Source: Bacillota bacterium (GTDB taxonomy: Bacteria; Bacillota; Bacilli; Bacillales; Bacillaceae_I). Taken from it: a stretch of 32,000 nucleotides of DNA. Every line of letters starts with the position of its first letter. Position 1 is the stretch's first letter. The notes under the pieces were generated by a model that was not told where the DNA came from, ran no database searches, and saw only the letters and a list, made by a program, of their open reading frames with translations. The DNA is taken from positions 289,947 through 321,946 of the forward strand of contig JBNJJQ010000002.1 in assembly GCA_051750385.1 (NCBI GenBank), written 5' to 3'. Both the position numbers and the translations under genes were made by a program. Of this stretch, positions 1 through 32,000 are shown in pieces.

Positions 1-11
1 TTTTTCTGGGA

Positions 12-302
12 TTATGCTTCTTGAGCAACAGGATATACGCTAACTTGTTTGCGGTCACGGCCTAAACGCTCGAAACGAACGATTCCGTCAACCTTCGCGA
101 ATAACGTATCGTCTCCACCACGTCCAACGTTTAATCCAGGGTAAATTTTAGTACCGCGTTGACGGTATAAAATTGAACCACCAGAAACTTGTTGACCGTC
201 TGCACGCTTAGCGCCAAGACGTTTTGATTGAGAGTCACGACCGTTTTTAGTAGAACCTACTCCCTTTTTGGAAGCAAAGAACTGAAGATCTAATCTTAAC
301 AT
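12..302 (-). CDS. rpmA: 50S ribosomal protein L27, with N-terminal propeptide
   Basis: The translation [37 protein letters not shown]... fits the Bacillus L27 pattern. The ORF track starts at GTG 311, but ATG 302 follows AGGAGGTG at good spacing and gives the canonical MLRLDLQFF start. Confidence 0.95.
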
Positions 303-314
303 GTATTCCACCTC

Positions 315-641
315 CTATTTAGAAATGGTTATATAATTTCCATAATCACGTTCAATCGTCTCTAAAGATACGACCATACTTTCGAGCAGCAGCTGTACTT
401 TCTCTTTTGTCGATTCTTCCAGATCCTGGGGAACCGTACAGCGAAGAAATCCATCTGCCCCTTGCTCAATTTGTGGGGTAACAGATAAAAGTGATATAAT
501 GGAGTTTACTGCACCGAAAGATACAGCGGAAACCCCCGCACACACGATATCGGACCCTTTTTTGGCAAAGTTGGCATGTCCAGTTATGGTAAACGAATCG
601 ATAGCTTTTTGATCGTTTCGTTTAATTGTAACTTTAATCAT
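315..641 (-). CDS. prp: Ribosomal-processing cysteine protease Prp (YsxB family)
   Basis: A 108-aa ORF lies between rplU and rpmA, as in other Firmicutes. It carries the conserved His (TITGHANF) and Cys (SDIVCAGVSAVS) motifs of Prp. Confidence 0.9.
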   Translation of the reverse strand: MIKVTIKRNDQKAIDSFTITGHANFAKKGSDIVCAGVSAVSFGAVNSIISLLSVTPQIEQGADGFLRCTVPQDLEESTKEKVQLLLESMVVSLETIERDYGNYITISK

Positions 642-656
642 CCAATCACCTTAAAA

Positions 657-965
657 TTATAGGTTGATAGCATCAACAGTAACTTTAGTGTAAGGTTGAC
701 GATGACCTTGTTTTTTACGGTAGTTTTTCTTAGCTTTGTATTTGAATACAGTAATCTTCTTCGCACGGCCTTGCTTTTCAACTTTAGCCGTAACAGTTGC
801 TCCTGCTACTAGTGGGCTACCAACTTTAACATCGTCGCCACCAACGAAAAGAACTTTGTCGAAAGTTACAGTATCGCCTTCAGCTGCACCAAGTTTTTCG
901 ATGTAGATCGCTTGACCTGCTTCAACCTTGATTTGCTTACCACCTGTTTCAATAATTGCGTACAT
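657..965 (-). CDS. rplU: 50S ribosomal protein L21
   Basis: [25 protein letters not shown]... is canonical L21. ATG 965 is preceded by GAGGAGGTG. The 39-codon upstream extension in the ORF track is leader sequence, not coding. Confidence 0.95.
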
Positions 966-1081
966 TCTCTTGCACCTCCTCAATAGACTCAGACTCGCCA
1001 GTGTCAGGTATATGTAACGAAAACGCCCATATTTATAGAACCTGGACTGTGCGGTTGTAGCACGGGTGCTACAAACTAACA
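966..1081 (-). promoter_or_regulatory. Structured 5' leader of the rplU-prp-rpmA operon (L21-leader-like)
   Basis: About 115 nt separate the predicted transcription start from the rplU ATG. An 8-bp hairpin with a CCCG loop sits at 1055..1074 (UUGUAGCA-CCCG-UGCUACAA). A possible long-range pairing CAGUCCAGG/CCUGACACUG is also present. A ribosomal-protein L21 leader is known at this position in Bacillales. Not checked against a covariance model. Confidence 0.45.
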
Positions 1082-1087
1082 AAGAAC

Positions 1088-1117
1088 ATCATAGCATACT
1101 TGAAAGCCTAATGTCAA
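1088..1117 (-). promoter_or_regulatory. Sigma-A type promoter of the rplU operon
   Basis: The minus strand reads TTGACA (1117..1112), an 18-nt spacer, then TGC-TATGAT (extended -10, 1096..1088). The -35 element overlaps the rng stop codon. Confidence 0.7.
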
Positions 1118-2592
1118 TAAGGTTCCAGCGTTTTTAGACGTTCTTTTGCATCGGTTACAAAACCAGTAAAAACAATCTCATAACCCGGCTTGCCCACTAA
1201 CTTTACGTAGTGTATTTCCACACCTGTTCGCTCTACCAGATTGGGCAGCTTATCCAAGATGTTTTTAACATCCTCTGTAAGCTGGACAATAATTGCCTCC
1301 ACATCCGAGCGATAGTACTCAAGGAGCTTCCTCTCCAGTTGAAAAGCGATGGTCTCTGATGAATAAACCGTTCCTTTTCCAACACAGGGTTCACACTTTT
1401 GCAGAAGCATCCCAGTCAAGGGCTCCCGGATCTTTTTCCGTGTCAGCTGCAGAAGATGCAGCTCGGTAAATCCGATGATCCGGACAACGGAGCGGTCTTT
1501 TCTCACTTCGTTCCGGACTATCTTAAGCACCTGCTCCTGCTCTTCCTCACTCGCCATATCAATGAAGTCGACAATGACAATGCCGCCGATTTCCCTTAAG
1601 CGAAGCTGCCTTGCCACTTCCTTTGCCGCTTCGAGATTGGTCTTCAGAACGGTCTCTTCCAATCCGGTCTTCCCGACATATTTTCCGGTATTGACGTCCA
1701 CTATTGTCATCGCTTCCGTATGCTCAATAATGATATAGCCCCCACTTGGGAGCCAGACGATTCGCTTTAACGCCTTTTCAAGCTCCTGATCGATGCCTCT
1801 TCGTGCAAAAATGTCCTCTTTCCCATCATAAAAGCGCACGGGATAGCCCTGCTTTTTCAAAAGCTGAAAGGTTGGAGCATCGTCCACTTCCATAAGTTTG
1901 ATCTCACCTTTAGGTATTTCCCTGAGCAGTTTTGCCAGAAAATGATCTTCTTTATGCAAGAGTCCGGGAACTTGGGAGGAAGGTATTCTTTCCAGCACAT
2001 CCAAGTATTGCTGCTGCAGCGCTGCTAATTCCTCCTCCACCACTTCCACCGGGGCATTTTCACCAGCAGAACGGAGTATCACGCCTTCTTCCTCGTTACA
2101 CCAACTGTAAAGATGCTCCCTCCATTGCTTTCGGCTGTCCTCTTTCATCTTTTTGGAAATGGCTTTAAATTTTCCAAACGGCTGATAGACAATATGTATT
2201 CCTGGAAATTCAATTAGCCCTGTCAGTTTAGGACCTTTTGTCCCTTCGCCTTCTTTAGCCACCTGCACCAGAATCGCTTCTCCCTGATGGACAAAATGCG
2301 AGATGCCACGCTTTTCCTTTTCCAGCTTAGAAAGCGGCGATAATTGATAAGAACACAAATGGTCGCGGTGAAGATACCCGGGCTGCTTTTGCCCAATATC
2401 GACAAAGGCTGCCTGCATCCCGGGCAAGACATTCACAACACGACCCTTATATATATTTCCTTCTATATGTTCAGTAGTAGGCCTTTCAATAAGAAGCTCT
2501 ACTATTTTATCCTGCTCTTTCACGGCAACCCGCTTTTCCGTTGCACGCAGATTCATAATAAGCTCAGTCAATGGAATAGCCTCGACTTTCAA
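1114..2592 (-). CDS. rng: Rne/Rng family ribonuclease (RNase G/E-like)
   Basis: An S1 domain is present (GNIYKGRVVNVLPGMQAAFVDIG), followed by the RNase E/G catalytic core pattern (IVDVNTGKY, GGIVIVDFIDM). The start is uncertain. The maximal ORF starts at TTG 2592. TTG 2571 has a GAGG 8 nt upstream and would give MTELIMNL... Confidence 0.85.
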   Translation of the reverse strand: MKVEAIPLTELIMNLRATEKRVAVKEQDKIVELLIERPTTEHIEGNIYKGRVVNVLPGMQAAFVDIGQKQPGYLHRDHLCSYQLSPLSKLEKEKRGISHFVHQGEAILVQVAKEGEGTKGPKLTGLIEFPGIHIVYQPFGKFKAISKKMKEDSRKQWREHLYSWCNEEEGVILRSAGENAPVEVVEEELAALQQQYLDVLERIPSSQVPGLLHKEDHFLAKLLREIPKGEIKLMEVDDAPTFQLLKKQGYPVRFYDGKEDIFARRGIDQELEKALKRIVWLPSGGYIIIEHTEAMTIVDVNTGKYVGKTGLEETVLKTNLEAAKEVARQLRLREIGGIVIVDFIDMASEEEQEQVLKIVRNEVRKDRSVVRIIGFTELHLLQLTRKKIREPLTGMLLQKCEPCVGKGTVYSSETIAFQLERKLLEYYRSDVEAIIVQLTEDVKNILDKLPNLVERTGVEIHYVKLVGKPGYEIVFTGFVTDAKERLKTLEPY

Positions 2593-2595
2593 TAT

Positions 2596-3465
2596 TTAGT
2601 ATGAATAAAGGATATCCCCAATATCGATTGTCGTCAACTTCTCCTTGAAATACGCATGCAAAAGTTCGTTTTCATCCAACGGCGTCTGTTTTTTATTGCC
2701 TTTCATCACGATGATATTATGCTTGCAGTCCCGCTTGAACCTTTGCAGGACATGATGGATTTTTTCCGTTTCATCCACCACAATCGGTGTAATTTTCGAA
2801 ACGGAATTCGTCTTTCCGTAATACCTCTCCAGCAAAAAGCGGATAAATACAAAATGACGCTGCTTCCATTCCGAGAACAGGGAGTAAAAAAGAAACAGGG
2901 AGATGATCCACATATTCAGATGCAGGGGATCAATCACAAGGTAAATAAGAAAAAAGACGCTCAAAAAGACAAACGAATATTGCAGGGTCCGCTCATGGGA
3001 AGTCGCAAAGGACGAAAATTTACTCAATCCGATACTCATCAGTCTTCCACCGTCAAGCGGCCAGATTGGGAGTAGGTTCACAAGAAAAATCATCAGGTTG
3101 AAGGTGAAAAACAGGTCCCACATTTCTGGTGAAAGAACATTCGTTGTATAGAGAAGGTAGCCGCCCGCTGCGAGCCAAATATGCTGCAACGGCCCTGCAA
3201 GTGTAACAATCAACTCCTCCTTCAAAGGGCGGTTGCCATGCTCCTCCATTTCAGCCACCCCTCCAAAAGGAAGAATCAACACCTGCTTGATCCGCCATGA
3301 AAAGTAGGTGGCGGCCAGACTATGACCCAATTCGTGCACCAATACAATAATGAAGAGGATGAGCAGCTCCCAAAAATTTGCCGTCAGGATGGCAAGGCCG
3401 ATCATCAGCCAGAAAATAGGATGTATATGGATTTTTTGAAATAGCCTGAGCCATTTATTATTCAA
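2596..3465 (-). CDS. spoIVFB: Stage IV sporulation intramembrane metalloprotease SpoIVFB (site-2 protease, M50)
   Basis: The HELGH zinc motif sits in a TM helix, and the downstream LPIWPLDGG motif is present. The N-terminus resembles B. subtilis SpoIVFB (MNKWL..KIH.HP). The gene overlaps spoIVFA by 8 nt. Confidence 0.9.
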   Translation of the reverse strand: MNNKWLRLFQKIHIHPIFWLMIGLAILTANFWELLILFIIVLVHELGHSLAATYFSWRIKQVLILPFGGVAEMEEHGNRPLKEELIVTLAGPLQHIWLAAGGYLLYTTNVLSPEMWDLFFTFNLMIFLVNLLPIWPLDGGRLMSIGLSKFSSFATSHERTLQYSFVFLSVFFLIYLVIDPLHLNMWIISLFLFYSLFSEWKQRHFVFIRFLLERYYGKTNSVSKITPIVVDETEKIHHVLQRFKRDCKHNIIVMKGNKKQTPLDENELLHAYFKEKLTTIDIGDILYSY

Positions 3466-4231
3466 ATGATATCACCTGCATAGGATCGATAAAATCATTG
3501 CCTTTTTGAATCGCAAAATAGAACATCCCCTTCGAGCCATCCTCAAGTGTTGTCGTTCTGCCAATCACCTGTCCGGTTTTTACAAAATCGAACAACTTCA
3601 CTTCCACTTCCCCAAGCTGCCCATACCATGTGTATGTTTCATCTTCGTGCTGAATGATGACCGTTTTTCCTGTGTCGCTCTTTTTTCCGACAAAAGTTAC
3701 ATGCCCCCCATCCATTGCCTCCACTTCGGAATGGGCCATCGTCTCGACCATGACTCCTTGTCCATTAGTCTCAAAGCTTTCATACACTTTTCCGGAGGCC
3801 GGCATCACATAATCCTCACTGCCCTGTATCTTTTCCGTATCCTGAGGCAAAGGAAGCAGCGCCAATGACTTTCCGAACTGCTCTTCATACCAAGAAGAGA
3901 AGGCGGTAAACTGAAAACTTTGGTTCATCGTACTTGTTACGAACTCACGCGGCTTTTCAAGAGCAGGCGACTGATTTTGAAACATGATGCCCACCACCAG
4001 CACCAGTATGGCAGATGCTAAAATCTTAAATAGAAAGAGCTCTTTATTGAAAAGCGGATGCTCCTTGTTTCCATCAGGACCACTCTCATAGGAGGTATAG
4101 CTTGCATTACCGTATTTTTCTTCATCCCTCATCACATACGAGGACACCTGTTTACGCTTGGTATGCTGCGTTTGTCTTACACTTTTTCTTTTCGCGGCTC
4201 TTCTTCTTATCTCATCCAACCGATCATTCAT
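3458..4231 (-). CDS. spoIVFA: Stage IV sporulation protein FA (degenerate M23/LytM domain)
   Basis: The basic N-terminus (DEIRRRAAKRK), one TM segment and a C-terminus ending YFAIQKGNDFIDPMQVISFE closely parallel B. subtilis SpoIVFA. The gene sits immediately upstream of spoIVFB. Confidence 0.85.
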   Translation of the reverse strand: MNDRLDEIRRRAAKRKSVRQTQHTKRKQVSSYVMRDEEKYGNASYTSYESGPDGNKEHPLFNKELFLFKILASAILVLVVGIMFQNQSPALEKPREFVTSTMNQSFQFTAFSSWYEEQFGKSLALLPLPQDTEKIQGSEDYVMPASGKVYESFETNGQGVMVETMAHSEVEAMDGGHVTFVGKKSDTGKTVIIQHEDETYTWYGQLGEVEVKLFDFVKTGQVIGRTTTLEDGSKGMFYFAIQKGNDFIDPMQVISFE

Positions 4232-4355
4232 ACAAACACCCTTCCCCCTATTATGTTTGTACCATTTTATGACTTGTCCTTTGGGGTTATGACGATATGG
4301 ATGAGATTTTTGGGGGAGGGAGGGATGGCATCATGAAAACTTGAGCGATTGTGGA

Positions 4356-4476
4356 ATCGCTAGAAGTTTGCCGGGTATCGCTAGAAGTTTGGTCGGTATC
4401 GCTAGAAGTTTGCTGGGAATCGCTAGAAGTTTGGTCGGTATCGCTAGAAGTTTGCTGGGAATCGCTAGAAGTAGAC
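4356..4476. repeat. Tandem repeat array A: 6 x 21 bp, ATCGCTAGAAGTTTG plus a 6-nt variable part
   Basis: Units start at 4356, 4377, 4398, 4419, 4440 and 4461, an exact 21-bp period. Segments 4377..4418 and 4419..4460 are an identical 42-bp duplication. Confidence 0.92.
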
Positions 4477-4543
4477 TTTACGGCAGGGGTCAGCTAAAAA
4501 AAAATACCCCTTCTTCCAGACTGAAATACAGTGTTACGGCGTA

Positions 4544-4669
4544 TATTGAACTTTTTTGAAGGTCTATCGAACTTTTTTCAGCTCCAATTGAACTTTTTTC
4601 GACTTCTATCGAACTTTTTTGAGGTTCTATCGATGTTTTTCCCGATTCTATCGAACATTTCCCAGTTTG
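4544..4669. repeat. Tandem repeat array B: 6 x 21 bp, TATCGAACTTTTTT plus a 7-nt variable part
   Basis: Units start at 4544, 4565, 4586, 4607, 4628 and 4649, an exact 21-bp period. They are more diverged than array A. They share the ATCG...TTTG frame with array A in the same orientation. Confidence 0.88.
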
Positions 4670-4696
4670 ATCCAAATCCAATCCCACCAAAACTCC

Positions 4697-4737
4697 ATAA
4701 AAAGAAGCAGGCGGGAACATACTCCTGCCTGCTTCTT
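4697..4737 (-). terminator. Rho-independent terminator downstream of the GDPD gene
   Basis: The stem GAAGCAGGC (4704..4712) pairs with GCCTGCTTC (4727..4735). On the minus strand it is followed by TTTTTAT. Confidence 0.7.
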
Positions 4738-4745
4738 CAATACTC

Positions 4746-5726
4746 CTAGTCCTTCATCGCTGGACCAAGCAGGTCGATCCTGTTGGTCCAGATATAACCG
4801 GTAAAACGCTCCGGTACGCGTTCGAGATCCTCGACTTTGTCAAAGCCTTCAGAGAAGCCACCATCGCCAGCAACAAGGATGACTCTTGTATTCACTTCTT
4901 CCATGCGCTCGTAAAATTTTCCTGTCCAGCCCCAGAGGAACGGGCCGATTTTTTCAGGAATATGAAGCTGACTATTTTCACACGCTTCAGGAACATAACC
5001 TGTCCAGCCGATTGCAATGTACGGGTACATACAGCTTTTCATCGTTGCTTTTGACATGACCCGCATAACAGGCATTTCTTCTTTTAAAGCGGCGATCGGT
5101 TTATCCCCGCCGTAAACACTGATATTCGAGCTATTTCCAACAAAATCATAATCCTTCAGATATTTTGCAAGGAGCCTGCCCTCTTCCGGATCATCACTCT
5201 TAATATGAATCAATAGTTCTTTATCCGGGAATGTCTGAAGTACTTGTCCAAGCGTCGGCATGAGGCCTACACCTTTTCCACGGAACGGATAGGTTTTGCC
5301 GTTGTCTGCAGTATAGCCGTATCCAATATCCAGCGCCCTTAGCTCATGAATCGTGTGCTCTCTTGTCACGCCTGTCCCATCAGTGCGACACTCCAAGGTC
5401 CAGTCATGAAAAACTGCAAACTCGCCATCGGTTGTTGGCTGCACATCAAGCTCCACAATATCTGCTCCTGCTTCAAAGGCAGCTTTCATCGATGGAATCG
5501 TATTCTCTAAAAACTCATGCTCCGGTTCAAATATCCGCTCAGCGGTACATGTATCATTTTCGATCCCCTCCATACTGAACGTCTGATGAACACCGCGATG
5601 CGCCAATAGCAACGGCTCCTCTTCCACAGGTCCGGAGAAGATCGAGGTATTCGTGATAAAAAACAGGATGCCTAATAGGAAAAGTGCCAGCAATATATTC
5701 CTAAATACCTTTTTTCTTGCTTTCAT
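4746..5726 (-). CDS. Membrane-anchored glycerophosphodiester phosphodiesterase family protein (GDPD-like)
   Basis: There is an N-terminal TM/signal anchor. GDPD motifs are present: LLAHRGV (catalytic His-Arg), ENT, and VELDVQPTTDGEFAVFHD. The RBS GGAAGGAG precedes the ATG. Confidence 0.8.
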   Translation of the reverse strand: MKARKKVFRNILLALFLLGILFFITNTSIFSGPVEEEPLLLAHRGVHQTFSMEGIENDTCTAERIFEPEHEFLENTIPSMKAAFEAGADIVELDVQPTTDGEFAVFHDWTLECRTDGTGVTREHTIHELRALDIGYGYTADNGKTYPFRGKGVGLMPTLGQVLQTFPDKELLIHIKSDDPEEGRLLAKYLKDYDFVGNSSNISVYGGDKPIAALKEEMPVMRVMSKATMKSCMYPYIAIGWTGYVPEACENSQLHIPEKIGPFLWGWTGKFYERMEEVNTRVILVAGDGGFSEGFDKVEDLERVPERFTGYIWTNRIDLLGPAMKD

Positions 5727-5804
5727 GTAGTAGTACTGCTCCTTCCAAGCGCTCGTTTTAAGATATGTATATATTTTACACCAATCTTAGCAAAAACTTC
5801 CGGA

Positions 5805-5845
5805 AAACAAAAGAAGCCGCCCCTTTCCGTTTAGGGGCGGCTTCT
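5805..5845 (-). terminator. Rho-independent terminator downstream of minD
   Basis: A 12-bp GC-rich stem GAAGCCGCCCCT (5813..5824) pairs with AGGGGCGGCTTC (5833..5844). On the minus strand it is followed by TTTTGTTTT. Confidence 0.85.
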
Positions 5846-5853
5846 CACCTGGT

Positions 5854-6651
5854 TTAACGAACACCAAAGAATTTCTTGATTTTAAACATGACACCTTTGT
5901 TTTCCTCTTCCAAGGATTGCAATGGAACAGACTCACCAAGAATACGGCGGGCGATGTTACGATAAGCGATGGATGCTTTGCTTGTAGGATCCATGACAAT
6001 CGGCTCCCCACTATTGGAAGCTCGAATAACGCTGTCGTCATCTGCAACAATTCCGATAATATCAATGGCAAGTATGGAGACAATCTCATCCACATCCAGC
6101 ATTTCCCCGTTTTTCACCATATGGTTACGAATACGGTTGACTACTAATCTAGGAGGCTCGATATCTTCTTTCTCCAAAAGGCCGATAATGCGGTCTGCAT
6201 CACGTACCGAAGAAATTTCCGGTGTGGTGACAACGATTGCCCGATCTGCGCCAGCGATGGCATTCTGGAAGCCTTGCTCGATTCCTGCCGGGCAGTCTAT
6301 GATAATGTAATCGTAGTCCTGCTTCAGTTCGTATATAAGCTTTTTCATTTGTTCCGGCTTTACAGCTGTTTTATCACTTGTTTGTGCAGCTGGAAGGAGC
6401 TTCAGGCATTCAAAGCGTTTATCATTGATTAAGGCTTGATGTGTTTTGCAACGTCCTTCAATAACGTCAACTAAATCATAAATGATACGGTTTTCGAGCC
6501 CCATTACGACATCCAGATTTCTGAGTCCTATATCTGTATCTACTAAACATACACGTTTTCCTGCTAAGGCAAGAGCGGTTCCTATATTTGCAGAAGTTGT
6601 CGTTTTGCCGACTCCACCTTTACCAGACGTAATTACGATAGCCTCTCCCAC
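5854..6651 (-). CDS. minD: Septum site-determining ATPase MinD
   Basis: MGEAIVITSGKGGVGKTTTSANIG carries the deviant Walker A motif. The C-terminus ends in an amphipathic membrane-targeting helix (FKIKKFFGVR). The GTG start directly follows the minC stop. Confidence 0.97.
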   Translation of the reverse strand: MGEAIVITSGKGGVGKTTTSANIGTALALAGKRVCLVDTDIGLRNLDVVMGLENRIIYDLVDVIEGRCKTHQALINDKRFECLKLLPAAQTSDKTAVKPEQMKKLIYELKQDYDYIIIDCPAGIEQGFQNAIAGADRAIVVTTPEISSVRDADRIIGLLEKEDIEPPRLVVNRIRNHMVKNGEMLDVDEIVSILAIDIIGIVADDDSVIRASNSGEPIVMDPTSKASIAYRNIARRILGESVPLQSLEEENKGVMFKIKKFFGVR

Positions 6652-6654
6652 TTA

Positions 6655-7341
6655 TTACATTCTCCTTTCAAGCCTTGTTAACATTGGTCTTAGATGTGAA
6701 AGCAACTGTAAGCGATCTATAATAATTTGTTCATTCTTATCTATATAGGCGCATTCCATTTCATTGCTTCCCTCAAGCTGTTCGCTTAAGTCCGGGGCCC
6801 GGTTTATCGTTTCAAAGATGGAAAGCAGCGAAGGTCTCATGAGACTTGCAGCGATGACAGCCTCATTATTTCCCAATAGACCAGCATATGCATTTCCACG
6901 CAGGGCTCCCATTACAAAGATATTGCCGCCCGCCTTCACCGTTCCGCCCGGGTTCACATCACCAATCAAGAGAAGATCTCCTTTAACTTCGAGGACTTGT
7001 CCTGAGCGAACCATTCTTGCTACTGGGACAATTTCATTTTCTTCTTTCCACTGTATGGCCTGTTCTTTTGTAATGACATTACTTTCAATCTCTTCGACAA
7101 TAAAATTTTTTTTACTGCGAATGACATTGCGTAATTTCTCTTGCTGCTTATTGGTTAAAAAACGATTCCCGACCTTGAGTCGTACACCAAGTAAAGGCGA
7201 ATCATCCGGATTGCTATTCGACGCTAATTTTGCTTCTATTTCAGCTAAAAGCTCTGGAAACGAGCATGTATCATCGAGATGCAGAGTTAGGCCCTCTTTC
7301 GTGCCCTTAATGGTTACATACTGTTGTTTTTGTCTATTCAC
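6655..7341 (-). CDS. minC: Septum site-determining protein MinC
   Basis: [20 protein letters not shown]... and [23 protein letters not shown] match B. subtilis MinC. GTG 7341 is preceded by GAGGTG with a 6-nt spacer and gives an N-terminus like B. subtilis (M..KQQYV). The ORF track's ATG 7374 has no good RBS. Confidence 0.9.
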
Positions 7342-7441
7342 GACGTTCACCTCAACAAGTATATAATTCGACATAGTCCTTCTATTTCCTTTTTCATATG
7401 CTCATAAAAAATAAAAAAAGATTACTAGAATAAGTATGTAG

Positions 7442-7474
7442 AAGAAAAGCTGACTAAAATAGGCAGCTTTTCTT
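7442..7474 (-). other. Perfect stem-loop abutting the mreD stop codon, without a U-tract
   Basis: AAGAAAAGCTG (7442..7452) pairs with CAGCTTTTCTT (7464..7474), an 11-bp stem with an 11-nt loop. On the minus strand the trailing sequence is CTACATAC, so it is not a canonical intrinsic terminator. Confidence 0.4.
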
Positions 7475-7994
7475 AGAGTTCATCCTTTTGTTCATATGCC
7501 AGCTTTTCCATGAACAATTTCAATGGAAAGATGAAGATCAACGTAAAAATGGCATTAAATATCAATGTCGGAACCAGTCGGCCGACAAGGAAACTCTGAT
7601 GAAGAATATCGGTAGTGCCGATTAGAGTATGAATGCTGTACACCAGGTATTCCACTCCTGCAACAGCTAATAGAATCATAAAAAAAGCAATGAAAATATT
7701 AGCCTGTAACGCCTTCATCAGCTTCGATACAAAATAGGAGGCGACGGGATAAGCGAATAAATATATCCCCAACACTTCCGTATAGACGATATCATAAAGA
7801 AGTCCAAATACCATCCCGAAAATAATCCCGATATAGGAACCTGTATAGATTGTGCAGAGAATCAAGGTAATAAGCACATACCTTGGGACGATAACCCAAT
7901 CAGCATGGATGTTCCCCAGGAAAAACATGTCAACCGTCATGCTTTCCAAAACAAACAAGCAAAGAATAAGGGCTGGTAAGACATACTTCCTCAC
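7473..7994 (-). CDS. mreD: Rod shape-determining protein MreD
   Basis: A 173-aa polytopic membrane protein lies directly after mreC with a 4-nt overlap. Its size and hydrophobicity profile match Bacillus MreD. Confidence 0.85.
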   Translation of the reverse strand: MRKYVLPALILCLFVLESMTVDMFFLGNIHADWVIVPRYVLITLILCTIYTGSYIGIIFGMVFGLLYDIVYTEVLGIYLFAYPVASYFVSKLMKALQANIFIAFFMILLAVAGVEYLVYSIHTLIGTTDILHQSFLVGRLVPTLIFNAIFTLIFIFPLKLFMEKLAYEQKDEL

Positions 7995-8893
7995 TCAGAA
8001 TCCCCCTCTTCTGTTGCTTCTTCTTCAACAGACTCTTCCACCGGTTCTCGATCTCCGGATATTAACGTACGTTTCACGATCATCACTTGACTGATATCAT
8101 AGAAATTTGCTGCCGGCTTTATGTAGGCCATCTGTGTTAGCCCATATTCATCCGGAACGACCTCCGTCACTTCACCGATAATAAGGCCTCCCGGGAAGAT
8201 TCCACCAAGTCCAGAGGACAATACAGTCTGTCCTTCTTTCACTTCCGCCTGATGAGGGATCCTTTTCAGCAAAAGGGCACCCTTTTCATCATCATACCCT
8301 TCAACCAATCCAAAGATGCTTTCATCTCCCTGGATATAGGCGGATATGCGGTTTTTCGGATCAAGGGAGCTTAACAGCTGAACGGAGGAAGTGAAAGGAT
8401 TCGCATGCTTCACCTTACCAATCAAGCCGCCAGCTGTAATAACAGCCATGTCCTTTTCCACACCGTCCTGTTTCCCTTTATTCAAGATGATCTGCTCGCG
8501 CCACTGATCCGGATTTCTACCGATAACCGTAGCAGGCAGCGGATCGTAATCCCGGAGCGAGTCGAGCTCACCGATCACTTCTCTTATTTCTGCGTTTTCC
8601 TGTTCTAGCTTGTGCGCTTTTGTTTCGAGCATTGCGTATTCTTCCAGTCTGGCACGCAAAAGTTTATTTTCCTCATACGTATTCTTCAAGTAACCTACGT
8701 TCTCAAAGAAACCCGCAACATAATGTGCGGGCCGATAGAAGATGGATTGCACAAAGCCTGTCGAGTCTTTAACAAACTGTTCAGGCCAAGTCAATTGGTC
8801 CCGTTCTTTCAAGGAGAAACCAATCAATGCCACTAGAATAATTAAGCTCACCAACAAAATGATCAACCTCTTATTGAGGAAAAATTGCGGCAT
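7991..8893 (-). CDS. mreC: Rod shape-determining protein MreC
   Basis: It has an N-terminal TM segment, a coiled coil (LLRARLEEYAMLETKAHKLEQENAEIRE), and the beta-rich MreC core (VITAGGLIGKV, VLSSGLGGIFPGGLIIGEV). It sits between mreB and mreD. The C-terminal tail is acidic. Confidence 0.92.
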   Translation of the reverse strand: MPQFFLNKRLIILLVSLIILVALIGFSLKERDQLTWPEQFVKDSTGFVQSIFYRPAHYVAGFFENVGYLKNTYEENKLLRARLEEYAMLETKAHKLEQENAEIREVIGELDSLRDYDPLPATVIGRNPDQWREQIILNKGKQDGVEKDMAVITAGGLIGKVKHANPFTSSVQLLSSLDPKNRISAYIQGDESIFGLVEGYDDEKGALLLKRIPHQAEVKEGQTVLSSGLGGIFPGGLIIGEVTEVVPDEYGLTQMAYIKPAANFYDISQVMIVKRTLISGDREPVEESVEEEATEEGDSE

Positions 8894-8910
8894 GACTTAA
8901 CACCTTCTTT

Positions 8911-9927
8911 TTAGCGATAATCTCTTGATCTCTTCTTAAATTCGTCAATATAATCCAAAGCTTTACCTGTTCCGATTGCCACACAATCCAATGGATTTTC
9001 TGCAATGATAACCGGCATTTTCGTTTCATCACTGATCACTTTATCCAGGTTACGAAGCAAAGCGCCTCCACCCGTCAAAACAATTCCGCGGTCCATGATA
9101 TCTGCGGCAAGCTCAGGTGGCGTACGCTCCAATGTCGCTTTAACAGAATCAACGATTGCGGTAACTGTATCTTTCAATGCTTCTTCCACTTCTTTAGCAG
9201 AAATTTCGACTGTTTTCGGAAGGCCAGTCAACAAGTCACGGCCACGGATATCCATCGGTTCGATAGATTCAGAATCACCGGCAGATCCCACTTCAAGCTT
9301 CAGCGCTTCAGCCGTTCTTTCCCCGATCATGAGGTTGTAGTTTTTACGGATATAAGCGATGATGGCATCATCCATTTCATCCCCTGCAACGCGGATGGAC
9401 TGGCTTGTCACAATCCCTCCCAAGGAGATGATTGCTACTTCTGTTGTTCCGCCACCGATATCCACCACCATGGAACCAGTCGGCTCCCATACAGGAAGAT
9501 TAGCACCAATTGCCGCTGCAAACGGCTCTTCAATCGGGTATGCATCGCGCGCGCCTGCTTGGCGAGTCGCATCAATTACCGCTCTCTCTTCAACAGCCGT
9601 GATTCCGGATGGTACACATACCATCACATACGGTTTACGTGAAAAAGCGCTCTTATTGCGTAACGCCTGCTTAATATAATATTTCATCATGATCGCTGTT
9701 GTTTCATAATCAGCGATTACTCCATCCTTCATCGGACGAAGCGCCACCACATTACCAGGTGTACGACCAATCATATTTTTCGCATCGTTCCCTACTGCAA
9801 CAATCTGCTTTGTGTCGGTTTGAAGTGCCACAACCGACGGCTCACGCAAAACAATCCCTTTTCCTTTAATAAAAACTAGTGTATTGGCTGTTCCCAAGTC
9901 AATACCAAGATCTCTCGTTCCAAACAT
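8911..9927 (-). CDS. mreB: Rod shape-determining actin homologue MreB
   Basis: [29 protein letters not shown] and [18 protein letters not shown] are canonical MreB motifs. Confidence 0.97.
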
Positions 9928-10039
9928 AAATGTGTATCTCCCTTTCTGAAACTAAATGCTTAATGGTGGTTAAAAGTGATAAAAGCGGACAGCTTGCCCT
10001 CATTTATTTTATTAACATGTGGATAATGTAGTTTTAAGA

Positions 10040-10072
10040 AGATAAAGCTTGGAAAGAAAAGTCCTTTCCAAA
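10040..10072 (-). terminator. Weak candidate terminator/attenuator between radC and mreB
   Basis: The stem TTGGAAAG (10049..10056) pairs with CTTTCCAA (10064..10071). On the minus strand it is followed by GCTTTATCTTCTT. The stem is short and AT-rich. Confidence 0.3.
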
Positions 10073-10117
10073 CTCATGAGTAATATTATAGCGTAGGATA
10101 CGAAAAAAGCATAGTAC

Positions 10118-10813
10118 TTACACATAGCCTTTTTCTTTTAAACTGATGAATTTCTGATCGCCGATAATCAAATGGTCCAAAAGCTCTATTCCGATCAGTT
10201 TGCCGCATTCATTGAGCCTTTTTGTCACATCAATATCCTCACGGCTGGGCGAAGGGTCTCCTGAAGGATGGTTATGAAGGCAAATAAAGGAAGCCGCTGA
10301 GCGACGAAAAGCCTCTTTGAACACTTCACGGGGATGTACGATGGAGGCATTCAGACTGCCAATGAAAATGGTCTGCTGATGGAGCACCTGATTCTTGGTG
10401 TTGAGGTATAAACAGACAAAATGCTCCTGCGTTAAAAACCGCATATCTTCCATTACATAATTAGCCGCATCTTCCGGCGACCGGATCACATAGCGGTCTT
10501 CATACTGAAGCCGATGAATGCGCCGACCGAGCTCCACTGCAGCCATTATCTGTACTGCCTTGGCACTGCCGATCCCCTTGATGCTCATCATTTCATTAAC
10601 GGAAGCATCCTTCAGCAGCCTCAATCCCTCGAAAGTGGTCAACAGGCGATTTGCCAGCTGCAGGACGGATTCATCCTTGGAACCTGTACGAAGCATAATC
10701 GCCAACAGTTCATGATTGGACAGGCTTTGTGGCCCATCCTGAATCAGTCGTTCCCGCGGGCGCTCGTCTTCCGGGTAGTCTCTTATCATTAATGATGTAG
10801 TTGGTGCTGTCAT
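10118..10813 (-). CDS. radC: RadC-like JAB/MPN domain protein
   Basis: An N-terminal HhH region is followed by the JAMM motif HNHPSGDPSPSREDI. Its position between maf and mreB matches B. subtilis. Confidence 0.9.
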   Translation of the reverse strand: MTAPTTSLMIRDYPEDERPRERLIQDGPQSLSNHELLAIMLRTGSKDESVLQLANRLLTTFEGLRLLKDASVNEMMSIKGIGSAKAVQIMAAVELGRRIHRLQYEDRYVIRSPEDAANYVMEDMRFLTQEHFVCLYLNTKNQVLHQQTIFIGSLNASIVHPREVFKEAFRRSAASFICLHNHPSGDPSPSREDIDVTKRLNECGKLIGIELLDHLIIGDQKFISLKEKGYV

Positions 10814-10868
10814 TCTTTTTACCCCCTTTGCTTTATTGATACTAAAAGCATAAGGGCAATCTACCGCA

Positions 10869-11426
10869 CTAAAAGAAGCTCTTCAGTTCACGAACCGTTC
10901 TAGACAAAGGCAGTCCCACCACAGAAAAATAATCACCGTGGATCTCTTTCACAAATAAGGCTCCCACTTCCTGAATGCCATAGCTTCCGGCCTTATCCAT
11001 CGGCTCTCCTGACCTGATGTAGTATTCTATCTCCTCATCCGTCAGCTCCCAAAACGTAACCGCTGTCTTTTCAAAGAATGTCACATGCCTATTTCCACTG
11101 ACAATCGCAACCCCACTGATTACATAATGAGTATTGCCACTCAGCATCTTTAACATGTATGTTGCTTCATCTACATCTTTGGGTTTTCCAAGAACCAAAC
11201 CGTCATGGACCACTATGGTATCTGCGCCAATAATGACAGACTCCCTATTCTCCCTGGCAACATCTTCGGCTTTTTGTAGAGCCAGGTTCATTGCAATTTC
11301 TTCTGGATTTAACATGGGGTCAAAGGTCTCTTCAATCGTACTGACCTTCACTTCAAAGGAGAGTTTCACTTGTTGGAGAAGCTCCTTTCTTCTGGGGGAT
11401 CCTGAGGCTAAAATTAGAGGCTTCAT
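10869..11426 (-). CDS. maf: Maf nucleoside-triphosphate pyrophosphatase (septum formation protein Maf)
   Basis: LILASGSPRRKELL, IGADTIV and GAYGIQ-like (GSYGIQE) are Maf family motifs. Confidence 0.93.
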   Translation of the reverse strand: MKPLILASGSPRRKELLQQVKLSFEVKVSTIEETFDPMLNPEEIAMNLALQKAEDVARENRESVIIGADTIVVHDGLVLGKPKDVDEATYMLKMLSGNTHYVISGVAIVSGNRHVTFFEKTAVTFWELTDEEIEYYIRSGEPMDKAGSYGIQEVGALFVKEIHGDYFSVVGLPLSRTVRELKSFF

Positions 11427-11543
11427 GCATTATCACCTTTTCCTGGAATTTTTCAAACAAGAGAGATACAGACCTATCGTATCACAAAAAACTGCCGTAC
11501 AACAAACAAATGCCACCCAAAATCGAAACATGCATTTCCACAT

Positions 11544-11584
11544 AAAAACAGGTTCCAAAAGTATATTTTGGAAACCTGTTTTTA
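11544..11584 (-). terminator. Rho-independent terminator downstream of the spoIIB-like gene
   Basis: A near-perfect 16-bp palindrome AAAACAGGTTCCAAAA/TTTTGGAAACCTGTTTT has one bulge. It is flanked by A and T runs on both sides. Confidence 0.65.
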
Positions 11585-11602
11585 TAGAAACCCATATTTT
11601 AA

Positions 11603-12733
11603 CTAGTACAGAAAAGCTGTTGCTTCCAATAGTTTCTGTTGGGCATTCCACAATTCCGAGGTATCTTTGGAGGTTTGGTATTGCTGAATGTGCTGATACG
11701 CACCAACAAGCAGGTCTTTCCACTGTTTAGGGCCATCTGTCAGCTCATCCGCTTTTACTGCTGAGATTTTTTCAAAATGTCCGTTCATTTTTTCCACCGC
11801 GGCGCTATCAAGAGAACTGCCCTGAAGCAAAGAGGAGGACGCTGCAGCCAATTCCTTGTAAAGACCCTGACCTTCTTGAAGAACTGTCGCATCCTGAGCG
11901 GTCAGGGAATTGAACGTTTTTTCGGGAATTGCAAACTCCTTCGCATAGGTTTCCAATCCTTTATTGGTTGCCATCGCACCAAGACTCTTCATTCCTTCGA
12001 CCGTTTGTCCGATCCCCACCAAGACATAAATGGTATCAGTACCGACAGCAACAGCTGATAATCCCTGGCTTTTGAAGGTATCTATCGTCGCATTCGCCGA
12101 TTCCATAGTGGATAAAGCTCCCCCCTGCAGGACTGCTACAGCTTGCGCAGGAATCGTCACACTTTGCTCGCCGCTTTTTCCAGTTGTGCCGGTATCATCC
12201 TTATCCGGTTGGTCTGACACAGTTCCTGCTGCAGGCTGGGCAGGATTCAATGGATTATCCGATGAAATATTCATGATTGCGAGAATAAGAAAGCCTAAAC
12301 AAGTACCAATACCTACAGCCATCACAATGGATAAAATAAGTTGTTTTGAAAAGGATGGAGGGGCCAATTTCTTCTTGCCTAAGGAAAAGGGACGCGTTTT
12401 CTTTCCGGTTGGTTTATTGATTTCGCGCAAATCTTCTATATAGGAAGCTTTTCCTGATGTTGTTTCCTTCTTCTCCTGCTTAACCGGCTCTTTCGGAAGA
12501 ACCCATTCGAAATCTTCTTCCTCTTTCTTTTCTGCTGCTGCAGCCGTTTCATCCACGATAATTAGGGGCAGATCGTCCTCTTCCATATAGACATCTTCTT
12601 GTACTTGTTCCTGGTAGTTTGTCACAGGTGTTTCCGGTTGTTTTTTCCCTTTCTTTCTTTTTGAATGATGATGAAATGATTTTTCCTTCCCGTTAATTCG
12701 GATTTTCACTTCATGTGAATGATTCTTGTCCAA
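11603..12733 (-). CDS. spoIIB: SPOR-domain membrane protein, SpoIIB-like
   Basis: It occupies the B. subtilis spoIIB position, between the comC-equivalent gene and maf. It has a basic N-terminus, one TM segment (LILSIVMAVGIGTCLGFLILAI) and a SPOR-like segment (VAVLQGGALSTMESANATIDTFKSQGLSAVAV...IYVLVGIG). TTG 12733 is preceded by GGAGGTG. ATG 12748 has no RBS. The symbol rests on synteny plus architecture only. Confidence 0.55.
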   Translation of the reverse strand: MDKNHSHEVKIRINGKEKSFHHHSKRKKGKKQPETPVTNYQEQVQEDVYMEEDDLPLIIVDETAAAAEKKEEEDFEWVLPKEPVKQEKKETTSGKASYIEDLREINKPTGKKTRPFSLGKKKLAPPSFSKQLILSIVMAVGIGTCLGFLILAIMNISSDNPLNPAQPAAGTVSDQPDKDDTGTTGKSGEQSVTIPAQAVAVLQGGALSTMESANATIDTFKSQGLSAVAVGTDTIYVLVGIGQTVEGMKSLGAMATNKGLETYAKEFAIPEKTFNSLTAQDATVLQEGQGLYKELAAASSSLLQGSSLDSAAVEKMNGHFEKISAVKADELTDGPKQWKDLLVGAYQHIQQYQTSKDTSELWNAQQKLLEATAFLY

Positions 12734-12802
12734 TATTTCCACCTCCATTTACAATGACAAAATATGTCTGCATTTGATTTGTTTCATCCTATCATAGAGC
12801 AT

Positions 12803-12835
12803 AAAAAAAAGAACAAGACTTTTGTCGTCTTGTCC
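12803..12835 (-). terminator. Rho-independent terminator ending the pil operon
   Basis: On the minus strand GGACAAGAC-GACAAAA-GTCTTGTTC is followed by eight T residues. Confidence 0.75.
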
Positions 12836-12897
12836 TAATTGTTTTCCGACACAATCCCCTATGCATTAGGGCTTTCGACTGTTTCCTCGGAAATAAT

Positions 12898-13620
12898 TTA
12901 TTCATTGTCGAGAAATGGATTGGTCTTATTACTCGGTTCCGGTGCAGAGATCGGAGGCAGATCCTCCATCAAGTCCGCTAGCTCCGGATGATAAAACGCT
13001 GATAACTGAACCGAATATGTGAGTGACGTCAATTCCTGTGCAATGGAAGTCAGTTCGGGAAGTCCAGTGAAAGCAACCGATTCGATTTGAGTGATTCGCG
13101 TCAACCCTTCCAATTCCTCAAGGAAGGTAGTTAGATCTTCATAGTTCTCGGACTCGACGGATAAATTGACGGTTACCTTCTTTAACCCTTCAGGCAAGTA
13201 GGCTTGTTCCGTTTGTTGTTCTTCTGTGCTGTCCGTGGTTGTAGTGCTGTTCACTTCCACGTACTCATCCAGGGTAGTAGTCGCTGAAAAATCCGCATCA
13301 CCAAAAGTCATATTCATGATTCTTGAATTGGAGACCACTTCCGCTTTCTCGAGTTCGAGAATCAGCTGCTCGACATAGGAGGTGACAGGTATCTTCCGCT
13401 GGAGTTCCATTGTATTTCCCAACCCTGTTCCAGCTGATTCCTGCTGCTGATCCAGGACTTGAATCAATTGCTCCTCAATTTCAATTTCCTGCTTTTTCTG
13501 CTCCACCATTGTCTGTTTAGGTGCGTAGCTTAAATAGTAGAAAAGGATGATTCCCATTACGAGCAATGCTACAACAGAGGCAAAGATGATGTAGTGCTTT
13601 CTCTGCAGTTCAATGATCAT
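12898..13620 (-). CDS. pilO: Type IV pilus assembly protein PilO-like
   Basis: It has a single N-terminal TM segment, a coiled-coil segment and a C-terminal alpha/beta region. It is translationally coupled to pilN by a 4-nt overlap. The assignment rests on position and architecture. Confidence 0.6.
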   Translation of the reverse strand: MIIELQRKHYIIFASVVALLVMGIILFYYLSYAPKQTMVEQKKQEIEIEEQLIQVLDQQQESAGTGLGNTMELQRKIPVTSYVEQLILELEKAEVVSNSRIMNMTFGDADFSATTTLDEYVEVNSTTTTDSTEEQQTEQAYLPEGLKKVTVNLSVESENYEDLTTFLEELEGLTRITQIESVAFTGLPELTSIAQELTSLTYSVQLSAFYHPELADLMEDLPPISAPEPSNKTNPFLDNE

Positions 13621-14291
13621 AGATCCTCGCCCCCATCCTCTGATTCCGTATCCGTCTCGGTTTCTGTATCTTCTTCATCTGATTCGATTTCTTCAACTTC
13701 AGTTTCCGGAGTTTCCTCTTCCTCAGCCTTTATAGCTGCCTTGTCAAATTCCAAGCTGTACTGCGCGATATAACGAGGCAATACATCAGCATCCTCTTCC
13801 TCACCGACAGTGGTGGTGGTAACGCTAGAGAGATTGACATTCTCGAAATAGCTGTTCCCGTTCAGATGATACAGGTAATAGGCTGCGTCTTTGGATTGAT
13901 CGAATTGCACCGTTACATTCAATGCTCCGCTCTCTGCATAGGAGAAGCTTTGAACAAACCCACGGCTCGGAAGCATCCTTACAAGCTCCTGCATGACAGG
14001 AACCATTTCCACTGGATATTCCTCTGCCCATTGAACCGTATTCTCCAAGCGCTGAGCGGAGGAAGAGTTCTTAGGTGTTCGTATGGATTCTTCTTTTGTT
14101 GCACGCAATGCCTGGACATTTTCGAGGCCTCTTTCAGCCCTCAAGACATCCTGGCTGACAAGATGCTGAAAGATTACTAGAAGAATAACCACAAAAAGAA
14201 CAAAGAATCCGCAAATTCCATAAACAAGAGGAGTCGTAATGTTACGCGCCTGTTTTCTTGGCAATAGATTTATATCTACTAACGTTTTCAT
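13617..14291 (-). CDS. pilN: Type IV pilus assembly protein PilN, with an acidic C-terminal tail
   Basis: The N-terminus VDINLLPRKQ is the INLLP PilN signature. One TM segment follows. The gene lies directly after pilM. Confidence 0.8.
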   Translation of the reverse strand: MKTLVDINLLPRKQARNITTPLVYGICGFFVLFVVILLVIFQHLVSQDVLRAERGLENVQALRATKEESIRTPKNSSSAQRLENTVQWAEEYPVEMVPVMQELVRMLPSRGFVQSFSYAESGALNVTVQFDQSKDAAYYLYHLNGNSYFENVNLSSVTTTTVGEEEDADVLPRYIAQYSLEFDKAAIKAEEEETPETEVEEIESDEEDTETETDTESEDGGEDL

Positions 14292-14293
14292 TC

Positions 14294-15274
14294 CTACACC
14301 TCTTTTAACGCTAACCCGAGTGGAAAATAATACTTAGGGTCAACAACCTCTTGGTCTTGTGTATAAACATCCTGCTCATATGTATCAACCGGGACTGTAA
14401 TCCGTTCTCTCAGTTTTGCCAATACCAATGGGGAGTTAGGATGATCCCCATATAGGAGAACTCTCTTTACTTCATCGGTCCCTTGGTTCAAGGAATAACG
14501 GAAGAAGTTCATGATCCGTTCCACTTCTTTGATGAAGTCCTCCAAAAATACGTTAAACTGAATAATATCTCCGGCCCACTCCATTCTCGTATTTGTCTCT
14601 GACACTTCCCATGTCTTAATGTCGGCTGGGATGGCGATGGTTCTGACGAATACAGGAGCATGCTTCATGAAAATACTAAGCGTGATGCAGCTGATATCAA
14701 AATGAATGATTAATAGATGGTCATTCTCATTTCGTTGTCCGAACTCATAATAAAGTCGGTACAGACAAAGGGAAGAAACATCCGCCACAGTCGGCTTCAT
14801 TTTGTTTTCTTCAAAAATGGAAGACACCTGCGTGACCATTTCCTCCGGTGAAGCGAAAAGAACAAGGTCCGTTTTCTCGGAACGCTGAAGAACATGAACG
14901 TCAAAGACCGGATCTTCAAATGGAAGGTGAATGGTCGAACCAAGCTCCAGATACAGGTGTCCGATAATCTCGTCATCCATCACATTCGAAGGGATGCTAA
15001 GCTTTCTTGTTACCACAAACTGATCCGGAACGACAAATCTTACATGCTTCCGCTTCAATCCCCATTCTTCCACACATTCCTCGAAAATGAGACGAAAGAT
15101 ATTTTCATCGACAATCTTCCCATCACGCACGATGTTCGGCGGCAAAAATCGCTCCTTTGTGCGCTTGACCGTCAAAGGATTCAAACTCTTCAACTCTACC
15201 ATTCTAATAACATGGTCACGAAACGTAATATTTATAAAATTATTATGTTTTGGTTGTAAAAACGAAAATTCCAT
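14294..15274 (-). CDS. pilM: Type IV pilus assembly protein PilM (actin-like ATPase fold)
   Basis: This 326-aa cytoplasmic protein has a PilM-like pattern (RFLPPNIVRDGKIVDENIF..., VPDQFVVTRKLSIP). It is followed by pilN and pilO. Confidence 0.75.
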   Translation of the reverse strand: MEFSFLQPKHNNFINITFRDHVIRMVELKSLNPLTVKRTKERFLPPNIVRDGKIVDENIFRLIFEECVEEWGLKRKHVRFVVPDQFVVTRKLSIPSNVMDDEIIGHLYLELGSTIHLPFEDPVFDVHVLQRSEKTDLVLFASPEEMVTQVSSIFEENKMKPTVADVSSLCLYRLYYEFGQRNENDHLLIIHFDISCITLSIFMKHAPVFVRTIAIPADIKTWEVSETNTRMEWAGDIIQFNVFLEDFIKEVERIMNFFRYSLNQGTDEVKRVLLYGDHPNSPLVLAKLRERITVPVDTYEQDVYTQDQEVVDPKYYFPLGLALKEV

Positions 15275-15298
15275 TCAGTAGAACTCCTTTTTTATTTA

Positions 15299-16078
15299 CT
15301 AGAAGAGTAGAGAAAAGTACAGGTTCAAGATTTTCTCGCCTACAAAATAACTGATGAGCGCCGCCACTGCAATCGATGGTCCAAACGGAAACGGTACACC
15401 CTTTTTCACTTTGCCGAACAGCATTCCAGTAAGGGCTACAATCATCCCTACCAATGATGCGAGAAAGAATGTAAGGATCACCATCTTCCATCCCAATACA
15501 AATCCCAGGACAGCAAACAGCTTGATATCCCCTCCACCCATGCCTCCTTTGGAAAGCATGGCAACAAGTGCTGGAATCGCAAAACCTACCGCCAGTCCAA
15601 TCAGATGATTCGGTAGGGTCTGATACGGAATGAAAATTCTTTCAAAAATGAATAAAAGAAAGAAGAATAACAGTATCTTATTTGGAATGAGCATATAGTG
15701 AATATCAGTAATGACGATGATAATCAGCATCGAAATGAGGGTCCAAGCAATGACCAGCTCATATGTCCACCCCATCAATAATGGTGCAAGGACAAACAGC
15801 ACAGCCGTCAATAGCTCGAATAATGGATAAATAGGAGACACGGTATGTTTACAGTACCGACATCTCCCCTTGGAAAATACATATGAAAGGACGGGAATCA
15901 AATCAATCCCCGTCAATGTCTGTTTACAGCTTGTACAATGTGACCTCGGTGCCACGATTGACATGCCCTTTGGAATTCGAAGGCCGACTACGTTGTAGAA
16001 GGAGCCTAGGAGGAGGGCTGTGATGAAAATCAAGATATTATAAGGAGTATAAATATCAATCTGAAGAAGATGTATCAT
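15299..16078 (-). CDS. pilD: Prepilin peptidase / N-methyltransferase (A24 family; PilD/ComC)
   Basis: LGSFYNVVGLRIP, the CTSC...CRYC zinc cluster, ITDIHYMLIPN and GGGDIKLF (the two catalytic Asp) are present. It is closely collinear with B. subtilis ComC. The start is uncertain: ATG 16078 is preferred and TTG 16096 is the maximal ORF. Either start overlaps the 3' end of pilA. Confidence 0.9.
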   Translation of the reverse strand: MIHLLQIDIYTPYNILIFITALLLGSFYNVVGLRIPKGMSIVAPRSHCTSCKQTLTGIDLIPVLSYVFSKGRCRYCKHTVSPIYPLFELLTAVLFVLAPLLMGWTYELVIAWTLISMLIIIVITDIHYMLIPNKILLFFFLLFIFERIFIPYQTLPNHLIGLAVGFAIPALVAMLSKGGMGGGDIKLFAVLGFVLGWKMVILTFFLASLVGMIVALTGMLFGKVKKGVPFPFGPSIAVAALISYFVGEKILNLYFSLLF

Positions 16079-16562
16079 GTACCTGGCCACGTGCAAGTGA
16101 ATTTACACTAACTGCCTTCCCGTCTTCATCTTGTACTCCTCGTGAATTATTAACTAATTTAACTTCTGTAACTTCCCCATTAACAACCTTTACGTAAGAA
16201 ACATTGTTATCTGCTAATTCAGTTTTCTCAACAAGTTCTGAAGAACCCCTTTTATAACTAGTATCTGAACCATCAGGATCCTTTACTATATCTAAGAACT
16301 TACCTTTTTCTAGATAATCTAATGTTAGAAAGAAAGTACCGTCTTTTTGAAGATTCGCATCTCCAGCGACAGCTAACTTTGCAGAACTAACCATCTGCTG
16401 AGCATTCGCAACATGCGCATCCTTTTTACTATTATCTATCAAACCACCGATACTAGGCACGGCAATAGCAGCAATAATCCCCAAAATAACAACAACAGCA
16501 AGTAACTCGATCAATGTTAACCCTTTTTCGTTGCGTAAAATGTTTCTACATTTTTGTAACAC
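16056..16562 (-). CDS. pilA: Type IV major pilin (prepilin-type N-terminal cleavage/methylation domain)
   Basis: The leader MLQKCRNILRNEKG is followed by LTLIELLAVVVILGIIAAIAVP, with Gly-1 and Glu+5. It is the only short pilin gene adjacent to pilC and pilD. The GTG start follows GGGAGG. Confidence 0.85.
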   Translation of the reverse strand: MLQKCRNILRNEKGLTLIELLAVVVILGIIAAIAVPSIGGLIDNSKKDAHVANAQQMVSSAKLAVAGDANLQKDGTFFLTLDYLEKGKFLDIVKDPDGSDTSYKRGSSELVEKTELADNNVSYVKVVNGEVTEVKLVNNSRGVQDEDGKAVSVNSLARGQVHDTSSSD

Positions 16563-16660
16563 TTTTAATTTTCCTCCCTTTTTGGAAATATGTAGTAATT
16601 CTTTATCTACTATAATTCTATTATACTAGACAACAAATTTCAATAAGAATCTACAGCATT

Positions 16661-17869
16661 TTATGACTGAATGTGGTTAAAAATATCGAACATTGGAACT
16701 AGTATTGACGTGACTATAGTCCCGACAATAATTGCCAGTAAGACAATCATTAATGGCTCTATTAAACTTTTTAATCGGTCCGTTGCGTTGTCGACTTCTT
16801 TTTCATAGAACTCGGCGATTTTATCCAGCATGACATCGAGTGAACCTGTACTTTCTCCAATGGAAATCATTTGTGTCACAAGTGGCGGGAATGCCCAGTG
16901 TGCTTTCATGGGAGTTGTTAGGGACTCCCCTTTTTCTAAAGCTCCCCTTGCATCTTCCAATACTTTCGCGATCACTTCATTTTCGGCAATTTTTTCAACG
17001 ATAGAGATTGCCTGTAAAATTGGAACGGAGCTGGATAGCAGCGAGCTGAGTGTTCTAGTCAGCCTTGCAATAGAAGCCTTTTGCAAAAGCTTTCCGAATA
17101 TAGGTAGTCGCAAAAGGAAATAGTCAAGGTAGTATTTGAACTGTTTTTGCTTTCTTGCAAGTGTTAGTCCAAGAACTACTCCACCAAAAAATAGTATGAC
17201 CTGCCACCAATATACCTGCATCCATTCACTTGAACCTAATACAAACCGCGTAATCAACGGTAGTTCTGCTCCAAAGTCGGAGAACATCGCAACAAAGGTC
17301 GGGACTACTCCGACTAGCAAGAAAATGATAACAGCAATTGCAATCACCCCTAATACAAGAGGGTAAGTCAATGCTGAAATAATTTTCTGCTTCGTTTCGT
17401 GCTGCTTTTCGAATTGTGTGGCCAAACGGTCCAGCGTATCGTCAATCGCTCCACTTGCTTCACCGGCTTTTATCATATTGACAAACATAGCAGAGAAAAT
17501 TTTAGGGTATTTGGCAGCAGCATATGAAAGGGAGTTACCTTGCCTTAACTCCTCTTCTACATCCAGAAGCGTGCGTTTGAGAATCTTGCTTTCTGTCTGA
17601 TGGGCGAGTACGTTCGTTGCTTCTACTACAGGAACGCCTGCCCTGATCAAGGTAGAGAATTGACGTAAAAATACTACAAAGTCACGCAGCTTTACAGGAT
17701 TTCCTATTGTAATTTCCTTGGTGAAAATAGATTCAGGCACCTCATCCATTTGCAGAACTCTTATTCCTTCATCCCTTAGCTTAATAAAGGCTTCTCTTCT
17801 AGAGGCACTGATGACCGCACCTTCTCTTTTTCCACTTTTATCTCTTCCAACATACTTAAATTTAGGCAT
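16661..17869 (-). CDS. pilC: Type IV pilus platform protein PilC (GspF family)
   Basis: This 402-aa protein has a duplicated T2SS-F domain architecture with three TM segments. The N-terminus MPKFKYVGRDKSGK is typical of PilC. Confidence 0.92.
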   Translation of the reverse strand: MPKFKYVGRDKSGKREGAVISASRREAFIKLRDEGIRVLQMDEVPESIFTKEITIGNPVKLRDFVVFLRQFSTLIRAGVPVVEATNVLAHQTESKILKRTLLDVEEELRQGNSLSYAAAKYPKIFSAMFVNMIKAGEASGAIDDTLDRLATQFEKQHETKQKIISALTYPLVLGVIAIAVIIFLLVGVVPTFVAMFSDFGAELPLITRFVLGSSEWMQVYWWQVILFFGGVVLGLTLARKQKQFKYYLDYFLLRLPIFGKLLQKASIARLTRTLSSLLSSSVPILQAISIVEKIAENEVIAKVLEDARGALEKGESLTTPMKAHWAFPPLVTQMISIGESTGSLDVMLDKIAEFYEKEVDNATDRLKSLIEPLMIVLLAIIVGTIVTSILVPMFDIFNHIQS

Positions 17870-18911
17870 TATAGCTGACCGACTCCTGTAAAAAACTTTC
17901 CGCTGATATTTTAGATATTTGACCAGATTGGATCATTTCTTTTATATTCATTTCCAACGTATGCATACCTTGAGCTCGACTGGTCTGCATGACGTTTTGG
18001 ATTTGATGAATCTTTTCATTTCTTATCAGATTCCCAACAGCTGAGTTATTGATAAGGATTTCTGTTGCCACTTTCCTGGATTGTTTGTCTATAGATGGAA
18101 ACAATCGTTGAGAAATTATAGCCACAAGAACAGAAGCCAATTGAATCCGGATCTGTGGCTGCTGTGGACCAGGGAAGACGTCGATTATACGGTCAATTGT
18201 TGAAGGTGCACTTGTTGTGTGCAAAGTTCCAAGGACAAGATGTCCCGTTTCTGCAGCAGTAATAGCTGTCTGGATTGTCTCTAAATCTCTCATTTCCCCA
18301 ACCAAAATCACATCCGGATCCTGACGTAAGGAAGCACGTAACCCGTTTGCAAAAGATTTTGTATCAAAGCCGACCTCTCGTTGATCAATCATACATAAAT
18401 TATGCTTATGTAAGTACTCAATCGGGTCTTCTAGTGTAATAATATGTTTTTTGCTTGTACGATTCATAAAATCGATCATGGAAGCTAGTGTCGTAGACTT
18501 ACCGCTCCCTGTTGGTCCTGTCACCAGAATAAGTCCTTGCGGCTTTTCCACCAATTTTTGAAGTATTGTTGGAAGATCCAATACTTCTAAACTTGGCACA
18601 CTAGTAGGTATAATTCGAATGGCAAGCGCAATAGAGGATCTTTGTTTGTACGCATTGACCCTGAATCTAGAAATCCCGGGCAAACTGTAGGAAAAGTCCA
18701 ACTCTCCTTTATCCTCAAACGTCGACCACATAAAATCCGGAATCATTTCCTTCGCAATTTCAAGCGTATCCTCCGGCATTAGGATGGAGTCGCCGTACCG
18801 CTTTAAATCTCCATTAATCCGAAAAACAGGTGCAACCCCAACTGACAGATGAATATCCGATGCTTTATATTCATAAGCTGCATGCAGCCAATCTTGTAGT
18901 TTATTTATCAT
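17862..18911 (-). CDS. pilT: Type IV pilus retraction ATPase PilT
   Basis: ASDIHL, Walker A GPTGSGKST, the Asp box, Walker B ILVGEMRD and the His box GHLVLGTLHT are present. At about 350 aa with no N-terminal extension, it fits PilT. Confidence 0.92.
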   Translation of the reverse strand: MINKLQDWLHAAYEYKASDIHLSVGVAPVFRINGDLKRYGDSILMPEDTLEIAKEMIPDFMWSTFEDKGELDFSYSLPGISRFRVNAYKQRSSIALAIRIIPTSVPSLEVLDLPTILQKLVEKPQGLILVTGPTGSGKSTTLASMIDFMNRTSKKHIITLEDPIEYLHKHNLCMIDQREVGFDTKSFANGLRASLRQDPDVILVGEMRDLETIQTAITAAETGHLVLGTLHTTSAPSTIDRIIDVFPGPQQPQIRIQLASVLVAIISQRLFPSIDKQSRKVATEILINNSAVGNLIRNEKIHQIQNVMQTSRAQGMHTLEMNIKEMIQSGQISKISAESFLQESVSYNA

Positions 18912-18919
18912 AGTTTCAC

Positions 18920-20587
18920 CTATTCTTGTAAGGCAACACGCAGAATTTCTTCTGTCGTGGTTAGTCCTTGTATTACTTTCATCAGTCCGTCATCGATTAG
19001 AAATACGGTATCATGTTCCGCTGCTAGTTCACGAATTTTTGAAATTGGTTGATTGTTCATAACCACTTTTCTCATTTCATCGTTGATTACCAGTAATTCA
19101 TGGATGGCAATCCGGCCTTTGTATCCAGTCATATTACATGTGCCGCATCCCTTGCCACGCGATATTTTCTCAATGGTTAAGCCTCTTTTCGCAAAAATTT
19201 CTCTCTCACGGACAGTCGGCTCATCCTGCTTCATGCAATCCCGGCACACTTTCCGTACTAATCGTTGAGCAATTACACCATTTACAGAAGAAGCCACAAG
19301 AAAAGGTTCCACTTTCATATCTATTAGTCTTGTAACAGTACTGATCGAATCATTTGTATGAAGTGTACTTAATACGAGATGTCCAGTAAGTGACGCTCGT
19401 ATCGCTACTTCTGCCGTTTCTTTGTCCCGGATCTCCCCTACCATGATGATGTTTGGATCTTGGCGGAGAATAGCTCTGAGCCCCTTGGCAAATGACATAC
19501 CGACGTTTGTGTTCACCTGAATCTGATTGATGCCTTCAAGCTGGTATTCCACAGGGTCTTCCACTGTGATGATATTCACTTCTTCACTATTCAAATGGTT
19601 CAATGCTGCATATAAAGTGGATGATTTCCCTGAACCGGTTGGTCCTGTAATTAGAATAATGCCTGTTGGCTTGGTGATAAGCTCAATAAATCTCCCATAG
19701 TTCTTCGGGTTAAATCCCAATTGAGATAAATCATTTAATGTACTGCTCATATCCAATATACGCATTACCACTTTTTCCCCGTACACCGTCGGAAGAGTGG
19801 ACACACGGACATCCACTGGGTGATAATCAATATTTGTCTTGATTCGGCCGTCCTGAGGTACACGATGCTCTGTGATATCCATATTCCCAAGGATTTTAAT
19901 TCTTGCTATCAGGACATTTTGAGTATGCTTCGGTAAAGTCCTTTCGGTTTTCAAAACTCCATCAACACGATATCTTACGACAACTTTTGTTTCCTGAGGA
20001 TCGATATGTACGTCACTCGCACGTTGTTGCACAGCATTTTGGAGGATCTGATTGACTAAACGGACAACCGGCGAGTCATCTTCCGTAATCCTTTCATCCT
20101 CGATTTTTACCGAGGATACAGGCTCCAGAATATCCATAAACTCATCTATGGCATCAGTTACCTCATAGTATTTGTTGATGGAACGCAGAATATCATCCTT
20201 TGTTGCAATGACAGGTTCTATTTCAAAGCCTGTTGAAAGGCGTAAATCGTCTATCGAAAAATAGTCCATTGGATCTGCCATCGCCACATACAATTTATCC
20301 TGTTCTTTTTTTATCGGAATCAATAAATTCCGCTTTGCAAAATCTTTTGAAATGACATGCATTAGTTTTTCATCAAACGGGTACCGGTACAAACTTACAT
20401 GAGGTATTCCTAACTGGAATTCCAGCACTTCAATCAATTGTTGTTCAGTAATGTACCCTTTTTGAAGTAATGCATCCCCAAGCTTTTGACCCTTTATCTT
20501 TTCTTCCAATGTCAAGTGAAGCTGTTCCGATGTTATAATACCTGCATCAACTAATAGGTCACCTAATCTTTTCCGTGTATCGTTCAT
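18920..20587 (-). CDS. pilB: Type IV pilus assembly ATPase PilB (GspE family) with N-terminal T2SSE_N/MshEN-like domain
   Basis: Walker A GPTGSGKSS, Walker B IMVGEIRD and GHLVLSTLHT are present, as is the tetra-Cys motif CRDC...CGTC. The N-terminus contains RLGDLLVDAGIITSEQL...KLGDALLQKGYITEQQL. ATG 20587 is preferred because AAAGGA lies 8 nt upstream. ATG 20596 abuts the RBS. Confidence 0.93.
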   Translation of the reverse strand: MNDTRKRLGDLLVDAGIITSEQLHLTLEEKIKGQKLGDALLQKGYITEQQLIEVLEFQLGIPHVSLYRYPFDEKLMHVISKDFAKRNLLIPIKKEQDKLYVAMADPMDYFSIDDLRLSTGFEIEPVIATKDDILRSINKYYEVTDAIDEFMDILEPVSSVKIEDERITEDDSPVVRLVNQILQNAVQQRASDVHIDPQETKVVVRYRVDGVLKTERTLPKHTQNVLIARIKILGNMDITEHRVPQDGRIKTNIDYHPVDVRVSTLPTVYGEKVVMRILDMSSTLNDLSQLGFNPKNYGRFIELITKPTGIILITGPTGSGKSSTLYAALNHLNSEEVNIITVEDPVEYQLEGINQIQVNTNVGMSFAKGLRAILRQDPNIIMVGEIRDKETAEVAIRASLTGHLVLSTLHTNDSISTVTRLIDMKVEPFLVASSVNGVIAQRLVRKVCRDCMKQDEPTVREREIFAKRGLTIEKISRGKGCGTCNMTGYKGRIAIHELLVINDEMRKVVMNNQPISKIRELAAEHDTVFLIDDGLMKVIQGLTTTEEILRVALQE

Positions 20588-20620
20588 TGTGGTCATCCTT
20601 TACGTTGCAAATTAGTTGGT

Positions 20621-22021
20621 CTATTTCCCTCCAGGATATGAAGGGTTGTTTCCAGCATTATTGCCAGTACCATTACTGTTACCTGTACCGGAATTTGATG
20701 TGTTGCCAGTCGTACCGGTGTTTTCTGTGTTAGATCCACCGTTGTTATTTGATCCAGTATTGTTGCTATTGCCGTTGTTTGTACCATTGTTCGATCCGCT
20801 ATTGGTACCTCCAGTATTATTGCTACCGGAATTAGAATCTGGCGCAGTTACTATTGGATTATTTGGACTCTCAGGCATGGTTGGAACTTCTGGCTTTATT
20901 AAGCTATGAACCTCGACCCTATGTACTGGAGCATAAAAATCCTGTGCAATAAGAGTTGTATCCAATATTTCTCCATCACTTCCTAAAGCATTCCTCACAA
21001 TAACAGCATATTCCCCTGACTTGCCCGCTTCCTTCACTTGTTTTTGATTCCTTTGCACAATTGGTGAATATTGAACAATCGTCTTTGGCTCAAAGGTTTC
21101 TATTTTCTCTTCGATAATTTCGTACGAAAAGGCAAGTGGTTGGCCTGTAATGCCTCCTGAAATACTATTTATAGCTATTGATACATCTATCGTCAGGACA
21201 TGATTGTTGGGATTAAATAATTGAAGATCCATTATTCCTTTGCTATACGCTGCTTCATAACCTGCTTCCGCATATTCTGGTAATTCTTTGGATATATGCC
21301 GCTCAACTATTTCCACATTCGTTGGAAGAGCTAACTGATATAATAGAGTTGCCAATATCCCACCGCTCTCTTGGCTCAAAGTTATGCCCTCTTGAATCAA
21401 CCAGTCTTCCAACGAGAAGGTAGAGCCGGGCTCAAGATTGATAACTGATATTTCTCCCATTTCTACTAAAATATCTGCGTCCACCATCAGATTTTCTTCA
21501 TGCAAAACTTCATCTGTACTAGAAACTTCAAAAAAATAATCCAATATGGGAAAATTCGAGTCTTCTTCTATTAATTTCGAAGCAATGGAAACTATGTCAA
21601 TTTTTAGTTTTTCCATGTAAACTTCTGTATTTATTTCTGAGTTGCCTGTCAACTGTTCAATGGTTTTCAAAAATACAGAATCAGGAAGAGTGACAAATAA
21701 AGTATTTCCATTTCCATCAATTGCTTCTTCAACAGATTTTTCAATATGAAACTCAAATTCTTTTTTATCTATGGAGGCGATTTCTCCGGACCATTCCAAA
21801 TAAATCATGCCCTTTTCTCTCCATGTTTCAACAGCCAACTCCAACTCATTTATTGCTTCAGCCCTGGACTTATTCTCTACCAGCTCCGTACCGATTAATG
21901 TTTCGCTTTGGAAATTTTTCGTTAATATCTTATCAGCCACAAAGGTTGGACCAAATTGTCCAGTTAGAAATACAAGTAGAGTTCCTATTAACAGTACACC
22001 GAAAAGCTTTAAACCTTGCAT
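20621..22021 (-). CDS. Membrane-anchored VanW-like + G5-like domain protein with Asn/Gly/Ser/Thr-rich C-terminal tail (no Cys)
   Basis: It has an N-terminal TM segment. The segment PGSTFSL...SGGILATLLYQLALPTNVEIVERHISK...DLQLFNPNNHVLTI parallels the VanW family pattern (PGxTFSF...GGGxCQxSSTLY...EIxERxxHS...DxxFxN), recalled from memory. The following segment (KQVKEAGKSGEYAVIVRN...HRVEV) looks G5-like. ATG 22021 is preceded by GGGGGA. Only 24 nt separate its stop from pilB. Confidence 0.65.
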   Translation of the reverse strand: MQGLKLFGVLLIGTLLVFLTGQFGPTFVADKILTKNFQSETLIGTELVENKSRAEAINELELAVETWREKGMIYLEWSGEIASIDKKEFEFHIEKSVEEAIDGNGNTLFVTLPDSVFLKTIEQLTGNSEINTEVYMEKLKIDIVSIASKLIEEDSNFPILDYFFEVSSTDEVLHEENLMVDADILVEMGEISVINLEPGSTFSLEDWLIQEGITLSQESGGILATLLYQLALPTNVEIVERHISKELPEYAEAGYEAAYSKGIMDLQLFNPNNHVLTIDVSIAINSISGGITGQPLAFSYEIIEEKIETFEPKTIVQYSPIVQRNQKQVKEAGKSGEYAVIVRNALGSDGEILDTTLIAQDFYAPVHRVEVHSLIKPEVPTMPESPNNPIVTAPDSNSGSNNTGGTNSGSNNGTNNGNSNNTGSNNNGGSNTENTGTTGNTSNSGTGNSNGTGNNAGNNPSYPGGK

Positions 22022-22060
22022 TTTATATCCCCCAATCACGGCTTCTTTCTAATCTATCGC

Positions 22061-22438
22061 CTACTTTAACGTCAAATCATCAGATAGTGCTTCTAATTTC
22101 TTCTCATTTTTCTCAGGATTGGAAGATTTGAGAAAATAAGAATCATTTTCTTCAATTCCGGTTTCAACATTTTGTTTTCTTTTCAATACATTTTTATTGG
22201 TATGGTACATAAAGGGACGCTTCTGAAGAAATATCGTAGCAAGTAAAAGCAGAAGTAGGATGAGTAATAGTGAATGCCAAGGAGTAAATAGCTGCTGAAT
22301 GGAAGAACCTATTATGCTTGCAAATAGAATTATAGTTGCTACCGTTATTTTACCTTTTAAACTAAATCCAAATGAAAATTTAAAAAGAATTGCTAAAAAA
22401 ATAAAAAAAACAAGTAAAACCATTAAGTATGTAAGCAA
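22061..22438 (-). CDS. Small hypothetical membrane protein (about 3 TM) at the head of the pilB-side operon
   Basis: This is a 125-aa ORF with hydrophobic segments and a polar, charged C-terminal half. Translation signals are weak: a TTG start after GTGGTG, or ATG 22423 with no SD. It fills the only gap between the divergent control region and the VanW-like gene. Confidence 0.4.
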   Translation of the reverse strand: MLTYLMVLLVFFIFLAILFKFSFGFSLKGKITVATIILFASIIGSSIQQLFTPWHSLLLILLLLLLATIFLQKRPFMYHTNKNVLKRKQNVETGIEENDSYFLKSSNPEKNEKKLEALSDDLTLK

Positions 22439-22477
22439 ATTCGCACCACTTTTCTATATTTTTTACAAAATTTGTAG

Positions 22478-22506
22478 AAGTAAGTAAGATATTGTTATTG
22501 TATAAT
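22478..22506 (+). promoter_or_regulatory. Candidate promoter of the minor-pilin operon
   Basis: A perfect TATAAT lies at 22501..22506, 34 nt upstream of ATG 22540. At 17-nt spacing only a poor -35 (AAGTAA) is found. Confidence 0.35.
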
Positions 22507-22525
22507 AAATATAGGTAATTTGAAA
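22497..22525 (-). promoter_or_regulatory. Candidate divergent promoter of the pilB-side operon
   Basis: The minus strand reads TTTCAA (22525..22520), a 17-nt spacer, then TACAAT (22502..22497). This -10 element physically overlaps the plus-strand TATAAT. Confidence 0.3.
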
Positions 22526-22539
22526 TAGGAGAATCATAG

Positions 22540-23247
22540 ATGAAAAAACTTTTTGAAGAAGAAAGAGGCTTTACATTATTAGAAGTATTAATATCGATGA
22601 CCATCCTTTCTGTCGTAGTAATTGGAATGATGAGCTTCTTTGAGAACAGTTACAGTTACGTCAAAGAAAATGAATCAAAAACAGTCGCGACCCAGGTAGC
22701 CAGAAATGTAATGAACTATGTTGAAAAACAGGATTTCTCTAAAATGGAAGGTTATTTAATATACGAGAGAATTCCCCTTGAAAATAAATACATACTCGAA
22801 TTGGATTTCACACATTGTATACAACCAGTCACCATATCAACAAAAAGTCTCCCTTCCGTTACTGAACGAACTAATATTGACAATGTATTATTGTTTGATG
22901 ATCAAGCACGTTGCCAATCCATCTTAAAGCCAACCATTAATAATGTAACCTATGATGGAGACAAAAAAGTACAAATTTACATTATGAAATATAATAATAC
23001 TGAAGAAATACTTAGATTGAAAGTTCTTATAGAACAGAATAATCATGTCATTAATGAATTACCAGATGGGATAAAAGAATTTATTTTAAACTATGATGAA
23101 GATCTTGATAAGTTTAAACCGAGTGAATTTTCAGAAAAAGAATTCATGGATGAGCATCTGCTCCGAGTATTCACCGTTTTGAACTGGAATGAAGACCGGG
23201 AAGAAGTAATGATTCAAGGAGTCCTATCTCATGAAACTATTCGATAG
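22540..23247 (+). CDS. Minor pilin (prepilin-type N-terminal cleavage/methylation domain)
   Basis: MKKLFEEERG followed by FTLLEVLISMTILSVVVIG is a canonical class III signal (Gly-1, Phe+1, Glu+5). The RBS AGGAG is present. Confidence 0.8.
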   Translation: MKKLFEEERGFTLLEVLISMTILSVVVIGMMSFFENSYSYVKENESKTVATQVARNVMNYVEKQDFSKMEGYLIYERIPLENKYILELDFTHCIQPVTISTKSLPSVTERTNIDNVLLFDDQARCQSILKPTINNVTYDGDKKVQIYIMKYNNTEEILRLKVLIEQNNHVINELPDGIKEFILNYDEDLDKFKPSEFSEKEFMDEHLLRVFTVLNWNEDREEVMIQGVLSHETIR

Positions 23248-23890
23248 ATTAAAAGATGAACAAGGTGTTACTCTTTATGAATTGCTGGCAGTGCTAGTTA
23301 TTAGCGGAGTTGTGTTGAGCTCCATTTACGGAGTCTTTATAACCGGGGTAAACCTATATAAAAAAATTGGAATTGAGAGTCAACTTAAAGAAGAGGCAGA
23401 TATTATTGTTGCCACAGTTTTGAACGAGTTTTACGCCTATTCTCCTGATGATGTGGAATATAATGCAAATAGTAATGAGTTGATATTAGCCAAGTTCAGA
23501 CAGGTCGAGATTAGCGATAAAGACTTTGTAACATCTACCTTTGACAAAGATGAGATGAACCGTAAGGCTATTATTCGCATCAACGACTCTCTTTCATCGG
23601 TCGGTAAAGATGTTTTCCTTGATACGAAAGAAATACCAGAAGACAGTGAACCAGATTTGATTGAAAAAACATTAAAGATTAATAATGAAAAATACCTTTT
23701 GTTACCTGTGCAAGATAGCACGGGCAGCGATTTGCCTATCATCGATTTTACCTGTACCTCCCATTCAAAATCACAGTGCAATGGGGGCATTGTTTCTTTT
23801 CATTTTCAAATCGCACATGAAAACTATAGCGATAAAGCCAATAGATTGTATGTGGAACCGATAGAATTTTATAGTCAATTCGGCTTTTAA
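23231..23890 (+). CDS. Minor pilin (prepilin-type N-terminal domain, Val+1)
   Basis: MKLFDRLKDEQG is followed by VTLYELLAVLVISGVVL, with Gly-1 and Glu+5. The RBS AAGGAG is present. It overlaps the upstream gene by 17 nt. Confidence 0.75.
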   Translation: MKLFDRLKDEQGVTLYELLAVLVISGVVLSSIYGVFITGVNLYKKIGIESQLKEEADIIVATVLNEFYAYSPDDVEYNANSNELILAKFRQVEISDKDFVTSTFDKDEMNRKAIIRINDSLSSVGKDVFLDTKEIPEDSEPDLIEKTLKINNEKYLLLPVQDSTGSDLPIIDFTCTSHSKSQCNGGIVSFHFQIAHENYSDKANRLYVEPIEFYSQFGF

Positions 23891-23908
23891 GTAGAATGAG
23901 GTGTACCA

Positions 23909-25636
23909 ATGAATGAAAAAGGATCCAGTTTATTAGTAGTACTTATTACAGTCTCGATTTTTATGATACTTGGAGTTTCCATATTAACCGTGGCACTAGG
24001 TGGAGCTTTGAGAACACAAATCCAGTTAGATCGCTATGAAAACATTTATGAAGGAAAAGAACAACTGGATTTTGTTATTTCTAGATTTAAAGAAGAAGTC
24101 ATAAATATCCCCCTCAATACAGAAGATCTTCCTCATGAATATCAAAATCGGTTGGACCAAGCTTTAAATAGTTTAGCCGCTTACGAAAACTTCAATGCCG
24201 AGGATATGACAGAAACCTATGTCGCTGATAAAAGTGAATTATTCACAAGAGTATACGAGTTTTCAATTGTGGCTGGTGAAGGGAATGCGAAAAAAACAAT
24301 AAAAAAACAAGTCATATTATCACCTGCTCCAAGTTTCCTGGATTATGCCCTCGGCTCCTTTGGTGAAGGTGATGACGAAGGATTATTACTGGTAAACGGG
24401 TCACCAAATGTGGATGGGGATGTCATTGCCAACAATCTGCATATTAAAAATGAAGCTGAGTTTATTGATCAGGATGGAGAGAATACTGCCTCTACACCAT
24501 TCCCCGCAATTAGCGGAAACATTAATATTCAAAAGATGTTGAGCCTTTGGGATACCAAGACCTTACAACCTATAAAATTTACAGCTGAACATTTGCAAAC
24601 CGATCAGATTCTTTCCAGCTTCTTTTATAACTTCATCAAGCCTGATATCTATTCAAGGTCTGAAGATTTTGTAGATGTTAACTTTGATCAAACATATCTT
24701 GATAAACTAAATGAACTTCTAGTTTTGCCGAGCAGCTCTGTTACTTCTGATGAACTGTTGGATGACAATTCATTAAATGAAATCCGAAACAAGATAGCTC
24801 AACAATTACCTGAAAGTAATTTACCTCCTGATTTGATTGAAAACGATATTTTATTGGATGCAGGGACAATTAATAGTATCCCCGGGCGAATCGTCTACCA
24901 TGATTCAGTTCAGGTATACAGTGCTATCGAGCAAATTAACATCAATAAGCCAATGGTGATAAATGGAGATTTAACTCTCACTTCCGGACTAAACAACCCA
25001 ATTTCCATTACCCAGCCACTGACCGTAATTGGGGACCTTACTATTAATATTACAGACACTCCAATTGATATTAGTGGGACTGTCATTGTATTCGGCGACC
25101 TGATAATAAATGGTAACGAAGAGGCGGTTGGAAGCGGTGCAGAGAACGATACGATAAAATTTGATTCGACCATCTATACATGGGGAAGCAGCTATATATC
25201 TAATACAAATATTGAAGGTATTGACCAAGAAAAACAACTGGTTCTCTTTTCAAAAGGCGAATTGACTATTACCAGAATAAATGAATTCCGTAGATTTTCC
25301 ATGGAACAAGATAACCAAAATATCTATGATCTAGGTAATGAAACCATTCCTTTAAAAGCATTCTTTTATACAGAAAATAATGCAACTTTATACGGGGTAG
25401 GTTCCATGTTTCACATTAATGGAGGATTATTTGCCAAGAAAACGTTAGAGATAAATGCCATACGAGGCAATATCAATCGAAGTAATACACTAACACCTCT
25501 TTCAGATCAATTTCAACTTAATAAGAAAACTCGTTTTCAAATTGTACATGATCCGAATGTTCTTGTCAGTCAGGTGTCAAGGTTGCCTGTGGCTGATCGT
25601 CTAAGAGTTATCGTAAGTGAAACTTCCATTAAATAA
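23909..25636 (+). CDS. Large PilX/GspK/PilK-like minor pilin lacking Glu+5, with a repetitive beta-rich C-terminal region
   Basis: MNEKG is followed by SSLLVVLITVSIFMILGVSILTVALGG, a hydrophobic PilX_N-like N-terminus with Val at +5. It is the third gene of the minor-pilin operon. The RBS GAGGTG is present. GD(L/V)xI-type repeats recur (NGDLTLT, VIGDLTINIT, VFGDLIING). Confidence 0.6.
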   Translation: MNEKGSSLLVVLITVSIFMILGVSILTVALGGALRTQIQLDRYENIYEGKEQLDFVISRFKEEVINIPLNTEDLPHEYQNRLDQALNSLAAYENFNAEDMTETYVADKSELFTRVYEFSIVAGEGNAKKTIKKQVILSPAPSFLDYALGSFGEGDDEGLLLVNGSPNVDGDVIANNLHIKNEAEFIDQDGENTASTPFPAISGNINIQKMLSLWDTKTLQPIKFTAEHLQTDQILSSFFYNFIKPDIYSRSEDFVDVNFDQTYLDKLNELLVLPSSSVTSDELLDDNSLNEIRNKIAQQLPESNLPPDLIENDILLDAGTINSIPGRIVYHDSVQVYSAIEQININKPMVINGDLTLTSGLNNPISITQPLTVIGDLTINITDTPIDISGTVIVFGDLIINGNEEAVGSGAENDTIKFDSTIYTWGSSYISNTNIEGIDQEKQLVLFSKGELTITRINEFRRFSMEQDNQNIYDLGNETIPLKAFFYTENNATLYGVGSMFHINGGLFAKKTLEINAIRGNINRSNTLTPLSDQFQLNKKTRFQIVHDPNVLVSQVSRLPVADRLRVIVSETSIK

Positions 25637-25640
25637 TAGG

Positions 25641-25680
25641 AAAGAGGACAACCCTTTTGTATACTTGGGTTGTCCTCTCT
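25641..25680. terminator. Bidirectional terminator between the convergent minor-pilin operon and the vWA gene
   Basis: A 12-bp stem AGAGGACAACCC (25643..25654) pairs with GGGTTGTCCTCT (25667..25678). Both sides are flanked by T-rich sequence on the relevant strand. Confidence 0.7.
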
Positions 25681-25683
25681 TTA

Positions 25684-28635
25684 TTACCACCTGTAATTAT
25701 TTCCTGGGTTACTTATATCGTCTTCACCATTTCCAATAATGACCATTGTGGTTGCACGTATATTTCTGTCTTCTTTTGATGTTGCAGTAACAAATACAAC
25801 TCCTGGGGAAATACCTCTGCCTTTACCGTTTTGATCGATATAAAATTTGTCAGGCAAATCAACGGACCACTCAACCTCTATCTTATTTTTTAGCTGAGGA
25901 GGGTCAAATCTTAATTGGCCTTGTAGACTATTCAACGGTTGATTTACTTTTACGTAATAATAAGGTTTATGGAACGACATTGTATAGTTTGGAAAATCCA
26001 AAATTTTCATTTGGGCTTGCTCACTTATTTGGGACCCATTGATTGAAGCTGTTATTGATACTTCTCCTGTTTTTTTTGCCGTGACGACTCCATTGTTGTT
26101 AACAGAAGCGATACTGTTATCACTGGAATTCCAATTTATTAATACATCAGATAGTGTATCTGTCGTCTCTAAAATCGCTTCAATGGTCTGAGTATCTCCA
26201 ATATACATTTCATTTGAATAATTTAATGATAGATCAGATATTCCATTGAAGTTTATAATCAATTCATCTTCAAAAGAATTTCGAATGAACCCACCTGAAG
26301 CTTTCACTTGGAATTTGGATGTTCCAAGATCATTCAATTCAGCAATAATATCCTCAGGGTTTATCGTTCTCCAGTTAGAATAATTCGTTCTATTTGGCGT
26401 TTTTGTTCGTACCTCATAGACAGCTGTTCCTCCAGTCACGAATTGGTTAAAAAATATTTTCACAGCTTGATTTACGATATACTGCCCATTTTCTACTGGA
26501 AAAACAACCTCATCACTACTACTCAATACTACAGCAACAGTAGGAATTAAGGGTAAAAATACATTACTAATTCCATGGAATTTGATTATTATACTACTTT
26601 TCTCTTCATCGAACTCCATGAATTCCACAGGAATTAATATCGGGTTTCCCCCAGCATCTTTTAAGGTGGTAGAAGCTAACAGTTGTCCAGAATCTCGGAC
26701 ATATTTACTGATATTTCCGGACTGATTACCCCTATACTCTACAGTGGGCTGGACATCAAGATCAATTAATTTAATGACCATTTCTACCAATTCATTAAAC
26801 CGTGAACTAACATTTGCTTTTAATTGTGCATTTGGTCTAGACGAATCCTTAAATTCAATTGATGGGTCAGGTAAAGCTTGTGCGTTTAGACTATGAATAC
26901 CCCGTAATTCAAGTGAGGTTTGCAGTTGTTCTTCAGAAAATATTAAGTTCCCATTTTTTGTTTCATAAGTTAATTGTTTTATAGGAATAAGAATCTCTTT
27001 CGAACCATCTGGGAAGATTGTTTCAGTCATACCAGATCCTAGTTTAGAACTTAACCCCGCTGGAATCCTCTGTCTGAGTTGAACATCACTTAAATTCCCT
27101 TTGCTTCCTGAAGGCAACTTTCCATAAGGTTTAATAGTATAGATAATGTTGAAAGTGTCTTTATTTTCAGTCATAATATTAGATTTTTGCAATTTAATCG
27201 TATTATCTTTAATTGGTGCCGTAGTTGAGAACTGCATGTCCAGTTCGAAAGATGGTGCCACTTGGTTTTGTACAGAAACCTTTATCTCTTCTTTATAGAC
27301 CATAATCTGGTCAATACCTTCTATATCTTTATATTTTAATTTCACTTCAAAAAAATAGTCTCCATTAGAGTTAAACTCTATTGGAAGATTCGGCACAGAT
27401 ACCACACCAGGACCCACACCTACTTCATACTTAACATTTCCATTAGCTGGAGTAACAATAGCATACTTGATACCATTTCGAGTTTCCACTTTAATTCCAT
27501 CAGAGCCTTCTACCCTTACACCACTTGGAATTTTAACTTCAAGGGATACTTCGGAAAGAGATGGTGTTTCTATTTCTCTCACTAATGATTCAAATATTTC
27601 ATTCAGATTACTGCCGGATGCTATCCTTGCCATTGATATATTATTACTCGTTTTACTTGCTAATTTATCAAGATATGTTTTGCTGGCCTCACCGAATCCT
27701 ACTGGATAAAGAATCGTATCTCCATTCCTTATTAAACTGGAAGTATCTTCTGCGTGATTTTCTACATATGCTTTAGCATGATTTGAAAAAACAATGGTGT
27801 TATTGTTATGTTTAAAACTTCTTTTCGATATTCCTGAACTTCCATTAGAATATACAATAAACTCGGTAGTGATATTCTCTTTGTGGTTTTTTAATAAATC
27901 ATATGAATAATCTTCATACTTATTGTCACAAAAAATCCACCAGCAATCTTGAATTTCTTTTTGATATTTTCCTCTTGGTATGTCCTTAGTTTTCAGGACT
28001 GTTGGTTCACCATCTGTTAAAAAAATTATAACTTGGTCTCTATTTTCATCTGAATTATTGCTTAAAATTTCTTTCGCCTTAATCAATGAGTCGCTATAGT
28101 TTGTTCCAGTTTCTAAACTTCCTTCAGGTGCCACAATTTCTTTAACAACTTCAGCAATTTCATTTACGTTTTTCGTCAAAGCATTCCCATCAAAGTTACT
28201 TACTACAGCATTACTGTTAAACTCAACTAACCCGAAACGATCCTTGTTGACTCTATTGGCATTTGCCTCACTGAAAATCGTAGCAGCAGTTTGCATTGCC
28301 TCCTTAGCACGGTCTAACCTGGAAGTCTTTTTATCTATTTCAAAATTCATGGATGCTGATTTATCAAAAACAAAAACCACATCCAAAGGCTTCCTTGGAT
28401 TTTCGGTAAGCATTCCGTTCCGCATCACTTCGAAATTCAGGGATGTTCTAGCTATGTTCTGACTTCCTTCTTTTTGCAATATCAGTTCTTTTCTTGCCGG
28501 TTCCACTTTATTTATTGATAATGAGAGTTGGTCTTGGTTAGTTGTGTTATTGGTGAGGGCTATTGTTGGGGCTAATCCAGAAAGCATAATATGTATGATA
28601 AGTATTCCTATCACAAAACTCCTTACGTTCTTCAT
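25684..28635 (-). CDS. Large secreted vWA (MIDAS) domain protein with two C-terminal Big_2 Ig-like domains
   Basis: A Sec-type signal peptide is present (MKNVRSFVIGILIIHIMLSGLAPTIALT). The vWA domain has a complete MIDAS (VVFVFDKSASM = DxSxS; GTNYS; FLTDGEPT). There is a long beta-rich middle region. Two Big_2-like segments lie near the C-terminus (e.g. INWNSSDNSIASVNNNGVVTAKKTGEVSITA). No LPXTG motif and no prepilin motif are present. Confidence 0.85.
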   Translation of the reverse strand: MKNVRSFVIGILIIHIMLSGLAPTIALTNNTTNQDQLSLSINKVEPARKELILQKEGSQNIARTSLNFEVMRNGMLTENPRKPLDVVFVFDKSASMNFEIDKKTSRLDRAKEAMQTAATIFSEANANRVNKDRFGLVEFNSNAVVSNFDGNALTKNVNEIAEVVKEIVAPEGSLETGTNYSDSLIKAKEILSNNSDENRDQVIIFLTDGEPTVLKTKDIPRGKYQKEIQDCWWIFCDNKYEDYSYDLLKNHKENITTEFIVYSNGSSGISKRSFKHNNNTIVFSNHAKAYVENHAEDTSSLIRNGDTILYPVGFGEASKTYLDKLASKTSNNISMARIASGSNLNEIFESLVREIETPSLSEVSLEVKIPSGVRVEGSDGIKVETRNGIKYAIVTPANGNVKYEVGVGPGVVSVPNLPIEFNSNGDYFFEVKLKYKDIEGIDQIMVYKEEIKVSVQNQVAPSFELDMQFSTTAPIKDNTIKLQKSNIMTENKDTFNIIYTIKPYGKLPSGSKGNLSDVQLRQRIPAGLSSKLGSGMTETIFPDGSKEILIPIKQLTYETKNGNLIFSEEQLQTSLELRGIHSLNAQALPDPSIEFKDSSRPNAQLKANVSSRFNELVEMVIKLIDLDVQPTVEYRGNQSGNISKYVRDSGQLLASTTLKDAGGNPILIPVEFMEFDEEKSSIIIKFHGISNVFLPLIPTVAVVLSSSDEVVFPVENGQYIVNQAVKIFFNQFVTGGTAVYEVRTKTPNRTNYSNWRTINPEDIIAELNDLGTSKFQVKASGGFIRNSFEDELIINFNGISDLSLNYSNEMYIGDTQTIEAILETTDTLSDVLINWNSSDNSIASVNNNGVVTAKKTGEVSITASINGSQISEQAQMKILDFPNYTMSFHKPYYYVKVNQPLNSLQGQLRFDPPQLKNKIEVEWSVDLPDKFYIDQNGKGRGISPGVVFVTATSKEDRNIRATTMVIIGNGEDDISNPGNNYRW

Positions 28636-28676
28636 CTTAACCTACCCTTCTAGTTATATTTTCCTATATATCTACA

Positions 28677-28712
28677 ATTATATCAGAACATTTTTCAAAA
28701 AATACTATTTTA
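28677..28712 (-). promoter_or_regulatory. Candidate promoter of the vWA gene (extended -10)
   Basis: The minus strand reads TGA-TATAAT (28685..28677), about 40 nt upstream of ATG 28635, in an AT-rich intergenic region that follows a terminator. No convincing -35 element is present. Confidence 0.3.
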
Positions 28713-28766
28713 TATGTAAATATTGTTTCTTTCTACAATATTTTCAACTTTGATTTCTTCAAAGCT

Positions 28767-28810
28767 GAAAAAACATAAAAGGAGCTTTCCGATAAATGGA
28801 AAGCTCCTTC
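28767..28810 (-). terminator. Rho-independent terminator downstream of the GGDEF gene
   Basis: The stem AAGGAGCTTTCC (28779..28790) pairs with GGAAAGCTCCTT (28798..28809). On the minus strand it is followed by TTTTATGTTTTTT. Confidence 0.75.
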
Positions 28811-28813
28811 TTT

Positions 28814-30550
28814 TTACGACGTCTTCCTATACTCAGCCACCTTATTCCGCCCGGCCTGCTTCGCACCGACATACATCGCACGGTCTGCATGGCGGATAAG
28901 ATCCAGTGTATCCTCTGCATCATCCGGTGCTGTCGCAAAGCCGATGCTTGCTGTAACTTTGACAAGCTGAACGGTATGGGAATCCCGGATGTGCTGCTTC
29001 AACGCGAAGGACCTGTTGGCAAGGTTGACTCTGATTCTTTCTGCAAGCTCAAAGCATTTGCCTCTGTCCATATCTGGAAGTAGGATGACAAATTCCTCTC
29101 CCCCGTATCTTGCAACAGTGCCAGCTTCCCCCACGATCCCTACAAGTCGATCTGCCACTTGCTTCAGTATTTCATTACCGCTTTGGTGGCCGTATATATC
29201 ATTTATTTTCTTGAAGTGATCCAAATCTAGAAGAATCAGGGATAATGATGAAAGATCCCCTTTGTCCAAGCTGGCATACTCTTTTTCCAGTACACTTTCA
29301 AAATAGCGATAATTATAAAGTTTCGTCAGGGCACAACGTTCACTTTTTCGCTTTGTCTCTTGATAATGGCGGGCCTTTTCCATTGCTACCCCGAAGTACG
29401 AGGCCAGGATATCCGCAATCATCAGCTGGGATTTATCATACGACCTTTTAGTGGTGCTTGCTAGTACGACGATTCCCTCAATCTTTTGATTTCGAGATAC
29501 CGGGACACACATGACACTTTGAAGGGAAGGATGCAGATGCGTGTTTGCAAAATGCTTCCATTCCTTTCTCGTAAGATAGCATTGGCTTTTTCCCCGTTTT
29601 AATATATAGGACAAAAGTTCCTCGTTATCTATATTCATTTCGGTATTGACTGCCACAAAATTCTGGTTGTCGATCACGCGTAGAATCTTCAAGGTACTTT
29701 CTCCATTTACATCTACAATTGCTGCATAATCCACAGGAAACAGGGTCGATACCTTGTCCAGGAAGACATCAAGCACCCCTTGAGTATCCAAGCGCTCGGT
29801 TAATTGGTGTCCGATGCCGGCTGCCTGCTGAAGGTAGTTATTCACTTTCTGACTGGAATGATAGAGCTGCAGAATCAAGGTTAATACAACAAAAGGCAGT
29901 CCTACATAGAATGTGGCAACGATTCCTAACTGTTCATACAGGACATATAGACTCAGACCAACAGGCAATACAATTATGCTTGTAATGGCTTCCCATTTGG
30001 TATCAGTGGTGATAAATTTGCTTTCACGTTTATAAATGAACACCTGAATCATATACAAGGCGATGGAGTTCAGGGTGAAATACATAAGTTCATGGGAAAG
30101 GATCGGCACGATGACACCTGGCTGCAGAAGCTTTGTGTCACCATGTCCTCCGCCAAGTGCATAATAGACAAATCCGCAAATGAGCGAAATGGTGGAAAAC
30201 ATTAATAGATTGATAGGGATTCTAAGAAGATTGTCCTTGCTCACTCTTATTTTAAGCATCAGCGCTATGACGGAGATGAGGGTAAGGACCATTTCCGCAA
30301 ATAGGCCAAATGAGAGCAGGATGGCAAGTGACACTCCCTGAGTCAGAAACAGCGGAACCTCTCCCACCACGATCGGGATGAGGGCAAGTATGATCAGCAA
30401 GATCGCAAACCCTACAAGATGAAGCAAGGGCAGTTCCTCTATCGCAATAGGAGAAAGCTGATAACCTACCCACAGATTCAATGGAAAAAATAAAAAGAAG
30501 CATGTCCAAATCATCGCTTTCGTAGTCCCATTTACCGCACGAGCTACCAT
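28814..30550 (-). CDS. Membrane-bound diguanylate cyclase (multi-TM sensor + GAF-like + GGDEF)
   Basis: The GGDEF domain carries DLDHFKKINDIYGH and ARYGGEEFVILLP (intact A-site). About 8 predicted TM helices lie at the N-terminus, and a GAF-like segment sits in the middle. ATG 30550 is preceded by AGGGAGGGG. The ORF-track start at 30613 lies inside the promoter. Confidence 0.9.
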   Translation of the reverse strand: MVARAVNGTTKAMIWTCFFLFFPLNLWVGYQLSPIAIEELPLLHLVGFAILLIILALIPIVVGEVPLFLTQGVSLAILLSFGLFAEMVLTLISVIALMLKIRVSKDNLLRIPINLLMFSTISLICGFVYYALGGGHGDTKLLQPGVIVPILSHELMYFTLNSIALYMIQVFIYKRESKFITTDTKWEAITSIIVLPVGLSLYVLYEQLGIVATFYVGLPFVVLTLILQLYHSSQKVNNYLQQAAGIGHQLTERLDTQGVLDVFLDKVSTLFPVDYAAIVDVNGESTLKILRVIDNQNFVAVNTEMNIDNEELLSYILKRGKSQCYLTRKEWKHFANTHLHPSLQSVMCVPVSRNQKIEGIVVLASTTKRSYDKSQLMIADILASYFGVAMEKARHYQETKRKSERCALTKLYNYRYFESVLEKEYASLDKGDLSSLSLILLDLDHFKKINDIYGHQSGNEILKQVADRLVGIVGEAGTVARYGGEEFVILLPDMDRGKCFELAERIRVNLANRSFALKQHIRDSHTVQLVKVTASIGFATAPDDAEDTLDLIRHADRAMYVGAKQAGRNKVAEYRKTS

Positions 30551-30603
30551 ACTAACCCCTCCCTTCCTACCTAGTTTTCTCAATAAAATATTGCAATAAC
30601 GTA

Positions 30604-30632
30604 ATTTTATCAAATTTTCTAAACTTTGTCAC
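30604..30632 (-). promoter_or_regulatory. Sigma-A type promoter of the GGDEF gene
   Basis: The minus strand reads GTGACA (30632..30627), a 17-nt spacer, then TGA-TAAAAT (extended -10, hexamer at 30609..30604). Confidence 0.55.
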
Positions 30633-30661
30633 AACAAAAATAGGATAATTCTCCCTTTATT

Positions 30662-31966
30662 TCATTTCCCGTTTTCTGTGAAATAAGTCCTTACTTCTGA
30701 AATAAAATATAGGGAGCCCGTAATGAGCAGCAAATCGTCCTTTCCAAGCTCAGAAAGGATGGATTGCAAGGCACTCTTCCACGGTTCTACCGCTCTTTTT
30801 CGGGAGTGCTTACTTTTCCCACGTAGAAACTCCGCATCCGCTGCCCGTGGGAAATCAAAAGAAGTAAAAGTGATGGAATCCGCGACTTCATCCAACAGGC
30901 TGATCATTTCATCCAAAGGCTTATCGGATAATGCTGTGAATAGGATATGGACGTTTTTATCCTTATATCGGTTCTTTACCGTTTCAGCGAGCTTTTCTAT
31001 TCCTTCTTTATTATGTGCTCCATCCAGAACCACAAGTGGGTCCTGTGAGATCTCTTCCATCCTTCCAGCCCAGAACGCCTTTTCCAATCCCTGGCGGATA
31101 TGCTCCTCTTCGATAAAGAAGGAGTAGTAGTTTTTCACATACACACATGCCATAACTGCAAGTGAAGCATTATCCACCTGATGGCGACCTTTCATGGAAA
31201 GCTTGAGGTTTTCCAAGTGGCCAAAAGGAGTGTGAAGGGAAAAGCTTTCACCTTGATCCGTTGCTTCATAGTTGCTGATTTTCAATTCTTGCGATAGCTG
31301 ATAGAGACGAGCCTTCTTCTCTTTCGCGACTTCTGTAATAACAGCTCTAGCTTCTTCTTGGGAAACTGCTGTAATTACCGGAACGCCGTGTTTGATGATG
31401 CCCGCTTTTTCAAAAGCAATCTCGGTCAAACTGTTCCCGAGGATTGCCTGATGGTCATGACCGATGTTGGTGATGATGGAAACGAGAGGGGTGATGATGT
31501 TTGTAGAATCGAATCTACCGCCAAGGCCTGTTTCATACACGGCGATGTCCACCTCTGCCATATGCCGAAAATAGTAGAAGGACATCGCTGTAATCACTTC
31601 GAATTCAGTGGGACTTCCAAACTCATGGTCTTCGAGTTCATCAGCTAGAGGCTTGATTAGATTCACAAGCTTCACCAGGTCTTCGTTTGAAAATGGCACT
31701 CCATCCACACTGATTCTTTCATTAAATTGTTCGATATATGGGGAGGTGAAAGTGCCAACCCTGTAGCCCGCCTCTTGAAGAATATGACGAATATAGGTTA
31801 CCGTGGAGCCTTTGCCATTTGTTCCTGCAACGTGTATCGTCTTAAATTTCCGTTCGGGATGACCGAGCTTATCCATCATCCATTCCATCCTTTTAATGCC
31901 GGGCTTAATTCCAAAACGCAATCGCGAATGGACCCAATCTAAAGCTTCTTCATATGTATGGATCAT
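30662..31966 (-). CDS. folC: Bifunctional folylpolyglutamate synthase / dihydrofolate synthase
   Basis: HVAGTNGKGSTV (P-loop), TFTSPYI..FNERI and ETGLGGRFDSTN are present. It is collinear with B. subtilis FolC throughout. Confidence 0.94.
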   Translation of the reverse strand: MIHTYEEALDWVHSRLRFGIKPGIKRMEWMMDKLGHPERKFKTIHVAGTNGKGSTVTYIRHILQEAGYRVGTFTSPYIEQFNERISVDGVPFSNEDLVKLVNLIKPLADELEDHEFGSPTEFEVITAMSFYYFRHMAEVDIAVYETGLGGRFDSTNIITPLVSIITNIGHDHQAILGNSLTEIAFEKAGIIKHGVPVITAVSQEEARAVITEVAKEKKARLYQLSQELKISNYEATDQGESFSLHTPFGHLENLKLSMKGRHQVDNASLAVMACVYVKNYYSFFIEEEHIRQGLEKAFWAGRMEEISQDPLVVLDGAHNKEGIEKLAETVKNRYKDKNVHILFTALSDKPLDEMISLLDEVADSITFTSFDFPRAADAEFLRGKSKHSRKRAVEPWKSALQSILSELGKDDLLLITGSLYFISEVRTYFTENGK

Positions 31967-32000
31967 CGTACCTTTCCTTTCTGGCGGTTTATTTCTAAAG

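Follow-up and report, generated by a model that had tools for sequence, protein, structure and literature searches.

A probable Bacillaceae version of the monoderm type IVa pilus system in the folC–spoIIB slot

In the clostridial type IVa system of Clostridioides difficile the pilus genes are ordered pilA1-pilB1-pilC1-pilMN-pilO-pilV-pilU-pilK-pilT-pilD, and pilA1 is associated with a c-di-GMP riboswitch. In the Bacillales a core pil operon was described in 2011 and reported in Bacillus sp. NRRL B-14911, Geobacillus and Exiguobacterium (PMC3244431). The PilB proteins of C. perfringens and Paenibacillus carry an MshEN-type N-terminus (10.1101/2022.01.24.477451). VanW domains are L,D-transpeptidases that depend on a catalytic Cys, and C. 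difficile Ldt4 has the layout TM-…-VanW-G5-IDR (PMC11348318). Streptococcus sanguinis PilB is a modular minor pilin with a vWA adhesion module (PDB entry 7b7p; PMC8179133), while in C. perfringens the secretion of BsaC, a vWA protein with a Sec signal, requires the pilin PilA3 and T4P proteins (PMC11580942).

Here, we describe a locus of an endospore-forming relative of Bacillus within a 32,000-nt stretch of DNA (the window, to which all positions refer), with gene content taken from an ORF map and Pfam scans. The pil region covers 12.8–30.6 kb, and all of the genes named there in a first-pass annotation are found. Their order is folC, GGDEF, vWA/Big_2, three divergent minor pilins, 2-TM, VanW/G5, pilB-T-C-A-D-M-N-O, spoIIB-like, maf, radC and mreB, with mreC, mreD, minC and minD following on the minus strand (Table 1). 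The SpoIIB-like protein aligns over its full length with B. vallismortis SpoIIB (24% identity, E = 3e-13). The core, consisting of PilB, PilT, PilC, PilA, PilD, PilM, PilN and the PilO-position protein, is complete with intact motifs, so that the proposal of a complete PilT-equipped gene set in the folC–spoIIB slot is borne out.

The clostridial (C. difficile and C. perfringens) and reported Bacillales clusters contain the same PilB, PilC, PilD, PilM, PilN, PilO and major pilin, an in-operon PilT and a minor-pilin trio that includes a large member lacking Glu5. The window differs from them in that its minor pilins are divergently transcribed, pilB is preceded by genes for a Cys-less VanW/G5 protein and a 2-TM protein, and the locus is flanked by vWA/Big_2 and a GGDEF cyclase. 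In other genera, too, the core is accompanied by these four accessory genes. In a gene-order survey that took in 80 loci and more than 20 genera of the Bacillaceae, complemented by loci L082, L084, L085 and L087, the same layout of the folC–spoIIB slot is standard. The accessory combination is therefore nothing special to the window but the usual Bacillaceae architecture. The core genes are of a known kind, and their operon in the Bacillales is already published.

Table 1. Features of the pil region and its flanks
Feature	Position (nt)	Strand	Evidence
SpoIIB-like protein, 381 aa, conserved downstream flank	11603-12748	-	BLASTP against B. vallismortis SpoIIB
Terminator, end of pil operon	12810-12836	-	
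PilO-position protein, TM and coiled coil	12898-13620	-	assigned by position only
PilN, N-terminal INLLP motif, acidic tail	13617-14291	-	Pfam PilN 5.3e-6, 26.8 bits (cut-off 22.8)
PilM	14294-15274	-	PilM_2 1.1e-16
PilD prepilin peptidase/N-methyltransferase	15299-16096	-	A24_N_bact 3.5e-31; Peptidase_A24 1e-22
Divergent cassette (pilA, pilC, pilT, pilB, VanW, 2-TM, minor pilins, vWA)	16030-28814		blastn breakpoints, per-gene identities, composition
PilA major pilin, G|LTLIE	16056-16562	-	N_methyl 1.9e-7
PilC platform protein	16661-17869	-	T2SSF 7e-65, two repeats
PilT retraction ATPase, 349 aa	17862-18911	-	T2SSE 3.8e-52
PilB extension ATPase	18920-20596	-	T2SSE 1.5e-136; MshEN 1.7e-20
TM-(N-domain)-VanW-G5 protein with Asn/Gly/Ser-rich disordered tail	20621-22039	-	Pfam VanW 33.7 bits (cut-off 27), weak G5
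2-TM protein, 125 aa, short form of a conserved family	22061-22438	-	motif PLG.S.KGK ... P.W
A/T-rich divergent promoter region, minor-pilin operon/main pil operon	22439-22539		TTTACA-17-TAAGAT; TGTATAAT; RBS AGGAGA 5' of ATG 22540
Minor pilin mp1, 235 aa, G|FTLLE, PilV/GspI-like	22540-23247	+	N_methyl 2.7e-7
Minor pilin mp2, 219 aa, G|VTLYE	23231-23890	+	N_methyl 0.0012; TIGR02532
Large minor pilin mp3, 575 aa, PilX/GspK-like	23909-25636	+	N-terminus G|SSLLV without Glu5
Bidirectional hairpin GGACAACCC...GGGTTGTCC, common to convergent mp3 and vWA genes	25644-25673		read from sequence
vWA/Big_2 secreted protein, 983 aa	25684-28635	-	Pfam VWA_2 5e-14; Big_2 5e-12
Strong hairpin terminator 3' of GGDEF gene, left edge of variable cassette	28777-28811		14-pair stem, then T run
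Multi-TM-GAF-GGDEF diguanylate cyclase, GGEEF motif	28814-30550 (ORF 28814-30613)	-	GGDEF 1.5e-39; GAF_2 4e-8; MASE9 0.007 (weak)
GGDEF promoter-like site	30604-30632	-	GTGACA, 17 nt, extended -10 TGaTAAAAT; then RBS GGAAGGGAGGGG, ATG 30550
FolC (folylpolyglutamate synthase), conserved upstream flank	30662-31966	-	Pfam Mur_ligase_M/C

The N-terminal region of PilB is of the MshEN type, as in C. perfringens and Paenibacillus, and the protein also carries a tetracysteine motif. Tandem 24-aa motifs (RLG.../KLG...) can be read in residues 10–61 of the translation, the first ending in Lys in place of Gln and the spacer having four residues rather than five. The translation of PilT contains the Walker A sequence GPTGSGKST and the AVGNLIRNE motif. 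The PilO-position protein has no match in the Pfam scan, and its positional equivalent in L087 gives a weak T2SSM match. A promoter-like site of its own precedes pilA (16643-16615). PilA is hypervariable, being 53–68% identical in relatives in which PilD to PilO are 90–99% identical.

The first-pass annotation did not mention a divergent cassette of about 12.8 kb that extends from pilA to vWA. Its breakpoints were located by blastn against L001, L004, L005 and L007. Similarity to L004 and L007 ends at 28814, and close relatives share about 90% identity in the flanks (93% amino-acid identity for FolC in L004 and L007, where the flank is about 89% identical at the nucleotide level). In the left half of the cassette the G+C content falls to 0.30–0.37. 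The VanW/G5 gene diverges together with the pilin cassette.

The proposal that the 2-TM and Cys-free VanW/G5 proteins are partners of pilB is supported by gene order. In 77 of the 79 informative loci the VanW/G5 gene immediately precedes pilB, and in the window it lies on the same strand with a gap of 24 nt. The pair is also present in Alkalihalophilus, Fictibacillus and one further contig. VanW/G5 is lacking in both Evansella loci and is therefore not strictly required. Its family comprises 413 cluster representatives at E < 1e-30. The 2-TM protein has no Pfam or NCBIfam match; its motif is common to forms of 180–650 aa in other genera, the genes of which lie upstream of VanW/pilB.

The VanW/G5 protein resembles Ldt4 in having a membrane anchor, a VanW domain, a G5 domain and a C-terminal disordered region. 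The AF2 model has a pLDDT of 84.6, and the G5 domain is confirmed at the fold level by matches to PDB entry 4fzq and SasG. In contrast to Ldt4 and Ldt5, the pil-linked family has no catalytic Cys: the translation of the window's protein is cysteine-free and an ectodomain Cys is found in none of 37 family members (15 + 22). In addition, about six of 22 members have lost the ERH histidine, and no PG_binding_4 domain was detected. Without the catalytic Cys a thioacyl intermediate cannot form, and the family is therefore a pseudo-L,D-transpeptidase. By analogy, its activity would at most be the binding or trimming of stem peptides. Trimming is still conceivable because Cys-to-Ala mutants of C. difficile Ldt4 and Ldt5 retained carboxypeptidase activity (PMC11348318). 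Our literature search found no paper connecting VanW domains with pili. The conserved, catalytically dead VanW/G5 protein, encoded beside the gene of the motor, thus offers a new candidate, open to experiment, for the way in which the pilus passes the thick wall.

Nearly all of the 80 loci have the minor-pilin trio. Several Sutcliffiella loci (L002, L003, L006, L009, L010 and L014) keep the core and lack the minor-pilin/vWA module. The matches of mp1 to PilV (TIGR02523, 1.4e-10) and GspI (2.9e-7) are both under cut-off. The position of mp3 is conserved in most loci; it has no match in the Pfam scan, its C-terminal part is repeat-rich, and its N-terminal ∼100 residues align with a PilX_N/DUF7305 protein of L084 (hhalign probability 90%, E = 1.4e-6).

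The vWA/Big_2 protein consists of a Sec-type signal, a vWA domain with a MIDAS motif (DxSxS, T, D), an Ig-like region, two Big_2 domains and a C-terminal ...YRW. The family consensus keeps the MIDAS motif, and the terminal [RK][WY] is conserved. Of the 18 positional homologues, several of which are cut at the locus edge, 14 have Big_2 and ten have vWA; Big_2 proteins are also found in L042 and L055. The convergence with the minor-pilin operon pointed out in the first-pass annotation recurs across genera, where the homologues accompany the long version of the trio, and in Sutcliffiella the gene is gained or lost together with this long operon.

The same annotation had seen in this protein a candidate PilY1-like tip adhesin, and this view holds in part. 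The family profile matches S. sanguinis PilB (PDB entry 7b7p; 3.7e-7) and Mfa5 (1.6e-8), and PilB and the window's protein have a homologous MIDAS vWA module, and in both cases the gene accompanies pilus genes in a monoderm. However, the window's protein is a non-pilin of 983 aa with a Sec-type signal and Big_2 stalk domains; its translation and the Pfam scan reveal no pilin module, PilY1 domain, sortase signal or wall anchor. It could be attached to the pilus only indirectly and without a covalent bond. The likeness to PilY1 is by analogy only. PilY1 of Gram-negative T4aP, with FimU/PilVWX, is also a large non-pilin vWA protein encoded beside minor-pilin genes and gained or lost jointly with them, but no PilY1/PilC β-propeller was detected in the window's protein, which is unrelated to PilY1 outside the vWA fold and has a convergent gene rather than one in the same operon.

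The true start of the GGDEF gene is probably ATG 30550. The gene is monocistronic, with its own promoter-like site and terminator. Of the 52 loci with folC in view, 44 have a full-length orthologue behind folC and eight lack the gene, as does L082. It is kept in the pil-less locus L086, with 42% identity to that of the window. A search of the locus for a c-di-GMP riboswitch, such as that of C. difficile pilA1, found none. Of the local c-di-GMP input that had been claimed, the cyclase gene with its own promoter stands. A dedicated input to the pilus is only a hypothesis, because the gene lies in the conserved flank, is monocistronic, is missing from some pil loci and persists without pil.

We consider it reasonably probable that the region is the Bacillaceae version of the monoderm type IVa pilus system in its ancestral folC–spoIIB slot, including the mechanism, cassette exchange and comC remnant that follow. 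PilD would mature the pilins and probably, in the role that ComC has in B. subtilis, those of the ComG system too. A PilA filament would be primed on PilC–PilMNO by the three minor pilins (PilV-like, second and PilX-like), with extension powered by PilB and retraction by PilT. The Cys-less VanW/G5 protein, presumably co-transcribed with pilB, may bind stem peptides of the peptidoglycan that surrounds the machine, creating no cross-links, and in this way anchor the machine or keep a path open across the thick wall. After export by Sec, the vWA/Big_2 protein would be displayed by the minor-pilin tip, or leave the cell together with it, and serve as a metal-dependent adhesin. The neighbouring cyclase is a possible source of c-di-GMP, which could act on PilB at its MshEN-type N-terminus. 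The half that is exposed at the surface, from pilA to vWA, would be exchanged between lineages as a cassette, and in the B. subtilis lineage the operon would have been deleted, with pilD alone surviving as comC.

The machine could instead be mainly a type II-secretion-like exporter, in which the folded vWA/Big_2 protein, and perhaps other proteins, would be driven through the peptidoglycan by a short pilus or pseudopilus. The vWA/Big_2 protein would then be cargo or part of a matrix and not a tip adhesin. BsaC of C. perfringens provides a precedent (PMC11580942), the combination of a Sec-type signal with the lack of a pilin module or wall anchor would suit such a cargo, and the conserved extreme C-terminus could serve as an export or docking signal. 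We nevertheless regard an exporter as unlikely: bsaC lies outside any pil locus, many loci have a complete machine and no vWA/Big_2 gene, and the conservation of PilT and of a full-length major pilin points to a true retractile pilus.

It is decidedly unlikely that some or all of the accessory genes are mere neighbours in synteny, with GGDEF serving general signalling, VanW/G5 wall maintenance and vWA/Big_2 acting as an independent adhesin. The autonomy and distribution of the GGDEF gene fit this explanation, as does the separate promoter region of the vWA gene, while the tight linkage of VanW/G5 to pilB and its divergence with the cassette speak against it; vWA/Big_2, moreover, always adjoins the long minor-pilin operon in convergent orientation and shares its gain and loss in Sutcliffiella. 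DNA uptake by retractile T4P is established for many bacteria, and with PilD corresponding to the competence peptidase ComC the system might chiefly be a DNA-uptake pilus, a functional counterpart of comG and not an organelle of motility or adhesion. This is very improbable, as each of the Bacillales examined has a separate com operon besides any pil operon (PMC3244431), no DNA-receptor pilin is recognizable in the locus, and the adhesin-like vWA/Big_2 protein and hypervariable surface cassette fit adhesion or surface exposure better.

For the type IVa pilus reading, the relation to comC is supported from several sides. PilD occupies the same slot as comC in L081 and is 44.5% identical to B. 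subtilis ComC, the ComG pseudopilus peptidase, with which it shares the two-domain A24 architecture. PilD is the positional orthologue of ComC. Unlike pilD of the window, comC of the B. subtilis group is solitary and has no pil neighbours; B. vallismortis has valS-folC-comC-spoIIB-maf-radC-mreB and the slot is otherwise empty. The branching of the PilD/ComC tree is not resolved. The idea that B. subtilis comC is a remnant of a pil operon is supported by synteny, by similarity and by the reduced locus L086, which retains GGDEF, comC and a C-terminal scar of pilO.

Gene calls for the window, made from a six-frame ORF map together with Pfam and NCBIfam scans, bear out the gene list of the first-pass annotation. 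With PilB, PilC, PilD, PilT and both major and minor pilins, the locus is classified from its protein sequences as a type IVa pilus system of the monoderm pil type, and its core is of a textbook, known kind (PMC3244431). PilB (T2SSE, 1.5e-136) carries the Walker boxes and the tetracysteine site. It is directly followed by PilT, a 349-aa T2SSE protein with a Walker A box and the AIRNLIRE-like motif AVGNLIRNE, which is conserved at 61-93% in all loci compared. PilC matches T2SSF (7e-65), and PilD combines A24_N_bact and Peptidase_A24 domains with both catalytic Asp motifs and the CxxC pairs. PilA and the minor pilins mp1 and mp2 have N_methyl matches and class III signal peptides (G|xTLxE). The third minor pilin, mp3 (575 aa), starts with the Glu5-less, PilX-type N-terminus G|SSLLV, and a PilX_N protein of a related locus can be aligned to its N-terminal ~100 residues (hhalign probability 90%). 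PilM (1e-16) and PilN (5e-6) both score above the Pfam cut-offs. The protein in the PilO position gave no match in Pfam or NCBIfam family searches and is assigned by position and by a weak T2SSM match of its positional equivalent in another locus (L087); Pfam and PDB searches with mp3, the 2-TM protein and PilO found no family. The N-terminus of PilN (13617-14291), MKTLVDINLLPRK, carries the INLLP motif, which we take to be the PilM-binding motif typical of diderm PilN. This is not the same motif as that reported for S. sanguinis, (MILF)N(FYW)FS (PMC6916266).

The transcription signals are read from the sequence only. The longest ORF of the GGDEF gene begins with a TTG at 30613, which falls inside the promoter-like site of this gene; translation probably begins at ATG 30550, 3' of the strong RBS GGAAGGGAGGGG, giving 578 aa, a length as in relatives. 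Having a promoter-like site and a terminator of its own, this gene looks monocistronic. The vWA gene is preceded by an A/T-rich region of its own. The 2-TM gene and those after it as far as pilO are tightly packed, and the single gap (98 bp, with a promoter-like site) lies before pilA.

Features of the window, with positions on the forward strand
Feature	Position	Strand	Remark
folC	30662-31966	minus	
Promoter-like site of GGDEF gene	30632-30604		extended -10
multi-TM/GAF/GGDEF gene	28814-30613	minus	longest ORF
Terminator of GGDEF gene	28777-28811		hairpin, 14 pairs
983-aa vWA + Big_2 protein	25684-28635	minus	
Bidirectional hairpin	25644-25673		common to vWA gene and mp3
Three pilin-like genes (mp1, mp2, mp3)	22540-25636	plus	diverge from main operon, converge on vWA gene
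A/T-rich divergent region	22439-22539		100 bp, between mp1 and 2-TM gene
125-aa 2-TM protein	22061-22438	minus	
VanW/G5 protein	20621-22039	minus	
pilB, pilT, pilC, pilA, pilD, pilM, pilN, PilO-position gene	20596 down to 12898	minus	
Terminator closing pil unit	12810-12836		
381-aa SpoIIB homologue	after pil operon	minus	E 3e-13 vs B. vallismortis SpoIIB
maf, radC, mreB, mreC, mreD, minC, minD	after SpoIIB homologue	minus	
GDPD gene, spoIVFA/FB-like genes, RNase E/G gene, L21 leader	after minD	minus	

The genomes nearest to the window belong to Sutcliffiella, and its VanW protein has a 100% identical counterpart in a 'Bacillota bacterium' MAG. A PilB scan with one genome per species gave 274 confirmed relatives, and the best 80 of these 274 loci were compared by tblastn with all 20 window proteins and by ORF maps. 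They come from Sutcliffiella, Robertmurraya, Neobacillus, Niallia, Metabacillus, Cytobacillus, Peribacillus, Mesobacillus, Rossellomorea, Fredinandcohnia, Litchfieldia, Priestia koreensis, Domibacillus, Jeotgalibacillus, Evansella and others. In essentially every one of these 80 loci that is of sufficient extent, pilB-T-C-A-D-M-N-O is followed by spoIIB-like-maf-radC-mreB. The VanW-like gene lies directly 5' of pilB in 77 of the 79 informative loci, being absent from the two Evansella loci. Of the 52 loci with folC in view, 44 have a full-length GGDEF gene after it. Most loci have the minor-pilin trio, composed of two ~150-aa pilins and one Glu5-less protein of 300-800 aa, in the interval from GGDEF to VanW, as a rule encoded on the opposite strand. 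The gene 5' of VanW encodes a member of the 2-TM family (100-650 aa, with a conserved PLG.S.KGK...P.W motif and without a Pfam family) or else a PRC-barrel protein, as in 16 of the 32 loci checked; the 2-TM gene then lies one position further 5'. The same arrangement was found independently in Fictibacillus and one other contig, in Alkalihalophilus pseudofirmus minus GGDEF and minus the minor pilins in the slot between folC and spoIIB, and in Geobacillus for the right half only.

Because the accessory combination recurs across the best 80 loci, it is a regular Bacillaceae architecture and not a peculiarity of this genome; the first-pass annotation had not recognised the combination as a described system. 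Comparison of the folC-spoIIB interval and its neighbourhood upholds the expected linkage with pilB for the VanW-like gene; the GGDEF gene keeps its place beside folC, in the flank. New here is that this accessory set extends across the lineage, and in particular that pilB has a Cys-less VanW/G5 partner.

Two kinds of additional gene occur in some loci. The PRC-barrel protein (~250 aa) is encoded at about 7.6-8.7 kb in L018, L020, L022, L025, L027, L031, L033, L042, L053-L055, L061, L062, L069, L076 and L077; the window has no such gene. An anti-sigma factor (Sigma_reg_N/C; L008:6189-7328) adjoins a 168-aa ORF that would encode its presumptive ECF sigma factor, in L008, L011, L012, L013, L015 and L016. 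This pair follows GGDEF: in L008, L011 and L012 it stands between GGDEF and VanW, in the S. horikoshii-type loci L013, L015 and L016 ahead of vWA. It could be a local regulator.

The same slot bears on the origin of the orphan comC of B. subtilis, which the first-pass annotation had proposed to be the remnant of such an operon. In B. vallismortis, of the B. subtilis group, the order is valS-folC-comC-spoIIB-maf-radC-mreBCD-minCD, so that comC occupies the slot (folC ... spoIIB-maf-radC-mreB) that holds PilD in the window and in the 80 loci. The B. subtilis-group ComC query proved 99% identical to a database cluster. Its best matches outside its own group are the slot PilDs of Bacillaceae at about 50% identity, and over all slot PilDs the identity is 42-50%, the same range as between PilDs of different genera. 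No second, closer ComC/PilD paralogue was seen in the loci compared. In a neighbour-joining tree, rooted at the midpoint and without an outgroup, the subtilis group forms a long branch beside Piscibacillus and Lysinibacillus sequences, which leaves the position of ComC among the slot PilDs unplaced.

Decisive in kind for the remnant reading is a metagenomic contig (L086) with the order valS-folC-GAF/GGDEF-peptidase-spoIIB-like-maf, without pil genes. Directly after the comC-like peptidase (10001-10819) a 59-codon ORF (10806-10985) is present; its product aligns at 40% identity with the 42 residues at the end of PilO (pairwise E 2e-9). Judged by this match, the ORF represents the deletion scar of a pil operon. 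Taken together with the wide spread of the full operon in the slot, the scar makes loss in the B. subtilis lineage the better reading, in which the orphan comC would be the product of reductive loss of an ancestral pilus operon. The proposal thus gains from slot synteny, similarity and the scar, and obtains no placement from the PilD/ComC tree. The locus would in this way account for the origin of orphan comC, with one intermediate caught, and this evidence for a reductive origin is new. Piscibacillus salipiscarius (L083) was considered as an intermediate and rejected, its peptidase belonging to a different pil cluster elsewhere in the genome. That cluster appears degenerate, with pilB split into two ORFs, no pilT and no VanW gene.

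Breakpoints within the locus were located by DNA comparison with the closest genomes (L001, L004, L005 and L007). On one side the window is about 93% identical to them between mreB and about position 16030, where pilA meets pilD; on the other it is 85-90% identical over folC and the GGDEF gene, the match ending exactly at the GGDEF stop (28814). Of the intervening 12.8 kb (16030-28814, from pilA to the vWA gene), pilB-T-C reach only about 72% identity, and the rest cannot be aligned. At the protein level, compared with L004 and L007, PilD-PilO are 94-98% identical and PilB/T/C 83/83/78%, with PilA at about 56%, VanW at 39% and the minor pilins at 37-47%; the vWA gene is replaced by one for a different Big_2 protein. 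Over 22-29 kb the G+C content is only 0.30-0.37, down from about 0.44. On this evidence the surface-exposed half of the system is exchanged by recombination in the conserved flanks and behaves as a swappable cassette. Pilin and minor-pilin alleles of other bacteria are known to show this pattern. Its occurrence here is new and a feature absent from the first-pass annotation, and it bears on how phage receptors and adhesion diversify in soil and alkaliphilic bacilli.

The VanW domain (PF04294) of the protein encoded next to pilB scores 33.7 bits against a Pfam cut-off of 27; the NCBIfam vanW-gen match is far below its cut-off. An AlphaFold2 model built from 15 sequences is confident (pLDDT 84.6), and in a Foldseek search of the PDB its C-terminal β-domain matches solved G5 domains (HP0197-G5, SasG, Aap and RpfB), with 4fzq among the structures matched. 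This search matched the G5 part only and found no solved relative of the VanW part, in line with the literature, and a VanW profile run against PDB sequences gave nothing significant. The protein consists of an N-terminal helix, VanW, G5 and an Asn/Gly/Ser-rich tail, and contains no cysteine anywhere. VanW domains were identified in 2024 as L,D-transpeptidases with a Cys-His-Asp triad, in which Cys-to-Ala mutants lose cross-linking and keep some carboxypeptidase activity (PMC11348318). [quoted passage not shown]

Unlike these enzymes, the window protein and its family lack the catalytic cysteine. In two hand-read alignments, of 15 close and 22 diverse family members, no cysteine occurs outside the membrane helix. 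About six of the 22 diverse members have another residue in place of the His of the conserved ERH motif, and one Asp (D265) is invariant. A tblastn search of plasmids with the VanW/G5 core found no canonical vanW to align the Cys column, and the assignment follows from the complete absence of cysteine from the ectodomains instead of from column alignment. A word-based homologue search retrieved 16 relatives only; the family became visible in an exhaustive profile search, which gave 2,008 family hits and, at E<1e-30, 413 cluster representatives, all about 430-500 aa long and matching end to end. Together with the Cys-less alignments this indicates a sizeable family of pseudo-transpeptidases, and the gene adjoins pilB in every context inspected. 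VanW is 39-63% identical in relatives in which PilM-PilO are 92-99% identical; a place in the fast-evolving part is as expected for a protein that touches the variable pilins or is surface-exposed.

All functional statements on the locus are inferred from sequence and gene neighbourhood. The VanW/G5 protein would bind peptidoglycan stem peptides at the machine and thereby anchor it or keep a passage open. An extended version of this idea, which we put forward as rather unlikely, is that the Cys-less VanW-G5 protein and its 2-TM partner could form the missing wall-transit or anchoring module of monoderm type IV pili: a dead L,D-transpeptidase repurposed to hold stem peptides round the pilus base, a stand-in for the diderm secretin/PilQ-TsaP complex that would co-evolve with the pilin cassette. 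A review of monoderm type IV pili describes wall crossing as unexplained, and the sole published suggestion that we found on crossing or anchoring is a speculative role for the long streptococcal PilO (PMC6916266). Our literature search found no paper linking VanW domains and pili. A VanW pseudo-enzyme beside pilB that diverges with the pilins is a concrete and genetically tractable candidate for this question.

The vWA/Big_2 protein has a VWA_2 domain (5e-14) with the MIDAS residues DxSxS/T/D and a Sec-like N-terminus, MKNVRSFVIGILIIHIMLSGLAPTIA. It had been compared to PilY1, and it shares with PilY1-type adhesins the vWA domain and the genetic linkage to minor pilins. It differs from PilY1 in that Pfam finds VWA and Big_2 only and no C-terminal PilY1/PilC β-propeller, and from modular pilins of the S. 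sanguinis PilB type in lacking an N-terminal pilin module, the class III motif G|xxxxE being absent. Since it has no sortase motif either, the term PilY1-like tip adhesin is an analogy. The family profile matches the vWA module of S. sanguinis PilB (7b7p, E 3.7e-7) and also that of the P. gingivalis fimbrial tip protein Mfa5. A concrete rival to a tip adhesin is that the protein may use type IV pilus components to cross the wall, by analogy with C. perfringens, where a Sec-dependent vWA protein requires such components to traverse it (PMC11580942). In all 16 C-termini compared (window 25684-25700 and 15 homologues), a short linker of acidic, Gly and Asn residues leads to a terminal [RK][WY], which may be a docking or export signal; the dipeptides seen are RW, KW, EW, KY and RY.

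Positional homologues were collected from 18 loci as large plus-strand ORFs converging on mp3, and are convergent with it in at least 16 loci. Big_2 is present in 14 of the 18 and vWA in 10, several others losing their N-terminus at the locus edge. The Big_2 protein that L004 has in this position is without a vWA head. In Peribacillus and Jeotgalibacillus a Big_2 protein in the same position is followed by an ankyrin-repeat protein (~300 aa; L042:2363-3277, L055:2489-3376), a repeat type unusual in Bacillaceae. Within Sutcliffiella, minor pilins and vWA gene are both present in L001, L013, L015 and L016 and both absent from L002, L003, L006, L009, L010 and L014. These six keep VanW-pilB...pilO and have nothing of the trio or vWA gene between GGDEF and VanW; either their minor pilins are encoded elsewhere or pili are not assembled.

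The GAF/GGDEF protein (GGDEF domain 1.5e-39) has an intact RYGGEEF site and no RxxD I-site, and is on this basis a predicted diguanylate cyclase. We hypothesize that this neighbouring gene could provide a dedicated c-di-GMP input to PilB. The Pfam MshEN domain of PilB covers residues 62-147 only, and residues 10-33 (RLGDLLVDAGIITSEQLHLTLEEK) and 38-61 (KLGDALLQKGYITEQQLIEVLEFQ) are close to the published c-di-GMP-binding consensus, a tandem 24-aa RLGxx(L/V/I)2xxG(L/V/I)2x4Lx3LxxQ, from which they deviate by Q to K and R to K exchanges and by a spacer of 4 residues. Alternatively, the cyclase may not be dedicated to the pilus: its gene is transcriptionally separate from the pil genes, sits in the conserved flank outside the cassette, is lacking in some pil loci, those of Alkalihalophilus and Fredinandcohnia included, and is kept at 42% identity in L086, which lost the pil genes. 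Against this stand the well conserved adjacency to folC and a PilB with both MshEN and the near-consensus 24-residue motifs. At gathering thresholds Rfam has no match in the locus, and with the limit relaxed to E<=1 a chance snoRNA match is all that 12-31 kb yields; no riboswitch, for c-di-GMP or otherwise, is detected.

Between minD and the spoIVFA-like gene the window has a GDPD (glycerophosphodiester phosphodiesterase) gene at 4746-5726, a position at which the B. vallismortis locus has no gene. Outside the pilus locus, a ribosomal protein L21 leader (981-1066; Rfam RF00559, 53.5 bits) is found upstream of rplU.

Follow-up and report, generated by a model that had tools for sequence, protein, structure and literature searches.

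How type IV pili cross, and brace themselves against, the thick, secretin-less wall of Gram-positive bacteria is an open question. It is posed in concrete form by a locus of a Bacillaceae genome (assembly GCA_051750385.1, contig JBNJJQ010000002.1), in which a gene for a 466-residue VanW-like/G5 protein lies next to pilB; the stretch of DNA analyzed here, termed the window, comprises 32,000 nucleotides. From patterns of gene order, phyletic distribution, residue conservation and predicted structure, this protein emerges as a strong candidate for a link between type IV pili and the thick Gram-positive wall.

The gene and its operon

The start of the gene is placed at the ATG at 22021, on the basis both of its ribosome-binding site and of homologues that begin at the same Met; the translation of the resulting ORF (Table 1) contains no Cys at all. 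The gene is single-copy and strongly conserved. Between close homologue pairs the part encoding the folded domains has a dN/dS of 0.05-0.28, a substitution pattern that shows the gene to be functional and under purifying selection; within the tail-coding part dN/dS reaches about 1 in homologues.

The TAG stop is separated by 24 nt from the first ATG of pilB (20596), as an earlier note made from the sequence had reported, and a terminator scan found no terminator-like site between the two genes. (A better-placed ATG, at 20587 with an AAAGGA ribosome-binding site 8 nt upstream, is probably the true start of pilB.) That note had also taken the VanW-like gene to be the first of the operon, which it is not: an ORF encoding a 125-residue membrane protein lies upstream on the same strand. 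Homologues of this ORF likewise precede the VanW-like gene in related loci (tblastn); in other genera the match is to the N-terminal, membrane portion of a protein of ~500 residues that is encoded two genes upstream. In most genera the VanW-like gene is third in the operon (it is second here) and is accompanied by genes for this conserved ~500-residue membrane protein and for a PRC-barrel protein. The locus as a whole is set within a cell-envelope neighborhood (folC ... maf-radC-mreBCD).

Table 1. Features of the VanW-like gene, its product and the surrounding operon (positions within the window)
Feature	Coordinates	Strand	Basis and remarks
Terminator-like hairpin at operon end	12810-12836	-	Terminator scan
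Rest of operon: pilT, pilC, major pilin, pilD, pilM, pilN, pilO-like	12810..18911	-	Pfam
pilB (MshEN + T2SSE assembly ATPase)	18920..20596	-	Pfam T2SSE 455 bits, MshEN 73 bits; directly downstream of the VanW-like gene
VanW-like/G5 protein gene, 466 aa	20621..22021	-	ORF list and translation; TAG stop 20621-20623
Disordered C-terminal tail, residues 381-466	20624..20881	-	pLDDT 25-41; N/G/S/T-rich; last residues PGGK
G5 domain, residues ~299-375	20897..21127	-	Foldseek; Pfam sub-threshold
VanW-fold domain, residues ~197-298 (Pfam match 209-288)	21128..21433	-	Pfam, hhalign; pLDDT 90-97
Ser244 codon, site of canonical VanW catalytic His (ER-x-x-H-S)	21290..21292	-	Ungapped hhalign register
Gly221 codon, site of canonical VanW catalytic Cys (GGGxCQ)	21359..21361	-	Alignments
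N-terminal ectodomain, residues 36-196	21434..21916	-	Alpha/beta fold; stand-alone AF2 pLDDT 90.7
N-terminal transmembrane helix, residues 2-21	21959..22018	-	AF2 helix at residues 2-21
Shine-Dalgarno GGGGGA	22028..22033	-	Read from sequence; 6 nt 5' of the ATG at 22021
125-aa membrane ORF, first operon gene here	22061..22438	-	ORF list; upstream of the VanW-like gene

Near-obligate linkage to pilB and pilT across the Bacillales

The arrangement seen in the window is not peculiar to it. In all 80 related loci examined, which represent more than 15 genera, pilB is directly downstream of the VanW-like gene, the gap between the two ranging from -10 to +65 nt. Of 201 genomes sampled from the order, the gene and PilT are both present in 120, the gene only in 4, PilT only in 20 and neither in 57. 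This puts the gene in about 62% of the Bacillales genomes sampled, and in 120 of 140 PilT-positive genomes (86%) versus 4 of 61 PilT-negative ones, these being counts over interrelated genomes rather than independent observations. In 119 of the 120 genomes having both, the gene and PilT share contig and strand at a distance of 1.7-4.3 kb, an adjacency kept across dozens of families. The pilB-linked proteins form a single clade (support 98/94), and the sole occurrence outside the order within a sample of the phylum has the same gene arrangement; the subfamily of VanW proteins lacking the catalytic triad, as described below, comprises about 500 clusters at 50% identity.

Genetic coupling to pilB and pilT is thus near-obligate in the Bacillales. 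The earlier note had proposed that a lack of linkage to pil genes in other genomes would refute it, and the linkage seen here passes that check overwhelmingly; the conserved operon position and the phyletic co-occurrence with core pil genes, both expected of a pilus accessory, associate the gene very strongly with pili. To our knowledge, the Gram-positive pilus models that have been studied (S. sanguinis, C. perfringens and C. difficile) have not been reported to carry the gene. Together with its absence from 20 of the 140 PilT-positive genomes and its single occurrence outside the order in the phylum sample, this indicates that it is not a universal solution to wall passage.

Domain anatomy and the catalytic positions

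From N to C terminus the protein consists of a transmembrane helix, an N-domain of ~160 residues, a VanW domain, a G5 domain and an 86-residue disordered tail. The helix, which, judging from the predicted structure, is probably a retained signal-anchor, conserves specific residues: among 146 family representatives, K5 and F7 are each found in 105, L10 in 103 and T14 in 104, and, within the same region, F20 in 121, S21 in 118 and G24 in 125.

The N-domain corresponds to no family recognized by Pfam, hhalign or Foldseek. PG_binding_4 (PF12229), a profile that the earlier note had named, is matched at E ≤ 1 by none of 41 diverse family members (Pfam); comparison with the N-domains of canonical paralogues, one of them weakly PG4-positive, gives an hhalign probability of only 0.6%; and the best Foldseek matches, which are to Ldtfm (6fj1, 2hkl and 1zat), are non-significant (E 0.57-1.1, probability 0.2-0.35, TM 0.32-0.34). 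None of the three methods lends significant support to an assignment of the N-domain to PG_binding_4.

The VanW domain scores 33.7-34.4 bits against Pfam VanW (PF04294; E 2.9e-8; gathering cutoff 27 bits), covering profile positions 45-126 of 130, and the same profile is matched by all 41 diverse members. Aligning the family profile with canonical VanW paralogues yields an hhalign probability of 96.8% and an E-value of 3e-10. (An HMM built from the canonical paralogues gives the protein 15 bits; it is too narrow, and hhalign was used instead.) A search of the PDB with the family profile returned no VanW structure and a marginal G5 match, and Foldseek found no VanW-like fold among solved structures, which is consistent with the published statement that the VanW fold is novel. 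For the G5 domain, the Pfam score of the protein itself (PF07501, 17.2 bits) is under the cutoff of 23 bits; the profile is matched in 38 of the 41 diverse members (best E 9.3e-9), and the AF2 model matches solved G5 domains (4fzq, 8deo, 6oh1, 3tip and 3eo5; SasG, Aap, IgA1 protease and RpfB) at E-values of 1.8e-6 to 1e-3 (1.8e-6 to 1e-4 for the first four entries) and Foldseek probability 1.0, so that a G5 domain is confirmed by fold search of the predicted structure. Both domain assignments made in the earlier note were thereby borne out.

The 91 residues beyond position 376 include N26, G18, T13, S13 and P8. A tail of roughly 85 residues made almost only of these letters other than P had been described; its length is right, but the nearly pure N/G/S/T stretch spans only ~65 residues. 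Nor is a low-complexity tail unusual for this layout, as had been supposed: Ldt4 of Clostridioides difficile ends in an IDR, ordinary VanW-G5 proteins (L116, for one) carry such tails as well, and it is only the N/G/S/T composition that is specific to a clade, inasmuch as tails across the family are usually acidic (D/E/S/P) and N/G/T-rich tails are found only in a Sutcliffiella-like clade. No DNA tandem repeat was found in the tail-coding region, and a tandem-repeat origin of the tail was rejected for this reason.

That VanW domains of C. difficile are Cys-dependent L,D-transpeptidases, as the earlier note had it, is correct (Bollinger et al. 2024, PMC11348318). In the 466-residue protein the position of the catalytic Cys is occupied by Gly221, the second G of SGGILAT. 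Within the family this column contains S57 T10 N9 G3 C1 K1 among 81 locus-derived sequences and S95 N31 T8 D4 G3, with no Cys, among the 146 representatives; correspondingly, the column of the catalytic His contains S69 G10 H1 E1 and, with no His, S109 G36 T1. Canonical VanW, moreover, has ~16 residues ahead of the Cys motif, the conserved GY block among them, that are missing here (hhalign); the case for loss of the nucleophile is thus stronger than first put. (Pairwise MAFFT alignment equates His242 (21296-21298) with the canonical His by means of two compensating gaps; this was rejected in view of the equal ER-to-G spacing and the ungapped profile-profile register, which aligns His242, present in only 78 of the 146 representatives, with a canonical Tyr.) As read from these alignments, two of the three catalytic residues, the Cys and the His, are lost family-wide, with one exception among the 81 locus-derived sequences.

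Acidic positions, on the other hand, are kept: E256 (the D of G-x-D-A-T) and D265 (the D of D-x-x-x-x-N), either of which is a candidate triad Asp. The pocket residues S203, N235, E240, G254, D265, N270 and N272 are invariant in the family, R241 and E256 are nearly so, and the best agreement with canonical VanW lies in the motifs FS, ER, G-x-[DE]-A and D-x-x-x-x-N that surround the former substrate site.

With Cys and His absent, the protein cannot cross-link peptidoglycan through a thioacyl intermediate and so cannot be a VanW-type L,D-transpeptidase. The term 'catalytically dead' in the earlier note holds for this reaction only, since Ldt4 C286A and Ldt5 C298A lose transpeptidation but retain the tripeptide product, that is, carboxypeptidase activity, according to the same study (PMC11348318). 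Likewise, the complete lack of Cys emphasized there is true of this protein but is not a family trait: about half of the members have 1-3 Cys residues at other sites, the catalytic one being free of Cys. In a single lineage, Aeribacillus pallidus, a canonical Cys/His/Asp triad appears to have been rebuilt inside this pilus-linked clade, a hint that catalytic activity can be regained. L058 was considered as an ancestral, still-active intermediate and rejected as such, being nested inside the clade that lacks the triad.

Two canonical VanW paralogues encoded at other loci of the same genome (L004 and L005) retain GGGxCQ and ER..HS, score 174 and 149 bits, with 147-171 bits also obtained on the VanW model, versus ~34 for the 466-residue protein and, unlike it, lack pil linkage. 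Like the protein itself, these two and YoaR of Bacillus subtilis are members of PF04294 from this bacterial order, and are extracytoplasmic with an N-terminal hydrophobic segment. YoaR was among seven foreign VanW proteins assayed by Bollinger et al., of which three were active (PMC11348318). The Ldt4 protein of C. difficile (CDR20291_1285) has the layout TM-PG4-VanW-G5-IDR (Bollinger et al. 2024, PMC11348318), and thus has in common with the 466-residue protein a membrane anchor, a non-catalytic N-domain, VanW and G5 domains and a C-terminal IDR, as well as the four VanW motifs around the former substrate site. Ldt4 has a Cys-His-Asp triad and forms 3-3 cross-links, whereas in the protein described here Gly and Ser replace the Cys and the His, and the ~16-residue segment is missing; the N-domain of Ldt4 is a PG4, whereas that of the 466-residue protein is not recognizable as PG_binding_4; and the Ldt4 gene stands alone, whereas the gene described here is locked to pilB.

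Possible roles in pilus-wall interaction

About evenly poised between right and wrong, in our estimation, is the reading that this protein is dedicated to type IV pili, interacts with the cell wall outside the cytoplasm and descends from a VanW-type L,D-transpeptidase: a pseudoenzyme that binds or spans peptidoglycan. The N-terminal helix would hold the protein in the membrane, with the N-domain, the VanW fold, the elongated G5 domain and the tail projecting outward in that order; the VanW domain would still recognize peptidoglycan stem peptides; the G5 domain and disordered tail would extend across the thick wall; and the protein would tie the PilB/PilC/PilMNO platform to the wall, or else flag the crossing point of the fiber or keep it open. 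Several statements in PMC11348318 bear on this: peptidoglycan stem peptides are what VanW domains act on, G5 domains have been modeled into peptidoglycan, and the C-terminal IDRs of PBPs have been proposed to target gaps in the sacculus; according to the same paper, PG4 and G5 domains themselves still await experimental proof that they bind peptidoglycan. That the protein binds peptidoglycan, associates physically with the pilus machine and serves in wall anchoring or passage is what we infer.

The conserved pocket could also signify that the protein is still an enzyme, namely a Cys-independent peptidoglycan hydrolase (an L,D-carboxypeptidase or endopeptidase) that trims or un-cross-links stem peptides locally for pilus passage or machine insertion. 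Dedicated wall hydrolases are known accessories of other envelope-spanning machines, and the polar or acidic pocket residues are invariant (S203, N235, E240, D265, N270 and N272) or nearly so (R241 and E256). A Ser or Thr is found at the Cys position in 67 of the 81 locus-derived sequences and 103 of the 146 representatives, the family-specific His242 shares a strand with the canonical His position and is only two residues away from it, and S/T, His242, Glu and Asp occur in combination in 51 of the 81; the tripeptide product still formed by Ldt4 C286A and Ldt5 C298A also counts in favor of hydrolysis (PMC11348318). Nevertheless, such a role seems unlikely: the 466-residue protein has a Gly at the nucleophile position, the region before the Cys motif with its GY block is deleted, and across the family the candidate nucleophile (S/N/T/D/G/Q/K) and base (H/N/Y/Q/S) positions vary freely, which fits poorly with family-wide selection for catalysis through them.

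The conservation of specific residues within the transmembrane helix suggests intramembrane partners, and the tight intergenic gaps suggest translational coupling with pilB. Given also that the N-domain has no detectable wall-binding family and that the gene travels with those for the ~500-residue membrane protein and the PRC-barrel protein in most genera, the VanW/G5 scaffold might have been repurposed for protein-protein contacts within the pilus machine, for example as an outer collar or alignment factor touching PilN/PilO, minor pilins or the fiber. This appears quite unlikely, however, inasmuch as the best-conserved residues surround the former substrate site and wall-associated proteins likewise possess G5 domains and disordered tails. 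Finally, general wall enzymes make up the parent family (VanW/YoaR-like), and the neighborhood is one of cell-envelope genes, as would suit a general wall-housekeeping protein lying beside the pil operon by chance; this is highly improbable, and indeed already close to refuted by the phyletic co-occurrence (4 of 61 PilT-negative versus 120 of 140 PilT-positive genomes, with adjacency in 119 of 120), while two separate canonical VanW genes are present elsewhere in the genome.

A more specific version of the pseudoenzyme reading is put forward tentatively, its chances being somewhat short of even: Bacillales pili may use a pseudo-L,D-transpeptidase wall module in which the Cys/His-less VanW fold grips stem peptides while the G5 rod and tail thread the ~30-nm wall, anchoring the motor platform against retraction forces and defining a conduit for the fiber. 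Such a module would be the monoderm counterpart of the secretin-associated wall-binding modules that serve type IV pili and type II secretion in Gram-negative bacteria, such as the AMIN domains of PilQ, the LysM domains of TsaP and FimV, and GspA/B. The analogy is functional only: the Gram-negative modules, whose genes accompany a type IV filament machine or which are recruited to it, anchor that machine in the sacculus, but they have no sequence or fold relationship to the VanW-like protein and operate alongside a secretin in the outer membrane, a component absent from monoderm bacteria. Conceptually similar are the LytM factors EnvC and NlpD, inactive homologues of wall enzymes that serve as scaffolds or regulators; there, too, catalytic residues have been lost, the groove kept and a structural or regulatory job assumed, though fold and pathway differ. 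The literature searched describes no VanW-fold pseudoenzyme; it yielded only unrelated co-mentions of VanW with type IV pili, nothing on G5 domains with pilB, and no paper describing a pilB-linked VanW-like protein.

The scope of these findings is that of the carriers, which are non-model Bacillaceae, the best-studied Gram-positive pilus systems not being reported to have the gene, and the function is one that we infer. Within that scope, the analysis defines a large, triad-less VanW subfamily, and thereby answers part of the question, raised in the L,D-transpeptidase literature, of what 'non-LDT' VanW homologues do (PMC12729407). For the pilus itself, it provides a concrete, knock-out-ready candidate for the component that interacts with the wall: a gene that travels with those of the pilus motor and whose ancestry lies in a peptidoglycan-acting enzyme.

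Architecture of the VanW-like protein

The reading frame encoding the VanW-like protein is taken to begin at the ATG at position 22021, because a GGGGGA Shine-Dalgarno sequence lies six nt 5' of this codon and because the alignment places the N-terminus of every homologue at the same Met. The central region matches the Pfam VanW profile at 33.7 bits (curated cutoff 27; profile positions 45-126 of 130), as the earlier note had anticipated, and the segment that the note called G5-like scores 17.2 bits against a Pfam G5 cutoff of 23; NCBIfam gives VanW matches far below threshold only. An AlphaFold2 model based on 15 homologues is confident over residues 40-375 and disordered over residues 381-466, and consists of a transmembrane (TM) helix (residues 2-21), an alpha/beta N-domain, a VanW domain (pLDDT 90-97) and a beta-rich G5 domain. 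Because G5 domains (HP0197-G5, SasG, Aap, IgA1 protease and RpfB) are its sole Foldseek matches in the PDB, at probability 1.0, the predicted structure can be taken to confirm the sub-threshold G5 assignment. No solved VanW-like fold was found in the same search, in agreement with the literature, which describes the VanW fold as novel. PG_binding_4, another domain that the note had proposed to look for, was undetected by profile search (0/41 family members); the N-domain modeled alone (pLDDT 90.7) has Ldtfm (6fj1, 2hkl, 1zat) as its top structural match (E 0.57, TM 0.34), a likeness that is suggestive at most.

The disordered tail, by contrast with its description in the note as unusual, completes a layout (TM-PG4-VanW-G5-IDR) that is also that of Clostridioides difficile Ldt4, and ordinary VanW-G5 proteins are tailed as well. 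Across the pilB-linked family the tail is 30-126 residues long (median 73). As a rule it is acidic, and tails rich in N/T/G are restricted to a Sutcliffiella-like clade; no DNA tandem repeat was found in the tail-coding region. Beyond the variable tail, a short conserved motif, [LF][WFY]G-K-P-N-E-x-P-K, occurs at the C-terminus in 27 of 80 loci and in 31 of 146 representatives (for example, in the related sequences L032, L044 and L061), and the last residue is K or R in 60/80 and 102/146, respectively; such an ending may serve for docking at the distal tip of the tail.

Features of the window
Feature	Position	Strand	Remarks
Pil cluster with its surroundings	12803-31966		cluster between folC and a 381-aa ORF, then maf-radC-mreBCD
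Terminator-like hairpin	12810-12836		end of pil operon
pilB, alternative start	20587		ATG (MNDTRK...); RBS 8 nt upstream; homologue alignments begin here
pilB, listed start	20596	-	ATG; RBS-like AAAGGA abuts it, zero spacer
VanW-like/G5 gene	20621-22021	-	ORF, 466 aa
VanW-like C-terminus	20624-20650		...NPSYPGGK
Region of low G+C	21001-29000		VanW-like, minor-pilin and VWA genes; 0.30-0.38 vs 0.42-0.47 in most outside 1-kb windows
Membrane ORF	22061-22438	-	125 aa; upstream of VanW-like gene
Minor-pilin genes	22540-25636		divergent; upstream
VWA/Big_2 gene	25684-28635		983 aa; upstream
GAF-GGDEF diguanylate cyclase	28814-30613		flanks pil cluster

Association with type IV pilus genes

Within the window, pilB follows the VanW-like gene without an intervening terminator-like site, and the spacing of 24 nt given earlier becomes 24-33 nt depending on the pilB start, which is probably the alternative ATG because of its RBS spacing and the point at which homologue alignments begin. 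After pilB come pilT, pilC, a pilin gene, pilD, pilM, pilN and a pilO-like gene. The VanW-like gene is not, as had been supposed, the first of the operon, inasmuch as a membrane ORF precedes it. In other genera the counterpart of this ORF is the N-terminal membrane portion of a 500-590-aa protein in which no Pfam domain was found, the ORF being a shortened homologue of that portion. In most genera (compare L002:5669-7977 and L003:112-2777, both from related loci) the gene for this longer protein comes first, and between it and the VanW-like gene lies one whose ~250-aa product has two PRC-barrel domains (52 bits); the PRC-barrel gene is missing in the Sutcliffiella-like clade. As a separate observation, PilB carries an MshEN domain which, together with the neighboring diguanylate cyclase, suggests from sequence that the cluster is under c-di-GMP control.

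The survey of other genomes proposed in the note bears out the linkage. Three distant homologues (30-40% identity) all lie directly upstream of pilB-pilT-pilC, and a scan of species-representative genomes yielded 187 relatives, for 80 of which the loci were fetched: pilB is immediately downstream in all 80 (gaps of -10 to +65 nt), among genera that include Sutcliffiella, Anoxybacillus, Cytobacillus, Mesobacillus, Neobacillus, Peribacillus, Metabacillus, Rossellomorea, Heyndrickxia, Aeribacillus and Robertmurraya. In a sample of 201 genomes drawn evenly from the order--mutually related, so that the counts are descriptive and carry no statistical test--the gene is single-copy in 124 (69 of 99 genera) and PilT occurs in 140; both are present in 120, the VanW-like gene alone in 4, PilT alone in 20 and neither in 57. 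The two share contig and strand at a distance of 1.7-4.3 kb (median 1.9 kb, that is, one pilB gene) in 119 of these 120, the lone exception lying at a contig end. A 301-genome sample of the phylum added one full-length member, from another order of the class, which is likewise directly upstream of pilB and has Asn at the Cys position and Gln at the His position; the other matches were ordinary VanW-G5 proteins with intact motifs.

Loss of the catalytic triad

VanW domains are L,D-transpeptidases with a conserved Cys-His-Asp triad, the Cys of which is essential for cross-linking (Bollinger et al. 2024, PMC11348318), just as the earlier note said. The window's own genome encodes two canonical VanW proteins (174 and 149 bits in the genome scan; 171 and 147 bits for the translated sequences) with the motifs GGGICQ/GGGLCQ and ERYSHS/ERYRHS. 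When the pilB-linked family is aligned with canonical VanW domains profile to profile (probability 96.8%, E 3e-10), the register is gap-free between the Cys motif and the D-x-x-x-x-N motif and pairs Gly221 with the canonical Cys, Ser244 with the His of ER-x-x-H, His242 with the canonical Tyr, and E256 and D265 with the two candidate triad Asp positions; the pilB-linked family lacks ~16 residues that canonical proteins have N-terminal to GGGxCQ. A MAFFT pairwise alignment that instead paired His242 with the canonical His needed two compensating gaps and was set aside; the profile register is judged better because the ER-to-Gly spacing is the same in both families. By this register two of the three triad residues are absent--the predicted loss of the nucleophile is joined by that of the His--and a thioacyl-forming transpeptidase is therefore ruled out.

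Residues at triad-related positions in 81 locus-derived sequences and 146 representatives (50% identity)
Position	81 sequences	146 representatives
Cys-equivalent (G221)	S57 T10 N9 G3 C1 K1	S95 N31 T8 D4 G3, no Cys
His-equivalent (S244)	S69 G10 H1 E1	S109 G36 T1, no His
His242	H60 N18 Q2 S1	H in 78/146

As both censuses agree, loss at the Cys and His positions is a property of the family. The absence of any cysteine, emphasized in the note, holds for the window protein but not for the family, about half of whose members carry 1-3 Cys at other sites, for the most part within the TM helix. Among the 81 sequences, S203, N235, E240, G254, N270 and N272 never vary, and R241, E256 and D265 hardly do; each of the nine is conserved to 93% or more among the 146, and most of them are also found in canonical VanW. 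Purifying selection acts on the folded part (dN/dS 0.05-0.28), and the tail is far less constrained (dN/dS up to ~1). In a tree of VanW domains the pilB-linked proteins group together (one clade, 98/94 support), and a long branch separates them from canonical VanW. An exhaustive profile search found ~500 clusters at E<=1e-30. The sole member seen with all three residues, in Aeribacillus pallidus NRS-2058 (L058:5965-7191), has Cys at the canonical position, the His of ER-x-x-H ('ERNRHQ') and the Asp of G-x-D ('GYDVYV'). Its gene, too, lies directly upstream of pilB, and it branches within a group in which every other member lacks all three residues; its triad looks secondarily rebuilt through three point changes. 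Identity to the window is 64% for the VanW-like protein versus 93% for PilB in L007 (Sutcliffiella sp. NPDC057660, the closest named relative), and ~40% versus ~84% in other Sutcliffiella; on these comparisons the protein that faces the wall changes much more rapidly in evolution than the motor in the cytoplasm.

Possible role at the pilus

That the VanW-like gene merely happens to be syntenic with pil genes is nearly excluded by its phyletic pattern. The main rival to a non-catalytic role is residual Cys-independent hydrolysis: Cys-to-Ala forms of Ldt4 and Ldt5 still remove terminal D-Ala (PMC11348318), and Ser/Thr, His242, Glu and Asp occur together in many family members; against this, Gly stands in place of the nucleophile in the window protein, and across the family the Cys-equivalent position and His242 both drift freely. 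Alternatively, the VanW/G5 scaffold may have been repurposed for protein contacts, a reading supported by the specific residues that are conserved in the TM helix and by the two accessory genes that travel along with the VanW-like gene.

No VanW or G5 protein tied to a type IV pilus operon was found in the literature searched, family members are annotated as 'hypothetical protein' or 'G5 domain-containing protein', and in a review from 2025 'non-LDT' VanW homologues appear as proteins of unknown role (PMC12729407). It has been proposed that PBPs use their C-terminal IDRs to find gaps in the sacculus (PMC11348318); by analogy, the tail would be a plausible pore-seeking element.

The best-supported reading is that of a pilus-dedicated pseudo-transpeptidase, whose VanW fold would keep the stem-peptide groove without the chemistry. 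A retractile pilus needs tethering to peptidoglycan, which in diderms is supplied by secretin-associated modules. The VanW-like protein would be anchored in the membrane beside the PilB/C/MNO platform, with its G5 rod and disordered tail reaching into the wall; it could tether the pilus machine to peptidoglycan, and it could also mark, or hold, the place where the fibre crosses.

What the first reader, a model, noticed from the sequence alone, without database searches (positions are those of the whole stretch)
25684..28635. 983-aa secreted vWA(MIDAS)/Big_2 protein convergent with the minor pilins: candidate PilY1-like adhesin
The protein has a Sec signal peptide and a vWA domain with all MIDAS residues visible (DKSAS, GTNYS, LTDGEP). 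It also has a CWWIFC Cys pair, a long beta-rich region and two C-terminal Big_2 Ig-like domains. It has no LPXTG sorting signal, no C-terminal membrane anchor, no obvious cell-wall-binding repeats and no prepilin motif, so how it is retained on the cell is unexplained. vWA modules recur as pilus tip adhesins. Examples are PilY1-family proteins of Gram-negative T4P, a vWA-module minor pilin in Streptococcus sanguinis T4P, and the tip pilins of sortase pili. Its location is suggestive. It shares a bidirectional terminator with the minor-pilin operon and has its own promoter region. It may therefore dock on the minor-pilin tip complex, which would be a Gram-positive analogue of PilY1 delivered by Sec rather than being a modular pilin.
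Basis: partly seen in the sequence, partly recalled or inferred. Interest (0 to 1): 0.62.

Follow-up and report, generated by a model that had tools for sequence, protein, structure and literature searches.

The report
Secreted adhesin partnered with pilus-tip pilins
This gene encodes a secreted, metal-dependent adhesion protein that always travels with the three tip subunits of a Gram-positive type IV pilus and ends in a conserved tryptophan tail, so it is probably the separate pilus-tip adhesin that Gram-positive bacteria were thought to lack.

Summary
ORF 25684-28635(-) encodes a 983-aa Sec-type secreted protein with these parts:
- a vWA domain with an invariant MIDAS;
- four beta-sandwich stalk domains;
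- two Big_2 domains;
- a disordered tail.

It has no LPXTG, no prepilin motif and no membrane anchor.

New evidence ties it to the pilus:
- In 56 of 60 Bacillales species its homologue lies adjacent and convergent to the three minor-pilin genes (median gap 45 bp).
- Within the genus, the three pilins plus this gene behave as one AT-rich, fast-diverging cassette (9 of 21 genomes). The other 12 genomes carry a large prepilin-type protein instead, and no genome has both or neither.
- Proteins in this slot have unrelated heads (vWA, DUF5057, Big_2 only). Nearly all end in an acidic/Gly-rich linker followed by [R/K][W/Y]-COOH; the terminal residue is W in 49 of 60. The genome background is 0.7%.
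- The closest folds are sortase-pilus tip adhesins (SpaC, PitA, RrgA).

Best reading (about 0.55): a non-homologous Gram-positive analogue of PilC/PilY1 that docks by its tail on the minor-pilin tip complex. It is not a PilY1 family member, because it has no beta-propeller. Docking itself is untested.

The scan noted a related DUF5057 protein on other DNA (e1-2633337).

The parts
25684..28635 (-). Gene for the 983-aa secreted vWA/Big_2 protein (P0001)
   Evidence: ORF and translation. Pfam VWA and Big_2. AlphaFold2 pLDDT 86.2, pTM 0.72.
28558..28635 (-). Codons 1-26: Sec-type signal peptide (MKNVR, hydrophobic core, TIA|LT)
   Evidence: The only strongly hydrophobic window is at residues 4-27. 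It is modelled as helix 3-20 followed by a low-confidence stretch at 17-31. Orthologues have VSA|, ALA| and AKA| at the same place. The cleavage site is inferred from sequence only.
27568..28386 (-). Codons 84-356: vWA domain with a complete MIDAS and an inserted beta 'arm' region (213-283, includes CWWIFC)
   Evidence: Pfam. D91, S93, S95, T178 and D208 are invariant. Secondary structure. Foldseek matches to SpaC, PitA, RrgA and GBS104.
26248..27561 (-). Codons 359-796: about four beta-sandwich 'stalk' domains with no Pfam family
   Evidence: All-beta, pLDDT mostly 84-95. No Pfam match.
25732..26241 (-). Codons 799-968: two Big_2 Ig-like domains. This is the part shared with the vWA-less 514-540-aa proteins that occupy the same slot in congeners.
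   Evidence: Pfam Big_2 with two stretches. Matches of residues 789-983 to the slot proteins of G001, G006 and G011.
25687..25731 (-). Codons 969-983: disordered acidic/Gly/Asn-rich tail GNGEDDISNPGNNYRW ending in the invariant Trp983. Candidate docking peptide.
   Evidence: pLDDT below 50 for 975-983. W983 is invariant in A1 and A2. Tail tallies.
25634..25686 (.). Bidirectional hairpin between the two convergent transcription units
   Evidence: -23.7 and -24.0 kcal/mol, z-scores -5.0 and -6.2.
28636..28813 (-). AT-rich upstream spacer of the gene, preceded by the terminator of the GGDEF gene (28777-28811)
   Evidence: Sequence. Terminator scan. Promoter-like hexamers at 28747-28707 are not above chance.
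22540..23247 (+). mp1, minor pilin (235 aa, class III signal)
   Evidence: Pfam N_methyl E 2.7e-07. It co-varies with the vWA gene.
23231..23890 (+). mp2, minor pilin (219 aa)
   Evidence: Pfam N_methyl E 0.0012. Conserved synteny.
23909..25636 (+). mp3, 575-aa Glu5-less GspK/PilK-position pilin with a beta-solenoid insert. Proposed docking partner.
   Evidence: AlphaFold2 pLDDT 84.3, long N-terminal helix 3-64, final strand 566-574. Best PDB fold match is Thermus ComZ 6qvi, E 5.6e-05. Its stop lies 47 bp from the stop of the vWA gene.
12898..22438 (-). Core machinery operon: orf125, VanW/G5 protein, pilB, pilT, pilC, pilA, pilD, pilM, pilN, pilO
   Evidence: ORFs. Pfam T2SSE+MshEN, VanW and N_methyl. 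PilB is 82-93% identical in the 20 other genomes of the genus searched.
28814..30613 (-). Membrane GAF-GGDEF diguanylate cyclase, neighbour of the cassette
   Evidence: Pfam GGDEF E 1.5e-39. It lies between folC and the vWA gene in many, but not all, of the 60 Bacillales loci.

Best explanation
The protein is a non-pilin adhesin of the type IV pilus (T4P): a functional counterpart of PilC/PilY1 built from different parts.

Proposed steps:
1. The Sec pathway exports it and signal peptidase I cleaves it near Ala26 (inferred from sequence).
2. Outside the membrane it folds into a MIDAS-bearing vWA head with inserted arms, on a rod of about six Ig-like domains (modelled).
3. Its disordered acidic tail, ending in Arg-Trp-COOH, binds the initiation/tip complex formed by the three minor pilins encoded tail-to-tail with it. 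The most likely site is the large PilK-position pilin mp3 or the mp2-mp3 interface (inferred).
4. PilB-driven polymerisation of PilA under that complex carries the adhesin through the wall to the pilus tip (inferred).
5. The MIDAS head binds an acidic ligand on a surface, and PilT retraction pulls on it (inferred).

The head is exchangeable. Relatives in the same slot carry one or two vWA domains, DUF5057 or an unknown head, while the Ig-like base and the tail stay constant. The protein looks accessory (an adhesin) rather than obligatory for assembly, for two reasons. mp3 appears to end in a strand of its own, and a few loci with mp3 have no such partner.
For: Synteny.
- The order folC-(GGDEF)-vWA gene, then convergent mp3-mp2-mp1, then VanW-pilB, is seen in 56 of 60 Bacillales species from more than 20 genera. 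The median gap between the two stop codons is 45 bp.

Nested co-occurrence in 41 relatives.
- PilB is present in all 41 and mp3 in 16.
- A secreted W-tailed protein sits next to mp3 in 14 of those 16.
- No full-length homologue was found in the 25 genomes without mp3.

Cassette behaviour.
- Against the closest relative G014, PilB, PilT, GGDEF and FolC are 93-95% identical. mp1, mp2 and mp3 are 62, 56 and 58% identical, and the vWA protein 49%.
- GC content is 30-37% in the cassette against 41-46% in the flanks.

Mutual exclusivity in the genus.
- Nine of 21 genomes carry mp1-3 plus a W-tailed protein.
- The other 12 carry a 412-527-aa prepilin-type protein instead.
- No genome has both or neither.

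Tail.
- The terminal residue is W in 49 and Y in 7 of 60 species.
- In an independent 50%-identity clustered library, 29 of 36 family-like representatives end in W and 1 in Y. Of 114 unrelated multi-Big_2 hits, 2 end in W.
- Only 22 of 2983 ORFs (0.74%) in this genome end in W, and no other has this layout.
- Slot proteins with other heads keep the tail.
- Tandem paralogues all keep it.
- In a sample anchored on mp3 rather than on vWA, 18 of 28 loci have a convergent ORF ending in [R/K/F][W/Y].
- The tail is disordered in the monomer model.

Fold.
- The best PDB matches are the pilus-tip adhesins SpaC (E 5.7e-18), PitA, RrgA and GBS104.

Precedent.
- The last ~10 residues of PilC/PilY1, which include a conserved Trp, dock on the PilK/PilX minor pilin. 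They are needed for tip retention and function (PMC13711793, PMC13533445).
Against: - There is no direct evidence of binding, of tip location or of expression.
- The tail differs from the PilY1 tail. Only the last two residues are conserved, the rest is polar and rich in Gly and Pro, so a ten-residue beta-strand is unlikely.
- mp3 has a conserved C-terminal strand of its own (566-574) and resembles ComZ. The trans-strand 'licensing' mechanism therefore may not apply.
- Some lineages have other tails (KLKK[L/M/F], NNL[K/R/N]).
- Two mp3-bearing genomes of the 16 lack a W-tailed partner.
- A folded protein of about 105 kDa must cross a thick wall.
- Related genomes are not independent samples.
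Confidence: 0.55

Rival explanations
1. It is cargo rather than a passenger. In this reading the protein is a Sec-exported substrate that the pilus machinery pushes through the peptidoglycan, working like a Gram-positive type II secretion system. The protein is then released or loosely surface-bound, and the tail serves as the recognition signal for the pseudopilus tip.
For: In Clostridium perfringens, secretion of the 70-kDa vWA protein BsaC depends on the pilin PilA3 and on PilB2, PilC1, PilD and PilMNO (PMC11580942). The protein here has a Sec signal and no anchor. Co-variation with the minor pilins would also be expected if the tip complex recognises its cargo.
Against: BsaC is not encoded in the pil locus, and its secretion did not need the minor pilins cpe2279 and cpe2280. 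Here the linkage is specifically to the minor pilins. The locus has PilT, and so encodes a retractile pilus. The fold is that of pilus-tip adhesins. Mutual exclusivity with a large prepilin-type protein fits a structural tip role better.
Confidence: 0.2
2. It is mainly an assembly factor. In this reading the tail supplies in trans the last beta-strand of the PilK-like pilin mp3 and so licenses pilus assembly, as shown for PilC/PilY1. Adhesion would be secondary.
For: The mechanism is shown in Neisseria, Acinetobacter and Kingella (PMC13533445, PMC13711793). The tail is conserved and the genes are tightly linked to the minor pilins.
Against: The mp3 model ends in its own conserved strand. Its nearest fold is ComZ, where, from my own recollection of that structure, the solenoid is an insert in the pilin sheet. 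Only two tail residues are conserved. Some loci with mp3 have no partner.
Confidence: 0.12
3. It is an independent secreted adhesin or matrix protein that merely lies in a recombination-prone island next to the pilus genes, with no physical link to the pilus.
For: It is monocistronic, with terminators on both sides. vWA/Big_2 proteins are common surface proteins: 10578 library hits at E<=0.001.
Against: Adjacency is kept in 56 of 60 species across many genera, down to 23% identity. The gene is gained and lost together with mp1-3. The tail is shared by non-homologous heads in the same slot.
Confidence: 0.08

Closest known systems
PilC/PilY1 tip adhesins of diderm type IVa pili (Neisseria and Kingella PilC1/2; P. 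aeruginosa, M. xanthus and A. baylyi PilY1)
   Same: Both are non-pilin, Sec-exported, large and modular, with exchangeable N-terminal heads (vWA in P. aeruginosa PilY1). Both are genetically coupled to the PilV/W/X-type minor pilins. Both have a conserved extreme C-terminal tail containing Trp (PMC8179133, PMC13711793, PMC13533445).
   Different: This protein has no C-terminal beta-propeller (IPR008707/PF05567), which defines that family. The carrier here is a pair of Big_2 domains. The tail motif is [R/K][W/Y] at the very end after a polar linker, not W-R-E followed by hydrophobic residues. The host has a single membrane. The gene is convergent to the minor-pilin operon rather than inside it.
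MshQ of the Vibrio cholerae MSHA pilus
   Same: Both are large non-PilY1 proteins encoded next to the PilIJK homologues. MshQ is predicted to dock by its extreme C-terminus on the PilK homologue (PMC13533445).
   Different: No sequence or domain relation was tested or seen. MshQ belongs to a diderm system.
Sortase-pilus tip adhesins SpaC, PitA, RrgA and GBS104
   Same: These are the best structural matches: a vWA head with inserted arms on Ig-like stalk domains, and MIDAS-dependent adhesion.
   Different: This protein has no LPXTG sorting signal, and no sortase or sortase-type pilin was recognised among the ORFs of 100 aa or more in the window. Sequence similarity is marginal (E 0.007 to the GBS104 fragment). 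The gene is linked to a type IV pilus.
Modular type IV pilins of Streptococcus sanguinis (PilB with a vWA module, PilC with a lectin module)
   Same: A vWA module is presented by a Gram-positive type IV pilus for adhesion (PMC8179133).
   Different: In those proteins the module is fused to a pilin with a class III signal. This protein has a Sec signal and no pilin module. In this genus the two designs appear as alternatives.
Tapirins of Caldicellulosiruptor
   Same: [quoted passage not shown]
   Different: They have a beta-helix cellulose-binding fold and no vWA domain. That preprint proposes the N-terminal part as the element that associates with the cell surface. No tail was compared here.
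BsaC (CPE0517) of Clostridium perfringens
   Same: It is a secreted vWA protein whose export depends on type IV pilus proteins (PMC11580942).
   Different: It is encoded in a sipW-bsaA-bsaB matrix operon, not with minor pilins. It is independent of the minor pilins tested. No sequence comparison was made here.

Membership tests
vWA domain proteins with MIDAS (PF00092/PF13519) | Profile match above the gathering score | tested here: met
   VWA_2 53.2 bits (cut-off 27) and VWA 48.5 bits (cut-off 23.8).
vWA domain proteins with MIDAS (PF00092/PF13519) | MIDAS residues DxSxS, Thr and Asp | tested here: met
   D91, S93, S95, T178 and D208 are present and invariant in 39 sequences.
Big_2 Ig-like domain (PF02368) | Profile match above the gathering score | tested here: met
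   46.1 bits (cut-off 22.8), two stretches. Two beta-sandwiches at 799-968.
PilC/PilY1 family | C-terminal beta-propeller domain (IPR008707/PF05567), common to all members (PMC8179133) | tested here: not met
   No such Pfam hit at E<=0.1. The C-terminal half is modelled as serial beta-sandwiches. No PilY1 structure appears among the top 50 fold matches.
PilC/PilY1 family | Non-pilin protein exported by Sec and genetically linked to the core minor pilins | tested here: met
   Signal peptide present and no prepilin motif. Adjacent to mp1-3 in 56 of 60 species.
PilC/PilY1 family | Conserved C-terminal tail (Trp, charged residues, then hydrophobic residues) that adds a strand to PilK/PilX | tested here: inconclusive
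   A conserved tail exists but has a different motif: a polar linker plus [R/K][W/Y]-COOH. Binding could not be modelled.
Sortase-assembled pilus tip adhesins (RrgA/SpaC/GBS104/PitA) | vWA head with arms on Ig-like (Cna-type) stalk domains | tested here: met
   Foldseek E 5.7e-18 to 2e-11 against 6m48, 7w6b, 2ww8 and 3txa. Global TM scores are low (0.18-0.23), as expected for flexible multi-domain rods.
Sortase-assembled pilus tip adhesins (RrgA/SpaC/GBS104/PitA) | C-terminal LPXTG sorting signal with a hydrophobic stretch and a basic tail | tested here: not met
   No LPXTG-like motif and no hydrophobic C-terminal segment.
Type IV (modular) pilins | Class III signal peptide / N-terminal methylation motif | tested here: not met
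   No N_methyl hit and no G|(F/M)xxxE motif. mp1, mp2 and PilA do have it.
Adventurous-gliding adhesin CglB (NF033757) | Profile match above the NCBIfam cut-off | tested here: not met
   18.7 bits against a cut-off of 200. Only generic vWA similarity.
T4P-dependent secreted vWA protein (BsaC type) | Secretion depends on pilins and pilus machinery; encoded with sipW and tasA-like genes | not testable with these tools
   The operon context differs. Dependence on the machinery needs experiments.

The most novel reading that the evidence does not exclude
Type IV pili of Bacilli may use a portable plug-and-socket system. Any Sec-exported module that carries an Ig-like base and a short C-terminal tag would be loaded onto the matching minor-pilin tip complex. 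The tag would be a polar linker plus [R/K][W/Y]-COOH, with other tag classes such as KLKK[L/M/F] in Brevibacillus-like lineages. Whole cassettes (three pilins plus adhesin) would be swapped between close relatives as alternatives to cassettes in which the effector is fused to a pilin. The docking mode would be a terminal dipeptide in a pocket. That differs from the ten-residue strand addition of PilC/PilY1, so it would be an independent invention of tip loading.
Probability: 0.35. Interest if true: 0.78.

Novelty: new variant of a known kind. Interest (0 to 1): 0.66.

Why it matters
Separate (non-pilin) pilus-tip adhesins are established in bacteria with two membranes. For Gram-positive type IV pili, the well-characterised adhesins in the papers read here are modules fused to pilins (S. 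sanguinis).

A widespread family of separately secreted, tail-tagged adhesins in Bacillales (Geobacillus, Anoxybacillus, Rossellomorea, Neobacillus, Sutcliffiella and others) would have several consequences:
- It would show that loading an adhesin onto the tip by its C-terminus arose, or persisted, on both sides of the bacterial tree with unrelated carriers.
- It would give a two-residue handle (Arg-Trp at the very end) that makes the docking question directly testable.
- It would explain why the minor-pilin region is the hypervariable part of these loci.
- It could provide a natural tag for displaying proteins on Gram-positive pili.

None of the papers I searched describes this protein. Imam et al. 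2011, who first reported a Bacillus pil operon (strain NRRL B-14911), do not mention a vWA gene.

Tried and rejected
Things tried that led nowhere:
- Complex modelling of the tail with mp1-3: only single chains of the window's own proteins can be folded, so it was not attempted.
- NCBIfam gave only sub-threshold hits (CglB, 18.7 bits against a cut-off of 200).
- A PDB sequence search gave only marginal vWA hits (ITIH4 E 0.0015, GBS104 fragment E 0.007).

Ideas considered and rejected:
- Covalent wall attachment by the neighbouring VanW-like protein acting as an L,D-transpeptidase on a C-terminal Lys, as for Braun's lipoprotein. Three points speak against it. The penultimate residue is Arg far more often than Lys (43 against 16). 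The VanW gene stays in genomes that lack the cassette. The VanW-like protein has no cysteine (translation).
- Non-covalent wall binding by WxL, LysM, SLH or GW modules: none was found.
- Auto-inhibition of the MIDAS by the acidic tail: the tail is also kept by slot proteins that have no vWA domain.
- The CWWIFC disulphide as a family feature: it is not conserved.
- The promoter scan is uninformative: 27 sites found against 25 expected.
- I did not attempt a statistical co-variation test between tail class and mp3 columns, because tail classes follow clades.
Full report
**1. What is in the window**

ORF 25684-28635 on the minus strand encodes 983 residues. Pfam finds a vWA domain (85-213, E about 1e-12 to 5e-14) and two Big_2 stretches. 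NCBIfam gives nothing above its cut-offs.

There is no LPXTG, prepilin or WxL motif. The only strongly hydrophobic stretch is the N-terminal signal.

The window is a Sutcliffiella-type Bacillaceae chromosome; the named hits are S. horikoshii and Bacillus sp. RO2 and THAF10. The gene order is:
- folC, then a GAF-GGDEF cyclase, then this gene, all on the minus strand;
- mp1 (235 aa), mp2 (219 aa) and mp3 (575 aa) on the plus strand, convergent with this gene;
- orf125, a VanW/G5 protein, pilB, pilT, pilC, pilA, pilD, pilM, pilN and pilO on the minus strand.

The vWA gene is monocistronic. A terminator follows the cyclase gene. A 47-bp spacer with a strong bidirectional hairpin separates its stop codon from that of mp3.

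**2. Structure**

I built a 39-sequence alignment (A2, down to 22% identity) and ran AlphaFold2 on it. The model is confident, with pLDDT 86.2 and pTM 0.72. It shows:
- a signal helix;
- a vWA domain (84-356) interrupted by beta 'arms' (213-283);
- about four beta-sandwich domains (359-796);
- two Big_2 domains (799-968);
- a disordered tail (969-983; pLDDT below 50 for 975-983).

The MIDAS residues are invariant in A2. The CWWIFC pair is not conserved.

Foldseek against the PDB puts the tip adhesins of sortase pili first: SpaC 6m48 (E 5.7e-18), PitA 7w6b, RrgA 2ww8 and GBS104 3txa. At sequence level there is no close solved relative. So the body is an adhesin of the Gram-positive pilus-tip type, but it lacks the sorting signal of that family.

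**3. Linkage to the minor pilins**

*Relatives sample (41 genomes).* PilB is found in all 41, and is at least 82% identical in the 20 other genomes of the genus. mp3 is found in 16. Full-length homologues of the vWA protein are found in 9, always next to mp3 and convergent with it.

Five more mp3-bearing genomes have a different secreted protein in the same slot:
- a 514-540-aa protein that shares only the C-terminal Big_2 part (G001, G006, G011);
- a 1327-aa DUF5057 protein with four Big_2 stretches (G025);
- two tandem vWA proteins of 685 and 783 aa (G038).

*Species-level scan.* A scan of GTDB genomes returned 60 Bacillales species from more than 20 genera. They include Anoxybacillus, Geobacillus, Parageobacillus, Aeribacillus, Rossellomorea, Neobacillus, Cytobacillus, Robertmurraya, Niallia, Metabacillus, Priestia flexa, Schinkia, Brevibacillus and Aneurinibacillus. 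In 56 of the 60 the homologue is adjacent and convergent to mp3-mp2-mp1, with a median gap of 45 bp. The other four are contig ends, broken genes or larger gaps.

*Homologues outside Bacillales.* These match the vWA domain only and show no pilus genes nearby.

**4. Cassette behaviour**

Against the closest relative G014, the conserved proteins PilB, PilT, the cyclase and FolC are 93-95% identical. In contrast:
- mp1, mp2 and mp3 are 62, 56 and 58% identical;
- PilA is 58% and the VanW protein 64%;
- the vWA protein is 49% identical.

In G001 and G011 the flanking FolC and cyclase are 93-96% identical. There mp3 is only about 41% identical, and the slot holds the 514-aa protein. The cassette has 30-37% GC against 41-46% around it.

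Three congeners first inspected (G019, G013, G002) have neither mp1-3 nor the vWA gene between the cyclase gene and orf125. G002 and G013 instead carry another pilin set at a different site. It consists of a 161-166-aa pilin, a 425-469-aa prepilin-type protein and a 289-319-aa Glu5-less pilin.

I searched all 21 genomes of the genus with the 425-aa protein. It, or a 412-527-aa relative, occurs in exactly the 12 genomes that lack mp1-3. It occurs in none of the 9 genomes that have them. Some of these hits are weak (E 1e-12 to 1e-14, N-terminal part only), and in G019 the set lies elsewhere on the chromosome. The window's genome has no trace of this second set.

This pattern fits two interchangeable designs for the pilus tip. 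In one the effector is a separate protein, and in the other it is part of a large pilin.

**5. The tail**

All 14 slot proteins in the first sample end in Trp, after a polar, acidic or Gly-rich linker.

| Sample | Terminal residue |
|---|---|
| 60 Bacillales species | W in 49, Y in 7 (DKY in the 1379-aa Robertmurraya/Niallia/Cytobacillus type), other in 4 (two are broken genes) |
| 72 distinct tails | position -1: W 57, Y 15; position -2: R 43, K 16, E 6; position -3: G 28, D 13, Y 9, N 8 |
| 28 usable loci from a class-wide sample anchored on mp3 | 18 have a convergent ORF ending in [R/K/F][W/Y] within 800 bp |
| 36 family-like representatives in an independent 50%-identity clustered library | W in 29, Y in 1 |
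| 114 multi-Big_2 hits in the same library | W in 2, Y in 2 |
| ORFs of at least 200 aa in the window's genome | W in 22 of 2983 (0.74%); no other combines a signal peptide with such a linker |

The linker preceding the last two residues is dominated by G, D, N, E and S. In the class-wide sample, mp3 was present in 75 of 251 Bacilli genomes.

Tandem paralogues (two or three per locus in Schinkia, a Bacillales MAG and G038) all keep a ...E/Q-W end. This recalls PilC1/PilC2 and the three PilY1 proteins of Myxococcus.

The remaining family members carry other recurring ends: KLKK[L/M/F], and NNL[K/R/N] in Brevibacillus-like lineages. Related genomes are not independent samples, so I give counts and no P values.

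**6. Comparison with what is known**

Two 2026 papers show that the last ~10 residues of PilC/PilY1 dock on the PilK/PilX minor pilin by beta-strand addition. These residues hold a conserved Trp followed by charged and then hydrophobic residues. They are needed for tip retention, and partly for assembly. MshQ is predicted to behave in the same way. T2SS GspK, B. subtilis ComGG and Caulobacter CpaL supply the strand in cis (PMC13711793, PMC13533445). Neither paper treats the pil-type pili of Bacillales.

All PilC/PilY1 proteins share a C-terminal beta-propeller (PMC8179133), which is absent here. This protein is therefore not a member of that family. I propose that it works like one.

The analogy has two limits. 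First, only two tail residues are conserved and the rest is a poor strand former. Second, the mp3 model (pLDDT 84.3) ends in its own conserved strand (566-574). Its best fold match is the Thermus tip pilin ComZ. The mp3 sheet is therefore probably completed in cis.

For these reasons I favour an accessory tip adhesin held by a short terminal plug over an obligatory licensing factor.

Two further Gram-positive precedents are relevant:
- the tapirins of Caldicellulosiruptor, encoded next to the pilus locus and needed for attachment;
- BsaC of C. perfringens, a vWA protein whose secretion needs pilus proteins. BsaC is the basis of the main rival reading.

**7. Verdict**

A functional link to the minor pilins is very likely (about 0.9). 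Display at the pilus tip through the tail is the best single mechanism (about 0.55), but it has not been shown. The case is a new variant of a known kind. The DUF5057 slot protein of G025, which ends in ...ARW, connects the two observations.

Noticed in passing
L143:4745-7556 (G002) and L144:5008-7867 (G013); empty site in the window at 4232-4745: The 12 congeners that lack the mp1-3/vWA cassette carry a large prepilin-type relative instead. In the two inspected (G002, G013) it belongs to a second minor-pilin set (161-166-aa pilin, 425-469-aa prepilin-type protein, 289-319-aa Glu5-less pilin) inserted between the M23-peptidase-like gene and the glpQ-like gene. The two sets are mutually exclusive in the 21 genomes of the genus.
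   Followed up: partly
window 4356-4472 and 4544-4665: Two arrays of 21-bp tandem repeats (about 5.6 and 4.6-4.9 copies) flank a terminator-like element. By eye they are roughly inverted relative to each other. They lie in the 514-bp spacer that is the empty site of the alternative pilin cassette.
   Followed up: no
L058, L121, L133, L134, L135, L137; P0024, P0036, P0051, P0081, P0094: Brevibacillus-like and related lineages have 1300-1880-aa slot proteins that end in another recurring tail class (KLKK[L/M/F], NNL[K/R/N]) instead of [R/K][W/Y].
   Followed up: no
L085:7854-12137, L087:5830-11962, L027:3425-8085: Two or three tandem vWA paralogues of 650-780 aa occupy the slot in Schinkia, a Bacillales MAG and G038. 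Each has its own ...E/Q-W tail. They may be alternative tip adhesins.
   Followed up: no
window 23909-25636: mp3 is modelled as a pilin helix, a beta-solenoid insert and a terminal strand. Its best PDB match is the competence-associated tip pilin ComZ of Thermus (6qvi), which raises the question of a role for this pilus in DNA uptake.
   Followed up: partly
window 20621-22039: The VanW/G5 protein upstream of pilB has no cysteine and a long N/G/S/T-rich tail. It diverges as fast as the pilins (64% against 93% for PilB in G014) but is kept in genomes without the cassette.
   Followed up: no
L024:5085-9068 (G025): The slot holds a 1327-aa protein with DUF5057 and four Big_2 stretches, no vWA domain, ending in ...DSARW. 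It is followed by a 291-aa membrane-anchored ORF before mp3.
   Followed up: partly
L127, L129, L138, L140-L142: In one family of Bacilli a gene of about 220 aa lies between mp3 and the Y-tailed (…DDRY) convergent protein, giving a gap of about 710 bp.
   Followed up: no
L083:8001-9992 and L086:8073-9931: The slot gene looks broken in Bacillus methanolicus DE0196 (663 aa instead of about 1379) and in Parageobacillus caldoxylosilyticus NBRC 107762 (two fragments of about 300 aa).
   Followed up: no
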